Both the position numbers and the translations under genes were made by a program. A stretch of DNA of 64,000 bases, taken from positions 124,001 through 188,000 of IMG/VR virus record IMGVR_UViG_3300020608_000013; one strand, given 5' to 3'. A model generated the notes under the pieces. It was not told the origin of the DNA. It saw only the letters and a program-made list of their open reading frames with translations, and ran no database searches. Below, piece by piece: positions 1 through 64,000 of the stretch (the first letter of the stretch is position 1; each line of letters begins with the position of its first letter).

Positions 1-2605
1 GTTCTACACAAGGGTCTTGCATTATCGTCAACCATGTTGCGTTAGGCTTCATTTCTGGTTTTTGACGACGTTTAGCTTTCCTATTCTTGTAATCCTCGAC
101 CGATTTAAACAATTCTTTATAAGCGATGCTCGGTAGACGTTCATAACCTCTAACGCGTGACATTAACTCACTGTTAGGGTCTTCATGGTAATCGAAAGTT
201 AATAGTTCTACAGCACGTACAAGTAACGGAATGAACTCGTGGGGTTCGCCCATAGTAATTAACAAGTCTCTTGAGATCGGGTCTATGAATAGTTCGTTAT
301 AAGTCTCTATTTTCACCAGACCTCGCGCTTCTACGTTTAAGGTGTTTAGTATACCTAATAACCCTTCAGGGGTGTCGTAGTGAGCGACATTGTAATTTAA
401 GTTGGTTTTGTTGTAGGCGGCTAACCCGCTAAATAATAACTCCTCTTGAAAGTTTATTCGGTTAAATATTAGGTGGTAGTCTTTAAAGGTTATTGCATAT
501 TGATCAGGTTTTAATACATATTCCTCACCAACAGGTTTTACCGTTACATCTCGTGCAAAATGTTCAATACAGTAAGATAGCCCTTTTAAAGTCGCTAAGA
601 TTATAATGACAGGGATATTTCTCCCCATAAGTTTAACGGTTGCGTACTCTGTGAGCGAGTGTGTATCGAAGCGTAAAACATCCGTTAAATGTTTTTTATC
701 AACGTTGTTGTTTTCGTTTAAATAAGTGACTACCCCATCGTTGTTTAAGAAAAGTAATTGCCCTCCGTTATTAGTAACACCTATGAAAGTACCGTACTTT
801 TTTTCAGGCTTGGTGATGTCTTTTGTAGTCAACGTTTGACGTGTTTTATGGTTAAATGTTAAACGTGTGTCGTCACTAGTCTCGATCCAGTCAAATGATT
901 TTGCTAATGCGCTATAGTGTCGACCCTGTTGTTTAAAGTTGTTGTCGAAAACAGGTGTTGGGTTAAGTGAATAGTTTTCATATTTTAAACTAGTTTGGTT
1001 CACCGTTTTCTTTAACCATACCGCATAGTTATTTGCCTTACGAATACCTCGTTGTACAAATATTTTACTGACTGCGCTAGAGATAACGACATTTTCAGGA
1101 CCAATTTTTCTAAGCGGCATATCGACGGTTTGCTTACGCATCCGTGATAGATTACCGTTATTCATGAAAACACCGTCTTCATCTACCACAGGTAGCTGTA
1201 TAGTGAGTGTCGTTGCCTCGCCTTGTATGGGTTTATACCTTACTTTATACAACATGTAATTATCCTTAACAGATTTGACATGTTGTTTACTATACCCTTC
1301 TAAAACCCAACCACCTCGTTGAATGTGTGAAATGGTGTTAACCATATCCTTTTCCAACAGTTCTTCGATGTACTGTGTATTATCGTTAAATAACGATGAC
1401 TTTAACATCGACGCTTTAGTCACGCCTTTTATTTTAGGGAGTTTATCCCCTTTTAGTATAAGTTCGTCAGGCTTGATAGCAGTCAAATCATCTAGTCGGA
1501 TGGTAGGATCATCAGGGCTTTTAATATCGCGCCATTTACCAAGTTTACTTACAGTGTCGCGATGCGTCTTTTCATCAATAAGACCCACTTTAAGTAAATA
1601 ATTTAGTTTATTTTCGTTGAACGTTTCTATTTTCGGGATCGGTTCATTGTAAGTTTTATTTACATAAGTAGGTTTAGTGGTCGGGATTAACGTGTCGTTT
1701 AACTCCTCTTCTAAAATATCTAACTTTTCGACATCTTGATCATCATACTCTTTTGTAACAGTCGCCTCACTAATCCCATTTAAGAAAGACATGAGTTGTT
1801 TATTAAGTACTTTTGAATCTTTTCTAGAACGGGGTGGTATGTTTTTCCCTATAGTGGGTGAATATGTTTTATCTTTATTAAGATTGTGCAACCAACCTAA
1901 ATTTAAAATAACATAGTGTGTATTAAATTTCAAAATAAAGTTTAACCGACTTGCTTGTTCGGGTGTTAGCTTCCCAAGTCGTGTGGCGGTGTCATTTACA
2001 TTGGTGGAGCGATACAGGTCAAGTAAAACTAATTTACTGTAAGATAAACCTTTACTAAATAGTTGTTTATCGTCGATATGTTTTAAATAGTTTTGAGTCT
2101 TCTCATCGTATTTCACATTATCTAATTCGATTATATAGTAGGAAGGTACGTTTAATTTACTCGATTGTACCAAGCGCTCTAGAAAAAGGTCTAAAATACG
2201 TGCCTTCTTTTGTTGTGCAATACGATCGCGATCGCGTTCATTTAATGTGTGTTTTAATGAATCGTAGTTTAGAATGTAACGACCTTTTAAATCACTAATC
2301 GCTAACGGGTTTGTCGAGACGTGTTTAAACGTGCAATCACTATGTGTTTTCGTAAAATGATCGACAGTTTCTCGAACAGGGCGGTGAGGCATACCCTTAA
2401 GCCCTTTCTCATTATAGATAAGGTAAGGGGTTGTCGTTCTATAGGAGGTTAATTTAGTTAAGGGTTTAAATGGGGTGTCGCCGTCGGTCAGGTAATGTAC
2501 GATACAATTAGTAGGTAATTGTAGTAAATCGTAGTCTTTAACAAGGGGGTTCTTTAATCGTTTAGGTTCTCTAATTTCGTTATAGTGGACTACTAGATTA
2601 CTCAT
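1..2605 (-). CDS. rpoB: Virion RNA polymerase beta subunit, N-terminal part (phiKZ gp178-like); runs off the left window edge
   Basis: Not in the ORF track because there is no stop inside the window. My translation from ATG 2605 stays open to position 2 (MSNLVVHYNEIREPKRL...QLPVVDEDGVFMNNGNLSRMRKQTVDMPLRKIGPENVVISSAVSKIFVQR...EMKPNATWLTIMQDPCVE), which resembles gp178-family motifs. It is directly downstream of the gp180-like gene. Confidence 0.88.
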   Translation of the reverse strand, partial: MSNLVVHYNEIREPKRLKNPLVKDYDLLQLPTNCIVHYLTDGDTPFKPLTKLTSYRTTTPYLIYNEKGLKGMPHRPVRETVDHFTKTHSDCTFKHVSTNPLAISDLKGRYILNYDSLKHTLNERDRDRIAQQKKARILDLFLERLVQSSKLNVPSYYIIELDNVKYDEKTQNYLKHIDDKQLFSKGLSYSKLVLLDLYRSTNVNDTATRLGKLTPEQASRLNFILKFNTHYVILNLGWLHNLNKDKTYSPTIGKNIPPRSRKDSKVLNKQLMSFLNGISEATVTKEYDDQDVEKLDILEEELNDTLIPTTKPTYVNKTYNEPIPKIETFNENKLNYLLKVGLIDEKTHRDTVSKLGKWRDIKSPDDPTIRLDDLTAIKPDELILKGDKLPKIKGVTKASMLKSSLFNDNTQYIEELLEKDMVNTISHIQRGGWVLEGYSKQHVKSVKDNYMLYKVRYKPIQGEATTLTIQLPVVDEDGVFMNNGNLSRMRKQTVDMPLRKIGPENVVISSAVSKIFVQRGIRKANNYAVWLKKTVNQTSLKYENYSLNPTPVFDNNFKQQGRHYSALAKSFDWIETSDDTRLTFNHKTRQTLTTKDITKPEKKYGTFIGVTNNGGQLLFLNNDGVVTYLNENNNVDKKHLTDVLRFDTHSLTEYATVKLMGRNIPVIIILATLKGLSYCIEHFARDVTVKPVGEEYVLKPDQYAITFKDYHLIFNRINFQEELLFSGLAAYNKTNLNYNVAHYDTPEGLLGILNTLNVEARGLVKIETYNELFIDPISRDLLITMGEPHEFIPLLVRAVELLTFDYHEDPNSELMSRVRGYERLPSIAYKELFKSVEDYKNRKAKRRQKPEMKPNATWLTIMQDPCVE

Positions 2606-2610
2606 AGGTT

Positions 2611-4218
2611 TTACTCAAATTCAGTTAGATGGGCGTAAACTAATTCGTTCACGTTGTTACTTGGGCTATACATTAATTTATTTTTACGGTCAAGGTAGTA
2701 ATGGGCTTTATCGAATAAATTATGGACTTCTTGTATAGCGTCTTCAGTCCATAACGTATGAGCAGAAGTCATGTCACCATCATTATCGGCTGCTAATGGA
2801 CCGTAGTGGTTGACGTGGGGCGACATTCCGTCATAGTAGAATGTACTACCTCTGAGTGGGAAGTTAACGATTTTCTCACCAATAATAGTACCACTACTAT
2901 CAACTTGATCCAAATGAGTCGCATCGTTAGTTGTTTGTAAGTAGATTAATGAGGGATAGGTACTACCTTCATTAGCCGCAGGGTAACGGGTTACTATAGT
3001 AGGAGAGTCTCCTGCATAACTTTGCACCGATAGGTAGAGTAACTCAGTTAAATCTAAAGGTCTCAAATCTTGTTTATTGAAAACAGGCGCAAGGTCATTT
3101 TTATCGAAAAGTAACTGAACATATTTGTCATTCGATGCGATTAAGAATAAGGGCTTGCCTTTCACTTTAATAATCTCACGACGAAGTGAGTGGTTGGCGA
3201 ACCGATCAATAAGTTTACGGAGACCCTTTTCAGTATTTAATTCAGTATCGTTCTCATCAAACTTTATTACCGTTGGTTTAAAATTTGGACCTTCAAGTAC
3301 ACGAACAGTTTGGTTTGTAGGGTCGAATACTTGATCGAAAAATATAGATTTTAAATTAAATAACGCTTTAGGTAATAGGTTACTGACCGTTTGGTATAAG
3401 CCTAGAACTGTATGGTTTTCAGTGGGTAGTGTTTCATCATCGAGGTCGTGGTAACGCACGTTCATTGCGGTGAGAACGTTACGTGTTGTGTTATAAACTC
3501 CACGGTTTGCAAATTTATCCTGTGCGAACTTTTTGCGCCCGAACATAATAGACCTTATATGATGATAAACTGCATATACACCAAGTTGTATTTTAAATCG
3601 TGTAGCGTCTGCACTATACCTCGCTTCCTTATCTAATTTTGAAGGAATCAATGTGGTGAGTTGTAGCACTTTACGATACATAGGGGTTAACTCGTTTTCC
3701 TCTGGTTGACCATCGCTATTTTCTTCGACATCGCGCAGTCCCGCAGGGTAAACAAGAAATTTACTTAACAGTAAGTTATTCCTATTCATGCGGTTAAAGT
3801 CGACATCATAATTATGTCGATTGGATTGGTTGTACTCTAATCCATCGGGGTCGAAATTGCGTATAAAAAAGTCGAAACCTGTTTCACCATCAATAGCCTT
3901 CTCAAACCGCTTACTTTTCGAGTTAAAAACGGCACGTTCTTTACCTGCCATAATGTCAATGTAAAAAGCTTTCAAACGCGTTAATGTGAAAAAGATCGCA
4001 GGTTGTAAGACGGGTAATTTTAAATCAATATATCCGAAAGTAGTGTCCCGCGCTTCATCACCCTTCAGTCCAAAAATAGATTCAGAATAGAAACCTTTGT
4101 GATGATAGGCCTTCTCTCCGCTTTCGTAGATGTCGGGTACTTCAACAGGTTTTATACTGTTCACTTGCTGTGGCGTGAGTTCTAAAAGACCGAACTTTAG
4201 TGGCTGTACTTCACCCAT
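2611..4218 (-). CDS. rpoC: Virion RNA polymerase beta-prime subunit with catalytic DxDGD motif (phiKZ gp180-like)
   Basis: GFYSESIFG at the N-terminus, RNVLT and VTRYP motifs, catalytic LAADNDGDM. Lies between the gp178-like and gp181-like genes. Confidence 0.92.
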   Translation of the reverse strand: MGEVQPLKFGLLELTPQQVNSIKPVEVPDIYESGEKAYHHKGFYSESIFGLKGDEARDTTFGYIDLKLPVLQPAIFFTLTRLKAFYIDIMAGKERAVFNSKSKRFEKAIDGETGFDFFIRNFDPDGLEYNQSNRHNYDVDFNRMNRNNLLLSKFLVYPAGLRDVEENSDGQPEENELTPMYRKVLQLTTLIPSKLDKEARYSADATRFKIQLGVYAVYHHIRSIMFGRKKFAQDKFANRGVYNTTRNVLTAMNVRYHDLDDETLPTENHTVLGLYQTVSNLLPKALFNLKSIFFDQVFDPTNQTVRVLEGPNFKPTVIKFDENDTELNTEKGLRKLIDRFANHSLRREIIKVKGKPLFLIASNDKYVQLLFDKNDLAPVFNKQDLRPLDLTELLYLSVQSYAGDSPTIVTRYPAANEGSTYPSLIYLQTTNDATHLDQVDSSGTIIGEKIVNFPLRGSTFYYDGMSPHVNHYGPLAADNDGDMTSAHTLWTEDAIQEVHNLFDKAHYYLDRKNKLMYSPSNNVNELVYAHLTEFE

Positions 4219-4234
4219 AATCGCTCCTCTTGAT

Positions 4235-4289
4235 AAAAAAAATAAACATTTTCTAGTACACTAACGAGCGAGAACGCTCGTTAGTGTAC
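4235..4289 (-). terminator. Hairpin (15-bp stem 4256-4289), 13-nt gap, then T8 on the minus strand
   Basis: gtacactaacgagcg-agaa-cgctcgttagtgtac; A-run 4235-4242 on the + strand. Confidence 0.7.
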
Positions 4290-4310
4290 CGTACTCAATT
4301 TATCAAGCCA

Positions 4311-4832
4311 TTAACCTTTAACGCTATAAGTCGTTTTAACCTCCCCACCACTTAAAGTGATGCATTCATCTTGCTTTTCTAGGTATACTTCATTACATTC
4401 AATCATGGAGAGGAATGTCCTAAAGTAATTAGCAACTACATTCAACCCGCTACTACACCCATTGATAAAATCAATTTTCCTACGAGTAGAAGTGTCTAGA
4501 CCATTCTGATCATGTATGAATTCACTAGGCTCTGTTAAGAAGATTTTATTTTCTGTCCAGTCAGTAGGGTAGCAAACATCGTTTTCATTAAAAAGTAGCA
4601 CGCGGGTCTCGCATCCTTTATGGTGTGATACACAAAAGACCATACTACCACAACCCACAAGCGGTGTAAAAAAGCACAGCTCGTAAGGACTTTTAAAACA
4701 ACTCGTTGTTAGAACTCTGTTGTTCAGAAGGTTTCTTGCATTGATGTAATACTTCACATTTAGTAATGTGGTTTGTGTTAGGAGTATGGTGTTATTGAAG
4801 TAATCGCTATTTCTCATACATATCGCCCCCAC
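4311..4832 (-). CDS. Hypothetical protein
   Basis: 173-aa ORF abutting its neighbour (shared base 4832); no recognisable motif. Confidence 0.7.
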   Translation of the reverse strand: MGAICMRNSDYFNNTILLTQTTLLNVKYYINARNLLNNRVLTTSCFKSPYELCFFTPLVGCGSMVFCVSHHKGCETRVLLFNENDVCYPTDWTENKIFLTEPSEFIHDQNGLDTSTRRKIDFINGCSSGLNVVANYFRTFLSMIECNEVYLEKQDECITLSGGEVKTTYSVKG

Positions 4833-5383
4833 TAATTAGATAGGGTTAATACGTTAGTTTCTGTTAGTAGAACGGATTTATTTTTAATTATCCGTACGAA
4901 GGCTTGTTCATTCATTTGACTGAACACCCAGTTTATGTGGTCAGGGGATTGATTTACACTATTTGGTATTAGGGTCTTCAGGACGCTTGCGTATCGCAAG
5001 ATGGGGGGTATTGCAGCATATGCTTGTTGTATAACAGGTACTAATGGAGGAAGCGTGCTGTCTAACGTGTTAGCGATATTAGACGTTAACAACCGTTCGT
5101 TAAAAACAACTCTTTTCATTTTAGGCGTGTATATGATAATATCTGTACTATCGCCCGCACTATCGGTAGTGTAATAGAAACGCTCACCATGTAACGTACT
5201 GGATAGAATAGTCTTTTTTCTTAGGTTAGGCATCACACCTTTCTCAAAAACTTCCTTTACTAACACAGGCGTTACCCGTAATGGTCTTAGCGGCTCTACA
5301 TTTATGCTAGATTGTTTTGTTTCCATGTTTGTTTTCCTCGAGTTAAAATTGGGAAGAAATGTGCTATTTACAAAATAGCACAT
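4832..5383 (-). CDS. Hypothetical protein (true start may be the internal METKQ)
   Basis: 183-aa ORF in a tightly packed minus-strand operon. Confidence 0.7.
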   Translation of the reverse strand: MCYFVNSTFLPNFNSRKTNMETKQSSINVEPLRPLRVTPVLVKEVFEKGVMPNLRKKTILSSTLHGERFYYTTDSAGDSTDIIIYTPKMKRVVFNERLLTSNIANTLDSTLPPLVPVIQQAYAAIPPILRYASVLKTLIPNSVNQSPDHINWVFSQMNEQAFVRIIKNKSVLLTETNVLTLSN

Positions 5384-5401
5384 TATTTAAAGAAAGTTGT
5401 T

Positions 5402-6004
5402 TTAAAATTGACCTGGTGTTATCAGACCCACATCGCCCCTTTTTAAAAAAGAGCGGCTTCGGCTTGACGCTCTTATGTAGAGGTAGCACCTTTTATCCAG
5501 CGCAGGATGTTGTTTAATACTTTTTACCGTATAAACTGTTTTCTCACCTTTCTCAACAAAGACCTTTTCTTCATCAGTGGTTGTGATCTCACTACATAAA
5601 GTTGCTGTGTGGTAAATACACCATTTTGCCAATAAGGTGTGTTTTGTCGATAAGATGGTTTCTTCATGGTCTATGTGGTTTTCACCACGTTCCCTTACTA
5701 AGCCTCCGTCGACAAACCGTCTATAGTCACGAGCAAATAAGATTGGTCCATATTGTGCAATCTCTTTAAGATTTTTGTCAAAAAGGTAGATTGCTAGTTT
5801 ATTACCTAAATGGTGCGTCACCCCAAAGTAATCCTTGTTAAAGGTATGGACAATGACTTTCTCCCCCGTGTGTAGGTCCTTTGGCGGAGGTATGTCGTAA
5901 TAATGGTCGAGTAACCTTATGTTGTGCAAGGACCTAGCATCGTGTATTATTAATTCATCATAAGACCTGAATAATTTTTCAATCAAGATTTGGAAAATTG
6001 TCAT
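5402..6004 (-). CDS. Hypothetical protein
   Basis: 200-aa ORF with stop/start coupling to the upstream gene at 6004. Confidence 0.75.
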   Translation of the reverse strand: MTIFQILIEKLFRSYDELIIHDARSLHNIRLLDHYYDIPPPKDLHTGEKVIVHTFNKDYFGVTHHLGNKLAIYLFDKNLKEIAQYGPILFARDYRRFVDGGLVRERGENHIDHEETILSTKHTLLAKWCIYHTATLCSEITTTDEEKVFVEKGEKTVYTVKSIKQHPALDKRCYLYIRASSRSRSFLKRGDVGLITPGQF

Positions 6005-6615
6005 TATATCGTCGCATAGGTGAATTGCCCGTGCTTAATACGAGCAGGGACATTGTTTATGAACTCATTGACACTCGACCCAACAACCCGAGTGTCGTCG
6101 TTTAACTGTATAGTTAGTTTAGGACTAACATCATAAAGAGCCTCTATATTAACAAGCTCTCTACCACGTAGGTCTAGGAGTCTTAGGTTTTTGTAGGCGG
6201 TCAGTGTTCGACAGTCTATTTGCGCGTCAGGGTACGCGCTATTTAAGTAGAGCTGTTTTAGGCGGGGTGCGCCACCTATAATCGATAACCCTTGTACGTT
6301 AGAAGCATATAAAACCTCTAAATAAGGTAGTCTATATAAGACCACGACATCATCGTGGATGGGCCTTGAAATATCGAGTATGACTAGTTCTCTAAAGTCG
6401 CTTAAAAAGCTATAGTCTTTTATAAACGCACCTTCAAGGGTAATACCTTTAACGGTGTCATACCACTCTTGTGTTAGTTTATCGACGAAAACTTCTACAT
6501 TCACGGCATTTGTTAAATTGACAAATGGGGTTGGTTTTGGTAGGCGAGATTTTTGGTTTAAGGTCTGTACGTATGTTGTATTTCTATGTTTGAAAACATC
6601 GGGGGTGTTGAACAT
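6004..6615 (-). CDS. Leucine-rich-repeat protein
   Basis: Recurrent LxxLxL units: FRELVILDIS, LPYLEVLYASN, APRLKQLYLNS, YKNLRLLDLRGRELVNIEAL. Confidence 0.75.
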   Translation of the reverse strand: MFNTPDVFKHRNTTYVQTLNQKSRLPKPTPFVNLTNAVNVEVFVDKLTQEWYDTVKGITLEGAFIKDYSFLSDFRELVILDISRPIHDDVVVLYRLPYLEVLYASNVQGLSIIGGAPRLKQLYLNSAYPDAQIDCRTLTAYKNLRLLDLRGRELVNIEALYDVSPKLTIQLNDDTRVVGSSVNEFINNVPARIKHGQFTYATI

Positions 6616-6638
6616 TACATATCTCCGTTTTTGAGTTT

Positions 6639-7343
6639 TTAAAATTCATAATCTTCCACGTCAAGAGGTCTTCTAATAACCCCTAGCTCATCTTCGTCTA
6701 GATCGTCCTCGAACTCATCGTGGTCCTGTTCATCTGTATATACAGTTTTGATGGTCGTACTTTGTTGGAGGTACTGACTCAGTTCCTCCTTGTCGTAGTT
6801 ACTACCTAGTAGCGTTAGGCGTTCTATATCGGTATCGATTAAAGCGTCTAAATTCTCTAGGGTGAGACCTGATAGGTCTAGAGACGTTAACGACCTAAAT
6901 CCCGTTAAGAGGTTACAGTCTAGCACATCAGTGTCACACCATGTCGTCTCTGTTAAATCCAGGTGTACTAGAAGTGGTAACTTATGCAACCGCTCTAGCT
7001 CATGTGGGGGGAGGGTCGCTCCCTCCATTATTAGAACCTTGATGAACAGACCCTCAACGCCCTGAATCTGTTCTATATCATTATAGCTTATATCGCAATA
7101 ATGGATACTACGAAATAACGACATGCCGAAAAAATCCTCTAGAGCGTTTTCTCGACAGCGGATGGCGGTACAACCATTCATGAAAGATCGTGGTAATTCA
7201 AGGAGGACGGCGCTTTCTTCTAATACAACGTTATCTAGACTTAGGCTGAACCCTTCATCGTCCTTAAGTCGATCAGCTAGTTTAAACAACTCGATTAAGT
7301 CATTAGGTTCGTGCCATTGAACAGGCGTTTTAATCTCGGACAT
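6639..7343 (-). CDS. Leucine-rich-repeat protein with acidic C-terminal tail
   Basis: IHYCDISYNDIEQI, LPLLVHLDLTET, FRSLTSLDLSGLTLENLDAL, IERLTLLGSN; tail DEQDHDEFEDDLDEDE. Confidence 0.82.
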   Translation of the reverse strand: MSEIKTPVQWHEPNDLIELFKLADRLKDDEGFSLSLDNVVLEESAVLLELPRSFMNGCTAIRCRENALEDFFGMSLFRSIHYCDISYNDIEQIQGVEGLFIKVLIMEGATLPPHELERLHKLPLLVHLDLTETTWCDTDVLDCNLLTGFRSLTSLDLSGLTLENLDALIDTDIERLTLLGSNYDKEELSQYLQQSTTIKTVYTDEQDHDEFEDDLDEDELGVIRRPLDVEDYEF

Positions 7344-7378
7344 TTAAATTCCTCTTTCCATATTTTGATGCCAATATA

Positions 7379-7386
7379 ATAATATA
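7379..7386 (-). promoter_or_regulatory. Putative early (virion-RNAP) promoter core TATATTAT
   Basis: One of eight intergenic copies; one base from the phiKZ early promoter consensus TATATTAC; 36 nt upstream of the LRR gene start at 7343. Confidence 0.65.
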
Positions 7387-7414
7387 TGTTCGTAAATATT
7401 TACATTTAAAAGGA

Positions 7415-10400
7415 GTGTCGTTAATGAGTGACAATGAACTACACCAACTCGATAGTAATGAAGAAGATCGTATGTTGGACGATCTGTTCAATGACGACTA
7501 CGATCCACAAGGTTTTGACAAAGGGTCGAGAGACCCAATACAAAGTTTTTATAAAGGGACACGTAAAGAACTAAAAGAGACATTTACAGACTCTTCAAAA
7601 ATTGAAGATTTATTAGAAAAAACCCTACCCGACGAATACGCAGAAGCGTTGAGCGTTTTTAACTCAACAACAAGTGCGATAGAAGATGTCGTTGACGCTT
7701 CTAAAAACGATTTCCGCTATAAAGCGAAAGAGATATTAACCTCAACCGAAAAGATATTGCCCAATAAAGCTACCTCACTTAAAGAGAGAATTAGTAAACT
7801 CAACGAGTCCATCACTATCGATGATGAAGATGATGGACCAATAGGGATCAGTGAGGAAGAGGAGTTAAAACAGCGCCGTAAAGAAGAGTTAAGTAGTGCT
7901 TTGGCGAAACTGGCGCGTAAGGAAGAAAATCGTGATATAGTTACGAGCGCTGCTACTTCAGCATCTGTCGATAACCTAACCTTATCGACGGTTAAAGGTA
8001 ATCAAGCGATACTAACCGCACTGTCTGCGTTAAGTCGTAGTACTGAACGCACGGCTAGTTTTCACGAACAGATTACAAATAGCTACTACCGCAAATCACT
8101 AGAACTCCAATACCGCCAATTATTTACCCAGATCGATACCTATAAACTGTCAAGAAGCCACTTTAAAGAAATTGAACTTATTATGAATAAAGTTCAACAT
8201 AATACTGGCTTACCAGAGTTTAAGAAAATTACTCAATCAGAGCGGTTTGCTGAATTGTCTCAAACGAAGTTCATGATGGCTGCACAAGATTCCTTGTTCG
8301 GTAATGCAGAGTTTATAAAGAAGGGGATAGAGAATCTTAAAGATAAACTAGGTAGTAAGATAGATACTATCAAGAATACGGCTTCCTTAGTTGCTCAAGG
8401 TAAAGAAGCTATTGGTGACGAAGACCCTTATGAAGAAGCGGGTAAATCGTTCTCTAAATCATTAGGTGTTGTGCTCGGCAAGCTCTTTAAAGGACCTACA
8501 GAAGAAGAACGTCTCGAAGCTTTGCGCGATAGAGCTGAGCGTGAAGACCCTACTTCTATATGGGGTAAACTTTATCGGAAAGTGACGGATGAGTACCATA
8601 AGCGTAATGATGTGTTTGAAGAGAACACGAGTGAGCTTAGAGCAAGGGTTCGCGAGATCGGTCAGGAACTTGGTCGCAATACTGCTAGTTTAGAAGACGT
8701 ATTAAACCGCACAGCCTCCTCGGAAAGATTAGAGGATAGTATGGGTGATGGGTTTGCCAAACGTTTTGGTAAGGCGGCTGCTCGTAATATACTTAGCGCT
8801 TTCGGGGAAGCGACGGATGTCAATTTTGAAGATCGTGATATTGAAGATGAGTTTGGTGCATTCGCTAAACGAGATAAAACGACATTAAACCAAGTAATCC
8901 CCACTTTACTTTCTAAAATATACGATGTAACTCGCGCTATACATGAGGGTAGCGATCAAGTTACTGAAACAGTTTACGATCGAAGAGATGGTAAAATTAA
9001 GTCAAGGGAGGCGCGTGGCGCTGAAGTACGTGAGCGGTTTACAGGTGAGGCGGTAGCAAGTTCTTACCGTGGTGCGCTAGAAGAACTCCATAAGAAAATA
9101 GATGATCTTGGTGATTTTGATGAGGTAACAAGTAAGGAAGTAAAACGTAAGTTAAGCGAGATTGGGTTTAACGATGTACTGTCTAACGGTCTAAGTGCGG
9201 TTAATATCGATACGTTACTTAATGAAAAGTTTTATACACCTGAAGAAGAAGACCTGTCAAATAAAATACGTGAGGTTTTAAAAGATCGGTTAGATGATGA
9301 TAAAAAGTTAAAAGGGGAACTTAATGATGAGTTAATACGGTTAAGGAAGAACATCCGTGACGTTAGGGGGGAGATGGATGAGTATAGGCTTGAGTACGGT
9401 AGCGATGGTCTGGTTGACTCTGGGTTAATTACTGTCGATAGTAACGGCTCGCAAAGTTTAAACTTAGACGCTTATCGGCGCTACCTACTGGGTGAGTCAG
9501 TACTACAATCAACAGAAAGTGAGCGTAGTGAGGACACATCTACAAGAGAGGAAACACGCGAACACGATCCAGAGCGTAGTCAACGATCTGTTGTGGACTA
9601 CACTACACTACTAACATCTATCGACCAGTCTTTAACTGTCTTGACAGGGCGATCTGTTACAGACTATAGTAGTCCGTTAACTACCCTGAACGACACTGTT
9701 AAGACGATAGCTGAAAAACCTACGCCTGACTATACTGATGCGTTTACACGGATTACAGAATTACTCGAAGAGGTTAGTCGTAAACAACCGATCGATTATT
9801 CAGATAAATTAGATTCAACAAACGCGTTATTGACACGCCTCTACGAACGCCCTACACCATCATTAACCGAAAGTTTAAGCGAAACCAACGCGTTACTTGA
9901 GTCGCAAGTGAGTCGTCCCGACTACGACTACAGTTACCATAAACAAACGAATAAGTTACTTAGTGGGATAAAAGAACAACTTAGTAATAATGGGACAGAT
10001 TTACAACCAATACTAGATGGTATGGCTAGCCACCGTGATAGCCTCATAGAGACGCATACGTTACTACACGACAAGCAACTTGAGGTTCAAGGTAGTTTAC
10101 AGTCGGTTGTTAGGGAAATGGGCGAGACGTTACTAGACTGTTGTCAAGAACAGTTGAATCGTCTGGGTACATCGAAGTCACAACCTACCGTGGAAGAGAC
10201 TTATGATACTACTTCAGTTGAAACAGGTGATTACAAACCTATCGATCTTGTAGAGCTGCTTTCAAAACGACCTGAAGAAATAGACCCCGAATTATTGAAA
10301 CGTATTGACGAACAGCGTTATGAGTTAGTAGAGGAAACTTATACAGACGGGAATGAGAAAGTCAAGGGGAGTTTAATTGAGAGTAAACTCCCTGCTGGGT

Positions 10401-13400
10401 ATGACCTTATTTATAAAGCAGGTTCGTTTACCGTAGGTAAGGTTGCAGGTAAAACGGTTAGTGCGATATATCGTCCCCGTGATGTCTATAAGAAGGGTTC
10501 TCCCTACCCAGCGATGACTGCGGTAGATATGCGAAACGGTCTTTATAGAGACCGTGAAAGTGGTGAGGTCATTAACACTTTACGGGACATTAAAGGCGAT
10601 GTAGTAAATACAGATGGTGATCTAGTATTAACGGATACCGATATTCGTAACGGACTTTACGATAAGAACGCTCGCCGTATAACACTACCTTTCTCAACAC
10701 TAATGCGGATTAGTCGTCGACTAGCTGGGTTTGTTGGTAAAGGAGTTGGGCGCTCTACTTCTTTATTATGGAATGTCGCAACCTTTAGTCCGTTAAGACG
10801 TAGACGCGATAGAACACGACCTAATGTGGAAGGCGTTGAGGGCGATAATGGTAGTCTTCGTAGAGGGCAAGTAAACGCGCCAAGAGTTGTTGAGGTCAAT
10901 GACCCAACAATCGATAAAATCCCTACAAAATTGGATAAGCTCATCAATGTCATTAAAGAACGTATACCTGATCCAAGACGAGCGTTTAATGACCATGATG
11001 GTGATGGTGTGCGTGAGGGGTCATGGCGTAACCTATTTAAGAGGAAAGAACGTCGTGAAGAAAGTGGTCGCGGCGACGTGACGAATATCACCACGACTGA
11101 AGAGAAGAAGGGTAAGGGTTGGTTGCTTTCCCTGTTAGGTGGTGCAGGGGTTGCTACACTAATTGGTCTTAAAAAGATCAAAGAGTTCTTCTCTGGTAGT
11201 TTAATGGATATGCTTAAAGGCGTGACTGAAGTTGCTACTAAGAGTGTCACTACTGTCGGAGGCGGTATATTAAAATTACTCGTGCCCGCAGGTGCAACGG
11301 CAGCAGCCGTAGGTTTAGGTCAACGCCTCATTAACTCAATACGAGGGCTGGGTAATCGCACAAGTAATACTTATGACCAAGTTGCCAATAACGCACCGAG
11401 ACTACTTAACGCGCAAGGGATCGCAGGGAGCCTTAGTCGATTAGGCGCTAGTGTCATGGGTACTATCGGGGGTTGGTTAGGTCTTACAGGGGATAGTAAT
11501 GGTAATCGTTCAAATACACCAGCAGGTCAAAACCAAACGACACAAACGCAACCAAGTCAAACACCACAAAACCAAACAACTCAAGCGCTGAATGATGCGA
11601 GAGACACATTATCTAATGTCGAAAGACCATCGCAAGATGGGCGAAGAGGTGACGGACGAGATACTCGTGACAACCGCAATCCGTTGACGGAGGAGGATCA
11701 AGATCGTCGTGGGCGTGGTAGAGGTCGGGGTGGTTTACTACGAAGAGCGGGTCGTGGTCTTCTCAATTTCGGTAAATCCATGTTCGGGCTTAATGGTGGT
11801 ACAGGGATGGCTGCCAGCGCAGGTCGAGCGGCAGGTTTAGCACGCGCTGGGTTAATCGCTGGTAGTGTTATGTCGGGTGCAGGTGGGTTAGGTGCTGTTG
11901 TTGCGACAGCTAGTACTGTACTGGCCTCGCCTGTTGTACTAGGCGCTGCAACGTTAGCGGCTGTAGGTTATGGAGGGTATAAACTATACAAACATTTAAA
12001 CCGCAATAATGTGACAGGTTTTGATAAACTACGTTTACTACAATACGGTTATAGCGATGGGATGGAGGATCATTACTATACCGTATTACGTCTTGAAGAA
12101 GCCATGCAAGATAACTGCATTTCTTATAAAGATGGTGTGGCGACTATTGATGAGAAAACAGTACCTGTTGAAGAGATATTTGAAATTTTCGATATTCGGG
12201 CTTCAGATAGTACGTTAGTAGCACCTTTCTTGACATGGTTTGATAAACGGTTTAAACCTGTGTTCATCAGACACCTAACAGTGTTATATGGGTTAAATTC
12301 ATCGCTTAAGTTAAAAGAGATTGATAAACTTGGCGGTGATCAGAAATTGACTTATTTGAAGCGAGCGTTATTTGAGACTGGTCCTTACCACATTAATGTC
12401 TCACCGTTGCATTACTATAAAGAGCTTAGTGTTAAATGGGAACATGTTAAAGCACATGGCGAGTCATTGAAAACGCAGTTGAGTAATGAGGATGAGAAAC
12501 AGAGTCCTGGAACGGGACCTGGTAGCGCTTCTACAACCATCAAGGAAGGAGAGAAAGAACAAGTTGCTGATGTCTATAGTAAGGAGAAAGATGAAGGTGG
12601 GCAGAATGTGCCAAAAGGTGTTGATAAACTCATTGCTATGCCGCCCGCACCAGAAGGTTTGTTTAAAGGTATTGATGCGTCTAACGCACAACCACGTATG
12701 CCTGATAAACCTGTTGGAGTACCTTACATCGACCAATCCTTCCAAGGGAAGAGTGAAGCCTATGTACCCGCATCTAGCGGACATGAAAACTACTTAACTT
12801 ATCGTGTACACAGCCCACAGCAAACAGCGAGTAGTCAGCCATTACCCGAAGCTCCAGCGACTAAAGGGTATACAGTAGTAGAAGCAAAGGCTGAGGATGT
12901 ACCGCAAGAGAACTACACGCTTAATACAAATGTCGCACCGACTAAAAAGAACATGCTTGAGATTATTCGTAAAGCTGCGCTTAAAGTTGGTGGTGTTGAC
13001 CCAACCTTCGCTCAAACAGTCGCGGCTATTGAGTCATCATTAAACCCTAAAGCGAAGGCTAAAACAACTTCAGCCTCTGGACTATTCCAGTTTGTTAAAG
13101 ATACATGGTTCGAGCAAGTCAAGAAACACGGGAAGAAGTACGGGATAACTAATCGTACCAATCGCTTTGATCCAATGGCTAACTCGCTATTAGGTGTTGA
13201 GTACATCAAGTCTAACTTAGCTGCCCTTAAAAAGGTTAAAAGTAGCCCTAATGCGACCGACGCTTATCTAGCGCATTTCTTAGGTGCTGGTGGTGCGCGT
13301 ACTTTACTACGACACTTAGCGAAGAACCCGAACACTAAAGGTAATGCGATCTTATCCAGAGCTGCTAAATCGAACAAGTCTATTTTCTACAAGAAGGGTA

Positions 13401-15115
13401 GAGCGAGAACAGTTCAGGAAATCTACGACTTAATGACAAATAAGGTTAAGAAGAGAGCGGCTGAGTATGGTATACCTTTTAACGCTTCGGGTGGTATAAC
13501 TAGAAGTGGTTCTAGTGATGGAGAGTCTACTAAAGGGGAAGTTGTTAAGTCCTCACCTGTAATGGACGTGACGTTCAATAAAGATGGTGTATCGCCGCCT
13601 ACCCCATTACCTGCAAATGGTGGGTTGACAGGCGCTGGTGGTAGTGCTAATACGCAAGGGGGTGTTCCTACAACACCTGCTAGTTTTATGGGAACGAGTC
13701 AGCAAACGTTCGGTACAAATAGCGCGACTACGCCAAATGTAGAAGGTAGTGGCTCAGCAGATAAACTATTTGGCGGCGGCGCAGACTCTCCTGAAATAAC
13801 GGGTAAGGGTGACGGTGGTGGTACACAAGGTAGCAGTGTTGTTGGTCACGGCGGGGCGTTGAAAGACGGCTCTGGTGGTATGAAATACATCAAGAAGCAA
13901 CGTTCTAGTATACGTTTCAAAGGACTCAACCCTCAGCTCTGGAAACAATTTCTTGGGATGGCTGAAGAGTATGGTGAGAAGACGGGTAAATCGATTCAAG
14001 TTAACGATGGTTTCCGTACTCGCGCAATGCAAGAGGCGTTGTTTAAGAAATATGGTCCAGGACGAGCTGCTAAGCCAGGACATTCTCGACACGAGACAGG
14101 GTTAGCTATAGACATCCAAAGTGCTACTGCGGCTAAACTTGAAAAGCTTGGTCTTATGAAGAAGTATGGGTTCACCAGACCTGTAGGTCAAGAACCTTGG
14201 CATTTAGAACCCGCAGGTATACAGCTTGACCCTAAAAGGTCTAAAAGTGACCCTGAATATGCAAGTAAGATGATTGCAGCCTCCGCAGGGCGTGGCGGTG
14301 GTGGTTATGGGATGAAGAAAAATGCTCGTAAATACGGTCGTGATGTAAGTTTGGCAAAATCCCTATTCGAGGCAGGCACGCCGATTAAACCTTCAAAACC
14401 AGCGTCACCGACTAACCTCGACAAGACAGAGAAGACTGCACTGAACAAGGCAGGTATTACACCACCCAAACCTGCTATAGGGGGTGGAGGCGAAGCGCCC
14501 TCTAAAGATCAGACGATGGCTAAACTCGCGGAAGCGAACAAAGTTGTTACAGGAGGGACAACAACAAGTGGTGTTGAATATGGTAGAGACGGTAAACCCT
14601 TACCACCACTACCACCTGGCACGGTTAAAACAAACAACCCTTGGCCAATGCCATCAGCAACTAAAGCTGCGCCGACACCAGCGCCTATAGTTGCCACCCC
14701 ACCTGTTATTGATAACCTTTCTAATAGTGACGCGGTAGCAAGTGTGGATAGTGAGCCTAAACCTAAGTCTACGCCTACAACAGTGCCAAAACAAAACAGT
14801 AATGTACAATCTGTACTTAGTGGGTTGAACCCTTATCAATCAAAAGAGTTTTCACCAACGGCTGAAATTGGTACGAATACAGCAAACATGGCCAAGACGC
14901 TTAGTTCGTCAGATGTCACGCTTAGAGAGATAAAGAGTCTGTTGAATCAATACCTTAAACAAAACAAACCTTTGAATACGGGGGATAAAGTTGAAGAACT
15001 TAAGCAAGAGGAGAGTATTGTTAAACCATTACAATCTAAAAACCCTACTAGTGTACCGTTACCTACCATAACGGAATCAAAACCTTTGCCAGTAAATATG
15101 GAAAGATCGATATAA
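7415..15115 (+). CDS. Tape-measure/tail-associated lysin (phiKZ gp181-like) with lytic transglycosylase and M15 peptidase domains
   Basis: 2566 aa, next to the gp180- and gp182-like genes. SLT motif AAIESSLNPKAKAKTTSASGLFQFVKDTW (~12950-13470). M15/VanY-like GFRT..Q..L...AAKPGHSRHETGLAIDI...EPWHLE (~13910-14215). Hydrophobic Gly/Ala-rich central segments. Confidence 0.9.
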   Translation: MSLMSDNELHQLDSNEEDRMLDDLFNDDYDPQGFDKGSRDPIQSFYKGTRKELKETFTDSSKIEDLLEKTLPDEYAEALSVFNSTTSAIEDVVDASKNDFRYKAKEILTSTEKILPNKATSLKERISKLNESITIDDEDDGPIGISEEEELKQRRKEELSSALAKLARKEENRDIVTSAATSASVDNLTLSTVKGNQAILTALSALSRSTERTASFHEQITNSYYRKSLELQYRQLFTQIDTYKLSRSHFKEIELIMNKVQHNTGLPEFKKITQSERFAELSQTKFMMAAQDSLFGNAEFIKKGIENLKDKLGSKIDTIKNTASLVAQGKEAIGDEDPYEEAGKSFSKSLGVVLGKLFKGPTEEERLEALRDRAEREDPTSIWGKLYRKVTDEYHKRNDVFEENTSELRARVREIGQELGRNTASLEDVLNRTASSERLEDSMGDGFAKRFGKAAARNILSAFGEATDVNFEDRDIEDEFGAFAKRDKTTLNQVIPTLLSKIYDVTRAIHEGSDQVTETVYDRRDGKIKSREARGAEVRERFTGEAVASSYRGALEELHKKIDDLGDFDEVTSKEVKRKLSEIGFNDVLSNGLSAVNIDTLLNEKFYTPEEEDLSNKIREVLKDRLDDDKKLKGELNDELIRLRKNIRDVRGEMDEYRLEYGSDGLVDSGLITVDSNGSQSLNLDAYRRYLLGESVLQSTESERSEDTSTREETREHDPERSQRSVVDYTTLLTSIDQSLTVLTGRSVTDYSSPLTTLNDTVKTIAEKPTPDYTDAFTRITELLEEVSRKQPIDYSDKLDSTNALLTRLYERPTPSLTESLSETNALLESQVSRPDYDYSYHKQTNKLLSGIKEQLSNNGTDLQPILDGMASHRDSLIETHTLLHDKQLEVQGSLQSVVREMGETLLDCCQEQLNRLGTSKSQPTVEETYDTTSVETGDYKPIDLVELLSKRPEEIDPELLKRIDEQRYELVEETYTDGNEKVKGSLIESKLPAGYDLIYKAGSFTVGKVAGKTVSAIYRPRDVYKKGSPYPAMTAVDMRNGLYRDRESGEVINTLRDIKGDVVNTDGDLVLTDTDIRNGLYDKNARRITLPFSTLMRISRRLAGFVGKGVGRSTSLLWNVATFSPLRRRRDRTRPNVEGVEGDNGSLRRGQVNAPRVVEVNDPTIDKIPTKLDKLINVIKERIPDPRRAFNDHDGDGVREGSWRNLFKRKERREESGRGDVTNITTTEEKKGKGWLLSLLGGAGVATLIGLKKIKEFFSGSLMDMLKGVTEVATKSVTTVGGGILKLLVPAGATAAAVGLGQRLINSIRGLGNRTSNTYDQVANNAPRLLNAQGIAGSLSRLGASVMGTIGGWLGLTGDSNGNRSNTPAGQNQTTQTQPSQTPQNQTTQALNDARDTLSNVERPSQDGRRGDGRDTRDNRNPLTEEDQDRRGRGRGRGGLLRRAGRGLLNFGKSMFGLNGGTGMAASAGRAAGLARAGLIAGSVMSGAGGLGAVVATASTVLASPVVLGAATLAAVGYGGYKLYKHLNRNNVTGFDKLRLLQYGYSDGMEDHYYTVLRLEEAMQDNCISYKDGVATIDEKTVPVEEIFEIFDIRASDSTLVAPFLTWFDKRFKPVFIRHLTVLYGLNSSLKLKEIDKLGGDQKLTYLKRALFETGPYHINVSPLHYYKELSVKWEHVKAHGESLKTQLSNEDEKQSPGTGPGSASTTIKEGEKEQVADVYSKEKDEGGQNVPKGVDKLIAMPPAPEGLFKGIDASNAQPRMPDKPVGVPYIDQSFQGKSEAYVPASSGHENYLTYRVHSPQQTASSQPLPEAPATKGYTVVEAKAEDVPQENYTLNTNVAPTKKNMLEIIRKAALKVGGVDPTFAQTVAAIESSLNPKAKAKTTSASGLFQFVKDTWFEQVKKHGKKYGITNRTNRFDPMANSLLGVEYIKSNLAALKKVKSSPNATDAYLAHFLGAGGARTLLRHLAKNPNTKGNAILSRAAKSNKSIFYKKGRARTVQEIYDLMTNKVKKRAAEYGIPFNASGGITRSGSSDGESTKGEVVKSSPVMDVTFNKDGVSPPTPLPANGGLTGAGGSANTQGGVPTTPASFMGTSQQTFGTNSATTPNVEGSGSADKLFGGGADSPEITGKGDGGGTQGSSVVGHGGALKDGSGGMKYIKKQRSSIRFKGLNPQLWKQFLGMAEEYGEKTGKSIQVNDGFRTRAMQEALFKKYGPGRAAKPGHSRHETGLAIDIQSATAAKLEKLGLMKKYGFTRPVGQEPWHLEPAGIQLDPKRSKSDPEYASKMIAASAGRGGGGYGMKKNARKYGRDVSLAKSLFEAGTPIKPSKPASPTNLDKTEKTALNKAGITPPKPAIGGGGEAPSKDQTMAKLAEANKVVTGGTTTSGVEYGRDGKPLPPLPPGTVKTNNPWPMPSATKAAPTPAPIVATPPVIDNLSNSDAVASVDSEPKPKSTPTTVPKQNSNVQSVLSGLNPYQSKEFSPTAEIGTNTANMAKTLSSSDVTLREIKSLLNQYLKQNKPLNTGDKVEELKQEESIVKPLQSKNPTSVPLPTITESKPLPVNMERSI
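9596..9991 (+). repeat. Five to six tandem 22-aa (66-nt) degenerate repeats inside the gp181-like protein
   Basis: DYTTLLTSIDQSLTVLTGRSVT / DYSSPLTTLNDTVKTIAEKPTP / DYTDAFTRITELLEEVSRKQPI / DYSDKLDSTNALLTRLYERPTP / SLTESLSETNALLESQVSRPDY / DYSYHKQTNKLL... Confidence 0.8.
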
Positions 15116-15127
15116 AGCTATAATACG

Positions 15128-15151
15128 GACGCTGGTTGAACACCCGGCGTC
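15128..15151 (+). terminator. Weak GC-rich hairpin between the gp181-like and gp182-like genes
   Basis: gacgctgg-ttgaacac-ccggcgtc (one G-U pair), no U-tract. Confidence 0.3.
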
Positions 15152-15166
15152 TAAAAGGAGTAAAGT

Positions 15167-17230
15167 ATGGGGATAACCTATATTAAAGAAAAGATCACTG
15201 ACCCAGTTAGTACGTTGACTATAGAAAAATGTGATACTGTTCTTGACGACCATTGGGCGAGAAATTCGTTCTTAGTAGGTACAAGAGAGTTCAACGAGGC
15301 TATTGATAAACGTAATCGCTTTTGGTCACTAGCAGACAATGACTACACCGATACTAGAATGGGTGCGAGTATTGGTGTGAACGCCAGACCGCAATTTACA
15401 CGCTACTCTGATATACGGCATAAAGGTCGGTTAAAGGGGCGTAACGATGTAACACTGTCAGACGTAGGAGGGAGTTACGGTAAAGGTCGCTTCTATAAAG
15501 AAGCGATCGATGAACCTAGTGAGACAGTCTATTTTAGAATGGGTGTGCCGCAATTCAGTTCACTTTTCCATTTCTTTTCTAACGCGTTCGACGCAAATTT
15601 AAGTTCGTTAGCAAGGACTGGTCGAACACGATCGATTCTCTATGATGCGTCTAAAGCCTTATCTACCGTCGCTTTTGTACTAGCGTTTCCTGTACTAAGT
15701 GCAGGTGTTTTTGCAGGTAAATTACTGGGCATGTATTTCGGTAGAAACACCTCGAAGTTCTACACATTAAAACCTACAATGCACCTATACTGGGGGGCGG
15801 TTAATACAATTCTTAACACTTTAGCGATTAACTCAGGTATATTACCTCGGTTTATGCATGGTGAGTACAACGACCAGCAAATCGGTGAGAACTATGAAGT
15901 TGATAAATCGATGTTAGATAATCTGCATTCGATTATGCCTGACATATTCGATAGTACCTATGGGTTATGTGCTTACGCGATCGCTAATAAAGCACAACGT
16001 AGGGCTATTAAAGCGAAACAAGATGAGTTTGATCGTTATGATAAAGCGTCAGCGCAAGAGTGGGTGGGAAAAGTAAAGAAACATCACCAAATGTATGTTG
16101 AAGATGTTCCTGGAGACCGTACGCTTATAAATTACGTAAGGAACTACATACAGCCAAGTTATTGGCTTTCAAAAGGTGATGAGGATGAAGAGAAACTGGC
16201 GAACGACCCGAAAACAGACCCAAAGACAGGTGATCGGTTACGAGAGCCTGATGATAAAGCAAAGTTCTTTGAGTCGTTAGATGCGAATTATTCTGACGGG
16301 AGTATGTTCGCCGCTTTTAAAGTTGATCATATCGCATCAGTTCAAGAATCGTTTTCTAATTCCGTAGGGGAGTCGGATATTGCTAGTAAATTTAACAGTA
16401 TTTCCGCAACAGGTAGAAATATACGATTTAATCTCGCAGGGGGTAACATCGGCGATGATGTGATTTCTGAAGGTATTGAGATGATCGGTATGGCAATCAA
16501 CGATACTGTTACTGGGTTAGCTGAAGGCGGGTCGTTAGGGTTATCTAATATCTTACTCGGGCTATCTGGCGCTGGGTTTATTGATGTACCAAAACAATGG
16601 CAAAACTCAACCGTCACCTTACCTGAAATAACGTATACGACTACACTAGTCGTGCCCTATAATAATGTGTTCTCAAGACTCCATAATTTATTTTTACCTA
16701 TTAGTATGCTCCTCGCTACAGTACTACCGTTGTCGACAGGTAAGGCTTCATACACTTCACCCTTTTTAGTGCAAGGCTTCCATCAAGGAAAACTTCAAGT
16801 ACAGACAGGTATTATGAAAAGCATGTCGTTTAAACGAGGCGCTACTAATTTACCTTTTTCGCCTGACGGTAATGCGTTGAGTATCGAAGTGTCTTTTGCA
16901 TTATACGATGTGTCGAGTATTATGCACATGCCCCTATCCACAGGGTCGTTATTTGGTACAGACATGACAGCCGACGAGGATAATATACTAATGGATTATC
17001 TTGCTGTTTTAGCGGGCCAGGGGTTGTATGATCAACTATATACACTCCCTCGCGCTAAGTTGAAGTTAGCAAAGACTATTCGTAAAATCACTACGCTAAC
17101 TTCCCCAAGCGCAATGGCTTCGTTTGCACACCACCAAACAACTTCTACTATCTTAGGCAGTATTTTCAGTTTAGGGTCTGGGCATATAGCACAGGCTGTT
17201 AGTTCAGGGTCAGACATTATACCCAAGTAA
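15167..17230 (+). CDS. Virion tail/baseplate structural protein (phiKZ gp182-like)
   Basis: 687 aa directly after the gp181-like gene; family-type motifs G.SIGVNARPQFTRYSD, IDVPKQWQNS, YNNVFSRLHNLFLP, SFKRGATNLPF. Confidence 0.82.
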   Translation: MGITYIKEKITDPVSTLTIEKCDTVLDDHWARNSFLVGTREFNEAIDKRNRFWSLADNDYTDTRMGASIGVNARPQFTRYSDIRHKGRLKGRNDVTLSDVGGSYGKGRFYKEAIDEPSETVYFRMGVPQFSSLFHFFSNAFDANLSSLARTGRTRSILYDASKALSTVAFVLAFPVLSAGVFAGKLLGMYFGRNTSKFYTLKPTMHLYWGAVNTILNTLAINSGILPRFMHGEYNDQQIGENYEVDKSMLDNLHSIMPDIFDSTYGLCAYAIANKAQRRAIKAKQDEFDRYDKASAQEWVGKVKKHHQMYVEDVPGDRTLINYVRNYIQPSYWLSKGDEDEEKLANDPKTDPKTGDRLREPDDKAKFFESLDANYSDGSMFAAFKVDHIASVQESFSNSVGESDIASKFNSISATGRNIRFNLAGGNIGDDVISEGIEMIGMAINDTVTGLAEGGSLGLSNILLGLSGAGFIDVPKQWQNSTVTLPEITYTTTLVVPYNNVFSRLHNLFLPISMLLATVLPLSTGKASYTSPFLVQGFHQGKLQVQTGIMKSMSFKRGATNLPFSPDGNALSIEVSFALYDVSSIMHMPLSTGSLFGTDMTADEDNILMDYLAVLAGQGLYDQLYTLPRAKLKLAKTIRKITTLTSPSAMASFAHHQTTSTILGSIFSLGSGHIAQAVSSGSDIIPK

Positions 17231-18325
17231 CTCATTATCGATTAACTTACCGATAGGTTGGGTTTTGTGAACCATACCTGAAGCAACAAGTTGTTCATTA
17301 GTAACACTGTCGTTGAAAGCAGGTGTCGCTTTAACCACATTATCGTTCATTGCCAGCGCACCTGTGTTATTTCTAAACGGTGCTGTTGTAACGTAATCGT
17401 AGTTTTTCCAATTACTACCTTCTACATGATAGCCACGGTTGCGTACACTAGCGAAGTCGAAATAAGTGGGTTCTCCGTTAAAATAATCGATAAACGAAAT
17501 GCTTGTTTTGTCCCAATTTTCATCATAACGAGGTAAATTAGTACGTAAACGATCATTCATCGCTATCGCTTTTATTGGGTCACGCATATCGTTTTCAGGT
17601 AGCGCACTAAGTAGCGTGTAAGCTAAGTCTTTAGCACCTCGACCGTTAAGTAGTAGTCTAGTGAAATCGTTATCGAGTATGTCGAGAAGAGGTAGTAGAA
17701 GACCTTTACGGTTGGCGATGTTGAAGAGTTTATTAATGAAGTCAGACACCATGCCTTCTGGGAGTAGATTCGCTAAAAAGGTCGCATCACCAGGTTTGTA
17801 GTCGCAAAGTGCAGCAGAGGCTAGAAGCGACGTAGCTGCCCCTTTTTGGGCGTTTGAGGCGCTACCCCCACCATTACCCTTATCAGGACACAAACCTTCT
17901 TGATGGCCCGTGTGAGCCGCTATAAAGTCACCTAGTGATTCCAACATCGCTTCTAAGAACATACCTAGAAAATCAATGTCTTTTAATCGCTTTAAACTAT
18001 CTCGTATTCCTTTAAGATTATCCCAAATCCCCATAAGAGACTCAGCAAACTGTTTGAGTCCTCTTATGTCGATACCTAGATTCTTTAAGAAATCGCCTAG
18101 CCCGTCAATCGACAATCGACTTAGTAAATCATCTAGTAAACTTTTAATTTTGCCCTGTAACCCGTCAACGAAGTTATTGAGTAAAGCGTTTAATTGAGCA
18201 GTCATCTCTAGAACTTCAGCGGCTGTTCGGTTGAGTACGTTGTTGTCAGCAAGACCCCTGAAATTAGTGACCGCTACGTTGGTCTCTTCGTCCAACATTT
18301 TAAAACGTTGTGCGGCGATAGCCAT
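17210..18325 (-). CDS. Putative virion structural protein (conserved position convergent on the gp182-like gene)
   Basis: Start moved from 18361 to ATG 18325 (MAIAAQRF) because an AGGAG SD precedes it; 21-nt convergent overlap with the gp182-like gene. Confidence 0.6.
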   Translation of the reverse strand: MAIAAQRFKMLDEETNVAVTNFRGLADNNVLNRTAAEVLEMTAQLNALLNNFVDGLQGKIKSLLDDLLSRLSIDGLGDFLKNLGIDIRGLKQFAESLMGIWDNLKGIRDSLKRLKDIDFLGMFLEAMLESLGDFIAAHTGHQEGLCPDKGNGGGSASNAQKGAATSLLASAALCDYKPGDATFLANLLPEGMVSDFINKLFNIANRKGLLLPLLDILDNDFTRLLLNGRGAKDLAYTLLSALPENDMRDPIKAIAMNDRLRTNLPRYDENWDKTSISFIDYFNGEPTYFDFASVRNRGYHVEGSNWKNYDYVTTAPFRNNTGALAMNDNVVKATPAFNDSVTNEQLVASGMVHKTQPIGKLIDNELLGYNV

Positions 18326-18335
18326 AAAAACTCCT

Positions 18336-18393
18336 AAAAAATAAATGAATAGAAAGTACACTCACTTAATGCACGTAGCATTAAGTGAGTGTA
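18336..18393 (-). terminator. Hairpin (16-bp stem 18357-18393), 15-nt gap, then T6
   Basis: tacactcacttaatgc-acgta-gcattaagtgagtgta; A-run 18336-18341. Confidence 0.65.
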
Positions 18394-18400
18394 TGAATAG

Positions 18401-18823
18401 TTAATCGATCTGTGCGTGACCTACTACAAATAGGTTATAGAGGATGGTCAGTGCGCCTAAATAGACTGTACCTTTACCAAATTTGGCTAATGCGGTATTG
18501 AAGGGAGGTATCACGGTCTCCTCAAAATAACTACTGTAGTTTTCTCGAATCGTTTCGTCCCGTGGGGGTGGGTAACTACTAGTCACTGATTTCGTGATTC
18601 GTTTTAGGCTATTCAAACATTCTATATCTGTAGCGATATAGATAATTGCCTCAACATCGGAACGTATTTCAGTTATGTTAAGTATGTTGTCGAGAATTGT
18701 TTTACCGTATGCATCATCTACTAAGGTATATATGTTTATACTACGAAGTAAGTCTACAGTTTCGGGGCTGATTTTTTCAATATGGTTAGCTGTTAGGGGG
18801 TTGCTTGCTGTCTCGTTTTTCAT
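18401..18823 (-). CDS. Hypothetical protein
   Basis: 140-aa ORF. Confidence 0.7.
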   Translation of the reverse strand: MKNETASNPLTANHIEKISPETVDLLRSINIYTLVDDAYGKTILDNILNITEIRSDVEAIIYIATDIECLNSLKRITKSVTSSYPPPRDETIRENYSSYFEETVIPPFNTALAKFGKGTVYLGALTILYNLFVVGHAQID

Positions 18824-19289
18824 CTTCGTCAGTCTCTTCTATTTCAGGAATGGTTATTGCGCTAAAAGTCTCTTCTATCGAGGCTAGGCGTGTGGTCATT
18901 GCGTCAAAATCATCGTATGCGCCTTCCTCTTCATTTTCATAAATAACAACTCTATTCGAGACTACTAGCGCTTCGCTAAAGGTCTCGTTACTTGTGGCAT
19001 TAACTTCAACTTTTATAGTAAAATCAGGTACACCTAAATAGTTGACTAATAAGTCTATAAAGGTCTTCATAGTGAGGGAATCACCGATTAAGGTTTTGCG
19101 TATGTTACCCTTTAAGTTCGACACGTTCCGATTGTTTTTACCCGCTATTAAAAGATAGCGTGTCATGCAACGTGCCTTCATCTCTGGGTCATCTGCACCT
19201 AGACTAGTGGTGATTTGATCAAATATTGATTTTAACAGTTTATTGGAGTCTTGCCTTATGTCGGTACTGTTATCTGTACTTTCATCCAT
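18786..19289 (-). CDS. Hypothetical protein, resembling a conserved phiKZ-like family
   Basis: KGNIRKTLIGDSLTMKTF resembles a recurring jumbo-phage motif (from memory); acidic C-terminus. Confidence 0.6.
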   Translation of the reverse strand: MDESTDNSTDIRQDSNKLLKSIFDQITTSLGADDPEMKARCMTRYLLIAGKNNRNVSNLKGNIRKTLIGDSLTMKTFIDLLVNYLGVPDFTIKVEVNATSNETFSEALVVSNRVVIYENEEEGAYDDFDAMTTRLASIEETFSAITIPEIEETDEDEKRDSKQPPNS

Positions 19290-19663
19290 AATTGTTCAAT
19301 TATTAATAATTTTAAATAATCATCGTCCCTAATAGGGGTATTTAGTAACTGGACTAGTTTCATCACCTCCTTCTCTTGATAAATTTTCTTTATAATGAAA
19401 AAATCTTTAAAGTTGATTTCGTGATGGTTGTTAAATGCTAGATTACCATCTCTTTGCTCAAGTACTATATTTAAGTCAACCACTGTATTGATATTTTGAG
19501 GGATTTGTAGCGTCATTGGTTGTGAGTTAGTACTATATACACATTTAAAAATAACAGGTTCACTAATTTCTTCCATCAGGTACTTCAACTGGTGTTTGTT
19601 AGGTGTGTGTAGACGTTTATTCTTTTCTTTTCTCAAGGAAAAAATATTGGTTAAGTACATCAT
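19256..19663 (-). CDS. Hypothetical protein (start uncertain: 19663 leaderless, or 19576)
   Basis: 135-aa ORF; the first ATG is 4 nt downstream of a TATATTAT motif. Confidence 0.6.
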   Translation of the reverse strand: MMYLTNIFSLRKEKNKRLHTPNKHQLKYLMEEISEPVIFKCVYSTNSQPMTLQIPQNINTVVDLNIVLEQRDGNLAFNNHHEINFKDFFIIKKIYQEKEVMKLVQLLNTPIRDDDYLKLLIIEQLWMKVQITVPT

Positions 19664-19667
19664 GTTT

Positions 19668-19675
19668 ATAATATA
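19668..19675 (-). promoter_or_regulatory. Putative early promoter core TATATTAT
   Basis: In the divergent intergenic region 19664-19707. Confidence 0.6.
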
Positions 19676-19707
19676 TGTTTAATAGTGTTTAAAAAATAGG
19701 AGTATTT

Positions 19708-20094
19708 ATGGCTAACACTGAAGAACGACTAGATAAGAACGCTCAACTAAGAGACCTTTTAATCGACGAACTTTCTGCAACGGAAGATCAGCGTAAGGAG
19801 TTTGTTAATGAACTAGCACGACTACTTAAAGATTCGGACTCGCAGGCCATTAACATGAAAAGGTTGTTAATTGAGGAGCGCCAGAGTGATAACATTGCTG
19901 AAATTGCCGCAGAGTTAATGAAGAACATCAATCCTGATCGCTATAGAGCGAAGAAAGCGGTATGTGATAACCCAAGTAAAGACACTGTTATTGAGGACGA
20001 GGGTTTTGTTTCCGTGGATGGTGAGTTTGAACAAGGGTGTCAGTTACTAACAATGGATATTCTTAAAGAAGGTGATGAGGACAAACCTTCATAA
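19708..20094 (+). CDS. Hypothetical helical protein
   Basis: 128 aa, AGGAG SD upstream. Confidence 0.8.
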   Translation: MANTEERLDKNAQLRDLLIDELSATEDQRKEFVNELARLLKDSDSQAINMKRLLIEERQSDNIAEIAAELMKNINPDRYRAKKAVCDNPSKDTVIEDEGFVSVDGEFEQGCQLLTMDILKEGDEDKPS

Positions 20095-20119
20095 CAACAT
20101 CTATCCACTTACCCAATTT

Positions 20120-20176
20120 AAAAAATAGATAGTGACGAGACAGCTACCTATGCTTTTATTAGCATAGGTAGCTGTC
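20120..20176 (-). terminator. Hairpin (16-bp stem 20139-20176), 13-nt gap, then T6; between convergent genes
   Basis: gacagctacctatgct-tttatt-agcataggtagctgtc; A-run 20120-20125. Confidence 0.7.
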
Positions 20177-20281
20177 AACTACGCCTAGTCTTTTAACCCA
20201 GCCGATCGGTCGACTATACTACACTTATTTCTAAAGGGCTTACAAAACCCCTTGTCAAGATAGGTGTTGTTACGCGACACA

Positions 20282-21037
20282 CTATCTTAAAAGATCGTCA
20301 TGTATAGAGAACAATTCAATAGGTAGAAAAGTTAAATTAATACTCATCTCATAGTCTAATTCAATATGTCGATAGATGCTTAATTTTACTTTCAATCCAG
20401 TGTTAAGTTCTTCTTCCACTTCTTTTACTCTTTCAGGTGGGTTGATATGTGGTTTCACGTTGATGGCGGGTGCGAACAGTGTAACGCTAGGGCATGAGGA
20501 TTTATCGAAATTTTTTAGCCGAGCCTGTGCATCGAGTAGTTTATAGTACTCATACATAATAACAACAGCGTAGTTATCATTCATCAGTTTTGGCGTTAAT
20601 TGCTCAGGTGTGTATGAGACTGTTTTAACAACCGTTGTACGAGGCATACCCTCAGCCATAAGTTTAGCGCTAGTTCCCCGAACAATAGCGGTTAACTCGT
20701 TATCATTTAACGTACTATATGGGTGTGTGTTAATATGCACTTCAAGTTCGTCAATATCAGGCACACTACGATCCCTGGCCTCTTCAATTTTAGTGACATA
20801 CTCAGCTATAAAAGAAATCATCTTAGTCGCTACAGCGTTGACTAAAAGACCTTTATTACGTCGCTCATAATGGTCCATAAAGGCTTCGTAATCAATCCCT
20901 TCAAAAAGGTTACTATCTCGTTTGAAATAACGGTCATCGGCTAGTAGTTTACCAACGTGATCTTTATCCATCATAAAGACCAGTGCCAATCGTGTGTCCA
21001 GTATACTATCTAGGTCAACGATGATTGATGAGGGCAT
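20282..21037 (-). CDS. Conserved phiKZ-like protein, possible HAD-like fold
   Basis: Start moved to ATG 21037 (AGGAG SD). N-terminal IIVDLDSILDTRL resembles HAD motif I (DxD). Follows the gp149-like gene. Confidence 0.55.
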   Translation of the reverse strand: MPSSIIVDLDSILDTRLALVFMMDKDHVGKLLADDRYFKRDSNLFEGIDYEAFMDHYERRNKGLLVNAVATKMISFIAEYVTKIEEARDRSVPDIDELEVHINTHPYSTLNDNELTAIVRGTSAKLMAEGMPRTTVVKTVSYTPEQLTPKLMNDNYAVVIMYEYYKLLDAQARLKNFDKSSCPSVTLFAPAINVKPHINPPERVKEVEEELNTGLKVKLSIYRHIELDYEMSINLTFLPIELFSIHDDLLR

Positions 21038-21050
21038 GTACTGAACTCCT

Positions 21051-21719
21051 TTATAAATTATTATCAATGTGCATCGCTTTAAGCGCAATGGATAAGACTA
21101 ACTTAGACTTCACTTCACCGCTATAAGGGGCGATAGTATCGAGTGTCGTATTACCGTGTCTTGCGAGTAAGGTAGTCATAGCATTATACCCCTTCAGATC
21201 GCCACCACGGTATTTATCTAGTTCAAGGTTAGTTTTGGTTAGCCCAAGCCCTGCGAGTATCGATACTTCGATTTTAGAAAGTCTAGCACCTTTAGAATCT
21301 CTCGTCGGTTGGTTTGTCATTTTATCAACCATCATCGAACTTGCTTTTGGTATCTTTACTTTCTTACTCCAGAGTTGAGAGACTAAACGTACGGATATTT
21401 CTAACAACATGAATTTGTTAGGCGTTTTAAATCGCATTCCATCTTCTTTAAACCAAAGGTGTTGGTAAAATTCAACGCCGTATTTTTTACCCACTTTCAG
21501 TAGATGTGCTTTCGTTATGGTCTCTTCTTCTAAATTTGGGAGGGTTACATGAACAACTTCTTTACCTGTAGATAAGTTAATCATGTATTGATCGAATTCT
21601 TCATCACTTAGTGTTTTGAAGTGGTCTTCATAATAAGCACGGTTAACACCTTTGTCGTTTGTACACAAAGTGTCACAAAATTCTAAGATAGCTTGTTCAG
21701 CTTGCTCTCTTCTAGTCAT
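21051..21719 (-). CDS. rpoB: Virion RNA polymerase beta subunit, C-terminal part (phiKZ gp149-like)
   Basis: MTRREQAEQAIL...FKTLSDEEFDQYM N-terminus; SKGARLSKIE and KYRGGD correspond to the RpoB C-terminal region; 222 aa; two genes from uvsX. Confidence 0.85.
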   Translation of the reverse strand: MTRREQAEQAILEFCDTLCTNDKGVNRAYYEDHFKTLSDEEFDQYMINLSTGKEVVHVTLPNLEEETITKAHLLKVGKKYGVEFYQHLWFKEDGMRFKTPNKFMLLEISVRLVSQLWSKKVKIPKASSMMVDKMTNQPTRDSKGARLSKIEVSILAGLGLTKTNLELDKYRGGDLKGYNAMTTLLARHGNTTLDTIAPYSGEVKSKLVLSIALKAMHIDNNL

Positions 21720-21734
21720 ATTTTACCTTTTAGT

Positions 21735-22235
21735 TTACAAAATGTCTTGAACACCTAAGTATCGCTTAGCAATTGGGTGGTCTTCCATGTTTTTGAAATC
21801 CTCTACTCCTAACTGCCTGTTTAATCTTTTATCTAGACCATTATGATGAAGTAGTCTAGTGGGTGTGTCGTTATTTTTATGGTGCGTGAGGTAGCGACCT
21901 ATTTGCTAAAACCGATGGCACTTTTCGGGATCGCCTTCACTACACATGAACGCCGCGTTGATAATGGCGTGTTTATTGTGGTACGTTATAATGGAATCTA
22001 GTTTCTCACGCATAAGAGGGACATCGGTTTTTAACCCACCTAACGTATTCCCGCGATGTAGATAGGATACACCATACTCTTCCAAGTGTTGTGAGAAGCT
22101 TTCTCTATTGTAACTTGGCGCGTATTTAGAGTAAGGTATTGACCTAACATCTATTAACACCTTAATATTTTCTTCACACAACCGCTCCATAAAAACAGGT
22201 AAAGGTGTATTTGAATGACCTACTAAATAGAACAT
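21735..22235 (-). pseudogene. DUF488-family protein interrupted by one in-frame TAG at 21906-21908
   Basis: GHSN, LIDVRSIPYS, LGG and MCSEGDPEKCHR motifs. The frame continues past the TAG as QIGRYLTHH... for 56 more codons to TAA 21735. Confidence 0.75.
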
Positions 22236-22285
22236 TATTTCTCCTAAAAAGAAGCCCTGTGCTATCGACGACAGGGCAGTATCTG

Positions 22286-22585
22286 TTAACGGTAATTAGC
22301 AACCAGTGTAGGTAATATTTTAGTTTTTAAACTGTTGAACCAATCTAAGGTATTAATATCACTCATTAAGGTTTCTCTAATTGATTTTGTGTTAATAAAT
22401 GCCATTGTTGCTAGTGAGAAAAAGAACGCATTAGCTAACTTAATTTTTTCTATTAAATCAGTAGACTTTCTCAGTTTTTTAATGCGCCAATCGTTTTTAT
22501 AAAAAAACAAAATCTCATTGTTACTGTGTTGCTTAATTAAGCTATCAAGTGTTTTGTCGAAATCATCCATCACTATTTTTTCCAA
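22286..22585 (-). CDS. Small conserved phiKZ-like protein between uvsX and the RNAP gp149-like gene
   Basis: 99 aa, C-terminal DWFNSLKTKILPTL; coupled to the uvsX stop. Confidence 0.7.
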   Translation of the reverse strand: MEKIVMDDFDKTLDSLIKQHSNNEILFFYKNDWRIKKLRKSTDLIEKIKLANAFFFSLATMAFINTKSIRETLMSDINTLDWFNSLKTKILPTLVANYR

Positions 22586-24027
22586 AATGGAGTATATAAC
22601 TCGTGGGACATTTTAATCATGTCCATTGTAGATAAAAATGGGGGGTCTAGGTTGTCGTTATCATACATCCACCACCCACGAGTTTTAAGTAACTCGTTCC
22701 AATCCCACTTACCTTTCAATTTCTCAAGTAACTCTGAAGGACTGACATGTAAGTGTAAGTTGTTAGTAGCAGAAGGTCGCCACATGTTCTTCATTTGCGC
22801 TAACTCGTTAGTGATTTCTACGGCGCGGCAGAATAAGGGGTCGTCCTCAATGAGTTGACGTAGACTATTGTTTTGAAATTTTTTCTCAGGATAAAGTTCG
22901 AGCGTATACCATGCACCACCACGCTTAATACCATAACCCTTACACATCTCGTTCAAGTAATACCATTCACTCAACGTGTTTTGAACACCCTCGGTTTGTG
23001 AATAAACGACAGGTACGACAACACCAGATATATTCGATTTACCACGATGTTGTGTTATTGTTACGATTTTTAAATCAGGGTCATATAGGTGTTTGTCATC
23101 GGTACTTCTAGGGTATTTTGTAAAACCCGTGTCTTTATTTAGTAAAAGTTTAGGTTCACTTAATAGCCAGAAGTTGTTAATTAAGTAGAAAAACTTTCTA
23201 GACACGCCTCGTATATTGAGTTTACCCCCTAGTGTCGGTAAGAGGTAATCTTCGAGTGGTTTCTTAAATGATTTGCGACCTGAACTAATTTCTAGAACAG
23301 GTTCTACGTGTGCTGTAAGACAAATACGTGCGTTAGCTTGCTGACACGAGGTAGAGAGGTGTGAGAGTATCTGAGAGCGTGCCCTACCGACATGAGCGGG
23401 CGCAGTATTTCGTAGTGCGTCGTCTACATCAGTCGTGTCTTTAATTTTTTGATCCGCCGAAGTACCGAATTCAGATAGGCTGTCGCAAGTACCAAAACTA
23501 TCAACACGTTGCTGAAACAAACTCTCACCATCACGATCGATGAAAGGAGTGTCTATTTTCTTCATGAGTGCTTCTTTATCACGGTTAAATTTAAACCAAC
23601 TTGAAAAAAATTTTTCACCCGCCATAGTTGCTCGGTTACATGGAGTGATATGACCATCTAAGATAAAGTCAGTGATGTCTCCTAAAGTCGTATTATTAGC
23701 ATAAGTTTGTAAACGTGCGTCATTACTCGTTTGTTCGGTATCGTAAGGGTCTATTTTAATCATATCCGTGGCTGCAAAAACCCGTGCTGCCGCAGTGAAT
23801 AGATCGTGGTACATTACCGTAGACTTACCTGCTTGTGCTATACCTGCATAGCCTGTAATAGGGGCAAAACCGCCATTTAGTAAAGATTCACCATGTTTCC
23901 CTTCGACGTAATAACCCGTAGAAATATCACGCCCTCCGCCAATATTGATATTGGTAAACATTGAAGGCGCTTTTTCTATATTAGATTCGGGAAAACCGCC
24001 CATCATCGCTTTGTCTTTTTTTGCCAT
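22573..24027 (-). CDS. uvsX: UvsX/RecA-like recombinase (phiKZ gp152-like)
   Basis: Walker A GIAQAGKST, YDTE, Walker B-like DSLSEF, TAHV, HRGKSNISG, GVQNTLSEWYYL; 484 aa. Confidence 0.88.
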   Translation of the reverse strand: MAKKDKAMMGGFPESNIEKAPSMFTNINIGGGRDISTGYYVEGKHGESLLNGGFAPITGYAGIAQAGKSTVMYHDLFTAAARVFAATDMIKIDPYDTEQTSNDARLQTYANNTTLGDITDFILDGHITPCNRATMAGEKFFSSWFKFNRDKEALMKKIDTPFIDRDGESLFQQRVDSFGTCDSLSEFGTSADQKIKDTTDVDDALRNTAPAHVGRARSQILSHLSTSCQQANARICLTAHVEPVLEISSGRKSFKKPLEDYLLPTLGGKLNIRGVSRKFFYLINNFWLLSEPKLLLNKDTGFTKYPRSTDDKHLYDPDLKIVTITQHRGKSNISGVVVPVVYSQTEGVQNTLSEWYYLNEMCKGYGIKRGGAWYTLELYPEKKFQNNSLRQLIEDDPLFCRAVEITNELAQMKNMWRPSATNNLHLHVSPSELLEKLKGKWDWNELLKTRGWWMYDNDNLDPPFLSTMDMIKMSHELYTPFWKK

Positions 24028-24174
24028 AAGTAGGTCTCTTGTGTTAATTTAATCCATAGCTATTTGCTAATAGAAGTGTTTAGTAAGTCGTAGTGTCCAC
24101 TACTTCCACTAAATCAATTAATGAGGATTTCGTATATTTTTATACATTGATTAAATTTAAATAAAGGTGTACTT

Positions 24175-24963
24175 ATGAAAGTAAGTGATTTTACAGACGA
24201 TGATTACCGTATTCTAGACGTAAGGGTAGGTAACGAGTCTTTGTTTAGCGTTTACGATGCTGTTGCCGATAAAATAGGTAACTATCTATTAGGGGCGATA
24301 CAAGATTTTGGCGAGTTCATCCATAAGCCACAAGCGGAGATTTATACAATACCTCATCGTGATTTTAAAAAGTTGAGAGATAAAATACTAGCATCTTCTT
24401 ACCACGAGTTATCAGAATTGACTATAGATGTACCCGCAGGGTTTGAAGGGAATATCTACCAATACGGCCATTACTTAAGAACATCGCTCACAACGAACCG
24501 TAGCGCTATTGAAGAGGTTTTAGGGTATACTAGACCTTATCTGGCTAAAAGCCTCAATGAGACTAATACAGGGTCAACTAGACCCATTATAAAATACTTA
24601 CTCGATTACAAAGAAACGCGAACCTCTCATAAAGAGACGATTGAGACCTACTTCAATCGTTCACATGAGTTAACCCGTCGTAAATTTGGCGATGTGTTCA
24701 ATACTAAGCAAGAAATGGTCGATTTCTTTGAGGCGTTTAAATCAACTGAAGTCGATGTTAAAGAATTGGCAAAAGTGCAAACTTCAGTGCGAGAGCTTAG
24801 TCTGTATCTGAACAAAGTGGTGGAGCGCTCAACGGATATTGATCGTAAAACACTAGCCACACTAGGTCAAGCAGTCTATCAGATCGCGAAGGGGGTTGAA
24901 GAGTATAGTGTCTTAAACTACCGCGCAGGCGAGTTGTTCAATACGGTAAAAAAATTAACTTAA
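24175..24963 (+). CDS. Putative virion structural protein (phiKZ gp153-like)
   Basis: Divergent from uvsX as in phiKZ-like phages; helical, with FGDVFN and YQIAKGVEEYSVLNYR motifs. Confidence 0.55.
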   Translation: MKVSDFTDDDYRILDVRVGNESLFSVYDAVADKIGNYLLGAIQDFGEFIHKPQAEIYTIPHRDFKKLRDKILASSYHELSELTIDVPAGFEGNIYQYGHYLRTSLTTNRSAIEEVLGYTRPYLAKSLNETNTGSTRPIIKYLLDYKETRTSHKETIETYFNRSHELTRRKFGDVFNTKQEMVDFFEAFKSTEVDVKELAKVQTSVRELSLYLNKVVERSTDIDRKTLATLGQAVYQIAKGVEEYSVLNYRAGELFNTVKKLT

Positions 24964-24967
24964 CAAG

Positions 24968-25008
24968 TAACACAACACTACCAGTTTTCTTCTGGTAGTG
25001 TTGTGTTA
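24968..25008. terminator. 17-bp stem hairpin between convergent genes
   Basis: taacacaacactaccag-ttttctt-ctggtagtgttgtgtta. Confidence 0.65.
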
Positions 25009-25012
25009 TTCA

Positions 25013-25465
25013 TTACTTTAGGTGTACCTTAGCAATATCTCGCTTGAAGATTTTTGTGAAGTTCTCTACGAAGACTAAACCCATTGCTTTCAAGAAGAAG
25101 AAACAATTTATGTCACAAGTGTTTAAGACGTTGCCTAATTTTACCATCCCTTCTAAATGTCGCCTATCATAAATAACTAAAACATCATCTTCTATAATAG
25201 AAGGCTCTATGATGTAGTTTAGTAATTTACGATTATTGTGAATGAAGGTCTCGTCTAGTGGTTTTAGATAGGGTGTGTCAATGACCTGTATGCGGCGGTA
25301 TGATCGACTAAACGATTTAGTAAACATCATTGCCGCGTCTTGATCAGGTTTAGTGACAGTAGCGTCTATGAAGTTAGACGGTATTAATATTTCCTCTAAT
25401 ACATGTTTGTCATAGAGAACGTCTAAACCATTGGCTATTGTGAAAATCACAACACGGTTACTCAT
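25013..25465 (-). CDS. Hypothetical protein
   Basis: 150-aa ORF. Confidence 0.7.
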   Translation of the reverse strand: MSNRVVIFTIANGLDVLYDKHVLEEILIPSNFIDATVTKPDQDAAMMFTKSFSRSYRRIQVIDTPYLKPLDETFIHNNRKLLNYIIEPSIIEDDVLVIYDRRHLEGMVKLGNVLNTCDINCFFFLKAMGLVFVENFTKIFKRDIAKVHLK

Positions 25466-25967
25466 GATCTGCTCCCATTATAATATCAACGTATTCGCAA
25501 GACGAAGATTCTAGCCAACAACACCGATCGGTTAGTACATCACTATAAGGTATTAAATCACCAATAGCGTCACTGAAAAATACACGGAAATAACGTTGAG
25601 TGATAAAACCTATTTTCAAGTAAAGGTTACTCACGATAGACGTATGTGGTTTTAGTATCACTACATCACCACCACTCAACTCATGGAATAATTTTACAAA
25701 TCCCTTCTTGTTCCCCTTATAAAAACCCACCTCTTCAATATCTCTTTTTTCATCACCATCACTAGCAATTAAATCGACATTTCTAAAGGGTACGTAGTTA
25801 ACTTTTCTATAGTTAATTAGTGATTTTTTATCTGACGCATCTTTTAAAGTTGTCAAGTCTGTAATAAATATAACATTCTGTAAAGATGGGTCGTAAGTGG
25901 TCGCTACTATAGATAGGTCATCATAGGGTACTATTAATAGTTTTCTCGACATAAGATTTTTCGACAT
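25458..25967 (-). CDS. Hypothetical protein
   Basis: 169-aa ORF. Confidence 0.7.
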   Translation of the reverse strand: MSKNLMSRKLLIVPYDDLSIVATTYDPSLQNVIFITDLTTLKDASDKKSLINYRKVNYVPFRNVDLIASDGDEKRDIEEVGFYKGNKKGFVKLFHELSGGDVVILKPHTSIVSNLYLKIGFITQRYFRVFFSDAIGDLIPYSDVLTDRCCWLESSSCEYVDIIMGADHE

Positions 25968-26436
25968 ATTTACTATTTATACCGTTATACGATTTCAATA
26001 CTAAATAAAGTAGACCAGGACTATAACGCCAAGGTTCGTCAAGTCGTAGTAGACTACCCACCCACTCTGAACAAAAATATTGGTTTTCGTTATGGGTACG
26101 TACCTTCAATAACTGACCTACCAGAACACCTAGTAGATCGTAGTTAGCGTTTTTCGTACTCTTGTAGTAAGCCTCAACATCCTCTTGGTCTACCCAATCA
26201 ATCGGTACAAAGTCCCAGTTTTCGGGTTTAATACAAAGTTCTCGTTTAACAACACCACCGTCTCTAAATGAAGAGGTGTATGCTAAAACCTTTGTACCTG
26301 CATCAAAATCATTAGGGTTAAAATCATTATCACAAACTACGAACTCTACATGTGAGTAGATACTAAATGTTCGTAGGCGAATGGATTTATCGGTAATATT
26401 ACCCTTACCTTTATAAAACATTGCGTAGTATTTCAT
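25921..26436 (-). CDS. Permuted papain-like amidase (NlpC/P60 superfamily, YaeF/YiiX C92-like)
   Basis: His motif YSHVE precedes YDLLG and the Cys motif YFCSEW, ending YSPG; His-before-Cys order is the permuted arrangement. Confidence 0.8.
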   Translation of the reverse strand: MKYYAMFYKGKGNITDKSIRLRTFSIYSHVEFVVCDNDFNPNDFDAGTKVLAYTSSFRDGGVVKRELCIKPENWDFVPIDWVDQEDVEAYYKSTKNANYDLLGVLVGQLLKVRTHNENQYFCSEWVGSLLRLDEPWRYSPGLLYLVLKSYNGINSKYVEKSYVEKTINSTL

Positions 26437-26501
26437 TTGTTACTCCTAACGGTTGACTACTATCAATGAATTATGAGTAGGGTAAACGCTATCGTGTTCG
26501 T

Positions 26502-26921
26502 TTAGTACCAACCTCGACCACGACCAATATGGTCACTTGAGACCCCGTATACCATACTCCTTTCGTTAGTTAACTTGTAAGTATTACTCAACGCATGGTG
26601 TTCACAAAAAAGCCAATCTAAATGTACCTTGTATTGGTTCGCTAAACCCTTACACATTTTTCTGTTCTTTTCATTAAGCGTTATTAAATAACGCACGATT
26701 TCCTCAATCGACTCGTTTATAAACGAATTGGCTATCGCGCTAGTTTGAGTACGATGTAGCGCATTCATGTGGATTATCGCATTGAATATTTTTTCATCAT
26801 TAGCCATTGCAACAATCGTTGGGTAATCCGTTCTACCAAAACGTTTATCCAGAACGGGCGTGCTTTGTATCGTCTTAACCAGGGTTGTTAAGCGGTCTTT
26901 TATAGGAAGGTATTCAAACAT
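26502..26921 (-). CDS. Hypothetical protein
   Basis: 139-aa ORF. Confidence 0.7.
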   Translation of the reverse strand: MFEYLPIKDRLTTLVKTIQSTPVLDKRFGRTDYPTIVAMANDEKIFNAIIHMNALHRTQTSAIANSFINESIEEIVRYLITLNEKNRKMCKGLANQYKVHLDWLFCEHHALSNTYKLTNERSMVYGVSSDHIGRGRGWY

Positions 26922-26945
26922 AACTAATCTCTATTTATGACGGTG

Positions 26946-26983
26946 AAAAAAAAAATAGGTTAGCCCGAAGACTAACCTATTTT
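26946..26983 (-). terminator. Intrinsic terminator (canonical spacing), T10
   Basis: Minus strand aaaataggttagtcttcgggctaaccTATTTTTTTTTT. Confidence 0.8.
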
Positions 26984-26986
26984 GAA

Positions 26987-27175
26987 CTACTTATAAACTA
27001 GTTCCCATGTGTAAGACACCCAGTTATTCTCAAGGTTATCCAACCATTTTCCCTTCAACGCATGATAATGTTCGTTGCTAGGAATAGGGTGGTCATCTAC
27101 GTGATTTTTTAACTTTGAGTAATCTAAGTGTTTTGATACTGGTGTGTCTATCGGTCTCTTTGGGGTTTCTACCAT
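26987..27175 (-). CDS. Hypothetical protein
   Basis: 62 aa, GGAG SD, overlaps the stop of the acidic micro-ORF. Confidence 0.6.
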   Translation of the reverse strand: MVETPKRPIDTPVSKHLDYSKLKNHVDDHPIPSNEHYHALKGKWLDNLENNWVSYTWELVYK

Positions 27176-27303
27176 AAACTCTCCTCCACCTCTTCTAAGA
27201 TTGCATCGGCCTCCTCTACAAGGTCGGAATAGTCATCAAATGGAATTTCGGGTAAAGTTTGCCCTTGATCTTGGTCTTGTGTTTCATTGGGGTCGTTACA
27301 CAT
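27169..27303 (-). CDS. Hyperacidic micro-protein (44 aa), not in ORF track
   Basis: MCNDPNETQDQDQGQTLPEIPFDDYSDLVEEADAILEEVEESLW; 15 D/E, no K/R; GAGG SD. Confidence 0.65.
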   Translation of the reverse strand: MCNDPNETQDQDQGQTLPEIPFDDYSDLVEEADAILEEVEESLW

Positions 27304-27366
27304 AATATGTTCCTCTTGCGGTATAGTAAATAGAAACTTCAGTAGCCCGCAAATTACTACTGAAAC

Positions 27367-27528
27367 TCAATACTTTGTTTCGCCGACTTTATTCACTTTA
27401 AGACGTTTTCGATGTTTGGAGGTTGCCTCAACCATTATCTCATCGACCCGTTGTAGAAACTTTTCTTGTTTACGCTTGTCCTCTTCAGGCGAAATCTTAA
27501 CGTAAGAGGGTACATAGATTTGATACAT
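27367..27528 (-). CDS. Small basic protein (53 aa), not in ORF track
   Basis: MYQIYVPSYVKISPEEDKRKQEKFLQRVDEIMVEATSKHRKRLKVNKVGETKY; AAGG SD; fills the gap between neighbours. Confidence 0.55.
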   Translation of the reverse strand: MYQIYVPSYVKISPEEDKRKQEKFLQRVDEIMVEATSKHRKRLKVNKVGETKY

Positions 27529-27539
27529 ATTAAGATACC

Positions 27540-27917
27540 TTATTTAATTTTGATTAGTTTTTTCTTCAGTGGCTTTTTGAAGCCTAATAGTACTGCTAAG
27601 GTGAAGCTAAACCAATTAGTCTTTACAAACTTTTTAAGTGTTTGTAAATCCCCTATTTCATATAAGGTGAGACTATCATCTCTAAGGGTAATAGAGGGGT
27701 AGCGAGTACCCTCTAATTTGAGAAGGTTTATTAGCGTGTATAAGGTGCAATTTGTCAGGTTAGTTGTTCTTGACGCAGACCTTGGTAGCTTATAATCACC
27801 TTCGATAAATGAGTCTTGCTCAACGCCGTTGGTTTTGGTCTCATAACCAATTATTTTAACCATGTCGTTGTTATAGATGCCGAACGCATAGGTTCGGTTT
27901 TTTGTCGTTGTGTTCAT
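27540..27917 (-). CDS. Hypothetical protein
   Basis: Start moved to ATG 27917 (MNTTTK) to remove a 68-nt overlap; GAGG upstream. Confidence 0.65.
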   Translation of the reverse strand: MNTTTKNRTYAFGIYNNDMVKIIGYETKTNGVEQDSFIEGDYKLPRSASRTTNLTNCTLYTLINLLKLEGTRYPSITLRDDSLTLYEIGDLQTLKKFVKTNWFSFTLAVLLGFKKPLKKKLIKIK

Positions 27918-27921
27918 TTTA

Positions 27922-28773
27922 TCATTCCTCTGTATTAGTTGCGGTAAAACAACCTTCAAGTACGTCACACGTTCGGCGTGTGAATTCATTCACTAACTTT
28001 GCATTTAGGGAACGTTTGTCAGTCTCCTGAAAGTTATAGTGTTTGACAAAGGCCTCATTAAACACCCCGTTTGTAGAAATGAGGTGTTTAGATAACCCAA
28101 TACTATCTAGGTGTCTTAAATTCACTTGGTTCTTCAGGAAATCTTGAGCGACAACCTCCCTATCTAGTTTTGACCACTTCCTTGTTTGTGATACTAGACC
28201 TTCTTTAAGCGTTTCGAGAATTTCATTTCTCTGAAACTCAACCATCTCATATATATCGTTCAGGAAATTAGAGGTATTGTACATATCGTTGCTATCGTAC
28301 TCACCATAGGGCATACCTTTGGTGTCGTACACATAAGACTTACCTTCATGAGAGAAGGTGTTCTTAATGATAAGCATGTAACGACTACCATTAAGTTTAA
28401 ACACAGGGTGTCTGAACCACACATCGTCTCGCAAGTAGAGGCTTAGCGTGGCGCTATGCTCGCCTAATAACTTCTCTCGGATAGAGGTAGTGTCATCACC
28501 GTCATTCATGTCGAGGAGAACAGGTAATAACGTATCGTCGTGCGGGTCTGTCGTCTCTAATTGACCCGAAAACGCTATTTCGTCAACCATGTTAGGCACA
28601 GCGTCTGCGAACGCTAACGTTGTGCGTAATTCCTTGTTATTGACATAGACAAAATTGTTTACGTCACTGCGCTTCTTAATACGATCTAAGAGGGCAGGTA
28701 GTAATCCTTTACCATACCCATACCACTTTACAGGGTCTTTGTTAGTTACGTATATCAGGGGTGATGTGTACAC
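27922..28773 (-). CDS. Hypothetical protein
   Basis: 283 aa, GTG start with GGAGG SD. Confidence 0.75.
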   Translation of the reverse strand: MYTSPLIYVTNKDPVKWYGYGKGLLPALLDRIKKRSDVNNFVYVNNKELRTTLAFADAVPNMVDEIAFSGQLETTDPHDDTLLPVLLDMNDGDDTTSIREKLLGEHSATLSLYLRDDVWFRHPVFKLNGSRYMLIIKNTFSHEGKSYVYDTKGMPYGEYDSNDMYNTSNFLNDIYEMVEFQRNEILETLKEGLVSQTRKWSKLDREVVAQDFLKNQVNLRHLDSIGLSKHLISTNGVFNEAFVKHYNFQETDKRSLNAKLVNEFTRRTCDVLEGCFTATNTEE

Positions 28774-28774
28774 G

Positions 28775-28894
28775 TTAACCTCCCAACATCGCGATTAAAT
28801 TCGGGGCGATTGAATAGACCGCCATTATTAGAAACAAGGTAAGAGGTGTACCCCATAATAGAGCGAGTAGTGTGTTAGTTAGTATGTTATTCAT
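28775..28894 (-). CDS. Small hydrophobic (single-TM) peptide, 39 aa, not in ORF track
   Basis: MNNILTNTLLALLWGTPLTLFLIMAVYSIAPNLIAMLGG; GGAG SD; first ORF after the promoter at 28941. Confidence 0.6.
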   Translation of the reverse strand: MNNILTNTLLALLWGTPLTLFLIMAVYSIAPNLIAMLGG

Positions 28895-28940
28895 AATTTT
28901 CTCCAGTTGTTTGAGGGTTTAAGTCATTTAACTCATTACT

Positions 28941-28948
28941 ATAATATA
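28941..28948 (-). promoter_or_regulatory. Putative early promoter core TATATTAT
   Basis: Intergenic, downstream of terminator 28996-29051. Confidence 0.65.
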
Positions 28949-28995
28949 CGGTTGTTACATTTTATATTATAGTCAAAATAATACTAGATCGGTGT

Positions 28996-29051
28996 AAAAA
29001 AATACAAACAATAGTTCTGTATACGGGTCAATACCCGTATACAGAACTATT
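28996..29051 (-). terminator. Hairpin (19-bp stem 29010-29051), 7-nt gap, then T7
   Basis: aatagttctgtatacgggt-caat-acccgtatacagaactatt; ends the tail-fibre operon. Confidence 0.75.
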
Positions 29052-29130
29052 TACTTTACAAGATTTGGCTAGATTACTATCAGTATAGATTAAGTTTCAG
29101 ATAATAGAGTTTAGCCTACTAAAAATTTAC

Positions 29131-29904
29131 CTAGAATTTACTTACAAGTTGTAAAAATTGCTTATTGTTTAACGTATCTCCTTTATCAGTTTCAAGGGCA
29201 TCGTCAGCATTTTGTATTTTCTGCAACCAGTCGTCGTCAAACTTAATTGACTTGTAACGCACTGTACCGCGTCGCTTTATGCCAATCCATGCCGCTGAAT
29301 ATAATTTTAAAAGTTTAGCATTTTTATCCAGCACTTTACTAGACCAAATATCAGGTGTCTCGTCGCCCTTTAAACGAAGTTCGATGATAAACCGCTCATC
29401 TTCGCCCAACCCACCAATGCCCAACGACCGTATTTTTAACGCATCGTTTAGTTGAGACTCGTATGTGTCGATCTCTTTCTGGTTAGCGCGTTTTGTGAGT
29501 CGCGATAACGCTAAATCAAAATCTTGCTCAAGCTTATCTAAACGCGCCAAAACAATACGTTCAAATGCTTCCTCAGATGCTTTCACTACACCGTTTTCTA
29601 AATAAAAACCTTTGCCCAAATACTCGAATAAAGGGTAATTAACTAGTATCGCATTACTTGAATAACCTTTAGTGACAAATTCACCGTTCTTAGAATCAAA
29701 AACAGCATAATCAGCTTTTGTTTTTGCTGCTAACGTGTAGGTTAGGCTTTTAATATCAAGCGTGCCGTTTTCAACCGTTAAATATTGGTTTTTGGTTATT
29801 TTAGGTGAAATAACTGTTAGTGCTGGTTGTTCGGATGGGTCGATACCTGTTTTGATTAAATTAGCGTATGTTTTTACTTTATTGTCATGTAAATATAAAT
29901 GCAT
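29131..29904 (-). CDS. Putative tail fibre assembly/chaperone protein
   Basis: Follows a fibre-like gene; C-terminal helical KEIDTYESQLNDA segment resembles the E..TW..Q..EA pattern of fibre-assembly proteins. Confidence 0.5.
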   Translation of the reverse strand: MHLYLHDNKVKTYANLIKTGIDPSEQPALTVISPKITKNQYLTVENGTLDIKSLTYTLAAKTKADYAVFDSKNGEFVTKGYSSNAILVNYPLFEYLGKGFYLENGVVKASEEAFERIVLARLDKLEQDFDLALSRLTKRANQKEIDTYESQLNDALKIRSLGIGGLGEDERFIIELRLKGDETPDIWSSKVLDKNAKLLKLYSAAWIGIKRRGTVRYKSIKFDDDWLQKIQNADDALETDKGDTLNNKQFLQLVSKF

Positions 29905-29907
29905 TTC

Positions 29908-31428
29908 TTACCACTCCATTGTTAAGCTACCACCATTACTGGCGAGGTCAACAAAAACTATATGGTTAGTACCATCGGTTTTTGGTGTTAGGCTTAATAC
30001 AACTTCTTCAGTTGTAGGTAGTGTGGCTACACCATAAGCCGCACCTTGAAATGTATGGGATACTGCGCCCGATACTATTGTCGGTTGACCAGGCTGCGGA
30101 TTTATACCAGGTACTATAATTTGAGCAGGATTTTCAACCCCGTATACCATCGTGTATTGACCGAATCCCCAGCTTACACCAACCAAACTTCCTGCGCCGA
30201 CAGAACCTGTGCGTGTTTGTACTCCCGCATGTGTGGTCGCTGTTATTGAGTAATTTATAGTATTCCCACTAATTGATGTTACAGATGCAGAACCTGATAA
30301 GTTACCCCCATCGCCAGGTTTATTAATAGTTAAACTATAAGTGGGTTCGCCATATACGGGTGCCACGCTAGCGACGCCGCCGCCTCCGCGACCGCGCAAA
30401 ATAATGCTATCGACCAAACCATTAATTGCATAATCGGCGCTAGTAAATGCAGTTACACTACCGCTCGGATTACCACCCATCGTTGTATTATATGTTTCAA
30501 TTAGCGACTCTAAGCTACTTTCTACTGCATAGATACTAATTTCAACATTTTCACCCTCAACATGATCGCCAACATCAAAAACCAAATCATCATTATTCGG
30601 ATTTTGCATCACGCTAATACCATGATTACTACCATCAAACTTAACGTCTATAGTCGAGTTAGTGGGCTTGTTATTCACAGTCAATGTGAATGTGCTTCCG
30701 ATGTATAAATTCGCAGGTACATCACCAGTGATTGTTGTATTACTAACGTCAGGCGGCGATGCTTCAATTATCGTAGTCGAGGCATAAACGCGTGCGAAAA
30801 CATTACCCACCGCGTCTTCTAAAACAGCGTACACCTGAAAATTTTCGCCGCTAGTTAGCCCGTTGGGCAGCGTGAAAGTTAAATTTCCTGTAATACCTCG
30901 CGAAACAGTTATTGAAAATTCGCCAATTTCATCACCGTTAGCACGATATAGTTTAGCTTTGGAAATTAGTATACCGGTTAACACTGTAGAATTGGTAGTA
31001 ATAGTAACTTCAATCACCTGCCCAGATAAAGCGTTTGGCGGCATTGATATTACTGTGTTTGTTTTAATAGCACTTCCAGATGGAAAATCATAAGTATCTG
31101 CCCAATTAGCGATAGCAGTATTGAAGGAAGTAGTAAACTCGCTTTCAGTCATGCCACCTGTTGGGAAGTCGTACGTGCTCGCCCAGTTTGTAATAGCGGT
31201 GTTGAACGAAGACATGAACTCCGTTTCCGTCATACCGCCAGATGGGAAATCATAGTTGTTCGCCCAATCCGCAATCGAATTTGTAAAATAAGTAACAATT
31301 TGTGATTGGGTTAACAATACACCGTTGTTACCGTTGTCGTCGGTAACAAGTACTTGACCTTGAGCGGTATCTACTGTTAAGTCAATGTTTTCTTCAGGGT
31401 TTTCCTGTAGGTAGGAATAAATTCCCAT
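29908..31428 (-). CDS. Putative tail fibre/receptor-binding protein
   Basis: 506 aa, Thr/Ser/Gly/Asn-rich beta-type composition with Ig-like segments, N-terminal 27-aa repeats, inside a fibre operon. Confidence 0.55.
   Translation of the reverse strand: MGIYSYLQENPEENIDLTVDTAQGQVLVTDDNGNNGVLLTQSQIVTYFTNSIADWANNYDFPSGGMTETEFMSSFNTAITNWASTYDFPTGGMTESEFTTSFNTAIANWADTYDFPSGSAIKTNTVISMPPNALSGQVIEVTITTNSTVLTGILISKAKLYRANGDEIGEFSITVSRGITGNLTFTLPNGLTSGENFQVYAVLEDAVGNVFARVYASTTIIEASPPDVSNTTITGDVPANLYIGSTFTLTVNNKPTNSTIDVKFDGSNHGISVMQNPNNDDLVFDVGDHVEGENVEISIYAVESSLESLIETYNTTMGGNPSGSVTAFTSADYAINGLVDSIILRGRGGGGVASVAPVYGEPTYSLTINKPGDGGNLSGSASVTSISGNTINYSITATTHAGVQTRTGSVGAGSLVGVSWGFGQYTMVYGVENPAQIIVPGINPQPGQPTIVSGAVSHTFQGAAYGVATLPTTEEVVLSLTPKTDGTNHIVFVDLASNGGSLTMEW
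31072..31314 (-). repeat. Three tandem 27-aa (81-nt) repeats
   Basis: LTQSQIVTYFTNSIADWANNYDFPSGG / MTETEFMSSFNTAITNWASTYDFPTGG / MTESEFTTSFNTAIANWADTYDFPSGS. Confidence 0.9.
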
Positions 31429-31456
31429 ATAAATACTCCCCTATAATTGAAGATTG

Positions 31457-31789
31457 TTAAGCGGCAGATTTAGAGAAACCACGCGCATTTACTTCAATGT
31501 GATCGGTATCTCCACTGATTGTGATATAACTACCTGGTTTCAAGACCCAGCAAGTACGTTCTTCGACCTGTTTAGGCTCAAATTCAAAATTATTGAAAAT
31601 GTGGGTAGTAGCGCCATCGCTATTAAGCAACTTAACGGTTACTTTACCTGTATTTGTCTCGCTAAGATTAGTCACATATAAATGAACAGATGCTGAAACT
31701 TCTGTACTTGGTAGGGCTGGGAATAAAGTAACAGCGGTGTTATTACCTACTGTAGTTTTAACTTCATTAATAGGTGTTGTGTTCACCAT
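31457..31789 (-). CDS. Hypothetical beta-rich protein in the tail-fibre operon
   Basis: 110 aa, GAGG SD. Confidence 0.7.
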   Translation of the reverse strand: MVNTTPINEVKTTVGNNTAVTLFPALPSTEVSASVHLYVTNLSETNTGKVTVKLLNSDGATTHIFNNFEFEPKQVEERTCWVLKPGSYITISGDTDHIEVNARGFSKSAA

Positions 31790-31801
31790 TTGGGTAGTCC
31801 T

Positions 31802-33196
31802 CTAGTTATTAAAAAAGGGTGTGTTATTTATCAAACTATGTAGTTCGTAAACAGCTTTCTCAAGTTTGATTATTTTTTCATCTTTTTCTTCAATCGTTGT
31901 CTTTAACGCTACTACGCCATCTTTAAGCACTTTGAGGTCTTCTGACATTTTAGTATTTTTTACTACTTGTTCCTCAAGTGCGCGATTAACTAGCGTATTC
32001 ACTTCACTCTGTGTTTCAAAAGCTTCGTCAACTTTAGTATTTGTAGTCAGTTGGTCGTTGAGTGTAGACCGTATGCTATCAATACTATCTGTGTTCCTTT
32101 TAATTGATGTATTGTGGCCGTTTAGAGTTGATTGTATGGTTAATATACCACTTTCAATATCCTTAAGATTGTTTGCAACCACTACGTTCTCGACAGCTTG
32201 TTCCTGAAGTATTTTATCTACATTACCATTCCACTCTGTTTGTGTTGATTGTAATGTCTTAAGGTGTTGGTCAATGTTCTCGATGTCAGTAGTTATCGTA
32301 GCATCGAATGTTTTTTGATCTCTAAATGTGTCTTTTACTTCAGTATTAAAATTATTTTGTGTTAACAAAGCTTTCTCAATTAATGTCAATTGAGTATCGT
32401 TACTATCCACACGCAGGCTAAGGGCGTTATGTATCGCCATTGTGGGTAAGTCGTCAATAGCTTTTATTTTAATTTTGATGGGGTCGAGTGCAGATTTCAG
32501 ACTATATGGTGTAATTAATGTGTTGGTACTAAGACCTTCTTTCGTTTCTATCCTAGTAGCGAGGGCGCAATTTTCAACCTTTTCAAGCCCTAATTGTTGT
32601 TTAGTCACATTGTGCGGATTATCATCCATAGTAGTATGCGCGAGAAAAGTCTGGTAGCACTGTTTTGTTTCTGAAATAGCTGTTGCGACTCGACCAACCG
32701 CTTCAATTAATTCTGCATGACCGTTTACACGATTAAAATCTTGATCGTGAGGTTCAGGTGGGAAAATGTTCCACCGATCGGCCAGTTGGTCCCATGAAAC
32801 TGTTCGTGGGTTATAGGCACGATCAGCCAACAACTTATACACTTCAACATAATCTACTTTATTACCTACCCCAAGCGTCTGATATGTGACAGCGATAGTA
32901 CCTGCTAGTAGGGGGTTTAAAAAATGTATTCCTCCATATATCGGATATGTTCTAACGGTATTTGTTGCAGCAATGTAAGGTATTGTGAAACTATAGTCTT
33001 TACCTTCAACCAATTTTACATAATCACCATCATCGTTATAATGGAGTATAGTGAAGTTGTCGGTTATAAAAAAAGGCGATTGCTTTAAAATAACGTATTG
33101 GTAGGTTAAATCATTATTAGGTGTTAGCGTATGAAGTTCACTCTCTACCAAATTATCAACACTTTTACCCGTTTGATCTACCTTGTAAGTCTGCAT
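31802..33196 (-). CDS. phiKZ-like tail fibre/baseplate-attachment protein with C-terminal coiled coil
   Basis: VDQTGKSVDNLV N-terminus, YGGIHF, TYQTLG, NPRTVSWDQL, FPPEPH and the fibre motif NPHNVTKQQLGLEKVEN. Confidence 0.75.
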   Translation of the reverse strand: MQTYKVDQTGKSVDNLVESELHTLTPNNDLTYQYVILKQSPFFITDNFTILHYNDDGDYVKLVEGKDYSFTIPYIAATNTVRTYPIYGGIHFLNPLLAGTIAVTYQTLGVGNKVDYVEVYKLLADRAYNPRTVSWDQLADRWNIFPPEPHDQDFNRVNGHAELIEAVGRVATAISETKQCYQTFLAHTTMDDNPHNVTKQQLGLEKVENCALATRIETKEGLSTNTLITPYSLKSALDPIKIKIKAIDDLPTMAIHNALSLRVDSNDTQLTLIEKALLTQNNFNTEVKDTFRDQKTFDATITTDIENIDQHLKTLQSTQTEWNGNVDKILQEQAVENVVVANNLKDIESGILTIQSTLNGHNTSIKRNTDSIDSIRSTLNDQLTTNTKVDEAFETQSEVNTLVNRALEEQVVKNTKMSEDLKVLKDGVVALKTTIEEKDEKIIKLEKAVYELHSLINNTPFFNN

Positions 33197-33252
33197 AATT
33201 AGACCTCTTTAAATTATCTAGAAATTTAGTCAACCTATTACAAACGAGGAAA

Positions 33253-34464
33253 GTGATGTTAATTTATATAGCTTATCATTATAAATGTCGTAAAAAAGGG
33301 CGTTATACACGTACCGAAGCAAATGACAGCCTGTCTGATATATTCAAAAACCCTTATGTGAAAGCAGAGGTGAGTGAAGATGGTGTTGTTAAATATTTAG
33401 ATTTAGAACCTTATCGCGCACAATATGATCAATCACCCATAACAATAAGTGAATTCATAAACGCTTTAACAGATTACGAGCGTTTCTTATCTTTAAAACT
33501 CTACACACAGATCGATCGTGTGGAATATGAGGAATTATATTCTTGTGGGTATACGGTCTTCCTGGGTAAAGAAGGTGAATACGTCCCTGAAGGCTATCCG
33601 CTAACAGCGATGGACGATCTCATTATTAAACGCCCTAATAGTAGTTTTGATAAGCAAGCTTTCTTTGAAGCTTGTGTCGTTACAGTCAATGGGTTCCTCT
33701 ACCCTATAAAATATACTAATGACGAACTCTATGTGAGTAAGGCAGGTCGATCGCGACATATTACCCCAGTGACAAAACAGAACACTATCGGTATTATAAA
33801 CTTTCAAAACATAGGGGTAATCCGAACAATTCCTTTAGAAGATGTAACAGTCAACCCCTACATTGATAACATCGATCTGTTCAAAGGGTTGGTCATTAAC
33901 TATCCACGTAAAGAGGGTAAAAGTTATTTAGTGTCTATTGGTGGTTATCTACACCACTTTCCTACAGACTATCTACTACTTAATGATAAACTAACTATAT
34001 TTTTAGATAAAACGCCTTATATGGAGAGATTGTTAGATACTATACGTATGTTAGACGTTAGTCAATTAGAACTCCCTAAAAGCGATGACGCTACATTAGA
34101 TAAATCTTTCGTTACGTCAGATAGTTTCATCCGAAGGTATTTAAATATGCCTCAAAGTTTCATTATTGAGATCGATACACCGTTCATTGAGACTGAAGTA
34201 CAGTCTATTAAAAACGGAAGAATCCCAAATCGATTTCGTTGGTATGATGAACCGAGAGACCTACTAATAACAAATTACGGTAATGTTAGTAATTACGATA
34301 AAACGTATTACGGCGATTGGTTAGTAAAAGTTCTAGACCCTTTATCGTACCGCTATCGTCATAATGAGAGAATGCCTGAAAGATACGGTAATAGCGCTAG
34401 AATACCTGGCGTATACACACCATCAACCTTCTCTCATTTCCTTTCCATTTTAAAATATAGTTGA
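33253..34464 (+). CDS. phiKZ-like virion structural protein
   Basis: 403 aa divergent from the fibre operon; CVVTVNGFLY and YLVSIGGYLH motifs, SFIIEID near the C-terminus. Confidence 0.6.
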   Translation: MMLIYIAYHYKCRKKGRYTRTEANDSLSDIFKNPYVKAEVSEDGVVKYLDLEPYRAQYDQSPITISEFINALTDYERFLSLKLYTQIDRVEYEELYSCGYTVFLGKEGEYVPEGYPLTAMDDLIIKRPNSSFDKQAFFEACVVTVNGFLYPIKYTNDELYVSKAGRSRHITPVTKQNTIGIINFQNIGVIRTIPLEDVTVNPYIDNIDLFKGLVINYPRKEGKSYLVSIGGYLHHFPTDYLLLNDKLTIFLDKTPYMERLLDTIRMLDVSQLELPKSDDATLDKSFVTSDSFIRRYLNMPQSFIIEIDTPFIETEVQSIKNGRIPNRFRWYDEPRDLLITNYGNVSNYDKTYYGDWLVKVLDPLSYRYRHNERMPERYGNSARIPGVYTPSTFSHFLSILKYS

Positions 34465-34471
34465 TAATAAA

Positions 34472-34918
34472 ATGATCGAAATGATTGTCGCCCATACCCC
34501 CAACCGAGTAATAGGTTCTAACGGACACCTCCCTTGGAAAAATAAAAACGATATGGTTTGGTTTAAAAAGCATACCGTTGGTAAAGCTATCGTAATGGGT
34601 CGTAATACATATGACTCGATAGGTAGACCTTTACCAAAACGACGTAATATTGTTGTTTCTCGTACTTTAGAGATAGGGAGAATAAACAATATTATGGTTG
34701 CTAGAACACCACCTTTGGAAGGTAATTACATGGTCATTGGCGGTGCTGCGATATATGAGCACTATTTACCCTATGCAGATATACTTTATCGCACAATACT
34801 CCATAAAGAGTATGGAGGTGACACTTACTTCCCAGTAATCGATGAAAAGTTGTTCAAAATCGTTTTTGCGTCTACTGATAGTGACGCAACTTACCAAATA
34901 CTTGAGAGAAAAAAATAA
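34472..34918 (+). CDS. folA: Dihydrofolate reductase
   Basis: IVAHTPNRVIGSNGHLPW, DMVWFK, VMGRNTYDSIGRPLPKRRNIVVSR, VIGGAAIY, GDTYFP. Confidence 0.97.
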   Translation: MIEMIVAHTPNRVIGSNGHLPWKNKNDMVWFKKHTVGKAIVMGRNTYDSIGRPLPKRRNIVVSRTLEIGRINNIMVARTPPLEGNYMVIGGAAIYEHYLPYADILYRTILHKEYGGDTYFPVIDEKLFKIVFASTDSDATYQILERKK

Positions 34919-34967
34919 ACGACAAAGGTTATACACGTTACTATAGCTTAAGCTATAGTAACGTGTA
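34909..34967 (-). terminator. 36-bp perfect palindrome (34932-34967), 16-nt gap, then T7 on the minus strand; between convergent genes
   Basis: tacacgttactatagctt/aagctatagtaacgtgta; A-run 34909-34915. Confidence 0.7.
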
Positions 34968-34972
34968 ACGCC

Positions 34973-35140
34973 TTATTCTGTGATACACTCTAGGGCACAC
35001 AAGAAGATCGGGTCATACCCATGTTGATTTTCGCAAAGTACGGGTTTGTCTTCATCTTTATACTTATCTTCTAAGTAATCAATAAAAGATTTACGACCTT
35101 CATTCGTGTCGTCAGAGGTATCACGGCGATGTACCGTCAT
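34973..35140 (-). CDS. Small hypothetical protein (55 aa), not in ORF track
   Basis: MTVHRRDTSDDTNEGRKSFIDYLEDKYKDEDKPVLCENQHGYDPIFLCALECITE; GAGG SD. Confidence 0.55.
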   Translation of the reverse strand: MTVHRRDTSDDTNEGRKSFIDYLEDKYKDEDKPVLCENQHGYDPIFLCALECITE

Positions 35141-36215
35141 CGTTAGTTACCTCATTCTTGCGAGCATAGCGAAGGATCGCGTTTTCGATTTCGCTAAGTT
35201 GTCCTAAATCAATAGATGAAGGGTGTTGTCGAAGGTAGTGTGTGTATGCCTCCTCTACGGTATCGTATTGAGGACACACTTGTTTCACTGCATAGGTGAG
35301 TAGTCTTGTGTCCGTATAATCACTAAAGCTCGACCAAGCCGTCTTAAACGAACACCCTCTTTTTGCTAAAAGGGCGAGTACTCTCATTAGAGCCATTGTA
35401 CCGCTATCAATGTTTACGGGTATGAAAGTTCTATCCATTGTCTGTGCTGCGAAAAGAACATACTCATACCAACCTGGAACATTTCCAGGGTAGTTTTTAA
35501 TAGCGATCTTTTTTAGCACATGTGTTAAGTCGTCACCTAACTCTAGTAAAACATCTGCAATACTTTGGTCAGTCTCTTCACAAATTAGGGGGTAGAGGGG
35601 TAGTACTGCCTCATAACCTCCTTTTAAAGCCACTAAATTATTATGCTTTAGTAATAGTCGCGCCAAAGGGATTGCGTCGCTAAAGTGGTAAGTGATGTCA
35701 TTAGCGAGGTCTTCGTATTTTTTTCGACGTTCAAAACCAACATCGTTAAGTCTCAAAGCCTTTTTACCCAACGCTATGTAAGTCTTTTCTAATAACGACC
35801 ACTCCAAGCCATTGTTGATGTATACATGGTCTTTAAAGATATTATCATAACAGGTTGGGCTTGAGTCCCGTTCCCGCATTGTTTCACGGATAGTCTTGAC
35901 CACAAAGCTATTATTATGGAATAGCGCTCTGTTTAGCCTAAGCGCTTGAGGTGTATCGACATTTAGTTTAGCTAAAATGTTAATACTAACCGTTTCAGCG
36001 ACTGTTGCGCTATTTTCTGAACTTATTCCCAGCGTGGCATGATAGGCGTAGAACATACACTCTAAAGGTGTTATATCTCGATTATTCGTTTTAGCTCTTG
36101 CAAGTTTTTTATTCGCTTCACGAACCATATTATCCATGTCCTTGGGTTCTACAGAAGAAACTAGTCCAAGGTCTTTTACAAAAACTTTAATTTCGTTTGG
36201 GGTAATTGTATCCAT
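35121..36215 (-). CDS. Hypothetical protein
   Basis: 364-aa ORF. Confidence 0.8.
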   Translation of the reverse strand: MDTITPNEIKVFVKDLGLVSSVEPKDMDNMVREANKKLARAKTNNRDITPLECMFYAYHATLGISSENSATVAETVSINILAKLNVDTPQALRLNRALFHNNSFVVKTIRETMRERDSSPTCYDNIFKDHVYINNGLEWSLLEKTYIALGKKALRLNDVGFERRKKYEDLANDITYHFSDAIPLARLLLKHNNLVALKGGYEAVLPLYPLICEETDQSIADVLLELGDDLTHVLKKIAIKNYPGNVPGWYEYVLFAAQTMDRTFIPVNIDSGTMALMRVLALLAKRGCSFKTAWSSFSDYTDTRLLTYAVKQVCPQYDTVEEAYTHYLRQHPSSIDLGQLSEIENAILRYARKNEVTNDDGTSP

Positions 36216-36268
36216 TTTCTTTTACCTTGTGTTGAAGGGCCTGATGTATTAACAGACCCTTGTTAAAT

Positions 36269-36907
36269 TTAAAGAGTGTTAAGATAACTGTGTTGGTGGA
36301 TGTCTACTTTACTGTAGACTTCCTTAAAAGTTTTTGCAGTACCCACATCACCCTTTGACTCGACATCATCAAGTATGTCAAGCGCAAGTTGTGACAATTC
36401 TATAGTAATTGCCTGAGTGAACACACCGTTACTTTCTAAGTAACGTATCGCGTTGCGGTATCCCATACCGTCATCCACCAAGTTTAGAACTTTAGTAATG
36501 AGTTCTCTCGATGCAACGTCTGGCCCTTCTTCGATCATGGCTTTCGCATAAGGAGTCTGATGGTTCCTTAATTTAAAGCGATAAAGCCATTTGTCAATGG
36601 CTGTAAATGCCTTAGCATCAACCACTCTCAAAGAGGGTCTAACAGCGAAAAATTCTGTTAACCTCTCTAACATTTTTTCAGTGGAGTAGAAACTTAACAA
36701 CCACGAAGGACTAAGTTTTACACTTAGACGTTTAGCCATAAATGTAAAAAGGGGTGCGTTATTCTCACCTTTACAGTGACGCACCGTTGCTAGATGTTTA
36801 TGCCGATGATAGCATAAATAGAGTGTGTAGAAATCAGCAATCTCTCTCGGGTTGAGGTTCTTCACCTTACTAATTACTTCTGACGGGTTTCTCGCATCAA
36901 ATGACAT
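36269..36907 (-). CDS. Hypothetical protein
   Basis: 212-aa ORF. Confidence 0.75.
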   Translation of the reverse strand: MSFDARNPSEVISKVKNLNPREIADFYTLYLCYHRHKHLATVRHCKGENNAPLFTFMAKRLSVKLSPSWLLSFYSTEKMLERLTEFFAVRPSLRVVDAKAFTAIDKWLYRFKLRNHQTPYAKAMIEEGPDVASRELITKVLNLVDDGMGYRNAIRYLESNGVFTQAITIELSQLALDILDDVESKGDVGTAKTFKEVYSKVDIHQHSYLNTL

Positions 36908-37233
36908 TATTCACCCCCCAAGATTCTTGAATCGAGTCTAATCTGTGTTAAGATTAGGTTCACAAATTCTACTAGGACAGTAGGGTCTTTTTCACTAAAG
37001 TTTTTCAAGAAAGCTATAGTGTTAATATAACCTGCTATGTTAGACTTCATCATCCAGACATGGGTTTTTAAACAGGGTGATAAATCCTTATCACTAGTTA
37101 CGCTCATAATCTTATTCTCTATTTTCATTAAATAAGGTGTTATTTCTTCGTTAATGAATTCGAGAAAAGCCTTATGAGAGTATTTATCTTCCCGTGTATA
37201 TTTTTGATTTTTAGTAATTAATTTTAAAATCAT
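36907..37233 (-). CDS. Hypothetical protein
   Basis: 108-aa ORF, coupled on both sides. Confidence 0.7.
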   Translation of the reverse strand: MILKLITKNQKYTREDKYSHKAFLEFINEEITPYLMKIENKIMSVTSDKDLSPCLKTHVWMMKSNIAGYINTIAFLKNFSEKDPTVLVEFVNLILTQIRLDSRILGGE

Positions 37234-37463
37234 AATAAGTTCTCCCTTTTTAATAAACGAATTACTTCACTCTTTGCCATAATAAACCCACATGAGCATA
37301 ATAGTTTATGGGTGTTCTCTATCGTCAACTCTTCGGGAGCCAACGAATGTAAGATGTTTTTTATCTCATCACCCTTACACACTTCACCAGCGTGCTCGGT
37401 TTTAGACGTTAAGTCAATGTCGGGTATTGGTGTTAGCATTTTATCCCTCATCTGTATCAACAA
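37230..37463 (-). CDS. Hypothetical protein
   Basis: 77-aa ORF. Confidence 0.6.
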   Translation of the reverse strand: MLIQMRDKMLTPIPDIDLTSKTEHAGEVCKGDEIKNILHSLAPEELTIENTHKLLCSCGFIMAKSEVIRLLKRENLL

Positions 37464-37581
37464 TGTTTATTTCTAAGAAATCGTCAAAAGGGTAGTCGAT
37501 TTCCTCTTCTTGTGAGTCGTTCACGGTATCTGTTTCATGCACTTCTTCATGCTTTTCAGTGTCAATGAGACTTTTTTTCAT
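37441..37581 (-). CDS. Hyperacidic micro-protein (46 aa), not in ORF track
   Basis: MKKSLIDTEKHEEVHETDTVNDSQEEEIDYPFDDFLEINIVDTDEG; 17 D/E; AGGA SD. Confidence 0.6.
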   Translation of the reverse strand: MKKSLIDTEKHEEVHETDTVNDSQEEEIDYPFDDFLEINIVDTDEG

Positions 37582-37601
37582 GGGTAGTCCTATCTTTAAA
37601 G

Positions 37602-38351
37602 TTAATAGTGGTTTGTGTAGTGTTTAATACGCAACTCCTCATCTATCTTTTTGAAAAGAGCGCCTAAACTCCCTTGGGGTTCTTTTAAGTACATATCTCC
37701 CTCTAAGGCAGATAAGTAGGAGACTGCCCCAGGTAATTTAAAGAACATTTTAGTCAATAACGTGTGTTCTCCAAACACTTTCTCGAATTCCACGCTTTCT
37801 AGGAAGATATGGTCTAAGTCTTCATGATACACACGTACTGCTACAGCACATATCTGGTTTTGTATCATAAGGGGTAGTGGTTTCAACCACTTTTCAACCA
37901 TGTCTCTAATGAAGCCCTTACCACCAGGGTTATAATGGTAGTGAGCAAGTTCGGGAAACGTGAGTTTCTCCACATCAATATTTAGACGATCGACATCGAC
38001 ACTCTCCAAACTCGTTCTTTTTAGTAAAGATTCTCGGTAGCTCATCGCTAACAAATAGCGATGGGCTGGTACATTAGGGTCAGGTACTTTACTCTCTATA
38101 CAATGGTTGAGGAAAACCACATTTAGTATGTCCGTATAGTGGACATAATTAAAATCTTTCATTATATCCTCATACTCTTCTTTAGTACAGGGTGTTAAAT
38201 TATCGAGGTCTACGTGATCGCGGACTGAAACATCGCTTTTGATAGCATCTATCATTTTTGGCGTTAAACTCGTTACACCAAAATGGTATTTGTAGAACTT
38301 AATTTTGTCTAAATAACTTTTCCATTTAGTAAGTGGGTTTGTAGTGATCAT
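37602..38351 (-). CDS. Hypothetical protein
   Basis: 249 aa, GGAG SD. Confidence 0.8.
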   Translation of the reverse strand: MITTNPLTKWKSYLDKIKFYKYHFGVTSLTPKMIDAIKSDVSVRDHVDLDNLTPCTKEEYEDIMKDFNYVHYTDILNVVFLNHCIESKVPDPNVPAHRYLLAMSYRESLLKRTSLESVDVDRLNIDVEKLTFPELAHYHYNPGGKGFIRDMVEKWLKPLPLMIQNQICAVAVRVYHEDLDHIFLESVEFEKVFGEHTLLTKMFFKLPGAVSYLSALEGDMYLKEPQGSLGALFKKIDEELRIKHYTNHY

Positions 38352-38428
38352 CGAGTCTTCTCCTGTTTAACGGGTTTTCTTAAATCTACCAAGGTACGAC
38401 GGCATTCACCATCGTACCTTGAGGTCGT

Positions 38429-39229
38429 TTAATTTGCAGTAGTTGTAAGATTCTTTAATAAATTTACTAAGTCTATTAATGGTCGAATCTCTGGATATAG
38501 TGACTTTTGTAAGTCAAGTTCTCCGCAACCATTAACTTCGTAATGTTTCACCATCTCTTCTAACGGTGCTTTGATCACACTATCCTTCTTCAAAAAATCT
38601 GCAATAACCTCACACTCTTCTTCAGAGTGGTATTTAGCCACTACACGAAGAACATAGCGTTTTACGTGAGTCATGTTAAAAAACTCCTCGTGAGTGCCCA
38701 TGTAAATTAATAGGCTAGTTAACGACAAGATTTGTTTTGTAGGTTTTAATTGCATTAAAAAGGAAAGGTCGTTGTTTTTATTGGGAGGTAGTCTACGTTC
38801 TATAGCACGCTTATAGTAAGCTATTTTGTCGAAATATTTACTAACCGCACTATCCTTCGTATCTTGTACATACCCTTTTGGATATTTCAATGGGTCGTTT
38901 CTCATTAGGGTGGCAAGGTCTACTGCTTGTTCCTTGGGTATCTCAAACGCTTCCGCATGTTCATAGTAGTCTGCACTACCCCAATAACTGCGTAGATAAG
39001 ACGGTGTAGCATTTAATAGAGCGTTATTCGCAAAATGCTCGATTGTTGCAACAAATCGGTAGTGTTTGGGTATATCGTCTAAAGGCGGTCTTTTCTTTTT
39101 CTTGCTTTGAGTTCCAAAAGCGCTCAAATCGTTCCAATTGATCAATGTTCTATCAAATTCTTCAAGCGCTTCCAACACTTGTTTCTCTGATGGTGTTCCC
39201 GCAAGGTCTGACGAGTCTTCTTTAGTCAT
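38429..39229 (-). CDS. Hypothetical protein, paralog family A
   Basis: Shares YL.SYWG...Y.EHA, LTSLLI, FF.M..VK and LYPE motifs with 39785-40924. Confidence 0.8.
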   Translation of the reverse strand: MTKEDSSDLAGTPSEKQVLEALEEFDRTLINWNDLSAFGTQSKKKKRPPLDDIPKHYRFVATIEHFANNALLNATPSYLRSYWGSADYYEHAEAFEIPKEQAVDLATLMRNDPLKYPKGYVQDTKDSAVSKYFDKIAYYKRAIERRLPPNKNNDLSFLMQLKPTKQILSLTSLLIYMGTHEEFFNMTHVKRYVLRVVAKYHSEEECEVIADFLKKDSVIKAPLEEMVKHYEVNGCGELDLQKSLYPEIRPLIDLVNLLKNLTTTAN

Positions 39230-39291
39230 TTTCTTTTCCTTAATGATTTAGGTTAAAGTTACTGAGCTACGCACTATGGTAACTCAACATT

Positions 39292-39299
39292 ATAATATA
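39292..39299 (-). promoter_or_regulatory. Putative early promoter core TATATTAT
   Basis: Extended similarity with the 41998 copy (aaattaatacaggcgTATATTATaatgttgag vs aaatttatacaggtgTATATTATagtgttgag). Confidence 0.75.
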
Positions 39300-39332
39300 C
39301 GCCTGTATTAATTTATATTAAAACACTTTTTC

Positions 39333-39389
39333 AAAAAAAAATAAACTAGAGTAATATAGACCAAGTTGGGCAACCCAACTTGGTCTATA
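39333..39389 (-). terminator. Hairpin (16-bp stem 39355-39389), 13-nt gap, then T9
   Basis: tatagaccaagttggg-caa-cccaacttggtctata. Confidence 0.75.
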
Positions 39390-39399
39390 CCTTCTATCA

Positions 39400-39788
39400 A
39401 CCTGCGTAAATTCTAATTGTGTCGAATTCGACATAATTAAAACATCGTCATACATACTTTTTAAACAAATCGACGTTCTTAAAGTTAATTAATTCAACTA
39501 TCTTTCGTCAGGAGACGTATTTACTGAATAGCTGTTTTGTTTAACAGTTCAAGACGTTCTTGCTGTGGCGTACATTAAGCGTTTCTAGATTAGCAAAACA
39601 AGCCAGTTGCGAAACGTCTGCATACCACCGTAACGACCTACTCTACTTTGTATACCTATAGCGTTGGTAGCCTGAACCCATTCTTTAACGCTAATTATAT
39701 AGCTATTCAAACCTACAACACTTCTAATTCTATCGAATTCGATAGAATTAGAATTAGGGTTATAAATGCGTTCCCAAACGCCTTCTAC
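39400..39788 (-). pseudogene. Decayed KilA-N domain gene remnants (four fragments, frameshifted)
   Basis: 39624-39788 VEGVWERIYNPNSNSIEFDRIRSVVGLNSYIISVKEWVQATNAIGIQSRVGRYGG; 39574-39624 YADVSQLACFANLETLN; 39509-39565 QQERLELLNKTAIQ*IRLL; 39400-39441 FNYVEFDTIRIYAG. Confidence 0.75.
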
Positions 39789-40924
39789 ATTTTTTGACTT
39801 CTAATAGCGCCGTCTAGTGATTTAGCGATATTTAAGAACGGTTTTACTTCTGGATAGAGTGTTTCATACAAATCCCAGTCGTTGCTACCGCCTCCACCAT
39901 AGTGACTAGCCATTGCTTGCGTGACCGTATTAAAAGTGTCTGTAAGTAGAAGCGTTTTAAGCATGTCGTGTTCTTGCTTACGGTGGTTCTTCATCACAAT
40001 ATCAACAACCGCCGTTTTTACGCGAGACATACTGAAAAACTCACTATATTCCCCGACTACAATTAACAGACTTGTGAGACGAATCGCCTCTAAAGAAGGT
40101 ATTAACTGACTTAATTGACTTTTACATACGTAGCAGTCAGGTGTTCTACTTTTAATAACACTTTCATAATACTGTACTGTACGGAAAAACTCGTCGATAA
40201 TTTTCCCCTCTTTTTCACAAACGTTACTTTCGTTGAATGTGTAATCTTTATTCTTAATTAAGGTGTAGAGCTTCCCAACTTCCGTATCGGTTAGACCAAG
40301 CGCTTTCGCATGTTCAGCATACGCTTCACCTCCCCAGTAACTAAGGAGATAGCTTGCCGCATCGTCGCCCAATGCCTTTTTTGCGTAATACTCTACAGTA
40401 CTGATAACACGATTATATTTAGGTAAGTCAAGTAGATTAATAGGCTCTCCCGAAAGACAGTCGGTCATTTCTTTAAGTGTTGACGTTTCGCCACCTAGCT
40501 TCTTTTTGAGGTAGTTTTCGTATCCATTGGAAATTTCAGTGCGAACTGCCGCTAACGCACGATCTACGGCTTCACTAACCTCCTGTCTTACACGACGCTT
40601 CGTCTCTTCTTCAACCTCCGAAGACGCTTCTTTGCCAGACACCTTACTTGCCCGTTCTTTAAACGTCGTTGTCTCTGCCTCCAACGCTTCTTGAAGTTTA
40701 GTAGTGCTAAAGTGACTTCCATGTGTGTCCATTGCTAGCTCCTCTTTTAAATCATTCACGAACATCATTGCACGGAGAAAGTGTATTGATTTATTTTCAA
40801 ATTCGCCACAATAGGTTATGAAATCACGTTGAGTTGGTGTCAAAACCTCTTCATTCTTACCTATCCCGTAAACATGTTTGTGGAAAAATTTATCAATAGG
40901 TGTCGTTAAAGGCGCTTTTTCCAA
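39785..40924 (-). CDS. Hypothetical protein, paralog family A with N-terminal coiled-coil extension
   Basis: C-terminal ~210 aa align by eye with 38429-39229. Confidence 0.8.
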   Translation of the reverse strand: MEKAPLTTPIDKFFHKHVYGIGKNEEVLTPTQRDFITYCGEFENKSIHFLRAMMFVNDLKEELAMDTHGSHFSTTKLQEALEAETTTFKERASKVSGKEASSEVEEETKRRVRQEVSEAVDRALAAVRTEISNGYENYLKKKLGGETSTLKEMTDCLSGEPINLLDLPKYNRVISTVEYYAKKALGDDAASYLLSYWGGEAYAEHAKALGLTDTEVGKLYTLIKNKDYTFNESNVCEKEGKIIDEFFRTVQYYESVIKSRTPDCYVCKSQLSQLIPSLEAIRLTSLLIVVGEYSEFFSMSRVKTAVVDIVMKNHRKQEHDMLKTLLLTDTFNTVTQAMASHYGGGGSNDWDLYETLYPEVKPFLNIAKSLDGAIRSQKM

Positions 40925-41919
40925 CTAGGGACGAACAACCATTTGTCGACTAGACCCTCAGTACCCTTTAAGTCTGAAATTAAAGCTTTGACACCTACAT
41001 CACCTAATAACTCCCCTGTGTCTTTGATTCTCTTGCGATTGAGTAAATCTACCACATTTTTACCATAGTCTTGATAGACTGCGCTCATCAACCCAACATC
41101 AATGGTGTCGTAGTTATAGTGACGCATTAAAGCAACAACAGTGAAGTGGTCACGACCTAAAAAATCTGCTGGACGTGTAGTGTCGGGCTTTTCGTTTGTG
41201 GATTCATCTTGGTTGGGTTTACAATGGTGTTTAGCGACATATTTAGTAACATACTTGTTTATTAAACTTGTCTGTGAAGCGCTCAAGGTACATCCTCCGT
41301 AATTTTCCCACATACGAGGGTCGAGATACCGATCATCCTGTAAGATAAAATTTAAAACGAAACTAATGTCTAAACATTTTTCGTGTTTTGAAGTCAATTC
41401 TTCTAACACTTCCTCTTCTCCAAGGTAAGCCATGAAACGCTTGTCGTTACCAAGCCCGTTATCATTAGCTACTCGCCAAACACCATAAGCGTAAACTTTA
41501 ATAGAGTCTAGACTATCACTTAGATCAACCCCAACCCTAGTGACATAATAGCTCACTAAGACATCGTAAAGTTTTTTACTAAAACCCATTTTATAAAACT
41601 CGCGCTTATCCAGACTATTACGCAATAATCTTAGAAAATTGAGTAATTTACTATGTTCCCATGCATAAGTGATCGATTCACTTTCTGCTATAATCGCATT
41701 AAGAAGTACATTTACTTCAACATCATGACCAATAGTCTCATATATGTATATAAAATGGTCGTGAACATCCCGCCCATAGACTTTTCTAATGGCGTTTAGT
41801 AAATCAACACTATTTTCCTTTGTGAAATGCGCCCCTACATGATTTAACGCTATGGTGGTAGTTTTCAGTAGCGGTAACTCGATTGTAACGTCGATAGTAT
41901 CGTGGTTCTGATTAATCAT
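40906..41919 (-). CDS. Hypothetical protein, paralog family B
   Basis: Shares VYG..V..H...Y and D.R..DPR.W..Y motifs with the C-terminal part of 42967-45552. Confidence 0.8.
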   Translation of the reverse strand: MINQNHDTIDVTIELPLLKTTTIALNHVGAHFTKENSVDLLNAIRKVYGRDVHDHFIYIYETIGHDVEVNVLLNAIIAESESITYAWEHSKLLNFLRLLRNSLDKREFYKMGFSKKLYDVLVSYYVTRVGVDLSDSLDSIKVYAYGVWRVANDNGLGNDKRFMAYLGEEEVLEELTSKHEKCLDISFVLNFILQDDRYLDPRMWENYGGCTLSASQTSLINKYVTKYVAKHHCKPNQDESTNEKPDTTRPADFLGRDHFTVVALMRHYNYDTIDVGLMSAVYQDYGKNVVDLLNRKRIKDTGELLGDVGVKALISDLKGTEGLVDKWLFVPSWKKRL

Positions 41920-41997
41920 AATATTTCTCTCATGTATTTGTAGGTATTCAGGTAACTACTGTTGTGGATTATTGAGCTAACGGTTTAGCTCAACACT

Positions 41998-42005
41998 ATA
42001 ATATA
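41998..42005 (-). promoter_or_regulatory. Putative early promoter core TATATTAT
   Basis: Followed by the hairpin ttgagctaa-accg-ttagctcaa. Confidence 0.75.
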
Positions 42006-42040
42006 CACCTGTATAAATTTACTTTACTAGGTTAGTTTAT

Positions 42041-42090
42041 AAAAAAAATACAGACACGTTGTACCCTAGAGAACACTCTCTAGGGTACAA
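42041..42090 (-). terminator. Hairpin (14-bp stem 42059-42090), 10-nt gap, then T8
   Basis: ttgtaccctagaga-acac-tctctagggtacaa. Confidence 0.75.
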
Positions 42091-42095
42091 TATAG

Positions 42096-42902
42096 TTAGT
42101 CAGTTTTAAAAATTGTAAGTATCTCTGGATACGTGGGTAGTCGATTCCTAACGATCAGTTTCTTTAACTTATCTGGTTCATCGATTAAACAATCGTTAAT
42201 GTACGAAAGCACATACGGTAGGTTTTCGGAACGTAAGATGGTTTTCACTGACTCATTATCAGTTTTACAATACTCTAAAACAATATCGTTTATTTCACGA
42301 TAGGTATTTAGTGGGAAACATTTTGCTTTATAATGGTAGGCTAGGTATGCTAAATTATTCAAAAACCAAACTTTGTGTGTTCTCGACTTTATATCATGCC
42401 GAGCGGCGCGAACTAGTTCGTGGACTTCTCTTTGAGACATTGTAGCTTTTAAAGAGAATGTAGGTATCTCGCTAACATTTTTGAGATATTGGGTTAATAA
42501 AGTATCAATACCTAGATTAATAGGTCGATTACCGAACCCAACTTTCTCGAAAGCGCGTGACATTACTGCACCAATCCCTTGTTGTGAAAAACCCGTCATT
42601 ATGTCTACACACAAGTGTGGATCGAACCCTCTTGACGCTAATAGGAAGATGAATTCGTTTGTATGAATGATGGCTTTGTAAGCCATATCGTCGAGTACTA
42701 AATCATTCATCGTGAACGGGAGATTCAGAGTGCGTATAGTTTCTATGTCTTTTGACATTACATAGTCGACTAATGTAGTGATCTCACCGTCTGACCAATT
42801 TGCTAAACGCTCGTTATTGTTATAACACTCATAATACATCCCTGTTAAAGAAGTTTGATTTGAAATGTAATGTAAATTTATTTTAAGGACCATAGTAAAC
42901 AC
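42096..42902 (-). CDS. Hypothetical protein
   Basis: 268-aa ORF. Confidence 0.75.
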   Translation of the reverse strand: MFTMVLKINLHYISNQTSLTGMYYECYNNNERLANWSDGEITTLVDYVMSKDIETIRTLNLPFTMNDLVLDDMAYKAIIHTNEFIFLLASRGFDPHLCVDIMTGFSQQGIGAVMSRAFEKVGFGNRPINLGIDTLLTQYLKNVSEIPTFSLKATMSQREVHELVRAARHDIKSRTHKVWFLNNLAYLAYHYKAKCFPLNTYREINDIVLEYCKTDNESVKTILRSENLPYVLSYINDCLIDEPDKLKKLIVRNRLPTYPEILTIFKTD

Positions 42903-42911
42903 TCGTGTTTA

Positions 42912-42953
42912 ATTAGAGGGTCTAGTGTGCTATAGCACACTAGACCCTCTAAT
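42912..42953. terminator. 42-bp perfect palindrome between co-oriented genes (no T-tract)
   Basis: attagagggtctagtgtgcta/tagcacactagaccctctaat. Confidence 0.5.
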
Positions 42954-42966
42954 AAGTTAATTAAGA

Positions 42967-45552
42967 TTAATAAATAAACTTTTTACGTAGGTTGTTCAAT
43001 TCCTCCAATTTCTCTGTGTAGTCTGTGATTTCATCAAAAGGTTTTTTACTAACCATATCTCGTTCGTCGACTTTAGCCAAAGTTCTTGCTATCGTTTTAG
43101 CATAATCTTTATAATGACCACTTGAGAATATTTCAAAAACCACTGGGTTTCGTCTACAGTTTTTAAACGCTACGCTTTTCAAAAACTGTAGGTTTTCTAA
43201 CACATTATAGTACTCTCTATGTTCGTACAAATGGAGTAAAGTGTTCGCTACTTTCACTCGATTCTCTGACTCAGGGATTCGGTTTAATAGCTGGTAGAGT
43301 TTACTATCTGTATCTAAACCTAATAGGTGTTTCAGATAGTAATTCTTGTCATGCACGCGCTCATAATCGGCGACAAGGTAACGAACCGCTTGCATTTGTT
43401 CTTCGGGTAATGAAGTCGTGTGGTAGGTTTTCCACACGCGTGGGTCAGCGAAACGATTGTCATTGAGAACATTCTCGATTAGACGTTGTACAACTTTTCC
43501 TCTCTCGTCACGAGGGATGAACTTACCTACTAGCCCTTCCCGTACTAGATATTTAAAAACAAAAGTGTTCCCGCCAAGATTGTATTGATCAACCACGCGC
43601 ATAGTAGATGATAAACATACTCTTATGTAGTCGTAATCATCTATTGTTGCAAGCCCCATTTCTAGCGCATGACGCTCGATAAGTGATTTTGGGATATGGT
43701 AGTCTGCCCCAATCGTGCCTAAATGTTTTAAGCACTTGTATGCTTCAACATACTCCCATACCTCAGTCAAGGGGAGGCTCTTTTCAACATGTCGATTAAG
43801 TACGTTGTCTACATGGGAGGCATCGCTAGAGCCTTTATACAGATTCAAGAGATGTTCGTAAACCCCAGCACCATAAGCAACTTTAGCGGCACGCATTATG
43901 ATTTCGCGCACATCTACTGCAAAACGTTCTTTAGCATACTTCAACGTTTTAAAAAGGCCGCTTAACAACACCACATCTACTTTTTTATTAGCATCTTCAA
44001 ACTCATCTACTGAGAGACTGTGGATAAAACTAACAACAAACTTGTTGACGCTGACGAAATTGATAGTATTCGTATCTAGTGACAGGTAATATAAATTACC
44101 CATTAATGCTACATCTGTTAAGACTCCCTTAAAGAAGTCTACAGTTATACTCAATGCGTTCAATTCGTGCGTAGTGACTGGCGAGTCTAACTTAAGCGCT
44201 CGTGTAACTAAAGTGTTAAGGTCACATTTTTTAACAAATGTTATGATGTTCTTTCTATTTAATTCACCATAGCTTTGAAGTATTATCAAAACACAAGTAA
44301 TTAGATTCTTAACACCGCTTAGGGTCGTAGGGTCAAGACTAAACGCATGTTTACTATGTTTCCAATCGACGAACACCTCTAACGACGTTTGGGTAATCCC
44401 CAACTCTTTATAAGCCTCCTCATCTAGTAATTGAGTTAGTAACTTATTAAACATATAGGCGCTATGGAAATCTGCTTGTGAGTGATTAGGTTCAACCACC
44501 CGCTCAAAATCCATTCCATGAGAACCTACTTTACGCGCCTCTTCCCCGAACACTTTACCTAATGCGGTAGCGACAGCTTGGGGAGCCGCGCCTTCGCGAT
44601 CATACCCGAGGTAAGTTAGCACACTACTAACGTTCTTATCGAAGGATAATGTTGATGTTTTAGAACTTGGTATAGTAACTGTACTCGTTTTTGAGTCAAC
44701 GACACTATCAATGCAAGCGTTGATATATTTGTCAACTAAATCGACATCAACCGTGTGTTTATACAAGGCGGCTAACCAACGGCTATCTTCGCCAGTCTCG
44801 CCACCTATATTCGAGAACATTAGTTGTCTCGTACCGTTATTAACTTTAAAGCCCATAGTGTGGTAAATGGTGAAGTATGGGTTTAGATAAGATGGGTACC
44901 AAGGTTGGTCTAACTTTGTAAACAACCCTGTTAGCACACCGCCAACTACGGCTACAACAATACTTCTTGTGAAGTCTATGGGGAACACGCATTCTTGATC
45001 GACACGCACTTCTTCTAAGCTTTTTGTTATGTCACTATAACAATTGATCTTCTTCGATAGTAGGTAACGTCTACAGTCTTTTGCGACCGTAGTTGTGAAA
45101 TGTTGTTCAACTAGGGCAATTATACAGTCTAATGAACCCTCATCTATCTCTACTCTAAAGAAACTTAAAACGCCAACTATTTGTTTGATAGTTTGACATT
45201 TGTTCCCATTACCTGACACATCACTGATTTTGCAATCAATGGTTCTTTTCCCCCACACGTTAGTAATGCCTTCGTACACATTCTCAGGAGACTCTTTTTC
45301 CAGTACGGTTTCAAACATCTTCGCTAGATTTTCATCATAACATGATGGGTCTTTACTAACAACCCATCCGCCCAATATGTCGGTTAAGACAGTCCCACTT
45401 CCTTTAATGAAGTTTTCAATATGTTTTTGAGAAGTCTTGTCTTCCTCTTTTAAGTTGGTAAGTAGTTTCTTAAAAACGGTAATGTCATCAACACCTTTTT
45501 CACGCATGATTGTGGAGGCGGTGTTTAATATTGTAAGCGTTCGAGTTTGCAT
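42967..45552 (-). CDS. Large hypothetical helical protein containing a family-B domain
   Basis: 861 aa, AAGGA SD; C-terminal third similar to 40906-41919. Confidence 0.85.
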   Translation of the reverse strand: MQTRTLTILNTASTIMREKGVDDITVFKKLLTNLKEEDKTSQKHIENFIKGSGTVLTDILGGWVVSKDPSCYDENLAKMFETVLEKESPENVYEGITNVWGKRTIDCKISDVSGNGNKCQTIKQIVGVLSFFRVEIDEGSLDCIIALVEQHFTTTVAKDCRRYLLSKKINCYSDITKSLEEVRVDQECVFPIDFTRSIVVAVVGGVLTGLFTKLDQPWYPSYLNPYFTIYHTMGFKVNNGTRQLMFSNIGGETGEDSRWLAALYKHTVDVDLVDKYINACIDSVVDSKTSTVTIPSSKTSTLSFDKNVSSVLTYLGYDREGAAPQAVATALGKVFGEEARKVGSHGMDFERVVEPNHSQADFHSAYMFNKLLTQLLDEEAYKELGITQTSLEVFVDWKHSKHAFSLDPTTLSGVKNLITCVLIILQSYGELNRKNIITFVKKCDLNTLVTRALKLDSPVTTHELNALSITVDFFKGVLTDVALMGNLYYLSLDTNTINFVSVNKFVVSFIHSLSVDEFEDANKKVDVVLLSGLFKTLKYAKERFAVDVREIIMRAAKVAYGAGVYEHLLNLYKGSSDASHVDNVLNRHVEKSLPLTEVWEYVEAYKCLKHLGTIGADYHIPKSLIERHALEMGLATIDDYDYIRVCLSSTMRVVDQYNLGGNTFVFKYLVREGLVGKFIPRDERGKVVQRLIENVLNDNRFADPRVWKTYHTTSLPEEQMQAVRYLVADYERVHDKNYYLKHLLGLDTDSKLYQLLNRIPESENRVKVANTLLHLYEHREYYNVLENLQFLKSVAFKNCRRNPVVFEIFSSGHYKDYAKTIARTLAKVDERDMVSKKPFDEITDYTEKLEELNNLRKKFIY

Positions 45553-45638
45553 AATATGTTCCTTTTGTTAATGGAGTAAGTGAGAGTAGTTTACTCCCAC
45601 TTTATTGACATTGTTGATATTTAACTACGGTAACTACC

Positions 45639-46544
45639 CTATGCTTTCGGGTAGTATGCTTTAATATCTTCCATGAGTGCATTATACCGCACCATTTCCG
45701 CAGGTGTGGCAATACTTTTAAGGCGCTCTTCCATCATATTTAGGTTTTCGTGTAGGTGGGGTTTCAATACAATACCATGATCTTTTAACTCATGGTGCAT
45801 GTTATTAAAGTATAGTGGGTGACGCTTCTTAACTAATAGGTAGCATATATGACTAAAGAGGTCATGGTTATCGTTAAGACCCAGCGTACGCGTTTGACAC
45901 GGATATTCTCTATTACAGAACGTCTTGTCGAGTGCGATTGCTCCAGGCGTGTGAAGAGGAAGTTTGTGGTAATTAGAGGAAACCACGAACCATTTTACCG
46001 CACTATCTCCATCCATTCCCCAAGTGTTAAAAACAGTGTTAAACACGCCCATTGTTTCGGGCGAAAAATGCTCTTCGAGTAGGGTAGTGAGGTAGTCGTT
46101 CTCTAGGGTTAAGTTATGATAATGGTTTAGAATGTAAAATATTTCAAAAAAACCTCTACGCTCATAACTGCCCACGTCCTCTATAAAACCAAGAATATGA
46201 CCTTTAATACCCTTAAGTAATTCTGCCTCAGTCATGCCTGTATACTTCATCCAAAACAGGTTCCACGCCCTCAATTTAGGCGCGACTCTGTAATCCTCTA
46301 GACAAACCCCATCGTTTCGTAGCGAGTAGATGCAAGTGTCAAGCGCACCTTCAACATCTTCAAATGTCAAGAGTTGTTTGACAAAATTATTAATCGTTGG
46401 TTCGTGTCTATCTAATGGTCCTGTGGTGTAAATGTCTTTCCGTACTCTATCCAGGTATTTCTCAACCTGTACCAGTACAAATAACATTTCATGTTTATTG
46501 TTAATCTTACTAAGTTTGGTTAGTAATTCAGCGAAGTCGTCCAT
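45639..46544 (-). CDS. Hypothetical protein, paralog family C
   Basis: ERRGFFEIFYILNHY...TPGAIALDK matches 46620 (ERRSVVELSIVLTHY...TPLGLYLDK) and 47660 (QQRFVELMYILNIY...TPLEIE). Confidence 0.8.
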   Translation of the reverse strand: MDDFAELLTKLSKINNKHEMLFVLVQVEKYLDRVRKDIYTTGPLDRHEPTINNFVKQLLTFEDVEGALDTCIYSLRNDGVCLEDYRVAPKLRAWNLFWMKYTGMTEAELLKGIKGHILGFIEDVGSYERRGFFEIFYILNHYHNLTLENDYLTTLLEEHFSPETMGVFNTVFNTWGMDGDSAVKWFVVSSNYHKLPLHTPGAIALDKTFCNREYPCQTRTLGLNDNHDLFSHICYLLVKKRHPLYFNNMHHELKDHGIVLKPHLHENLNMMEERLKSIATPAEMVRYNALMEDIKAYYPKA

Positions 46545-46598
46545 AGTTTTATTCCTATATTTAAGGTTATGGTTGTTAAATATTTAACAACCATAATT

Positions 46599-46606
46599 AT
46601 AATATA
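46599..46606 (-). promoter_or_regulatory. Putative early promoter core TATATTAT
   Basis: Immediately followed by the palindrome ttatggttgttaaatatttaacaaccataa. Confidence 0.7.
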
Positions 46607-46619
46607 TGGTTAAATTAAT

Positions 46620-47573
46620 TTAAACATATCCACCTTGTTTAAAAACTTCGATTATTGATAACGTTTTTTGAGAGAGTTTAGTTTTTGTGTAGTTTAGATT
46701 CCGTTTCTGGTAAAGATTGATTGAATTAAATAAACGTTTTACAATTTCTTTTTCATGAGGTGTTGTACCCGACATTACTTTAGTAACGATATTGGTAGTT
46801 GGTTTATAAGGTACTGGTAGAGGTTTATCCATGTAAGGTTTAAAGACATCATTTTGTTTTAAATAGTCTTCAAAATATGTTTCTAAAATAGTCCTAATAA
46901 AATATCTGAACTTATAATGTTGGTCAACCACACTTTTCTCGTCATAAGGGTTGTCTTCACTTAAACCTTTGTCTAAGTATAATCCTAATGGTGTAATAAT
47001 ATTAAAAGACCCATTTTCATGAACCACCGCCCTTTTAAAATCACTATTACCATAAAGATTATAGAATTGCGTGAGCCTTAGTAACGCACATGGTGACAAA
47101 TGTCGTTCACAGACTTTTAAATGTTCTTGAAATGGCGTAGGGTTGCTTTTATAGTGGGTTAAGACAATAGATAGCTCTACAACACTTCGTCGCTCGAACA
47201 AATCGAACTGAGGTAACATATTTGCTATACTATCAACTACAATATTATCCTGTAAAATATATTCAGTTGTATAACTAGACCACCCTTGTCGGAGTATCGC
47301 ATGTGTTTGGAAAGCCAGTCCATCCTTAACAGGAGCTTTAAACAGTTCTTTAAAAAGTATTTCATCTAATTCGTCATAAAGGTTGTTATTGTTTTTACTA
47401 ATTAATTCTATTAATAAACGAAAAATATTAGGAGGTAGATAACTAAGCGGAGAATGTTTAATGTAGTTAATATCTTCACACTTCTTTAAATACGGTAATG
47501 CGATACATATATCCTCCACACAACCCTCTACCACCACTTTTTCGCAAAAATCTTTAATTAGTGCGTCGCTCAT
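46620..47573 (-). CDS. Hypothetical protein, paralog family C
   Basis: 317 aa; shared motifs as above. Confidence 0.8.
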   Translation of the reverse strand: MSDALIKDFCEKVVVEGCVEDICIALPYLKKCEDINYIKHSPLSYLPPNIFRLLIELISKNNNNLYDELDEILFKELFKAPVKDGLAFQTHAILRQGWSSYTTEYILQDNIVVDSIANMLPQFDLFERRSVVELSIVLTHYKSNPTPFQEHLKVCERHLSPCALLRLTQFYNLYGNSDFKRAVVHENGSFNIITPLGLYLDKGLSEDNPYDEKSVVDQHYKFRYFIRTILETYFEDYLKQNDVFKPYMDKPLPVPYKPTTNIVTKVMSGTTPHEKEIVKRLFNSINLYQKRNLNYTKTKLSQKTLSIIEVFKQGGYV

Positions 47574-47592
47574 TTCTTAAATCCTTTAATAG

Positions 47593-47645
47593 AAAAAAAA
47601 ATAGTATTTATAATATACGCTACTAACTTAGTTAGTAGCGTATAT
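47593..47645 (-). terminator. Hairpin (15-bp stem 47613-47645), 11-nt gap, then T9; the stem overlaps a TATATTAT motif
   Basis: atatacgctactaac-tta-gttagtagcgtatat. Confidence 0.7.
47610..47617 (-). promoter_or_regulatory. Putative early promoter core TATATTAT, partly within a terminator stem
   Basis: Motif match 37 nt upstream of the 47573 start. Confidence 0.5.
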
Positions 47646-47659
47646 TTCCTTCATTTCAT

Positions 47660-48922
47660 TTATGTGTAAGGGTATTCTTTCACAAACCGCGAACCTTCCG
47701 TTTCAATATACTCAATTAGAAAGTCAAGTGTGACACCCTCTTCTTTAGTTGGGTCGACTAACTTTAAGGGGATATTAAACAAGGTCTTGTATCCGTGCTT
47801 CTCTACTAACCCTGCAAAGGTAGTGTAGTCGTCTTCAGATAGTGTAGTTTTAAGGTTGTCTAACACCCACGCCTCTTTTTGATCAATACCCTTACGGTTT
47901 TGACGATGAGTGTGTAATAACTGACCTACTACTGTTTTCAAGACCACATTATTTTCCAGATCATTAACCACTTGACTGATTTCTTCAGGTAAAGCGAGGT
48001 TTTCTGTCACGAACCCAGTATAATGGTCAACTAATTTAATTAAAAGCTTTTCTACGAAAGTTTGCTGACTAGGTGTAATATCCGCATAATCCACACCCTG
48101 TGTAGCCACACCATCTACAATACCTTTATCCACCGCCTCAATACAGCCTGGGGGTAGTTCATACCCCTTACAGAAGTCTGGGTAGTTTCTCGATAGTGCT
48201 GTACCGATACTCGCTAGTAAAGCAGTTTGTCTACTAACATAAACGTATTGAGGGAAAACTATTCCTTTATTAAAAAGTAGTTCATCTAGTTTATGGGCTA
48301 ACGTAGTCTCGATTTCCAATGGTGTGAGGTCTGTATCAAAAGTGTGTTGTATTGACTTCACACCACTAGTATTAAAACATGCGTTCATTGCGCGTGTCAG
48401 CTCATCCGACCCTTCCTCTTTAACAATCACCATGATCTCTTGCGCTGTAACCTCAACATCGCGGTAGATGTTAAGAATGTACATCAATTCAACAAAACGT
48501 TGCTGAACTCTTGGTTGTAGCTTACACAACAATGAAGCAGCTTGACCTCTACGTAAAGGCCGATCATAAACTTCTTCAGTCGATGGTAATGTGCCATATT
48601 CTTGACTATTTTTAATATATCTACCATCGATAATGATGTCCTTATGGAGGAAAGGTTTCCAGTGTGATGGTACATCTAACGGGGGGCGCGGGCAATGTTC
48701 TTTAACATAGTCTTCGTCAAGGGTGGGTAGTAATTCTACCATATAGTTTCGTAACGGAATGTCGTATGCGTTTAAAGGGTTGTTATATAGTACTAATGTA
48801 CTTAACAACGCTTCTTTATGTTTTAGCATGAGGGGTAGTACATCTTCAAGAGAGTGTTCACGAAATGTTCGTTCATCAGGATCAACATATGTCGTTTCCA
48901 TGAATTCTTTAATAGATAACAT
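47660..48922 (-). CDS. Hypothetical protein, paralog family C
   Basis: 420 aa; central region shares family-C motifs. Confidence 0.8.
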   Translation of the reverse strand: MLSIKEFMETTYVDPDERTFREHSLEDVLPLMLKHKEALLSTLVLYNNPLNAYDIPLRNYMVELLPTLDEDYVKEHCPRPPLDVPSHWKPFLHKDIIIDGRYIKNSQEYGTLPSTEEVYDRPLRRGQAASLLCKLQPRVQQRFVELMYILNIYRDVEVTAQEIMVIVKEEGSDELTRAMNACFNTSGVKSIQHTFDTDLTPLEIETTLAHKLDELLFNKGIVFPQYVYVSRQTALLASIGTALSRNYPDFCKGYELPPGCIEAVDKGIVDGVATQGVDYADITPSQQTFVEKLLIKLVDHYTGFVTENLALPEEISQVVNDLENNVVLKTVVGQLLHTHRQNRKGIDQKEAWVLDNLKTTLSEDDYTTFAGLVEKHGYKTLFNIPLKLVDPTKEEGVTLDFLIEYIETEGSRFVKEYPYT

Positions 48923-48940
48923 TTTATATAGGTCCTACGG

Positions 48941-49744
48941 TTAATGGGTTTTAAGGTGGTTTATGATAGTGTCTTGTAACGCTTCGTTCAAGACAGATGT
49001 ATTGTTCACAACAAGATGATCGCACAGGTTGTTCACAAGATTTTGGGTATAGTTTCCTATACTACCAATACTATTCGGTCGTCTATGTATTTTTTTACCC
49101 CCCTTTTTAAATTCGATTAAGTTTTCTATTTGGGTGGTGTAGTTATATAATACATTTACTTCTGCGTTTGTAAGCACGGCATCTTTTATTGAGGTGATGT
49201 TGTAAAACACCCCCTTTTCTGCAATAATAAAACCAAGTCCACTTCCTATCCGCTGCACAAGCACCTCATCAACAATCTCAAAAGGCGGGCAGGCTTCTAA
49301 AAGATAGTTGGTAATCACCCCTCTATTGTAAGTATGTGTATTAGCGCAACTCGTGAGATCAGATAAATTAATACGTGGTTTCGGTAAGCTGCACAACCAA
49401 GTGTCGAGACCTTTTGATTGCACAGATTGTTTTAGCGCATTAGGTAACGTGGCAGGTGTATGCCAGATTACATCAGTAAACGCTCCGTAATCAAGTAACT
49501 TGACTAGGTAGTTATAATGCGGGACATTCTGGTCCTCCAACGCGGAGAGAATTTCGTGATTGGTTTGATTCATAAAACAAGCACTATAATGTCGTAACAA
49601 CCCAACCGTTTCTTTAAATTCAGCTTCCATTGGCGTGTCTCGTAAGATATTATACCAGAAACCACCAATTTGTTCTCGCAACAGTTTAATAACAGCGCGG
49701 TCTTGCGTTTGACCAACCTCGACATTCACATCAATAACACTCAT
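48941..49744 (-). CDS. Hypothetical protein
   Basis: 267 aa, AGGAG SD. Confidence 0.8.
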   Translation of the reverse strand: MSVIDVNVEVGQTQDRAVIKLLREQIGGFWYNILRDTPMEAEFKETVGLLRHYSACFMNQTNHEILSALEDQNVPHYNYLVKLLDYGAFTDVIWHTPATLPNALKQSVQSKGLDTWLCSLPKPRINLSDLTSCANTHTYNRGVITNYLLEACPPFEIVDEVLVQRIGSGLGFIIAEKGVFYNITSIKDAVLTNAEVNVLYNYTTQIENLIEFKKGGKKIHRRPNSIGSIGNYTQNLVNNLCDHLVVNNTSVLNEALQDTIINHLKTH

Positions 49745-49770
49745 ATTTATCTCCTAGTTTATGAAGGAAG

Positions 49771-49793
49771 AGAGGTATAGTTTCTATACCTCT
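49771..49793 (-). terminator. 10-bp hairpin in intergenic gap
   Basis: agaggtatag-ttt-ctatacctct, no long T-tract. Confidence 0.4.
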
Positions 49794-49804
49794 ACACTAA
49801 CGTA

Positions 49805-51478
49805 TTACTTACTCAAATAATCTCTTACCAAAGCGATTAGACTATGTTCCGCTTCAACATCGTTATTAAGCGTGTCACGAAGGTACACATAAAATTGTTG
49901 TTTTAGGCCAGCTTCTTTACTATCTTTTAAAAAGTGATCCATATGTTCTAATAACGCACTACTTTTAAAACGATCAATGGTATAGCCATCACACCTTACA
50001 TTGTGTTCAAGGTCTTGTAGTACACCTAAATACAGTTTAAATACCTCGATTTCAGGTTGATTGCGATAATACCGTCTAAAGTAATGGTCGAACACGCCAT
50101 TATCGAATTTATCATCCACGCAAACTTTGTAGATGATATTAAATAGGCTATTTTTATCACAAACCCCTACACGCTCTTTTACATAATTGTAGATTCGACT
50201 GACGTTACGTTTAACAACGTCTTTGTATACCCAGGCTGTCGCAACTAAACCGAGTTCTATTTTAGCCTCACTTAGTTGATAGGTCGCTGTAAGCGGTTTA
50301 ATAAGTTTAAGTATCTTTCCTAACCCTACACGTTTTACCTTATTTTCGTAAAGCGATACTAAGGCATCTAAAGAGCCTTTCTCGTCAGGTGAAAGTTCCT
50401 CCGCTACATGTTTTCTAAGTATATTAATATTTAGTAATAGAGGGTCTAATGTGGTATAATCAACATCGTCGTTATTGACAAAAGATTTTAGCGCATTAAC
50501 GACGTACGCATAGCGAACATGAGTAGCGTTAGTTTTCTCAAAATCAAACGTTTTGTACATATCGTTAGTGCGTATCATTAACATAGCGTCTACACAAACG
50601 TCATAACAATCAACATCTGCGTAGTAGTTTAAGTCCACCTCATTAATTTCCGTATATTTCCCCAAATGTTGCGCGAGGTGGTGGGCATCATCAAACTTGT
50701 CATTACGCCCTACATCAATAGCGTCACGCATGTCTTTTAAAAGTTCTGGAGGTAGTGTTAACCCAGAACACATGATCGCTTCGTGGAGTAAGTTAGGTTT
50801 CTTTAAAATGTAAGCCCAGTAATGGTTTAGACAGCGGACGAGTTTAATAATCTCTTTAGATAGTGCAGGGCTTGGGCTTGGTTTTTTACCACCATATTTA
50901 TAAATATCCTGTAGTTCGATTTCTTTAAGTAGTGTGTCAGTCCCTACACTACCTGTCTTTTCCATTAACTCCGCACGACCTTTAAAGAAGTCTAAAGTCT
51001 GTTTCTCAATAGGTGTAAGACGCTTAACTAAGAAATGGTAGGGCGTGTAGGCAAGGTTGTTAAGTCCCATCCGACTACCAGCGATAAAGGCATTATCTAT
51101 AGTCTCTGCGTTGCTCACATAGTACAGTGAGTAATCTGTACGCAATAGTAATAAACATAACGTAGTATTTGTTATATGGTTTACCGTTTTATTAATTTCC
51201 TCAGCCGTTTTATCTTTAAGGATGTCTTTAGTAGTATAGTAAGTAAGATCACCATCATTATAGGGATTTTGTGCTCGCATTATAAAACTTAATTCTAATC
51301 GAGTACAATAATCGCCCTGTTGAACAACACCTTCAGAACCTTTATCACTACACACTTTTGTAATTCGTTTTTCGGTGAGCGTATCACACGCAGTTGGGAA
51401 GAACCCAATGCAATCGATGTAGTGTTTCTCCGTTTTTTCAATTTGACTGTCTGTACAAACGATGTTACTATTTTCCAT
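49805..51478 (-). CDS. Hypothetical protein
   Basis: 557-aa ORF. Confidence 0.82.
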   Translation of the reverse strand: MENSNIVCTDSQIEKTEKHYIDCIGFFPTACDTLTEKRITKVCSDKGSEGVVQQGDYCTRLELSFIMRAQNPYNDGDLTYYTTKDILKDKTAEEINKTVNHITNTTLCLLLLRTDYSLYYVSNAETIDNAFIAGSRMGLNNLAYTPYHFLVKRLTPIEKQTLDFFKGRAELMEKTGSVGTDTLLKEIELQDIYKYGGKKPSPSPALSKEIIKLVRCLNHYWAYILKKPNLLHEAIMCSGLTLPPELLKDMRDAIDVGRNDKFDDAHHLAQHLGKYTEINEVDLNYYADVDCYDVCVDAMLMIRTNDMYKTFDFEKTNATHVRYAYVVNALKSFVNNDDVDYTTLDPLLLNINILRKHVAEELSPDEKGSLDALVSLYENKVKRVGLGKILKLIKPLTATYQLSEAKIELGLVATAWVYKDVVKRNVSRIYNYVKERVGVCDKNSLFNIIYKVCVDDKFDNGVFDHYFRRYYRNQPEIEVFKLYLGVLQDLEHNVRCDGYTIDRFKSSALLEHMDHFLKDSKEAGLKQQFYVYLRDTLNNDVEAEHSLIALVRDYLSK

Positions 51479-51481
51479 GAT

Positions 51482-52282
51482 TTAATTTCCTGTTTTTACG
51501 TAAATGTTATGGTTTTGTAAATATTCAACACTATCATAATCAAAATAGTATTGCTTTTCAGTGATTGTCACGACCTTTAAAGAAGGGCACGCGACTAGTT
51601 CTCGCAAGTTTTTAATAGTGGTGTTAACACATATCAAAGACGCTAAGTTACTAGGAAAGCTCCCATTGAAACAAAAATTACGGCAGTTAGAAAGTACTAA
51701 ACGTTCTAACCGTACTAATGGTTTAAAAACCATTTGATGTTCAGTAAGATCGCAATCGAGTATAAATAACGATGAACAGCTTCGCCACTCATAAACCACA
51801 TTGCGGAGTTCTTTCCTAACATCTAAGAATTTGTCTTTCGTCTTATCTTGTATGACGACCTCTTGCCTCAAATCACTATGTGTGATGACAAATTCGGTAA
51901 ATTTAGCAATGTGACCGTCAGCCCAATGTTTAAGGTTAGGGTGGCTAACAGCACACCCATAATCTTTTAATTCGCTAACGATGGCGCGAATAGCTTTCGT
52001 ATTTGGCATAGTAAGTTCACTGAGTAACGTGACGTTATCCAAATACATGCGTTTAGGCACAACATAGTTAGTAAGAACATTGAAGTCTCCTGACACTTCA
52101 CAGTTCTCAAGCACAATAACACTGGCATTGTGTTTCGCAACGTCTTCTACAGGGAGTCGCGAATCGTTCTTAACGGTTATTTGTTGCACACTTCCATGAC
52201 AAGTATCTCGTAAACCTTCTACTATATCCACATAGTTGTATAAAGCGCCCTGATCATCGAGCAATGGGTAGTTTTCACTCAT
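51482..52282 (-). CDS. LRR-like protein
   Basis: SVIVLENCEV, KRMYLDNVTL, SSLFILDCDL, VRLERLVLSNC, NLASLICVNTTIKNLRELVACPSLKVVTI. Confidence 0.65.
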   Translation of the reverse strand: MSENYPLLDDQGALYNYVDIVEGLRDTCHGSVQQITVKNDSRLPVEDVAKHNASVIVLENCEVSGDFNVLTNYVVPKRMYLDNVTLLSELTMPNTKAIRAIVSELKDYGCAVSHPNLKHWADGHIAKFTEFVITHSDLRQEVVIQDKTKDKFLDVRKELRNVVYEWRSCSSLFILDCDLTEHQMVFKPLVRLERLVLSNCRNFCFNGSFPSNLASLICVNTTIKNLRELVACPSLKVVTITEKQYYFDYDSVEYLQNHNIYVKTGN

Positions 52283-52371
52283 AAATTTCCCCTTTATTTA
52301 AAATAGGGTGTCGGTCAATGAGTTAAGAGATAATCCTTCATTTACCTAACACCCACAAAAATGTTAAATAA

Positions 52372-53130
52372 TTATACTAATTGTTTCTCCAGCGATTCTG
52401 TTTGACCGCTACATGCAAGGACTAGTAGTATAGTATTTAACTCGTTAAAGTTCCTATGGTTTAAGGACAGCATTTTACCCACAACATCATCTTTACCAGA
52501 TGAGTTCTGTTCGATACGTTTATAGGTATTCACCGCACGACTTAAAAGCTCTTCACTATGGCGAAAGAGTAATTTCTCGACAATCTTATCAGGTCGATCC
52601 CATGACCCTATAATAGTAGTAAGGTGTTGCGATAAGGCTTGCTCGACTTCCCAAGGTAGGTCTAACCATACGGGTGGTTTTTGCATATACTGGAGTAGTA
52701 ACCCTACATTAAGAATATCGCTATGAGCGCACCGAATACTCTTTAAGTATACTGCGGCGGCACTTAACGTCGCTAATGTCATATTATCGAGCGTTACACG
52801 GTTTTTAAAGTAATGTGGTATTATGTTACTAAACAGAAAGTGTAAGAACAGATCGTCGTCCAAAATAGAAACTTTACCATTAACATAAGCTGTACACATA
52901 TCGGTTAAAATACGCTGGAATTTCTTAATGACAAAACTATCTAGCCCACCCGACCGTTCGACAAGGGTGCGGGGTACGCTGATACGGTTACTATCAGCAC
53001 TATCAATAACCTCTTGACTGAAATATTGAAAAGGTGAGAATATATTATCTTCTACTGCACTACGGAAAACATTTTCAGCTCTTCTCAATACGAACACTTC
53101 TTGATATTGTACGCTTAATGTAGTTTTCAT
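52372..53130 (-). CDS. Hypothetical protein
   Basis: 252 aa, AGGAG SD. Confidence 0.8.
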   Translation of the reverse strand: MKTTLSVQYQEVFVLRRAENVFRSAVEDNIFSPFQYFSQEVIDSADSNRISVPRTLVERSGGLDSFVIKKFQRILTDMCTAYVNGKVSILDDDLFLHFLFSNIIPHYFKNRVTLDNMTLATLSAAAVYLKSIRCAHSDILNVGLLLQYMQKPPVWLDLPWEVEQALSQHLTTIIGSWDRPDKIVEKLLFRHSEELLSRAVNTYKRIEQNSSGKDDVVGKMLSLNHRNFNELNTILLVLACSGQTESLEKQLV

Positions 53131-53996
53131 TACTTTACTCCTAAAAAAGTTTTAGCTTGACTTACGAAACGTGGCATAACACTGTCTGTAGGGATCATTA
53201 CAGGCTTTTCATTTTCGTGTAAGGGTGTAAGTCTTAGTGTTGGTAAATTATCGAAAAAACGCTGTTTAAGCTCGGCTACGATTTTTGGGTGGCGTAACCA
53301 ACGGGCCAGCTCTTCGCCTTCATAGTTACCGAAACTTCCGCGTAATTTATCTAACTTGTTAGAGGTGAGGTGGAGATGTAATTGCTTAATTTGTCCCTCG
53401 CTCAACTTGTCAAATAAGTTATGGCTTAACCCTTTATATCGCACAGGATGACCAGCTAATAAAACATCTACAAATTCGTCGACGATGGGTGCAAAAGGCC
53501 GTTGTACCATGTTTTCTATATGCGATTCACAATGTGCGAGCACCTCATCAACATACCCTTGTAATTTCCAGCTATCTAAAGCGTGTATATCCATATACCG
53601 AATCATTTCTTCAATGATAGGTTGCTCTGGATCGTTGAAATCTAATTCATTTATCGGTGTTCGACTAACTTTCTCAATCGCACGTACAGTTAGGTAAAGG
53701 ATGAATGGGTCTTTATCAATCGAGAAATTAGAGCCAAAACTGTACAGTTGTAAAACATCTTTACAGAACGCATCGCGCTTTTCAACACTATCCTGCTCCC
53801 AGAAAATTGGTTCGTCGTTTACGTGAGTACAAGATGTATTTATTAACGTATTCCACTCTTCTTTGGTGAAATAATGATAGATTACGTTATTACATGCTAG
53901 ACTCTCCTTATTTAACTCATTAGTAATTGAACTAAAAAATGACACGACAGGTTTTAATAGGATCAGTTCTTTATTCACGGAGGTGTACATTAACAT
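53130..53996 (-). CDS. Hypothetical protein
   Basis: 288-aa ORF. Confidence 0.78.
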   Translation of the reverse strand: MLMYTSVNKELILLKPVVSFFSSITNELNKESLACNNVIYHYFTKEEWNTLINTSCTHVNDEPIFWEQDSVEKRDAFCKDVLQLYSFGSNFSIDKDPFILYLTVRAIEKVSRTPINELDFNDPEQPIIEEMIRYMDIHALDSWKLQGYVDEVLAHCESHIENMVQRPFAPIVDEFVDVLLAGHPVRYKGLSHNLFDKLSEGQIKQLHLHLTSNKLDKLRGSFGNYEGEELARWLRHPKIVAELKQRFFDNLPTLRLTPLHENEKPVMIPTDSVMPRFVSQAKTFLGVK

Positions 53997-54013
53997 AGTC
54001 TCTTATTTTATTT

Positions 54014-54047
54014 AAAAAAAAATAGGTGTTGGTCGCCAACCAACACC
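54014..54047 (-). terminator. Intrinsic terminator (near-canonical spacing), T9
   Basis: ggtgttggt-cgcca-accaacacc then TATTTTTTTTT on the minus strand. Confidence 0.8.
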
Positions 54048-54066
54048 CCACGGTTTACTACAACTT

Positions 54067-55122
54067 TCAACGTTCGTTCAATTCTGTGACGAACCTAACC
54101 AGTTGTTCTTTAAAAGCTTCGAGATCGGGTTCATGTAATTTACATGGGCCAAGTTCTTCGAGACCTTTCAAGGGTCGAATTTCTCCCGCAATGTAAGCTT
54201 TCAATAACACTTTTTCAAACCCTAATAGTTGATCACTAACTCTAGGTATGAATTGATTAAGCGGGAAGGGATTTTGACTATCGTTGAACTGATCACCCAC
54301 TACCTCTTTCCAGATAGTGTATTTAGCGTAGGCTAAATATGAATTAATACGAACCACTTTGTTATCTACGACTGAGGCTTTCGTGCAGATCAAATCCACT
54401 CTTTTAACGAGTAGGTCGACTAAATTATTCACTCTATCAGTGAGACAAATTGGTAATTGTGTCCCTGTTGAAGGAGTGGTTCGAGAAGGTGGTGTTGTTC
54501 TCGCGTACTCATTAACTTGTATATGGAAACCTTCGTAAGTGACAGTGACAGGACAATACCCGTGCTGCGTAACAATATCGCCTACATAAGCGCGTAAGTT
54601 ATCAAGAATTGTATTAGCGATAACATCGTAAGTTACAGTGGTCTGTGTAGAGCCGTTATAGCAGTCGATAATACCTGTAGCTAACGACTCCACCCATTTA
54701 TCAATACCTGTGTCATCACTAAAAGTGATATTATTTAAACGCGACTTACGGTAATCATCGTCGTTCAACATGGCTAAAAATAGCCGCGTATCGCCGTTCA
54801 AATAGTTACTTAGCAGTTTATTAAAGTTGTTGGAAGTCGCGCATTTAGGACATAGCTCGATAGCTCTAAACATTATAAAAGCTTTGAGCGTATTATATTT
54901 TTCTGGCACGTATGCAACGGCGAATGGTTTAAAATCGCGGTCTAGTCTAAACCCAGCATCTAGTATTTTAGTAAAGTCGTCTCTAGTGACGGCTCTTGTA
55001 CTCTTAGCAATCGCATCCAAGACACTTTCACTAATATCATATTCTTTACAAAGAGCTTCTAAACCCCCGTCATGCAGGTAGTGTAAGGGCTTTACACTTA
55101 ACTTGGTGGGTGCTAATTTCAT
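54067..55122 (-). CDS. Hypothetical protein
   Basis: 351 aa, AAGGAG SD. Confidence 0.8.
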   Translation of the reverse strand: MKLAPTKLSVKPLHYLHDGGLEALCKEYDISESVLDAIAKSTRAVTRDDFTKILDAGFRLDRDFKPFAVAYVPEKYNTLKAFIMFRAIELCPKCATSNNFNKLLSNYLNGDTRLFLAMLNDDDYRKSRLNNITFSDDTGIDKWVESLATGIIDCYNGSTQTTVTYDVIANTILDNLRAYVGDIVTQHGYCPVTVTYEGFHIQVNEYARTTPPSRTTPSTGTQLPICLTDRVNNLVDLLVKRVDLICTKASVVDNKVVRINSYLAYAKYTIWKEVVGDQFNDSQNPFPLNQFIPRVSDQLLGFEKVLLKAYIAGEIRPLKGLEELGPCKLHEPDLEAFKEQLVRFVTELNER

Positions 55123-55451
55123 GACATCTCCTTTTTATCGCCGTGTATGTGGTTTAGGTATTTAACTTCATCAATAAGTGCGTCGAGCGCTTTATTGACC
55201 AATGGGTATAGTGGTTGCCCTGTAAAATACACCTTTGTTTCTTCAGGTTCGTTAATAAACTCAGTTGTTGTACGGTTGAATAACATAGGCTCGACTTGTT
55301 TAAGTTCGCGTCTTGTGTAAAAAGATGCAAAAAGACTAAGAATGTCTTCTGGTGCCAGTTTAATTACTGTATTGTAATAGTAATGTACTAAACTTAGTTT
55401 TTCTTTTAAAGATTGTTCATCAATTTTAAAAATTGTATATTTTGACTCCAT
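55119..55451 (-). CDS. Hypothetical protein
   Basis: 110 aa, AAGGAG SD. Confidence 0.75.
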   Translation of the reverse strand: MESKYTIFKIDEQSLKEKLSLVHYYYNTVIKLAPEDILSLFASFYTRRELKQVEPMLFNRTTTEFINEPEETKVYFTGQPLYPLVNKALDALIDEVKYLNHIHGDKKEMS

Positions 55452-55529
55452 TTGAGTTCTCCTTTATTTCTCACTATATTTACTTACACGGTATTTTATT
55501 ACCGTGTAAGCTGTTACAAAATATGTTGT

Positions 55530-56108
55530 TTATTTAAATAAGTTTTTCAATCGACTTACAACATATTTTAAAGACCCCATTAACTGTTTTGTAATTAAGG
55601 TAGCGGCTAACGTAAAATTAAAACTAGTTTTCTCCATATTAGAAACTTTATCAATAGTGTGTGGTACATACCCATTTAGAAAAAGAAAGTAATGGTTTGT
55701 ATCACCACCATCGTCGACCGCATGAATAATATTAACGCCCCCACTCAAAGGTTTTGTAACACGATGCTTTAACCACTTAATGTGATAGATAATACTATAA
55801 CGCTCCTTTCCCACCCTAGTATTGACCCATTTCACAATAGGGTGGTAATAAGAATAACCTTTATCAATTACCTCTACTTCATTTAATAGATTAACGTCAA
55901 TAGATTCTAAAAACCGTTTATTGTTTAAGCAAATTAAATTAATTATAAATAACGGTTTATCAACGCGGACATAACTTACCACAGGGATAATTAATTTACT
56001 ATTTTTAAAGAACGTATATAGTGTATCATAGTTTATCCTACATTCGTAATAATCTACTACATAAGTCCAATTTTTAGCAAACATTTCTTCTTTACTAAAT
56101 ACATGCAT
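55530..56108 (-). CDS. Hypothetical protein, paralog family D
   Basis: FIINLICLNNKRFLESIDVN...KWVN matches 56131 YVIDLVCINDDYLLDNIDLN...KWVN. Confidence 0.75.
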   Translation of the reverse strand: MHVFSKEEMFAKNWTYVVDYYECRINYDTLYTFFKNSKLIIPVVSYVRVDKPLFIINLICLNNKRFLESIDVNLLNEVEVIDKGYSYYHPIVKWVNTRVGKERYSIIYHIKWLKHRVTKPLSGGVNIIHAVDDGGDTNHYFLFLNGYVPHTIDKVSNMEKTSFNFTLAATLITKQLMGSLKYVVSRLKNLFK

Positions 56109-56130
56109 AATAGCTTCCCCTACATTTTAC

Positions 56131-56643
56131 TTAAAAGTGGCGTTTAAACCAATTTAAACACTTTCTAAAAAACGACTCTACCTCTTCAAATGGCAGAGGG
56201 TTTACAGAAAGGTTATAATTTTCATTTAACCCGTAGCGGTGGTTTAACCATATAATCATACCAACATCGTCTTTTAGAACACTCATCTTTTCAAGTATGT
56301 TATCGGGGCAATCGGGTAGATTATGGTCTAGGAGTCGTTCTATGTGACCAACTGCTAGTTTACGATCGTTTTGGGGTAAACCATTTACCCATTTTGAAAA
56401 GTAAACATGGTCTTTAAAAAGCGCTGTGCTCGTAAGTACCCCACCATTTAAATCGATATTATCCAGTAAGTAGTCGTCATTTATACACACTAAGTCGATT
56501 ACATACCTAACATCTAAAGGGACAATGAGTTGCCTAGGCATAACCAACATTAAACCCATTGCTTTTTCGACATACGCTTCATACCTGTGGGGGTGCTCGT
56601 ATAGTTCAACAAAAAACAAGGGTACGTTTATACCTGATTCCAT
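56131..56643 (-). CDS. Hypothetical protein, paralog family D
   Basis: 170 aa; shared motifs as above. Confidence 0.75.
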   Translation of the reverse strand: MESGINVPLFFVELYEHPHRYEAYVEKAMGLMLVMPRQLIVPLDVRYVIDLVCINDDYLLDNIDLNGGVLTSTALFKDHVYFSKWVNGLPQNDRKLAVGHIERLLDHNLPDCPDNILEKMSVLKDDVGMIIWLNHRYGLNENYNLSVNPLPFEEVESFFRKCLNWFKRHF

Positions 56644-58325
56644 TTACGACCCCCATTGTGAGGTTGCGTAATAACGTTTACGCTTTTACCCATCTTCGTC
56701 AGTCGTTTAAAATTTTCCATACTACCAACTGACTTCCCATCCCATATTACAATACCTCTCGTACAATCCGTACTCATGTGAAAGTCTTTAGCCATGTGTA
56801 AGATACGTCCGTTACTACTCTTCGCTTCGATGTAGCGTAAATGGAATAGACCGCTTGCTAAATTACGCGGTTGTTTACCTGAGTAGTAGACCATCACATT
56901 CTTTTCATAGTGGTGCTTCTTCAAGTATTCTTGTACAAGCGTGTCTACACCGCTACAATCCCCCACAAACACGATTTCGTTATTAGTCATTAAAACATCA
57001 AGTCCTTTAATCACTTTAGGAGGTAATTCTCGTACAATAGACCGAGACCCACTTATGAAGACACTATCTCGACCACTAAATAAGTCAGCAAGAGGTTCTT
57101 TCAATAGCTGCTTAATAATGTTGTCAAACTCAACCACTAAAACGGAATCTACATTAGTGACATCTACACTATGCTCAAACACCTTGAGAATAATAGAAAA
57201 ATATTCATTATTATTCATTTTATTTTGAGCCACTTGTTCTTTAACACAAGCGATTATTTCATCACTATCTCTAAAGATAGTGTATTCTTGACATATTTTT
57301 TCCAGTATAGCGATCCCTGTCGCAACGCTAGTATTTAATATAGCATCAATATTACCTTCAATAGCTTGCTTAAAACTAGCTATTGTCTTTACAGGTGTTA
57401 TTGTAATACCCCCTGTTATTAACGTTTCAAAGAGTTTTTCAAAACTCTTCTCAGCTTCTAAAGTACTCCCAAGATTATCGAAATAATCACCCATGTCATC
57501 AATAGTCAACCCGTTAATAACCTCTACAGACTTGTTAAATAAGGTATTAAGTTCGTTCAATACGCGTTGATATTGCTCAGTGATATTATAAGACGCGATC
57601 TCTCCTTCAGATAGTGCGTAGGGTTCGAGAACCTTTCGTAAAAAGTAAATAAGCGTATTAGTGTCACCATTACCCAATACACCCGTTAACGCTACATCGC
57701 CCATAGCTTCTAAATCACGGGTCACACCATATGCACGCTCCACCTCTACTAGGAAGTTTAATATGGTGTAATTAGCTCGCTCTACTTTACTATTAATTAT
57801 GTTCAGTATATCGTATAGTGCGGTAACTACCACGACATCATTCACATAAAACAAGGTTTCTTCGCTACTTTCCCTAGCCTCTTCCAGTATTTCACCGACC
57901 AATCCGTCGTTTACTCTACCAGTTTCTTCAAGTTTAAAAGTTGCGTATTCTAATATCTCCTTTTTAAATTCTATTAATACTGAATTTATCATTTTAATAT
58001 CAATAGACATTAAGCATAGGTCGAGGTCATGAGTGGTCAACCCAGATTTAAACACTTTTAGTACATCAGGTTTTGACCGCCCGTCATTAATAATCTTTAC
58101 TATTTTATCATTGTCAAAGCCAAACTTTAGTCTATTATTTAACCATAATAACGTTTGCGTGAACCCTTTTGTATTGAGGGCACGTAGATCACTTTCGCTT
58201 AATTCAATAAGTATGAAGCCGTTAATATGCTTTTTACAAGCTTCTTTATCCTTTTCAGAGTACTCTGTGTTAGGTAGTGTTAGCGAATCTGCTATATCGT
58301 TTAATAATGTATTTTTTACTTTCAT
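56628..58325 (-). CDS. Helical N-terminal region fused to a C-terminal SLOG-superfamily domain
   Basis: C-terminal ~135 aa (~56660-57065): VFISGSRS, FVGDCSGVDTLVQEYL, PRN, KDFHM, GIVIWDGKSVGSMENFKRL...GKSV, which is the SLOG (YspA/YAcAr-like) Rossmannoid pattern. Confidence 0.8.
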   Translation of the reverse strand: MKVKNTLLNDIADSLTLPNTEYSEKDKEACKKHINGFILIELSESDLRALNTKGFTQTLLWLNNRLKFGFDNDKIVKIINDGRSKPDVLKVFKSGLTTHDLDLCLMSIDIKMINSVLIEFKKEILEYATFKLEETGRVNDGLVGEILEEARESSEETLFYVNDVVVVTALYDILNIINSKVERANYTILNFLVEVERAYGVTRDLEAMGDVALTGVLGNGDTNTLIYFLRKVLEPYALSEGEIASYNITEQYQRVLNELNTLFNKSVEVINGLTIDDMGDYFDNLGSTLEAEKSFEKLFETLITGGITITPVKTIASFKQAIEGNIDAILNTSVATGIAILEKICQEYTIFRDSDEIIACVKEQVAQNKMNNNEYFSIILKVFEHSVDVTNVDSVLVVEFDNIIKQLLKEPLADLFSGRDSVFISGSRSIVRELPPKVIKGLDVLMTNNEIVFVGDCSGVDTLVQEYLKKHHYEKNVMVYYSGKQPRNLASGLFHLRYIEAKSSNGRILHMAKDFHMSTDCTRGIVIWDGKSVGSMENFKRLTKMGKSVNVITQPHNGGRKWNQV

Positions 58326-58425
58326 GTTGATTTCCTAATTGTTGAAAAAATTTACCAATAACCCATTTCTTAATTTTACATTAGAACCTCCTTCATTTCT
58401 ACACAAACTATTTTTTTAAAGTGGT

Positions 58426-58481
58426 AAAAAAATATTAAAACAGATTATGTATAGGAGGTAGTCTAACTACCTCCCATACAT
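58426..58481 (-). terminator. Hairpin (58447-58481, one mismatch), 14-nt gap, then T7
   Basis: atgtat-a-ggaggtag-tctaa-ctacctcc-c-atacat. Confidence 0.65.
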
Positions 58482-58486
58482 CCACG

Positions 58487-58639
58487 CTACTCTTCTAAAT
58501 CACGGTGCAGGTGTTCGCCTACATCGATTGGCTCACTATCATCGTCGTCATCATCAATGGAGTCTACCACGGCATCAAACGTCAGTGACTCATCTTCTGG
58601 CAAACATTTTACCAAAAGGTTTATTAATTGTTCGATCAT
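58487..58639 (-). CDS. Hyperacidic micro-protein (50 aa), not in ORF track
   Basis: MIEQLINLLVKCLPEDESLTFDAVVDSIDDDDDDSEPIDVGEHLHRDLEE; 18 D/E; ATGA coupling to the upstream stop, GAGG SD. Confidence 0.65.
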   Translation of the reverse strand: MIEQLINLLVKCLPEDESLTFDAVVDSIDDDDDDSEPIDVGEHLHRDLEE

Positions 58640-58902
58640 GAATCGCCCTCCGTCTCAATACTACACTCTCTCAAATAGAGTTGTGTCACAGAACGATCTA
58701 ACAAAATACCAGCTTTGTTAGTTTTAGGGTAACTATACACTCTGTCTAGAAGCCTCCTCCGCACCTCTGCTAAAGTCGCGTTTGGTGTGAAAACCAGCCC
58801 ACAATCCCTCTCTAATAATTGACGGACTTTCACTACATCAAGTTGTCTTGAATGTCGCTCGATGACAACAGACACTGTGAAAAAATATGATACGTCGTTC
58901 AT
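58636..58902 (-). CDS. Hypothetical protein
   Basis: 88 aa, GAGG SD. Confidence 0.7.
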   Translation of the reverse strand: MNDVSYFFTVSVVIERHSRQLDVVKVRQLLERDCGLVFTPNATLAEVRRRLLDRVYSYPKTNKAGILLDRSVTQLYLRECSIETEGDS

Positions 58903-58918
58903 AATAACCTCTTATTAC

Positions 58919-59353
58919 TTAAGTTAAATTGTATCCACTACCGCAAATTACGGCAATGTAAGCTTTTGTACACTCTCTTATCAATTCTTTCTTTATACGA
59001 GGGTTCTTAATCGTGTTAATTTTCGCTAATGATGATTTAATAACCATAAGTCTAACCTCCATATAATCGTCTTTTAACTCCCCCTCAGTGAGAGGGTTTT
59101 CTAATTTACTATAAAACGAACAATCCTCCATTAAACGATTGTAGATGTTTTGGTATAGGAGACCCCTCATTTGCCCCTCTAGTACCTCTTTTTCTTTACG
59201 TAATGTTGTTCTTAAAAGAGCATCGTCGACGCTATCCTCATCTACCACATTCCATCGTTTTTTCAACTTAGACAAGTTTACATCACTCAGCTCTAGCTCG
59301 CGCTCTAGAAGCAATTGGGTAGGCATATCACCTAAGAATTTTAAGTGGTTCAT
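58919..59353 (-). CDS. Hypothetical helical protein
   Basis: 144-aa ORF. Confidence 0.75.
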   Translation of the reverse strand: MNHLKFLGDMPTQLLLERELELSDVNLSKLKKRWNVVDEDSVDDALLRTTLRKEKEVLEGQMRGLLYQNIYNRLMEDCSFYSKLENPLTEGELKDDYMEVRLMVIKSSLAKINTIKNPRIKKELIRECTKAYIAVICGSGYNLT

Positions 59354-59358
59354 ATTAT

Positions 59359-59808
59359 CTATCCTATATCATATATTACGAAATGGGTGTCTGTCCCCAT
59401 GTATTTTTCAATCATCGACGGGTATACGTCAGACCTTTCCAGTTTACCTAAACCACAACCTAATGGTGGTAACGCGACTGAATGTAGATTCATGTCTACA
59501 CTACATTGATATATTACATCTATCGCGGCTTTCACATACTCTTTCGTAGACTCATCTTTCCAATGTTTTTTAGTCGGTACGTTTAGTATGTAGTATGGCG
59601 CATAAGCGCCGTTAATTGAGTGGATCAACGCGCTCCCTATACGAAGACGACCTTCGCTACAAGCCTCTTTATAAAGAGTGTAGTTTTCAGGGTAATGGTT
59701 CTTAAACGCCAGTGCGAGACCTGCGCCTGAAACACCGACAGTGTTAACAGGGTTGATAATCGCCATCTCTGTGGCGTTAAAGATATTCCCACGCTTAAAG
59801 GTTATCAT
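59359..59808 (-). CDS. Macrodomain ADP-ribosylglycohydrolase, DarG-like
   Basis: ITFKRGNIF, IINPVNTVGVSGAGLALAFK..YPENY..YKEAC, NVPTKKHW (DarG-type catalytic Lys context), SVALPPLGCGLG. Confidence 0.92.
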   Translation of the reverse strand: MITFKRGNIFNATEMAIINPVNTVGVSGAGLALAFKNHYPENYTLYKEACSEGRLRIGSALIHSINGAYAPYYILNVPTKKHWKDESTKEYVKAAIDVIYQCSVDMNLHSVALPPLGCGLGKLERSDVYPSMIEKYMGTDTHFVIYDIG

Positions 59809-60611
59809 ACACTCCCCAGACCCTTTAACTTTTTACGTAAGATGCGCTCTCTTACAAAACTATATGGTGCTGTATAGAAAAATTTAAGTTTAGGCACTAG
59901 TCTTTCCTCTTTTAAATGAGCAACTAGGCTCTCTACAAGCACTTTTAAAAGTTTAGGGTTCGTTGTTTGGTACATAATAAGAGACATTTGTACACTCCCT
60001 TTATCAAGTGTACTTATTACGTCTTTTATTTCGGTATAAAAATGTAAAGACCCCCACGTAATATTTTTCTCCTTACACACCATGTAAAGTCTCAATGCGA
60101 ACAGAACGTAAGTAGTACGTGACTTAACCCCAAACTTACCATCAATGACTAACCTTGCTAGACTAACCGTATTCTCTTCCGTCATTGAGTTATCATGGCT
60201 CAATTCTGGTAAAGGGTGTGCGGCGGTAACTATTCGCCATTTTAGTAGCCCGTCTAACCATAACTCTCTCACAAGCGTTAATGGGTGTGTATAAGGTAGA
60301 TATGTAAACCCTAACAATTCTCTTGCTGTAAAAAAAACATGTGCGCCTGCAATGATGTACTTGTGGTCCATTTCAACATAACGCTGTAACCGCTCTTTAA
60401 CAACCTTATCTTTAACGTGATCAATCTCTCGCACTATTATATCTCTTATACGGTCCTCATTTACAGGGACAGTCTCCTTCTCTGTCATATTACTTAACTT
60501 TAAGTAAAATATTGTTAATTCATTACGGGCGCTCGTCCCATGCTGGTAGAATAATGTAGTGGACACCCAGTCCACTAAGTCTACTAATATTTTCTTATCT
60601 AGCTTACTCAT
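59805..60611 (-). CDS. Hypothetical protein
   Basis: 268 aa, coupled to the macrodomain gene (GTATGA overlap). Confidence 0.8.
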   Translation of the reverse strand: MSKLDKKILVDLVDWVSTTLFYQHGTSARNELTIFYLKLSNMTEKETVPVNEDRIRDIIVREIDHVKDKVVKERLQRYVEMDHKYIIAGAHVFFTARELLGFTYLPYTHPLTLVRELWLDGLLKWRIVTAAHPLPELSHDNSMTEENTVSLARLVIDGKFGVKSRTTYVLFALRLYMVCKEKNITWGSLHFYTEIKDVISTLDKGSVQMSLIMYQTTNPKLLKVLVESLVAHLKEERLVPKLKFFYTAPYSFVRERILRKKLKGLGSV

Positions 60612-60676
60612 TTTAAAATACCTTTTAGTATGAGACCATGTTCATATATGAACATGGTCGTGATTAAGCGCTTGTT

Positions 60677-61084
60677 TTAGAATTTAACCCCGTTAAATTC
60701 TCCATATAAAGCGAAGAAAGTAATATGTACTAGCATCTCTTTGATGCGAGATTTATACGCCTTTAGGAAATAGCGAATATCACTTCTTCTATTACGGACT
60801 GCATAGGCCTGCATATAAATACGACCCAATTCAACCATCGTGATCTGATCTTTCTTACACAAGATCAAAATCCTCGTGCGCTCGCAAGGGAGCGAGTTTA
60901 ACTTCTCTAATAGTTCGACGGCATCGTACGCCTCCCCCGTCACACTACATTCGTAATCTAGTACGAAAGCATGATTAAAAAAACCTGACAGGGTTTTCCG
61001 CGCTTCCACTCCTTTATTCCCATTTAGGATGTTTTTGAATTGAAGGAAGGTGTCATATTTTAATTGTTCACGACGTGTTGTCAT
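60677..61084 (-). CDS. Hypothetical protein
   Basis: 135 aa, GAGG SD, first gene after promoter 61139. Confidence 0.75.
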   Translation of the reverse strand: MTTRREQLKYDTFLQFKNILNGNKGVEARKTLSGFFNHAFVLDYECSVTGEAYDAVELLEKLNSLPCERTRILILCKKDQITMVELGRIYMQAYAVRNRRSDIRYFLKAYKSRIKEMLVHITFFALYGEFNGVKF

Positions 61085-61138
61085 CTTAATAACCTCTTAT
61101 AAATTTAAAGTATGGTATTATCCCTTAATACCATACTT

Positions 61139-61146
61139 ATAATATA
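61139..61146 (-). promoter_or_regulatory. Putative early promoter core TATATTAT
   Basis: Immediately followed by the hairpin aagtatggtatta-aggga-taataccatactt. Confidence 0.7.
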
Positions 61147-61175
61147 TGTTTATAATTAGCTATATTAACCCTTTT

Positions 61176-61231
61176 AAAAAAAAATATGATGCATTAGTTA
61201 GTATAAAGGTGGAAAACCACCTTTATACTAA
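61176..61231 (-). terminator. Hairpin (15-bp stem 61198-61231), 13-nt gap, then T9
   Basis: ttagtataaaggtgg-aaaa-ccacctttatactaa. Confidence 0.75.
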
Positions 61232-61239
61232 TAGATATT

Positions 61240-61926
61240 TTACATAATATCTAGAACAGAGCCTTTAAAGAGTTCGGTGTTTAACACCTCACCTCCACTA
61301 ACGTGGAGGTAGCCCAACTTGTCTAACGGTAGGTCTTTTAAATCGACTTTAAACCCCATTCCTGTAACAGAAAGAAAGTCTAAATGTTTATACCCTTTCA
61401 ATAAACTGAAGTCTGGTTGACTATCGACAGTCAGCATTATATTCAGCGCATCGTCTCTTAACCTGAAGATATTGTTGACAACATTACTACTAACGACCTC
61501 GATAGGCGCAATAAGTCCACATGACACCCCTCTAAAAGCTTCATCTGGGATGATAGTAGAGCCTTTTATAATCTCTCCAATTTCACGACGCACACGTACC
61601 TCAATACCAGCATCAATGCAAGCTAGTAAAGGTGCTACGTGTTTCTTGGCAGTACTACCTTCATAGTACACCGTCTTTAAGCCTTTAATGGCTGACAAGT
61701 CTTGCGTCTTAATACTACAATTCTCAATAACAATACAATTTACGCTACCTGTGATTAGTACATCGTACACGAACCCGTCACCTGTGAATACAAGTGTATC
61801 AAGGTCTTGTTTAATAGCAATTGGGTTTCTAATGGTGGCATTATTAAAAAATAATACATTTACTTTTACAGAAGAAACCATATTCTGACCAACGACTATT
61901 TCTTCAAAATATTTCACATTTTCCAT
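61240..61926 (-). CDS. Degenerate LRR-like protein (two-module family)
   Basis: DLDTLVFTG, VNCIVIENCSIKTQDLSAIKGLKTVYY, CIDAGIEVRV, YKHLDFLSVTG, DLPLDKLGYLHVSG. Confidence 0.55.
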   Translation of the reverse strand: MENVKYFEEIVVGQNMVSSVKVNVLFFNNATIRNPIAIKQDLDTLVFTGDGFVYDVLITGSVNCIVIENCSIKTQDLSAIKGLKTVYYEGSTAKKHVAPLLACIDAGIEVRVRREIGEIIKGSTIIPDEAFRGVSCGLIAPIEVVSSNVVNNIFRLRDDALNIMLTVDSQPDFSLLKGYKHLDFLSVTGMGFKVDLKDLPLDKLGYLHVSGGEVLNTELFKGSVLDIM

Positions 61927-61951
61927 TTCTATTACCTTATATTAAAATTAA

Positions 61952-61981
61952 TAGAAAGGTGGATAACTGACCACCTTTCTA
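61952..61981 (-). terminator. 11-bp hairpin sharing the aaaggtgg/ccaccttt core with the 61198 hairpin
   Basis: tagaaaggtgg-ataactga-ccacctttcta. Confidence 0.45.
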
Positions 61982-62004
61982 TACTAAACAATTAGACTAT
62001 ACCA

Positions 62005-62529
62005 CTACTTACCTTTTTTAGCCTTGGTCTTTTTACCCACCGATTGTTTGTGCAATCGTGTTGGAATAAAAGCACCCACTGACTTAAAAGTGTACGTCAC
62101 TTTATTATGTGTTCTAGGGAGGTCGAGGTTTGACATAAGGCAATGTTGTATTACTGCTTTTCTAGCTTTAACTAACAATGGCTTCTTCGCTATTGAATGC
62201 ATGGCGGCTATGTTATCAACCTTGATCTCTCTATTAAAGACACCATAGTGTTTCAACTGGTAGTGTCTCCCCTCTACAAACTCCCACCCGAAAAAGGACG
62301 TAGTCTTGATATACTCGAAGAGTTGCTTACTCGTGGCGAATACGGGGACTGAACTCACTGATTTTGCACGTTTGTTCAATTTTTTCACAGACCCTTTCGA
62401 GGTCAAGTCTGTCAGTGGTGATGGTACATACGTGTCCGCTGGCTTCCATTCAAGCCCTACATCTGCCGAGGTATTTAAAGCAGTTACGATAGTTGCAGTG
62501 GCTAAGGTATATAGTATTACGTTTTTCAT
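62005..62529 (-). CDS. Putative exported protein (signal peptide), basic
   Basis: MKNVILYTLATATIVTALNTSA|DV: basic N-terminus, hydrophobic core, T-S-A cleavage site; Lys-rich C-terminus. Confidence 0.65.
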   Translation of the reverse strand: MKNVILYTLATATIVTALNTSADVGLEWKPADTYVPSPLTDLTSKGSVKKLNKRAKSVSSVPVFATSKQLFEYIKTTSFFGWEFVEGRHYQLKHYGVFNREIKVDNIAAMHSIAKKPLLVKARKAVIQHCLMSNLDLPRTHNKVTYTFKSVGAFIPTRLHKQSVGKKTKAKKGK

Positions 62530-62626
62530 AAAGTTCCCTTTTAAAAGTTTAGTTTAGTGTAATGGGTGTGTATTTCACCCATTACAAATAGACTCATCTT
62601 GCAGTAGATGGTCGTCATGATACGCA

Positions 62627-63343
62627 CTATCTTGATCGCATAGTACGCACTTTCGTCATCCCAATATGGTTGATGGCGTTTTCAATACCCGTGGGTAGGT
62701 TGACAAGAATAATCTCGTCGATTTCTAACGGCTCAATTACATCTAGGAGCGTGGTATGTGAGCCACGCCAATCCTTTATGATTAGACGTTTAAGGGTGGG
62801 GAAGTCTTCTAGGTTTAATTCTAATGAACTTCTTCGGCGTAGTTCTAGTGATAATATACATGCGCGGTCGTCACCTAAATTGTCTAATGGTGCGTTACCA
62901 CTCATGCGCTCGAAAAAACAACAGGGTTCTTCTTCATAAACAACCACACCTTTCACCTTTAGTCTTTTCAGTACTTCCTTATCGTTACATGATAAGGGTT
63001 CTTCAAGCCTGTAGTAAGAGACTGTCTTCAACGGCAATTCTTCTAGGGAATCGAAATTGTATAGAATACAACCTTCAAAATGGAGGTGTTGTACCTTAGT
63101 ACCCCATAACCGTCTCAACTCGACTTCCACGCCTTTAAACTCAAGGTGTGTTACACCTCTCAAATCTACGCCATTCAAGTCGTGGGGTAGGTCTAGAATA
63201 CGATGGGCAGGATGCGTACCCATGTCAACCGTAGTCCCATAATATGTATATCCTTCACCATAAGATGTTATTTGAGTCACGCTATCGCCTGTTGCGATAG
63301 GTGAGTTTTTTAAATTGCCGTTTATGTTAATCACATTTGCCAT
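62627..63343 (-). CDS. LRR-like protein (two-module family)
   Basis: LRGVTHLEFKG, TKVQHLHFEGCILYNFDSLEELPLKTVSY, LKVKGVVVY, FPTLKRLIIKD, LEIDEIILVN. Confidence 0.65.
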   Translation of the reverse strand: MANVININGNLKNSPIATGDSVTQITSYGEGYTYYGTTVDMGTHPAHRILDLPHDLNGVDLRGVTHLEFKGVEVELRRLWGTKVQHLHFEGCILYNFDSLEELPLKTVSYYRLEEPLSCNDKEVLKRLKVKGVVVYEEEPCCFFERMSGNAPLDNLGDDRACILSLELRRRSSLELNLEDFPTLKRLIIKDWRGSHTTLLDVIEPLEIDEIILVNLPTGIENAINHIGMTKVRTMRSR

Positions 63344-63346
63344 TTT

Positions 63347-64000
63347 TTAGTCCTCAATCACTTCTAAGACCACACCTTTACTAGCAAGACGTTTAATCTC
63401 TGTTGGTAATGGTACACTTTGACCTTTAAGTGTAAGATGTCTCAACGTTGTTAGGTTATGTAATAATTCAGGGTGTGGTATATTCCCTTGAATTGTTAAG
63501 TGAAATACCTTTGTCTTGGCGATTTCGTTAATCAAGAAAGGCCAGCCTCCTTCGTAATCGTTGATTACGACCTCTTCCAGGTTTTTATGACGTAGTAAAA
63601 TCGACCGAACGCCAATGCCAGGACCTTTCTTTATAATAAACTTCGTTACAAAGCGATCCTCATCATCGCCTAAACCTGTCTTGGGTGAGAAGAACTCTAC
63701 CCACACACCTCTCTCACGTAACGTTGGGATTACGTCATCAATGCGACCGTCAAAGACGACCGAATTAGAGACAATGCCAACAAACCCTAATTTCTTTAGA
63801 TCGCAAAGTTTGTCAATACTACGGATCGTTGCGTTCTCTAGCAGTAATTCAGCTACACTACTATCGTTACATAAGTGACGTAAGTCAAAAGTGTCGTTTC
63901 GCAAATGTAATGATCGTACATATCGGTCATTTACTTTTTTGAGCACGCTATCATTACCGATAGTGGTTGCTTTACTCAGTAGCTCAACTCTGTCAAGCTT
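63347..64000 (-). CDS. LRR-like protein (two-module family); 5' end lies beyond the right window edge
   Basis: The frame stays open upstream of the track's GTG 63946 to 64000 (KLDRVELLSKATTIGNDS). YVRSLHLRN, VAELLLENATIRSIDKLCDLKKL, LRERGVWVEF, NLEEVVIND, NLTTLRHLTLKG, LASKGVVLEV. Confidence 0.7.
   Translation of the reverse strand, partial: KLDRVELLSKATTIGNDSVLKKVNDRYVRSLHLRNDTFDLRHLCNDSSVAELLLENATIRSIDKLCDLKKLGFVGIVSNSVVFDGRIDDVIPTLRERGVWVEFFSPKTGLGDDEDRFVTKFIIKKGPGIGVRSILLRHKNLEEVVINDYEGGWPFLINEIAKTKVFHLTIQGNIPHPELLHNLTTLRHLTLKGQSVPLPTEIKRLASKGVVLEVIED

What the first reader, a model, noticed from the sequence alone, without database searches (positions are those of the whole stretch)
4235..61231. 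Non-canonical terminator grammar: long hairpin, variable gap, invariant TA-T(6-10)
Seen: twelve minus-strand hairpins are followed by a T-run, and in 12/12 the run is preceded by TA. T-run positions: 4235, 18336, 20120, 26946, 28996, 34909, 39333, 42041, 47593, 54014, 58426, 61176. In ten the run is 7-16 nt from the stem (13, 15, 13, 7, 16, 13, 10, 11, 14, 13); only 26946 and 54014 are near-canonical. Established: bacterial intrinsic terminators need the U-tract right after the stem. Inference: the phage RNAP may terminate at a sequence-specific TAT(n) signal, with the long hairpin acting as a 3' stabiliser or nuclease block.
Basis: partly seen in the sequence, partly recalled or inferred. Interest (0 to 1): 0.7.

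Follow-up and report, generated by a model that had tools for sequence, protein, structure and literature searches.

The report
Hairpin, gap, TA-oligo-T phage terminators
A giant phage that carries its own RNA polymerases ends its genes with a long hairpin, an unpaired gap of about 7-16 bases and then "TA" plus 6-10 T's; seven cultured relatives share this layout, so these enzymes may stop differently from bacterial ones.

Summary
All 12 sites exist as described. The hairpin-to-T-run link is far above chance: 23 of 62 intergenic T6+ runs lie after a hairpin, against 4.9±2.1 on random placement. The gap is unpaired: there is no small hairpin next to the run and no pairing with the 5' flank.

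"TA" is strongly enriched but not invariant. It precedes 22/35 hairpin-linked runs and 47/251 other runs (p=2e-7). Genome-wide, the base two before the run is T in 21/23 sites and the base before it is A in 17/23.

The genome is a 212-kb metagenomic phiKZ-like (chimallivirus) jumbo phage with its own split RNA polymerase genes. The same layout occurs in phiKZ, 201phi2-1, RP12, Wellington, SPN3US and two Vibrio phages: nearly every TA-T7+ sits 0-22 nt after a strong hairpin. The papers I read report only "hairpin + TTAT" for phiKZ terminators.

Best reading: these are leaky transcript-end modules for the phage polymerases. Whether RNA is released at the distal U-run is plausible but untested, because no RNA data exist.

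Verdict: new variant of a known kind, interest about 0.55.

The parts
4235..4289 (-). Module 1. T8 at 4235-4242, TA at 4243-4244, 13-nt unpaired gap, 15-bp hairpin at 4256-4289. The RNA polymerase gene 2611-4218 starts 16 nt after the run.
18336..18393 (-). Module 2. T6, TA, 15-nt gap, 16-bp hairpin at 18357-18393. The ribosome-binding site and ATG follow within 10 nt of the run.
20120..20176 (-). Module 3. T6, TA, 13-nt gap, 16-bp hairpin at 20139-20176. The hairpin is shared with the convergent + gene 19708-20094, which has no T-run on its own side.
24948..25010 (-). AA-T7 at 24948-24954, 11-nt gap, 19-bp hairpin at 24966-25010. The T-run lies inside the 3' end of the convergent + gene 24175-24963. 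The loop at 24985-24991 is inverted in related strains.
26946..26983 (-). Module 4, canonical. T10 directly abuts a 12-bp hairpin at 26952-26983. The run is 2 nt shorter in three related strains.
28996..29051 (-). Module 5. T7, TA, 7-nt U-rich gap (GTTTGTA), 19-bp hairpin at 29010-29051. An early promoter lies 47 nt downstream.
34909..34967 (-). Module 6. T7, TA, 16-nt gap, 16-bp hairpin at 34932-34967. The T-run overlaps the stop region of the convergent + gene 34472-34918 (dihydrofolate reductase).
39333..39389 (-). Module 7. T9, TA, 13-nt gap, 16-bp hairpin at 39355-39389. An early promoter lies 33 nt downstream.
42041..42090 (-). Module 8. T8, TA, 10-nt gap, 14-bp hairpin at 42059-42090. 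An early promoter lies 35 nt downstream. In relatives the loop is inverted, the run is 1-2 nt shorter, and one stem change keeps a G.U pair only in the minus-strand RNA.
47593..47646 (-). Module 9. T9, TA, 10-nt gap, 16-bp hairpin at 47612-47646. The next ATG is 19 nt after the run.
54014..54047 (-). Module 10, near-canonical. T9, then TA, then a 9-10-bp GC-rich hairpin at 54025-54047 (gap 2).
58426..58481 (-). Module 11. T7, TA, 14-nt gap (contains ATCTGTT), 16-bp hairpin at 58447-58481.
61176..61231 (-). Module 12. T9, TA, 13-nt gap, 15-bp hairpin at 61198-61231. An early promoter lies 29 nt downstream.
41998..42005 (-). Example of the early-promoter core TATATTAT, followed by a 5'UTR hairpin at 41970-41995. 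Other in-window copies have their high coordinate at 7386, 19675, 28948, 39299, 46606 and 61146.
2611..4218 (-). Phage RNA polymerase subunit gene (phrog_2986). The large-subunit gene downstream of it runs off the left end of the window.

Best explanation
The modules are transcript-end (terminator or attenuator) signals read by the phage's own non-canonical multisubunit RNA polymerases. They follow a layout shared across phiKZ-like (chimallivirus) jumbo phages: a strong RNA hairpin, an unpaired and often pyrimidine-rich spacer of about 5-20 nt, then T-(A>C,G)-T(6-12).

Shown: the layout itself, its strand specificity, its statistical excess, its conservation in relatives, and the fact that the spacer is unpaired.

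Inferred: the weak rU:dA hybrid of the distal U-run is where the polymerase pauses and, in a fraction of rounds, releases the RNA, as happens at oligo-T for archaeal RNA polymerase and RNA polymerase III. The hairpin has just left the RNA exit channel when the polymerase enters the run, because a 13-nt gap is close to the length of hybrid plus channel. It would block backtracking and later protect the trimmed 3' end from exonucleases.

Termination must be partial, because essential genes start 10-45 nt after the run without a promoter of their own.
For: Position and orientation. In the window the modules punctuate the gene strand every 2-6 kb: 4 are followed by an early promoter, 7 by a start codon, and 2 lie at convergent gene ends.

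Association and TA enrichment. The hairpin-to-run gap is bounded at 0-22 nt with a mode of 13. The distance from run to promoter is 7-74 nt and from run to ATG 10-45 nt, so the run belongs with the hairpin.

Strand specificity. None of the 17 plus-strand gene-block ends has a T6+ run on its own side, although 10 of them have hairpins, and shared hairpins carry the run on the minus-strand side only. At two convergent junctions the run is kept inside the opposite gene's coding end.

Relatives. Among the TA-T7+ sites examined, a hairpin lies within 0-22 nt upstream in phiKZ 12/12, RP12 9/10, Wellington 7/8, 201phi2-1 5/5 and SPN3US 12/13, and likewise in Vibrio phages sm033 and pVa-21. In those genomes the base two positions before a T7+ run is A or T (almost always T) in about 95% of runs.

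Inside genes. TA-T7+ never occurs in the sense orientation within genes here (0/11 sense T7+ runs, against 9/24 antisense).

Related strains keep stems and runs while loops flip. One stem change stays paired only in the sense RNA.

phiKZ and 201phi2-1 terminators were mapped experimentally to such hairpins (PMC10914365, PMC11512511).
Against: No 3'-end data exist for this phage.

In phiKZ the published motif around mapped ends is the hairpin plus an adjacent TTAT, not a distal run. Only 18 TA-T7+ sites exist there, against 133 mapped ends (PMC10914365).

Plus-strand genes manage without a run.

T-runs in genes are only mildly depleted (T7+ 10 against 21 expected), and A-runs are depleted more, so avoidance is not specific.

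In 201phi2-1 the spacer pairs with the 5' flank, which gives an ordinary geometry there.

The count of 0/11 sense TA-T7+ is not significant against the codon-shuffle expectation of about 1.
Confidence: 0.55

Rival explanations
1. Termination happens at the hairpin, as at phiKZ hairpin+TTAT sites. The distal TA-T(n) is a second-line element: a pause or fail-safe stop for polymerases that read through, or a brake that gives the hairpin time to act.
For: The published phiKZ and 201phi2-1 motif is centred on the hairpin and the adjacent TTAT (PMC10914365, PMC11512511). Many hairpins in this genome and at all plus-strand gene ends lack any run. Only a subset of phiKZ terminators has the run.
Against: In this genome the 8 nt after the stem are only about 45% T and lack TTAT, so hairpin-proximal release would have no U-tract at all. 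The bounded gap and the conserved T-A junction suggest one coupled unit.
Confidence: 0.22
2. This is an RNA processing and stability module rather than a terminator. A host RNase E-type enzyme cuts the single-stranded A/U tract, and the hairpin protects the upstream fragment, which sets different levels for genes of one operon. The sequence A-U|U-U-U fits the RN|WUU preference, which I cite from my own knowledge.
For: The spacer and run are single-stranded. Seven modules lie inside operons just before a ribosome-binding site and must be read through. All cultured phages with the layout infect proteobacteria.
Against: RNase E needs no run of 7-12 U. Four modules are followed by a promoter and two lie at convergent ends, where no downstream fragment needs releasing. 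Hairpin-less TA-T7 sites sit just upstream of early promoters, as terminators would.
Confidence: 0.1
3. The T-run is not part of the gene end. It serves the downstream unit as an AT-rich promoter-upstream element or a U-rich translation enhancer, or it is a DNA-level feature, and it merely sits next to terminator hairpins.
For: Some runs abut a promoter (gap 7-9 nt at genome 119373 and 25417) or a ribosome-binding site. In phage Wellington two runs directly precede an early-promoter-like sequence.
Against: Distances to promoters (7-74 nt) and to ATGs (10-45 nt) vary much more than the distance to the hairpin. Runs also occur at convergent gene ends, where nothing lies downstream.
Confidence: 0.08
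4. The pattern is chance or base composition in an AT-rich genome, plus the reader's selection of cases.
Against: Random-placement control. Fisher test for TA. Recurrence in phages with GC 0.53-0.55. T4 control.
Confidence: 0.01

Closest known systems
phiKZ / 201phi2-1 terminator motif (hairpin followed by 5'-TTAT-3'; ONT-cappable-seq; PMC10914365, PMC11512511)
   Same: Same virus group, with phage-encoded multisubunit polymerases. A strong hairpin at gene ends is followed by a non-canonical, interrupted T-rich tail containing T-A-T. The very phiKZ and 201phi2-1 genomes also carry the distal TA-T7-10 after such hairpins.
   Different: Here the stems are long (12-19 bp), AT-richer and varied in sequence, not the conserved CCYCCCC/GGGRRGG. 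There is no TTAT next to the stem. The T-A-T junction lies 7-16 nt away and is followed by a long pure T-run. In 201phi2-1 the spacer is the lower half of an extended stem. Here it is unpaired.
Canonical bacterial intrinsic (Rho-independent) terminator
   Same: Hairpin plus T-run downstream of genes in the sense orientation. About a quarter of the modules (26946 and 54014 in the window; genome 51082, 90365, 119373, 198989) have the ordinary 0-2-nt gap.
   Different: Most modules have 7-16 unpaired, non-U-rich nucleotides between stem and run. That is too far for the hairpin to reach the RNA:DNA hybrid when the polymerase is on the run.
Oligo-T termination by archaeal RNA polymerase, RNA polymerase III and large-DNA-virus polymerases (e.g. 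PMC8716108, PMC10965686; vaccinia U5NU from my own knowledge)
   Same: A run of at least 6-7 T on the non-template strand as the common element. A short specific context around it. The enzymes are divergent multisubunit polymerases.
   Different: Those signals need no upstream hairpin. Here 16 of 23 TA-T7+ sites genome-wide, and 10 of 10 in the window, have one at a bounded distance.
Hairpin-stabilised pause sites (his/trp leader type) and the backtracking model for RNA polymerase III termination (my own knowledge)
   Same: A hairpin about 11-13 nt behind the RNA 3' end acts from the exit channel. The modal gap of 13 puts the T-A step at that distance.
   Different: The gap ranges from 5 to 17. 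No G(-10)/Y(-1)/G(+1) pause consensus is present in this genome.
T7 RNA polymerase class II (sequence-specific) terminator ATCTGTT + U-run (my own knowledge)
   Same: Idea of a sequence-specific stop without an adjacent hairpin. One spacer (58426) contains ATCTGTT.
   Different: That signal belongs to a single-subunit polymerase. The heptamer is present in only 1 of 13 modules.

Membership tests
Canonical intrinsic terminator | Stable RNA hairpin downstream of a gene, in the sense orientation | tested here: met
   Stems of 9-19 bp, folding energy -19 to -32 kcal/mol for the 70 nt upstream of the run
Canonical intrinsic terminator | U-tract of 7-9 nt immediately (0-2 nt) after the stem | tested here: not met
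Only 26946 and 54014 comply.
Canonical intrinsic terminator | No alternative small or extended hairpin that brings the stem next to the run | tested here: met
   There is no abutting small hairpin, except at genome 30552. Flank-spacer pairing is no better than with shuffled spacers. The gap is therefore genuine.
phiKZ-type terminator (hairpin + TTAT) | Host genome is a chimallivirus-like phage with split multisubunit RNA polymerase genes | tested here: met
   phrog_2986 at E 7.5e-136. 310 jumbo-phage hits at 30-36% identity. Adjacent 1343-aa large-subunit gene and the same gene order next to a giant lysin-domain protein. A search with the phiKZ shell protein found nothing, which is uninformative at this distance.
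phiKZ-type terminator (hairpin + TTAT) | Conserved GC-rich stem CCYCCCC...GGGRRGG | tested here: not met
   The stems are all different and AT-rich. 8 of 20 end in GTRTA/TATAC/GTACA instead.
phiKZ-type terminator (hairpin + TTAT) | TTAT directly after the stem | tested here: not met
   The first 8 nt after the stems lack TTAT. T-T-A-T is found at the distal junction instead.
phiKZ-type terminator (hairpin + TTAT) | RNA 3' ends map at the element | not testable with these tools
   No RNA run holds this phage.
Oligo-T (hairpin-independent) termination | T-run of at least 6 on the sense strand at gene ends, rare inside genes | tested here: inconclusive
   Intergenic enrichment is strong (8-mer T8: 24 of 30 copies are intergenic). 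Depletion inside genes is modest and not specific. TA-T7+ is 0/11 in sense coding sequence.
Oligo-T (hairpin-independent) termination | Works without upstream RNA structure | tested here: inconclusive
   7 of 23 TA-T7+ sites on the minus strand lack a hairpin, and 3 of these lie 53-65 nt upstream of early promoters. All 10 in the window have one.

The most novel reading that the evidence does not exclude
The non-canonical multisubunit RNA polymerases of chimalliviruses terminate by a mechanism of their own. Release occurs at a short sequence-specific signal, T-A-T(6-12). The RNA hairpin acts at a distance, as a backtracking block, pause stabiliser or 3'-end protector, rather than by invading the hybrid. 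Published 3'-end maps that place ends at the hairpin base would then show trimmed ends, not release sites.
Probability: 0.3. Interest if true: 0.8.

Novelty: new variant of a known kind. Interest (0 to 1): 0.55.

Why it matters
How the two host-independent RNA polymerases of nucleus-forming jumbo phages stop transcription has not been worked out biochemically, as far as the papers I could search show. A conserved layout of hairpin, unpaired gap and TA-oligo-T, present from Pseudomonas phage phiKZ to an uncultured hydrothermal-biofilm phage, gives a concrete hypothesis. It can be tested with templates in vitro and by re-reading existing phiKZ and 201phi2-1 3'-end data.

It also matters for annotation. 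Standard terminator predictors require the U-tract next to the stem and will miss or misplace most of these sites. It further matters for using jumbo-phage parts as insulators in synthetic biology.

Tried and rejected
- **Near relatives for covariation.** A nucleotide search of phage records found nothing, and IMG/VR had no related loci. Protein homologues reach only 36% identity. Only four or five metagenome runs hold strains about 4-5% different. Read laying lists at most about 40 differences, so just two hairpins could be read fully.
- **RNA evidence.** No RNA run holds the window. Run X10 is of unknown kind and behaves like DNA.
- **Hidden small hairpin next to the run.** Rejected.
- **Spacer as the lower half of an extended stem.** Rejected for this genome (z +0.28). 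True for 201phi2-1 and for some phiKZ sites.
- **T-run as a fixed part of the early promoter.** Rejected, because the distances are 7-74 nt. The two plus-strand "spaced" hits are minus-strand early promoters with 5'UTR hairpins read backwards.
- **Specific avoidance of T-runs in genes.** Only modest, and weaker than for A-runs.
- **Temporal class of flanking genes.** 17 of 20 neighbouring proteins have no PHROG match.
- **Supplementary tables with phiKZ and 201phi2-1 3'-end coordinates.** Not held.
- **T4 as a gap control.** Too few qualifying sites. It was useful only for the count of TA-T7.


Full report
**What the window is.** The window is bases 124001-188000 of a single 212,020-bp contig. 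IMG/VR classes the contig as a virus record with direct terminal repeats. It comes from a biofilm, marine or hydrothermal metagenome. GC is about 0.385.

A rough gene call gives 197 genes, 170 of them on the minus strand, with 91% of the sequence coding. ORF 2611-4218(-) is a jumbo-phage RNA polymerase subunit (phrog_2986, E 7.5e-136). It matches 310 phiKZ-like phages at only 30-36% identity. A 1343-aa large-subunit gene follows it. The pair lies near a 2566-aa protein with SLT and VanY domains, as in Vibrio, Ralstonia and Erwinia chimalliviruses, although five small genes lie between here where the relatives have none. The nearest homologue in the protein database I searched is 36% identical. 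This is therefore a deep-branching, uncultured chimallivirus-like phage, and like its relatives it is expected to transcribe with its own polymerases.

**The observation.** All twelve sites are present. An unbiased scan for hairpins of at least 10 bp, followed by a search for T-runs, recovers all of them.

Genome-wide there are about 30 such modules, almost all on the minus strand. The gap has two modes: 0-2 nt (canonical, about a quarter of modules) and 5-17 nt (mode 13).
- Hairpin linkage of intergenic T6+ runs is 23 of 62, against 4.9±2.1 on random intergenic placement.
- TA precedes 22/35 linked runs and 47/251 others (p=1.7e-7).
- In the spaced class, the base two before the run is T in 21/23 and the base before it is A in 17/23.
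- In the window, every TA-T7+ on the minus strand (10/10) is a hairpin module. Six of the seven non-TA T7+ runs are ordinary coding runs.

TA is thus a strong preference, not an invariant.

**Is the gap real?** Yes. There is no small hairpin abutting the run, except at genome 30552. Pairing between the 5' flank and the spacer is no better than with shuffled spacers (mean z +0.28). The first 8 nt after the stems are only about 45% T, so they are not a U-tract.

**Context.** The second signal enriched in intergenic DNA is an early-promoter-like motif, TATATTAT-A-NNN-TG, followed by a 5'UTR hairpin. It has 30 minus-strand copies, 23 of them outside gene calls. This matches the AT-rich early promoters of phiKZ-like phages (PMC10914365, PMC11512511).

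Of the 13 window modules:
- 4 are followed by such a promoter at 29-47 nt;
- 7 are followed by a start codon at 10-45 nt;
- 2 lie at convergent gene ends.

The distance from run to promoter or ATG varies far more than the distance from run to hairpin. The run therefore belongs to the hairpin. Genes such as the polymerase subunit at 2611-4218 start 16 nt after a run, so these stops must be leaky.

None of the 17 plus-strand gene blocks ends with a T6+ run, although 10 end in strong hairpins. Where a hairpin is shared by convergent genes, only the minus-strand side carries the run, twice at the cost of placing it inside the other gene's coding end.

**Relatives.** Strains that differ by about 4-5%, found in other metagenomes, keep the stems and runs. 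Two loops are exactly inverted (24985-24991 and 42073-42076). Two runs differ in length by 1-2 nt. One stem substitution (42062) gives G.U in the minus-strand RNA but C.A in the plus-strand RNA. This is thin but consistent evidence for function in the sense RNA.

More telling is that the layout is family-wide. Among the TA-T7+ sites examined, a strong hairpin lies 0-22 nt upstream in:
- phiKZ, 12/12;
- Ralstonia phage RP12 (GC 0.55), 9/10;
- Erwinia phage Wellington (GC 0.53), 7/8;
- 201phi2-1, 5/5;
- SPN3US, 12/13;
- Vibrio phages sm033 and pVa-21, likewise.

In four of these genomes (RP12, Wellington, sm033, pVa-21) the base two positions before a T7+ run is A or T (almost always T) in about 95% of runs, and the base before the run is A or C. 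There are two classes: stems ending in C followed directly by the run, and stem-spacer-TA-run. T4, at similar GC, has a single TATTTTTTT.

In 201phi2-1 and a few phiKZ sites the spacer pairs with a conserved upstream CATAA(AG) flank. That restores an ordinary geometry with a two-tier stem, as the 201phi2-1 paper noted for its A/B motif pair (PMC11512511). This is not the case in the present phage, RP12, Wellington or SPN3US.

**Literature.** ONT-cappable-seq of phiKZ found 133 termination regions and a conserved hairpin followed by 5'-TTAT-3'. 201phi2-1 gave 132, with a similar motif. In the library I could search I found no description of a distal TA-oligo-T element or of a gap rule.

**Interpretation.** The modules are transcript-end signals for the phage polymerases. 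That much is well supported by position, orientation, strand asymmetry and conservation.

The claim that release happens at the distal run is inference. It rests on three points: the generally weak rU:dA hybrid, the lack of any U-tract next to the stem, and a bounded gap close to the length of RNA held by a multisubunit polymerase. Against it stand the published placement of the phiKZ motif at the stem, the run-less hairpins at plus-strand gene ends, and the absence of specific avoidance of T-runs inside genes.

The rivals are:
- hairpin-proximal termination with the run as a second-line stop;
- an RNase E-type processing and stabiliser module;
- a role for the run in the downstream unit.

Chance is excluded.

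**Verdict.** The pattern is real and significant. It is a variant of the chimallivirus terminator that does not fit the canonical rule, and it is conserved well beyond this genome.

Noticed in passing
window 24985-24991 and 42073-42076: The loops of two terminator hairpins are exact reverse complements in related strains (TTTTCTT to AAGAAAA; ACAC to GTGT), while the stems are unchanged. This is flip-flop inversion of long palindromes.
   Followed up: partly
window ~39285-41989: In contigs of three related samples, the sequence left of 41989 continues as the sequence left of about 39285. The 2.7-kb cassette between the two near-identical early promoters (two genes, terminator 39333, promoter 39299) is therefore absent there. 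Terminator-promoter modules appear to bound gene cassettes.
   Followed up: partly
window 7386, 19675, 28948, 39299, 42005, 46606, 61146 (minus strand) and 23 more copies in the genome: Early-promoter-like motif TATATTAT-A-NNN-TG, usually followed at once by a 10-13-bp 5'UTR hairpin.
   Followed up: partly
3' arms of hairpins at window 4256, 18357, 34932, 42059, 47612, 58447, 61198 and genome 191148: 8 of 20 spaced-terminator stems end in GTRTA, TATAC or GTACA (several are TACAC...GTGTA). Only 3 of 64 other hairpins do. I chose the pattern after looking, so the p-value is inflated.
   Followed up: partly
genome 102112, 97821, 91737 (outside the window): Hairpin-less TAGTATTTTTTTAC lies 53-65 nt upstream of three early promoters. 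'TA-T7-AC' also occurs at window 28996, 58426 and 24948.
   Followed up: no
window 42910-42955, 45578-45602, 49771-49793, 55483-55510, 61951-61982, 62558-62586: Strong hairpins between genes, 20-35 nt upstream of start codons, with no T-run. They form a second class of hairpin of unknown role.
   Followed up: no
window 7415-15115 (+): A 2566-aa protein with lytic transglycosylase (SLT) and VanY peptidase domains. It is the counterpart of the giant 'tail fiber/lytic transglycosylase' gene next to the polymerase genes in other chimalliviruses.
   Followed up: partly
genome ends (1-141 and 211880-212020), outside the window: The same sequence context occurs at genome 76 and 211955, and IMG/VR flags direct terminal repeats. 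This is probably an assembly overlap of a circularly permuted genome. CheckV completeness is given as 78%.
   Followed up: no
genome about 93-96 kb (outside the window): All 13 G7+ words on the minus strand are intergenic, within unusually long non-coding stretches of up to 2.3 kb.
   Followed up: no
window 34968-34985 (+): After the shared hairpin, the plus-strand side reads CGCCTTATTCTGT. This fits the published phiKZ tail YTTATKYYGT, downstream of the dihydrofolate reductase gene.
   Followed up: no

Follow-up and report, generated by a model that had tools for sequence, protein, structure and literature searches.

Background

In lambdoid phages, Hendrix and colleagues reportedly described morons, accessory transcription units situated between conserved genes. 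The prophage expresses classical morons, whose base composition sets them apart from the surrounding DNA.

Among the jumbo phages related to phiKZ, early transcription is marked by a simple signal. In every profiled phage of this kind, the early promoter is an AT-rich motif of about 10 nt centred at -10, and an absent late consensus is predicted for such phages (PMC7598289). The conserved late block that runs from gp175 to gp182 encodes structural proteins, and at its gp180/gp181 junction phiKZ has a gap of 75 bp only.

The phage studied here is a phiKZ-like jumbo phage of 212 kb from a biofilm metagenome; below, "the window" is the whole 64,000-nucleotide stretch of its genome that was analysed. 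Of the features by which Chimalliviridae, the nucleus-forming phiKZ-like phages, are recognized, a pair of split multisubunit RNA polymerases and a phiKZ-like core synteny are present. For chimallin, the nuclear shell protein, a phmmer search with phiKZ gp54 gave a best E of 0.14, in a single-sequence test that is weak at such an evolutionary distance, and the gene that occupies the position of gp54 matches no family. Where phiKZ has its short gap, this genome has an early-type unit of five genes (c1 to c5) inside the late block. We consider it likely that this cassette is a lineage-specific, moron-like accessory early operon, placed where relatives have the short divergent promoter region of the vRNAP beta-prime operon and the tail-lysin gene.

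The cassette resembles morons in that it adds genes between those that are neighbours in relatives, in that it has its own promoter-like and terminator-like signals, and in that the conserved module it interrupts does not need it. It differs in its base composition, which is native rather than distinct (measured against the genome's genes, the five have z-scores between -0.2 and +1.6 for GC and GC3), and in its promoter, which belongs to the phage's own early class; the phage, moreover, is a jumbo phage of the virulent type, and the LRR genes of the cassette may stem from the same genome.

Layout of the cassette

The five genes are co-oriented on the minus strand between positions 4311 and 7343 (Table 1). 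An earlier note had described a five-gene unit, bounded by genes that it called gp180-like and gp181-like and headed by a promoter at 7379. Open reading frames, coding scores and flank identities all agree with this description, the PHROG, tblastn and Pfam matches concur on the names of the flanking genes, and the promoter core lies on the minus strand at exactly the position claimed. In each of the five genes the annotated frame has a stronger coding signal than the other frames, ranking between the 10th and the 97th percentile of the genome's genes. Shine-Dalgarno-like sequences precede c1, c2, c4 and c5, and the start of c3 overlaps the stop of c2 by 1 base.

Two start codons could be narrowed down. 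The start of c4 is probably the ATG given in Table 1, with GAGGA lying 8 nt upstream; one strain variant carries an in-frame, 3-nt insertion at position 5002 of this gene. For c5 the ATG at 4817 is the probable start, because a 1-nt insertion at 4825 in a strain variant would shift the frame of a protein begun at the upstream GTG. The 75 nt that separate c3 from the likely start of c4 contain a second, smaller hairpin.

Table 1. Features at the gp180/gp181 junction (positions in the window)
Feature	Position	Strand	Description
vRNAP beta-prime N-terminal subunit, gp180-like	2611..4218	-	phrog_2986, 7.5e-136; tblastn to phiKZ gp180, 2.8e-58
T8 run	4235..4242	-	13 nt past the hairpin; GTTTA before the run
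Terminator-like hairpin	4256..4289	-	perfect 15-bp stem (4256-4270 with 4275-4289), 4-nt loop
ATAAATTG	4296..4303	-	weak candidate for a middle or late promoter element of the beta-prime operon
c5	4311..4817	-	cysteine-rich orphan, 168 aa from ATG 4817; ORF open from GTG 4832
c4	4832..5326	-	orphan, 164 aa from ATG 5326; ORF open from 5383
Internal hairpin	5358..5384	-	12-bp stem, 3-nt loop; -14.7 kcal/mol, z = -3.9
c3	5402..6004	-	orphan, 200 aa
c2	6004..6615	-	LRR protein, 203 aa
c1	6639..7343	-	probable LRR protein, 234 aa, acidic C-terminal tail
Early-type promoter	7371..7391	-	core TATATTAT at 7386..7379; C, A at -2, -1; TGG at +13 to +15
gp181-like tail lysin	7424..15115	+	2563 aa from ATG 7424; 3 collinear tblastn matches to phiKZ gp181; Pfam SLT and VanY

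The promoter and its class

Scored with a weight matrix, the cassette promoter reaches 25.2 bits, with a predicted start near 7372. It is one of a class of 24 sites (18.8-30.6 bits), all of which are minus-strand and precede a start codon by 12-175 nt; 22 of them are intergenic, and the other two lie just inside ORF calls of this analysis. One further, weaker site scores 13.6 bits, and a shuffled-genome background yields 3.2 matches at 12 bits or more. The consensus of the 24 sites is C[G/A]TATATTATA...TG[A/G]. TATATTA itself is enriched between genes: 38 of its 104 copies are intergenic, and intergenic DNA makes up 6.2% of the genome. No other motif class in the genome is both strong and conserved.

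The genes behind these sites indicate which polymerase may read them. Members of the class stand ahead of a gp55-like gene, an operon of gp68-like, gp71-73-like and gp74-like genes, and a gp123-like gene, so that all four detected nvRNAP subunit genes, together with the gp68-like gene, have one upstream. The variant AACATATATTATTnTAT is common to the cassette promoter and both promoters ahead of the nvRNAP operons. Since the nvRNAP genes must, by family logic, be transcribed by vRNAP, the class fits a vRNAP early promoter. It also has the character of phiKZ-type early promoters: the motif is highly conserved, AT-rich and about 10 nt long, occurs a few dozen times (24 sites in this genome versus 28-32 early promoters in phiKZ), shows a strong strand bias and stands upstream of nvRNAP genes and of small genes of unknown function; the motif sequence, in contrast, is particular to this phage (PMC7598289, PMC8244752). 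From the promoter class only, we infer that the cassette promoter is a vRNAP early promoter and that the cassette is expressed early. A 5' hairpin comes after about two-thirds of the early promoters but not after that of the cassette, which counts against reading the cassette as an early operon.

Other promoter types left little trace. Upstream of 17 structural or late-type genes no convincing late-promoter consensus was found, and a σ70 scan gave no more sites than it did in shuffled sequence.

The hairpin, the T-run and the beta-prime operon

The earlier note had also placed a hairpin and T8 terminator at 4235-4289. Both elements are there, yet together they do not form a canonical intrinsic terminator. 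The hairpin is stable and contains G+C, as such a terminator requires (at -36.2 kcal/mol and z = -6.9, the 94-nt fold that includes it is equalled by 0 of 200 shuffles), but the U-tract, expected 0-2 nt past the stem, begins 13 nt from it, and a scan for consensus terminators made no call here. Among strain variants the T8 run is polymorphic in length, with one base less or one more.

The arrangement recurs in the genome. A hairpin, a spacer of 7-16 nt and a T-run are found in at least 16 intergenic copies, all on the minus strand. Judged by these copies, modules running from promoter to hairpin are a general punctuation of the genome, and the cassette is not one of a kind.

The hairpin could, nevertheless, be something other than a stop. 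If the cassette and the vRNAP operon were a single read-through unit, the hairpin would be an element of RNA processing or stability, or a 5' stem-loop of the beta-prime message. The distance of the T-run from the stem favours this, as does the 36-nt interval from the hairpin to the beta-prime ATG, in which no promoter can be placed. Many early transcripts are, in addition, predicted to open with a hairpin, so that 5' stem-loops are part of the RNA design of this phage. Finally, the candidate motif ATAAATTG lies upstream of the hairpin; if it is the beta-prime promoter, the hairpin would therefore be carried in the late mRNA and could not be an absolute stop. The tail sheath gene and three other genes have the same 8-mer 34-38 nt upstream of their ATG, although its support comes to only five sites. 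Against read-through stand the like-built hairpin/T-run elements at other unit boundaries, at least eight of which lie directly before the next early promoter, where a terminator is expected. Moreover, the T-run keeps a tight distance to its hairpin (7-16 nt) and a loose one to the promoter that follows (8-48 nt). On balance we regard a single read-through unit as unlikely. The placement of these elements before early promoters fits a unit boundary, and with the cassette as a separate early operon it is plausible that the beta-prime operon is insulated from cassette transcription.

The LRR protein c2 and the probable LRR protein c1

Two of the five genes had been read as LRR genes, a reading that is firm for c2 and only probable for c1. 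c2 matches Pfam LRR_4 with 28.1 bits (cut-off 27), and its AlphaFold2 model has a pLDDT of 77-92 at residues of about 110-200. All 50 of the structural matches listed for this model are LRR domains, the best among those listed being the LRR of SspH1 (Z 9.0, rmsd 3.2 over 104 residues). Profile match and model together show c2 to be an LRR protein with a predicted LRR fold. For c1, the Pfam LRR matches are below threshold (E 0.028 and 0.071), and the single-sequence AlphaFold2 model has a pLDDT of 38 and is unusable. However, phmmer aligns c1 with c2 across an LRR unit (E 1e-5), and a profile of c1 and c2 matches only LRR chains in the PDB, weakly. c1 is thus a probable LRR protein and diverged paralogue of c2. 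No homologue of c1 was found in 5.8 billion proteins or 50,697 phage genomes, and none of c2 in phage genomes or IMG/VR.

The LRR proteins of bacteria offer the nearest structural comparison. Residues 78-203 of the c2 model share the fold of the LRRs of internalin, Leptospira LIC and IpaH/SspH/YopM proteins (Z 7-9), but sequence identity to c2 is only 7-20%. Effectors of the IpaH/SspH/YopM type have an NEL E3-ligase domain or a secretion signal, neither of which was found on c1 or c2. Unlike the bacterial proteins, c1 and c2 (203-234 aa) are LRR-only, with no cell-wall anchor and no other domain detectable in Pfam, PHROG or NCBIfam. The likeness of c2 to bacterial LRR proteins is a fold resemblance, not family membership.

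Within the Chimalliviridae, LRR-type domains are also predicted in another setting. LRR or beta-helix domains are predicted in the DUF7941 fibre proteins of the phiKZ-like jumbo phage Goslar, and the cassette adjoins the gp181-like tail gene; c1 and c2 might accordingly be late accessories of the virion or of host recognition that are tied to the tail lysin. We think this very unlikely. In Goslar the domains belong to large virion proteins whose N-terminal module is DUF7941, whereas c1 and c2 are small, have no second domain in Pfam or PHROGs, and match no structural PHROG. Their promoter is early-type, from the class that serves the nvRNAP genes; in addition, cassette transcription runs away from gp181.

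The orphans c3, c4 and c5

The three remaining genes had been called orphans, and no relative of any of them was detected. Neither c3 nor c4 matches a family in Pfam, PHROG, NCBIfam or PADLOC, and the Atlas scores of both are at noise level; c3 has no homologue in 5.8 billion proteins or in phage genomes, and c4 has no phage match. c5 likewise has no phage match, and a HMMER search against 1.84 billion representatives returned only c5 itself and one marginal match, P0035 (E 6.5e-4). This match was judged spurious, P0035 being a tandem-repeat protein that was matched six times. PADLOC found no defence-system family. We propose that c3, c4 and c5 are fast-evolving orphans.

The junction in relatives and strain variants

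In all 13 relatives with this layout, no gene separates the gp180-like gene from the gp181-like one; the two stand next to each other in divergent orientation, with 29-124 bp between them. The relatives comprise 10 isolates (phiKZ, Vibrio sm033, Ralstonia FLC4-3B, Erwinia Wellington, Proteus phage 7, OBP, EL, FishSpeaker, Ea35-70 and Yong MS32) and the three metagenomic contigs whose beta-prime proteins come closest. The phage studied here retains the surrounding gene order, gp175...gp178, gp180 / gp181, gp182. An insertion into a conserved junction had been suggested, with presence of the cassette in most relatives as the outcome that would speak against it; the synteny comparison found the junction uninterrupted in phiKZ and the 12 others, and the cassette absent from it in all 13. 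Judging from this gene order, the cassette is a lineage-specific insertion.

The lineage itself is very deep, since its beta-prime protein is at most 36% identical to anything else (35-36% for the three contigs). With the region as query, megablast gave no match in 50,697 phage genomes, and a search by beta-prime protein of IMG/VR and JGI metagenome contigs found no close relatives. Strain variants from two other studies carry the cassette at 97-99% identity. In the contigs of four runs, none had a joint that skips the cassette over positions 2800-8700, although rare variants could escape contigs. The phage was found in none of the runs recorded as RNA. Because the nearest relatives are only about 35% identical in beta-prime, parsimony is the basis for both the age and the direction of the event, and it points to gain rather than loss. 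That the five genes were ancestral at the junction and lost from all sampled relatives is barely credible: so deep a lineage has no close outgroup to polarise the change, but 13 uninterrupted lineages of varied hosts and habitats would require many independent, precise losses, and no homologue of any of the five proteins is found elsewhere.

A homing or transposable origin was considered and rejected. No direct or terminal inverted repeats flank the cassette, no tRNA or Rfam family was found in the region, no endonuclease, integrase or transposase domain was found in c1-c5 (Pfam, PHROG, NCBIfam), and the composition is not foreign.

A model for the cassette

For the termination of the transcript, and for any function of its proteins, we infer the following course. 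Upon infection, the injected virion RNA polymerase would recognize the AT-rich promoter (core 7386-7379) and start near 7372, giving a transcript of about 3.1 kb that spans c1 to c5. Most transcripts would stop at the phage-type hairpin and T-run (4289-4235), before the late beta-prime operon. c1 and c2, putative products of a tandem duplication and perhaps distant members of the phage's large LRR family, would form small LRR solenoids that serve as protein-binding scaffolds; most likely they would bind host proteins in takeover or counter-defence.

If the cassette is such an operon, an early unit written in the promoter and terminator grammar of the phage itself can be accommodated in the conserved late block of phiKZ-like phages, with no disturbance of the core genes on either side. 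As an accessory insertion the cassette is of an ordinary kind, and what makes it notable is mainly its pair of LRR proteins. In the literature searched, the takeover tools described for jumbo phages do not include small LRR-only proteins encoded behind early promoters; if c1 and c2 do bind host proteins, they would be new candidate factors of counter-defence or takeover. The practical weight is modest, the functions of c1-c5 being putative, and a promoter and terminator lexicon has been gained for an uncultivated, very deep-branching lineage.

A larger LRR family in the same genome

Elsewhere in the genome there is a family of LRR genes, with 11 core members and up to about 19 in all, which lie behind the same promoter class. 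A profile of the 11 members matches LIC10831 (4.9e-10) and YopM (2.5e-5). It is conceivable, though we hold the idea only tentatively, that c1 and c2 are dispersed members of a rapidly diversifying repertoire of small early LRR proteins, encoded by about 13-21 genes, that bind host proteins. If so, as much as a tenth of all genes of the phage could belong to the family, and its members could, for instance, inhibit the sensors of host defence or serve them as decoys. Giant eukaryotic viruses, with their expansions of repeat proteins, would offer a parallel, and at the gp180/gp181 junction the cassette would be a case of the family seeding new early units inside a conserved late block.

The link between the cassette and this family is faint at the level of profiles. 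In an hmmsearch of 211 proteins, the family profile gave E 0.04 for c1 and E 0.17 for c2, neither of them significant, and hhalign of c1/c2 against the family gave E 5e-4 with a probability of 30%. Both groups, however, share the unit DC..L(P/T)..L..L.....L.N..AL, and c1 and c2 may be distant cousins or outliers of the larger family. The N-terminus of c2 also resembles the N-termini of two of its members.

A lineage-specific, probably early cassette

Between the gp180-like beta-prime gene of the virion RNA polymerase (vRNAP) and the gp181-like tail lysin gene lie five minus-strand genes, c1 to c5, numbered from their promoter. This cassette is probably an accessory early operon of moron-like build, particular to this phage lineage. 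A standard early promoter would let the injected vRNAP read it, its boundary before the late vRNAP operon would be a hairpin and T-run element of the phage type, and its products would comprise two small LRR proteins, acting as binding scaffolds, and three orphans. What the earlier note observed holds, and its reading is borne out in part: the insertion has good support, while early timing and insulation from the RNAP genes are predictions.

The genome, recovered from a biofilm metagenome as one contig of 212,020 bp of which the window covers bases 124,001-188,000, is that of a jumbo phage whose gene content is phiKZ-like. It contains homologues of phiKZ gp55, gp71-73 and gp74 of the non-virion RNA polymerase (nvRNAP), a gp68-like gene and likely a gp123-like gene, together with genes for the major capsid protein, tail sheath, terminase and DNA polymerase. 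The beta-prime protein is at most 36% identical to any match among 5.8 billion proteins and about 34% identical to those of the best phage isolates; the lineage is a very deep one. No chimallin was detected with phiKZ gp54 as the single query, and the phage is thus called phiKZ-like and only a possible chimallivirus. At the gp54 position is a gene for only 400 aa, with a predicted early promoter of the strongest type and a predicted terminator of its own; it gave no detectable similarity to chimallin or any family.

The early-type promoter

The cassette promoter lies where the earlier note had placed it and belongs to a genome-wide class of 24 sites. Although only 6.2% of the genome is intergenic, 38 of its 104 copies of TATATTA fall there. 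A weight matrix finds the 24 sites at 18.8-30.6 bits, each on the minus strand with a start codon 12-175 nt downstream (22 intergenic, two just inside ORF calls), and one additional site of this kind at 13.6 bits; three further hits (12-15 bits) are on the plus strand inside coding sequence, and shuffled genomes, used as a control, yield 3.2 hits at >=12 bits. Thus, TATATTAT is more than an AT-rich word occurring by chance. Just upstream the consensus adds C(G/A), and at +13 to +15 it adds TG(A/G); the cassette promoter, at 25.2 bits, fits every position except +8 (T, not A). Centring the motif at -10 predicts a transcription start near 7372.

Injected vRNAP must transcribe the nvRNAP genes. 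In this genome the same motif precedes nvRNAP genes (see table), and a search for a late-promoter consensus found none. In every profiled phage of the group, a conserved AT-rich motif centred at -10 is the early promoter, and prediction misses middle and late promoters (PMC7598289). For these reasons the cassette promoter can, with good confidence, be assigned to the vRNAP early class. It shares the exact variant AACATATATTATTnTAT with the promoters at genome 83902 and 25403, while most other sites carry TATATTATA; AACATATATTATTnTAT promoters may be a sub-class co-regulated with the nvRNAP genes. A stable hairpin, starting at about +8 and predicted to become the 5' terminus of the transcript, follows about two-thirds of early-type promoters, but not that of the cassette.

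The hairpin and T-run element

The cassette was also thought to end at a terminator. The perfect 15-bp hairpin and the T8 run are indeed present, and the local fold (-36.2 kcal/mol, z = -6.9) is far stabler than shuffles; however, the T8 begins 13 nt past the stem, which takes the element outside the usual definition, and it went unlisted in a consensus terminator scan. Strain variants have T-runs longer or shorter by one base. The genome has 48 perfect hairpins of >=10 bp, 36 of them intergenic. At least 16 of the 48, all on the minus strand and with perfect stems of 14-19 bp, are followed after 7-16 nt by a T-run, often as TTTATTTTTT, and in at least eight cases the next early promoter comes directly after the element. 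Spacing from the T-run varies less on the hairpin side (7-16 nt) than towards the next promoter (8-48 nt). The element looks like a class of terminator in which stem and U-tract are set apart, and its layout is what the boundary of a unit should look like.

Read-through from the cassette into the polymerase operon is, on this layout, rather unlikely. What bears on it is the short stretch ahead of the beta-prime ATG, which is only 36 nt from the hairpin and in which no promoter was found. The 8-mer ATAAATTG lies on the other side, between the c5 stop and the hairpin and 85 nt before that ATG, and further copies precede the start codons of four genes, that for the tail sheath among them, by 34-38 nt. 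With five sites it is a lead only, and may be a middle or late promoter element; if it is a promoter, the hairpin would be part of the beta-prime leader and could not be an absolute stop.

With its promoter at 7386, its element at 4289-4235 and five genes in 3.1 kb, the cassette reads as one of many promoter-to-hairpin modules in the genome. A smaller module of the same build (18357-19675) adjoins the gp182-like gene.

Coordinates of the cassette and related features (window coordinates unless marked genome)
Feature	Position	Strand	Remark
Cassette genes c1-c5	4311-7343	-
Cassette promoter core	7386..7379	-	TATATTAT
Cassette hairpin	4256-4270 with 4275-4289
Cassette T8	4235-4242
ATAAATTG at cassette	4296-4303	-
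Other ATAAATTG sites	genome 115525 (+), 60133 (-), 62936 (+), 96241 (+)
Internal hairpin	5358-5384		12 bp; in c3-c4 gap
vRNAP beta gene	2-2605		
vRNAP beta-prime gene	2611-4218	-	phrog_2986, 7.5e-136
gp181 homologue	7424-15115	+	2563 aa; three collinear matches to phiKZ gp181; SLT and VanY domains
Early-type promoter	genome 91665	-	ahead of gp54-position gene and gp55-like nvRNAP gene
Early-type promoter	genome 83902	-	ahead of gp68-like, gp71-73-like and gp74-like genes
Early-type promoter	genome 25403	-	ahead of gene pair including likely gp123-like subunit
nvRNAP operon with AACATATATTATTnTAT	genome 82486-83902		gp68/gp71-74-like
nvRNAP operon with AACATATATTATTnTAT	genome 24335-25403		gp123-like (likely)
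Promoter cores with 5' hairpin	46606, 61146		examples
gp54-position gene	genome 90403-91605
Other hairpin/T-run elements	18357-18393, 20139-20176, 24968-25008, 29010-29051	-
Other hairpin/T-run elements	34932-34967, 39355-39389, 42059-42090, 61198-61231	-
Smaller module	promoter 19675; genes 18401-19663; hairpin and T-run 18357-18393	-	three small genes
11-member family	genome 188178-198087, 204476-205303
Weaker family members	51482-52282, 61240-61926, 63347-64000		last runs to window end

Cassette genes and proteins

The cassette is filled by five ORFs. For each, the score is higher in its own frame than in either of the others, by margins that rank between the 10th and 97th percentile among genes of the genome; they behave as genes, in agreement with the gene count first proposed. 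Ribosome-binding sites are clear ahead of c1 and c2, and the c3 start overlaps the c2 stop codon by one base. The c4 start is probably better placed at ATG 5326, with GAGGA upstream, which opens a c3-c4 gap containing a hairpin. The c5 start is probably better placed at ATG 4817, because a 1-nt insertion at 4825 (c4-c5 spacer) in a strain variant is harmless only if that position is intergenic. Strain variants from other samples have an in-frame 3-nt (GGG) insertion at 5002 inside c4. The gp181-like gene likely starts at ATG 7424.

The two LRR genes of the earlier note stand on different footings. c2 is an LRR protein: it exceeds the curated threshold for Pfam LRR_4 (28.1 versus 27 bits) and has weak internalin matches in NCBIfam, and its AlphaFold2 model (13 sequences), confident over residues ~110-200, has only LRR domains among the structural matches listed, the best being the SspH1 LRR (Z 9.0, rmsd 3.2 over 104 residues), followed by Leptospira LIC proteins, IpaH and internalins (Z 7-8.5). 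c1, with sub-threshold Pfam LRR hits, an acidic C-terminal tail and a single-sequence model too poor for use, is only a probable LRR protein; it is a diverged tandem paralogue of c2, matching it across an LRR unit (phmmer E 1e-5) and with ~30% identity in a MAFFT pairwise alignment.

Searches of phage genomes found no relatives of c1-c5 outside this phage population, and family libraries gave none apart from the LRR-type matches of c1 and c2. Nor were relatives found for c1 and c3 by a word search of 5.8 billion proteins, for c5 by a full HMMER search of 1.84 billion representatives, for c3 and c4 by Atlas look-ups, or for c1 and c2 in IMG/VR. Thus, c3, c4 and c5 are orphans in the databases searched for each, as had been supposed. 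c5 is rich in cysteine, which makes up about 10 of its 168 aa; short similar peptides occur in all three orphans (e.g. VFVEKGEK in c3 and VKEVFEKGV in c4), and the C-termini of c3 and c5 look alike; these hints of remote paralogy are not significant (phmmer E about 1).

Just past the window end, at 188-205 kb of the genome, is a tandem family of 11 paralogues (245-325 aa) whose profile matches LRR structures only (LIC10831, 4.9e-10; YopM, 2.5e-5). Its HMM finds about eight weaker members, three of them in the window, and together they make up as much as a tenth of the phage's genes. A minus-strand block at about 184-208 kb, in which TATATTATA sites recur, contains most of them; the nearest such site is ~9 kb upstream of the weaker member at 51482, and no terminator element intervenes. 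In the HMM search c1 and c2 (E 0.04 and 0.17) come next after the family members; they also align with the family in hhalign (E 5e-4, probability 30%) and share the unit DC..L(P/T)..L..L.....L.N..AL, and the c2 N-terminus resembles those of two members. Descent of c1 and c2 from this family is plausible. Since the cassette follows the genome's promoter-to-terminator grammar and may draw on this large family, it is less singular than first thought.

From their fold and promoter class, the preferred, still tentative, function of the LRR proteins would be to bind host proteins in takeover or counter-defence. Literature searches turned up LRR domains in jumbo phages only within large predicted fibre proteins of Goslar; with an early-class promoter, a late structural role for the cassette proteins is very improbable.

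A probable gain at the gp180/gp181 junction

A synteny comparison agrees with the proposed insertion at this junction. The divergently oriented gp180 and gp181 of phiKZ adjoin each other across a 75-bp gap. Their counterparts are likewise direct neighbours, with 29-124 bp and no other gene separating them, in Vibrio phages sm033 and Yong MS32, Ralstonia phage FLC4-3B, Erwinia phages Wellington and Ea35-70, Proteus phage 7 (a Seoulvirus SPN3US strain), Pseudomonas phages OBP and EL, Shewanella phage FishSpeaker, and three metagenomic contigs encoding the closest beta-prime proteins; in three sampled genomes, those of Halocynthia phage JM-2012, Staphylococcus phage SA1 and Bacillus phage BpSp, the region is arranged quite differently. 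Presence of the cassette at this junction in most relatives, the outcome that the earlier note had named as counting against an insertion, is therefore not what these genomes show. In the window the order gp175...gp178, gp180/gp181, gp182 is intact and the cassette is its sole interruption. By parsimony, these arrangements provide good support for a gain in this lineage, and ancestral genes lost everywhere else are scarcely credible.

The gain is not recent or unstable: contigs from two other studies cover the cassette at 97-99% identity across both junctions, with none among them skipping it, its base composition is native, and a search for flanking repeats, tRNAs and mobile-element genes found none. 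In relatives, the usual insertion spot is the beta-prime/beta junction rather than gp180/gp181. An extra gene is present there in phiKZ (gp179), in EL and FishSpeaker (HNH endonucleases) and in two metagenomic relatives; in the window, the two polymerase genes are only 5 bp apart (2606-2610).

Follow-up and report, generated by a model that had tools for sequence, protein, structure and literature searches.

The 64,000-nucleotide stretch of DNA analysed here (the window) lies on contig IMGVR_UViG_3300020608_000013, a sequence of 212,020 bp with an identical 141-bp segment at both ends. The source genome is that of a complete, uncultured phiKZ-like jumbo phage of ~211.9 kb originating from marine and hydrothermal biofilm metagenomes; the phiKZ-type RNA polymerase (RNAP) beta subunit, the tail and virion PHROGs and the 212-kb contig all agree with the initial annotation, which had proposed a jumbo phage. 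No tRNAs were found in the window, and an 861-aa ORF had zero matches to GenBank phages in megablast and tblastn searches. The six ORFs annotated as leucine-rich-repeat (LRR) proteins are all present, on the minus strand, at the positions given in Table 1.

Table 1. LRR genes and associated promoter-like element in the window.
Feature	Position	Strand	Basis or context
203-aa predicted stand-alone LRR solenoid protein, ~5-6 repeats of 20-25 aa	6004..6615	-	Pfam, ESM Atlas
234-aa predicted LRR solenoid, strongly acidic C-terminal tail	6639..7343	-	Atlas model
TATATTAT core of conserved AT-rich promoter-like motif	7379..7386	-	36 nt upstream of 6639-7343 start
266-aa dispersed member of two-module family	51482..52282	-	HMM, hhalign, Pfam
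228-aa promoter-distal array member, last gene in transcription direction	61240..61926	-	HMM, hhalign
238-aa array member, weakest case among the six	62627..63343	-	Atlas model, BLAST, HMM
C-terminal 217 codons of 244-aa array member	63347..64000 (full gene to 64081)	-	AF2, Foldseek

The LxxLxL repeat strings by which these ORFs had been recognised are not distinctive in plain counts and are borne out by profile, HMM and structure tests. Regular-expression counts of the LxxLxL type in the six ORFs gave no excess over shuffled sequences and no separation from other ORFs, and all-vs-all BLAST within the window returned a sole link, a 30-aa alignment between 6004-6615 and 6639-7343, so the repeat signal seen by eye is weak alone. 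Single-sequence phmmer against the PDB found no LRR match for 51482-52282, 61240-61926 or 62627-63343, and taken individually 61240-61926, 62627-63343 and 63347-64081 remained sub-threshold for the curated LRR models. In hhalign comparisons of the profile with single sequences the probabilities were low (3-66%) and the aligned parts were sensible LRR segments. PHROGs gave no match, neither in the six ORFs nor in four of their neighbours, and the neighbouring ORFs 4311-6004, 52372-55122 and 59805-62529 carry no LRR signal. For four of the six ORFs individual support is no more than moderate.

The two ORFs at 6004-7343 are confidently predicted LRR solenoids. The first reaches 28.1 bits against Pfam LRR_4 (GA 27), and its ESM Atlas model (pTM 0.83) has LRR proteins as 10 of 10 structural neighbours (TM 0.68-0.75); the second, with a pI of 4.15, has an Atlas model (pTM 0.79) whose structural neighbours are likewise all LRR (TM 0.64-0.71). 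Homologue searches returned only self-matches for both, in the case of 6004-6615 among 5.8e9 proteins. The gene 6639-7343 opens an operon downstream of the promoter-like motif, and its layout, in which a long low-complexity acidic tail comes after the LRR domain, may be analogous to that of ANP32, a eukaryotic nuclear chaperone. No significant sequence similarity was found between 6639-7343 and ANP32, chains of which are weak matches to the array-family profiles described below and not to this protein. Against the core HMM of that family, both members of the pair score above the 99th decoy percentile only; they stand apart as two canonical LRR solenoids, and the LRR fold is all that is established as common to the two groups.

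At its end the window takes in only the margin of a tandem array; the window boundary hid most of the genes, with ~17 further members found beyond base 64000 on the same contig. The array comprises ~20 head-to-tail genes on one strand, extending from 61240 to the window-equivalent position 84068 and occupying 22.8 kb (10.8% of the genome). The expansion is therefore far larger than the six proteins that prompted its description, with ~23 LRR genes in the genome, ~20 of them in tandem. A walk along the whole genome found no members beyond the array and the dispersed gene 51482-52282, and a layout in which the array wraps across the contig junction was rejected. The family was built from a BLAST cluster of 11 core paralogues, extended to 18 by HMM recruitment and calibrated against 5,049 composition-matched decoys, the best of which scored 12.6 bits with the core HMM; BLAST within the window shows no family, which becomes visible only once the DNA past the window end is taken in.

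Members of the array family are small (~230-325 aa), LRR-only proteins in which two short LRR modules are joined by a family-specific middle region, each module having 3-4 repeats and closing with an 'L..(R/K)GV.V' cap strand. The relationship of the two modules through internal duplication is shown, the N-module HMM also matching C-modules (E 5.5e-7). Identity between paralogues ranges from 12 to 38%, and adjacent array pairs are reciprocal best BLAST matches at 30-38% identity; neighbouring genes are thus closest relatives, which argues for local tandem duplication.

The assignment to a binder-type LRR fold was borne out by profile matches in the PDB, by structure models and by Foldseek. The profile of the 11 core paralogues matches, in both modules, essentially LRR proteins only, including 7yjw (1.7e-8), Leptospira LIC10831 (4e-8) and YopM (3e-5), and a 21-member profile matches 4r5c at 9.6e-12. 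Of the 21 array-family members, 4 are recognised by Pfam LRR_4 (E <= 0.01; best E 7e-9). Proteins of the LRR superfamily (Pfam LRR clan) are built of tandem units of 20-30 residues with an LxxLxLxx(N/C)xL-type conserved segment and fold as a right-handed alpha/beta solenoid, one face of which is a parallel beta-sheet; recognition by the curated model together with a predicted solenoid places the family there. The AF2 model of a core member (pLDDT 84, pTM 0.82) has nearly all LRR matches in Foldseek, with a few others low-ranked, and the array models display regular strand periodicity and LRR proteins as best Foldseek matches (probability 0.99-1.00). Structure prediction thus yields confident solenoids for the pair at 6004-7343 and LRR modules for the array proteins. 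The global geometry of the core model, built from shallow alignments (11-21 sequences), fits no solved LRR well (TM <= 0.33), and global TM values of 0.2-0.4 indicate that the overall two-module geometry is unlike that of solved LRRs.

The four remaining window ORFs belong to this lineage-specific family with graded support. The dispersed member 51482-52282, which has no promoter motif nearby, matches the family C-module in its C-terminal module (residues ~170-250), scoring 18.7 bits with the core HMM and 21.4 bits with the C-module HMM (best decoys 12.6 and 17.1), with an hhalign E of 5.6e-5 and a Pfam LRR_4 E of 0.0018. The array gene 61240-61926 exceeds all 5,049 decoys with both the core HMM (20.1 bits) and the N-module HMM (17.4 bits), and its hhalign alignment covers both modules. 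Both 62627-63343 and 63347-64081 score above the 99th decoy percentile only with the core HMM. The former is linked by BLAST (E 4.5e-5) to the array gene ext 74176-74952, and its Atlas model (pTM 0.41) has mostly LRR neighbours (TM 0.44-0.57). The AF2 model of the latter has a pLDDT of 80-95 at residues 50-130 and ~77 at residues 170-230, with a disordered linker, and 50 of its 50 top PDB matches in Foldseek are LRR proteins, mostly internalins, at probabilities up to 1.00 and a TM of only 0.19-0.42.

The best profile and fold matches of the array family are bacterial short-repeat LRR proteins that act as protein-binding scaffolds, including the Listeria internalins InlA and InlB, Leptospira LIC10831, LIC11098 and LIC12759, and YopM of Yersinia, all with repeats of ~20-25 residues. 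In LIC11098 (398 residues), it is the C-terminal end, residues 318-378, to which the 'L..(R/K)GV.V' close of the modules aligns. Unlike these proteins, the array proteins lack a signal peptide, cell-wall anchor, inter-repeat Ig-like domain and secretion signal, and consist of two modules of 3-4 repeats in ~20 tandem phage copies; the global TM of array models to solved LRRs is at most 0.42. Internalins combine a signal peptide, an N-terminal cap, LRRs, an Ig-like inter-repeat region and a surface anchor; neither a hydrophobic N-terminus nor a Pfam LRR_adjacent or anchor domain was found in the phage proteins. The effectors IpaH, SspH and SlrP carry a C-terminal NEL ligase domain, and LRR-NEL and YopM-type effectors belong to a type III secretion context, whereas the array genes are phage-encoded, have no NEL or other catalytic domain and resemble YopM (E 3e-5) at the level of the LRRs only.

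No domain other than LRR, whether enzymatic or anchoring, was found with Pfam, PHROG or PADLOC, and no hydrophobic segment was present (max KD19 <= 1.68). A secreted or surface location was rejected, signal peptides being absent. The sole PADLOC match over the 21 members is marginal and TIR-like (E 0.0049) and PHROGs gave none, which leaves the family outside the curated defence and anti-defence families. The array proteins are, as predicted from their sequences, soluble and domain-poor.

The conserved AT-rich motif TATATTATAA lies upstream of operons that include the array LRR genes and 6639-7343. Exact TATATTAT sites are concentrated outside genes, 26 of 39 falling in the non-coding 5.8% of the genome (P 2e-23), and 22 of these 26 are co-oriented with genes and 5-170 nt upstream of them, array operons included. 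Promoter motifs and RBS-like sequences are conserved. The array forms part of a block of 64 ORFans, all oriented the same way, that lies apart from the tail and head genes. Transcripts of early genes served by virion RNA polymerase (vRNAP) appear within the first minutes of infection. By analogy, TATATTATAA fits the class of early vRNAP promoters, which in RNAP-encoding jumbo phages is a conserved AT-rich class of ~10 nt (PMC7598289). The description of the LRR genes as early-expressed holds to the extent that the motif before their operons fits such promoters, the timing being deduced from this resemblance; none of the RNA runs searched contains the phage.

This genomic setting bears on the possibility that the LRR proteins are virion-associated modules for host recognition or adhesion, serving as alternative receptor binders as in the DUF7941 fibres of Goslar (Chimalliviridae), a phage of the same virus family type. 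Goslar gp86, gp92 and gp161 pair DUF7941 with carbohydrate-binding, hydrolase or LRR domains (10.64898/2026.04.21.720040), and no other use of LRRs by chimalliviruses than these fibres, with their C-terminal LRR or beta-helix, emerged from a full-text literature search. The present phage encodes a DUF7941 protein, at ~35 kb of the contig in a gene distinct from the LRR genes; the 6004-7343 pair adjoins a divergently oriented gene for a 2566-aa tail-fibre/lysin; and receptor binders, too, typically vary between strains. The Goslar fibres are, however, large proteins of the virion that oligomerise through a DUF7941 module at the N-terminus, whereas the array proteins are small, LRR-only and located behind early-type promoters. 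Neither the six ORFs nor the 21 family members match DUF7941, and no member has an anchoring domain. The array lies in the ORFan block with early-type motifs, distant from the tail and head genes, and even 6639-7343, beside the fibre gene, has such a motif 36 nt upstream, which together make a virion role improbable.

The two-module LRR family is lineage-specific, judging from sequence comparison. Among 1.84e9 representative proteins there were 10 full-length matches, all of them the phage's own genes or variants 94-100% identical to them, so that full-length relatives were confined to this phage and the variants of it in other strains. Three members compared by tblastn with 50,697 GenBank phage records had no match even at E 0.1, in line with the initial view that LRR proteins are uncommon in characterised tailed phages. 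A word-indexed protein search returned nothing beyond the cluster of the query and a single strain variant, and is uninformative on paralogues. The family could serve phage cell biology, with adaptors or chaperones for the assembly of phage compartments (nucleus-like shell, early vesicle) or the sorting of proteins into them, and paralogues matched to different phage cargoes. This is compatible with a phiKZ-like phage, with the generic protein binding of LRR scaffolds and with the purifying selection seen, but chimallivirus core factors are conserved family-wide, whereas the LRR family is absent from the other phages searched and some natural strains do without one of its members; we regard such a role as distinctly improbable.

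Comparison of strains points to a family that is both constrained and variable. The LRR ORFs are intact, and dN/dS between strains (two alleles) is 0.2-0.7, in all cases below 1, with a value of 0.21 for 62627-63343 against strain L006; strain L005 (SRR11747015) was left out of the selection analysis because it is 99.98% identical. The gene 63347-64081 has 89% nucleotide identity to its L006 counterpart, with 19 amino acid changes at residues 61-105 and none at residues 181-244. This hypervariable patch in the N-module LRR involves radical changes at exposed x positions and keeps the Leu skeleton. Contigs of strains X2 and X3 skip 61439-62361, a 923-bp deletion that removes part of 61240-61926. 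The portrayal of the set as diversifying is upheld by the 12-38% identity between paralogues, the strain-variable patch and the deleted member, but not by dN/dS, which is below 1.

The same data make it highly improbable that the ORFs constitute no functional system, whether as unrelated ORFs that are Leu-rich by chance or as functionless duplicates in decay. Motif counts close to those of shuffled sequences, the want of a BLAST link for most window members and the deletion of one member would be expected on that account, but it is largely refuted by the LRR profile and structure evidence, HMM scores exceeding 5,049 decoys, intact ORFs with dN/dS of 0.2-0.7, and conserved promoters and RBS-like sequences.

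The best explanation, to which we give about an even chance, is that the array would supply protein binders that are expressed early, act inside the cell and form an accordion-like repertoire. Virion RNA polymerase would transcribe the LRR genes early from the TATATTATAA promoters, and the proteins would remain inside the infected cell and serve as a set of scaffolds for protein binding, with a different host (or competitor) protein bound by each paralogue; the binding would block defence or redirect host machinery, while the array would grow, diverge and shrink accordion-wise under host-phage conflict. It is doubtful that the function is counter-immunity throughout, with ~20 early LRR paralogues, each directed at its own sensor or effector of host defence, which it would bind and disable or for which it would be a decoy. 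Such proteins would employ the same scaffold as cellular immune receptors, and tandem duplication, inter-module recombination and member loss would retune the set; if true, the array would be to a phage what the terminal host-range multigene families are to poxviruses, ASFV and giant viruses. Early promoters, rapid turnover and lineage specificity apply equally to action between mobile elements, through superinfection exclusion or inhibition of co-infecting phages or satellites, but nothing specific points to this and known exclusion domains are absent, leaving it a slim prospect. If confirmed, a repertoire of intracellular binders would make accordion-type evolution testable in a concrete jumbo-phage example involving ~11% of the genome. 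It would also supply small natural binders that could lead, through their targets, to unknown nodes of host defence or takeover, and structural studies would gain a compact LRR architecture of two modules that is new.

Large DNA viruses of eukaryotes are characterised by multigene families of repeat proteins that grow and contract under host pressure, and tailed-phage arrays of a comparable kind are not described in the literature searched. The nearest viral structures in BFVD are LRR, FNIP and F-box-LRR families of such viruses, among them the entomopoxvirus 'leucine rich repeat gene family' and families of Klosneuvirinae and CroV, with no named phage protein among the best 50 matches. The eukaryotic-virus families often carry F-box or other adaptor domains, whereas the array members do not, and no sequence homology was detected between the two past the LRR fold (E ~1e-3, TM 0.2-0.35). 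They share an accessory character and the presence of many divergent paralogues per genome, and accordion-type evolution has been invoked for such eukaryotic-virus multigene families (PMC13359090).

All six LRR ORFs of the initial annotation were present at their claimed sites on the minus strand. The repeat strings themselves fared unevenly, as an LRR-type regular expression was not enriched relative to shuffled sequences, while structure and profile methods gave a clearer LRR picture. Among the six, the Pfam LRR gathering score was passed by 6004-6615 only, and the sole link between LRR ORFs in an all-against-all BLAST within the window was that of 6007-6615 with 6642-7343, over 30 residues. 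ESM Atlas models of 6004-6615 (pTM 0.83) and 6639-7343 (pTM 0.79) had structural neighbours of which every one listed was an LRR protein (TM 0.64-0.75 over ~170-205 residues), and both proteins are predicted to be canonical small LRR solenoids. The LRR domain of 6639-7343 is followed by a ~35-residue, highly acidic tail (pI 4.15), recalling ANP32-type proteins or acidic DNA-mimic tails in layout alone. The other four ORFs were interpretable only with sequence past the window end.

The next 24 kb past the window end contained an unbroken series of same-strand genes encoding 230-325 aa, including a BLAST cluster of 11 core paralogues with pairwise identities of 20-38%, in which physical neighbours matched each other best. 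An HMM of these paralogues recruited two ORFs of the window, 61243-61926 at 20.1 bits and 51485-52282 at 18.7 bits, as well as the genes at ext 76030, 79378, 81395 and 83187, and all six scored higher than the 12.6 bits reached by the best of 5,049 decoy sequences (shuffled or reversed); within-genome E-values were computed with Z = 100 and then decoy-calibrated. Scores above the 99th decoy percentile were obtained for 63350-64081, 62630-63343 and the genes at ext 74176, 75035 and 78196, and BLAST pairs tied in lower-scoring members (62630 with 74176, E 4.5e-5; 75035 with 76030, E 2.5e-13). The count is 17 robust and about 4-8 probable members, with about 20 lying within 22.8 kb (ext 61243-84068), or 10.8% of the genome. 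No further members were found when family HMMs were walked across the whole of the other 124 kb. The LRR gene expansion first noted, of at least six genes, is real and larger than was thought, most members lying in the array beyond the window, and the array represents a large, tandem, lineage-specific expansion of LRR modules. Other small paralogue groups (BLAST E 1.6e-37 to 4e-3) occur in the same unidirectional ORFan block, and duplication appears from these sequence matches to be a general trait of the block, extending beyond the LRR genes.

Coordinates of the LRR genes and associated features (ext, window numbering continued past 64000; starts 3 nt apart denote the same gene; contig position = ext + 124000; L002 and L004, contig DNA reaching past the window end, where L002 position = 74001 - ext and L004 position = 88021 - ext)
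Feature	Position	Strand	Remarks
LRR ORF	6004-6615	minus	
LRR ORF	6639-7343	minus	
LRR ORF	51482-52282	minus	
LRR ORF	61240-61926	minus	
LRR ORF	62627-63343	minus	
LRR ORF	63347->64000	minus	
BLAST cluster (n=11)	ext 64181-74087; ext 80479-81303		
Interspersed non-member	62005-62529		
Interspersed non-member	ext 70791-71321 (L002:2680-3213)		177 aa, non-LRR, signal-peptide-like hydrophobic N-terminus, mid-array
Interspersed non-member	ext 81826-82461		
Paralogue group	38429-39229/39785-40924		ORFan block
Paralogue group	40906-41919/42967-45552		ORFan block
Paralogue group	45639-46544/46620-47573/47660-48922		ORFan block
Paralogue group	55530-56108/56131-56643		ORFan block
Motif AAAC(A/G)TATATTATAA, window	7379, 19668, 28941, 39292, 41998, 46599, 47610, 61139	minus	more in L002 and L004
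Motif before array operons	ext 64145, 66993, 74140, 80332		
Unidirectional block	35124 to ext 87477		64 genes, 11 motif sites, contains array
Giant ORF, 2566 aa	7415-15115	plus	PHROG tail-fibre region, SLT transglycosylase and VanY-type peptidase domains

The members share a two-module architecture. In the family alignment, the N-module comprises ~three LRR units and ends '...LK.(I/V)(Y/F)V ... L..(R/K)GV.V', the middle is family-specific ('G..L.L.G' and 'C.N.GYE..A'), and the C-module ('F.NL..L.L ... DC..LP.SL..L.V..T.L.NI..L ... L..V') likewise closes with a 'GV.V'-type strand. In some members the C-module was also matched by an HMM of the N-module (E 5.5e-7 and 1.6e-5), indicating internal duplication. 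Family profiles searched against PDB retrieved essentially LRR chains only, for both modules: 7yjw (1.7e-8), LIC10831 (4e-8), LIC11098 (6e-8) and YopM (3e-5) with the 11-member profile, and 4r5c (9.6e-12) with a 21-member profile that included window members. Four of 21 members carried Pfam LRR_4, with a best E of 7e-9.

Structure models, which for AF2 rest on shallow MSAs, also predicted LRR modules, in 6004-6615, 6639-7343, the full 63347-64081 protein and the core member L002:5067-5885. The 63347-64081 model has two confident modules with a disordered linker between them, and its best 50 Foldseek matches were all LRR proteins. The core member (pLDDT 84, pTM 0.82) has short strands at regular spacing, and its Foldseek PDB matches were nearly all LRR proteins (InlB, LRRC8, LIC10831, SDS22; probability <=0.99), with a few non-LRR proteins ranking low, but the best matches reached TM 0.27-0.33 only (E >= 8e-3), so its local structure is LRR while its overall shape is predicted to be unlike known solenoids. 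Among viral models in BFVD, the nearest belonged to entomopoxvirus and giant-virus LRR, FNIP and F-box families, and none of the best 50 was a named phage protein. Hydrophobic segments were absent from all members, as were other Pfam, PHROG or PADLOC domains, and the members appear to be soluble proteins without additional domains. They may bind host (or competitor) proteins inside the cell; a role as adaptors for the phage's own compartments is quite unlikely.

Comparison with the strain contig L006 (ERR15087779), 96.4% identical over ext 62707-66606, gave per-gene dN/dS values of 0.20-0.68 (two alleles compared), indicating coding, constrained genes, and a non-functional array is very improbable. 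Divergence was uneven, 63350-64081 being 89% identical, its neighbours 97-99% and intergenic DNA 100%. In this gene, 19 amino-acid changes were clustered in residues 61-105, within the N-module LRRs, with radical substitutions at the x positions and conservative ones in the Leu/Ile skeleton; residues 181-244 were identical including silent sites, and this mosaic pattern suggests recombination. Contigs of four other metagenomes were compared over window 58001-64000. In runs X2 and X3, 61439-62361 (923 bp) is missing, truncating the LRR gene 61240-61926 and its neighbour and leaving ORF 62005-62529 fused out of frame with the end of the LRR gene, and in run X5 the absence of 59596-60561 (966 bp) removes most of ORF 59805-60611. 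The array combines purifying selection with a locally hypervariable stretch and the loss of a member. The earlier description of a diversifying set is supported by the hypervariable patch and the deletion variants and opposed by the dN/dS values; the strain variation fits rapid turnover, although two alleles do not prove positive selection. The array may evolve in the accordion-like manner reviewed for large viruses (PMC13359090). It is rather improbable that it serves inter-element competition.

A recurrent AT-rich motif, with a consensus of about AAAC(A/G)TATATTATAA, was found upstream of genes, often followed by a hairpin within about 5-40 nt. Exact TATATTAT sites were non-coding in 26 of 39 cases genome-wide, though non-coding DNA makes up 5.8% of the sequence (binomial P 2e-23), and 22 of these 26 were co-oriented with a minus-strand gene located 5-170 nt downstream. 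According to a review, an AT-rich motif of ~10 nt is identifiable before the presumed early operons of every RNAP-encoding jumbo phage and, wherever tested, has turned out to be the virion-RNAP early promoter (PMC7598289). The motif described here probably serves this phage as its early vRNAP promoter, and from its enrichment and this promoter class we infer that the array genes would be transcribed early by the virion RNA polymerase. Early expression, as initially proposed, is thus plausible for 6639-7343, which is preceded by site 7379, and for the array operons, and weaker for 51482-52282, near which the motif is absent.

Among 1.84 billion representative proteins, HMMER searches with the core profile returned ten full-length matches (E <= 1.6e-63), all of them the phage's own genes or strain variants 94-100% identical to them, the remaining matches being generic, multi-stretch LRR similarity. 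The 6004-6615 and 6639-7343 proteins gave only self-matches in a 5.8-billion-protein collection, and tblastn of these two and one core member against 50,697 GenBank phage records gave no match at E 0.1. The literature searched yielded no jumbo phage with an LRR multigene family, and the chimallivirus LRR use described there consisted of the C-terminal domain of the fibre proteins of Goslar carrying DUF7941, a chimallivirus-specific fibre module (10.64898/2026.04.21.720040). A function of the LRR proteins as virion host-recognition modules is unlikely. Given these negative distribution and literature searches, related LRR sets are not common in phiKZ-like genomes among the records and literature covered, and the binder family is new in its two-module layout, its genomic form and its viral host class.

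The window corresponds to positions 124001-188000, on the same strand, of the 212,020-bp contig IMGVR_UViG_3300020608_000013, whose first 141 bp are identical to its last 141 bp, indicating a complete, circularly closed assembly of ~211.9 kb. The genome sequence walked for family members was a composite, exactly 212,020 bp long, drawn from the sister assemblies of samples 3300020607 and 3300020608. PHROG matches included the RNA polymerase beta subunit (E 7.5e-136), a tail fibre with SLT and VanY domains on the 2566-aa protein, virion structural proteins and a UvsX-like recombinase, and the Pfam families precomputed for other parts of the genome included phiKZ_gp29PR, PhiKZ_VTX, PhiKZ_MCP, phiKZ_IP, DUF7941 and divDNApol, which together place the phage among the phiKZ-like (Chimalliviridae-type) jumbo phages. 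The beta-type subunit genes are split (window 2611-4218 and 1-2605, minus strand, PHROG 2986), with an 868-aa ORF crossing the window start. No LRR match is recorded for the DUF7941 protein (547 aa, L019:11350-12993, contig ~35 kb), whose gene is distant from the LRR loci. The 2566-aa ORF, a giant virion-associated cell-wall-degrading protein, adjoins the LRR pair 6004-7343 in divergent orientation. In tblastn, the RNAP subunit reached no more than 34% identity to any isolate, the best matches being jumbo phages of Ralstonia, Erwinia and Vibrio. The phage is thus remote from every isolate and appears to represent a deep-branching, unsampled lineage within the phiKZ-like group. The runs containing it, none of which was an RNA run, derive from biofilm, marine, hydrothermal-vent and hot-spring metagenomes.
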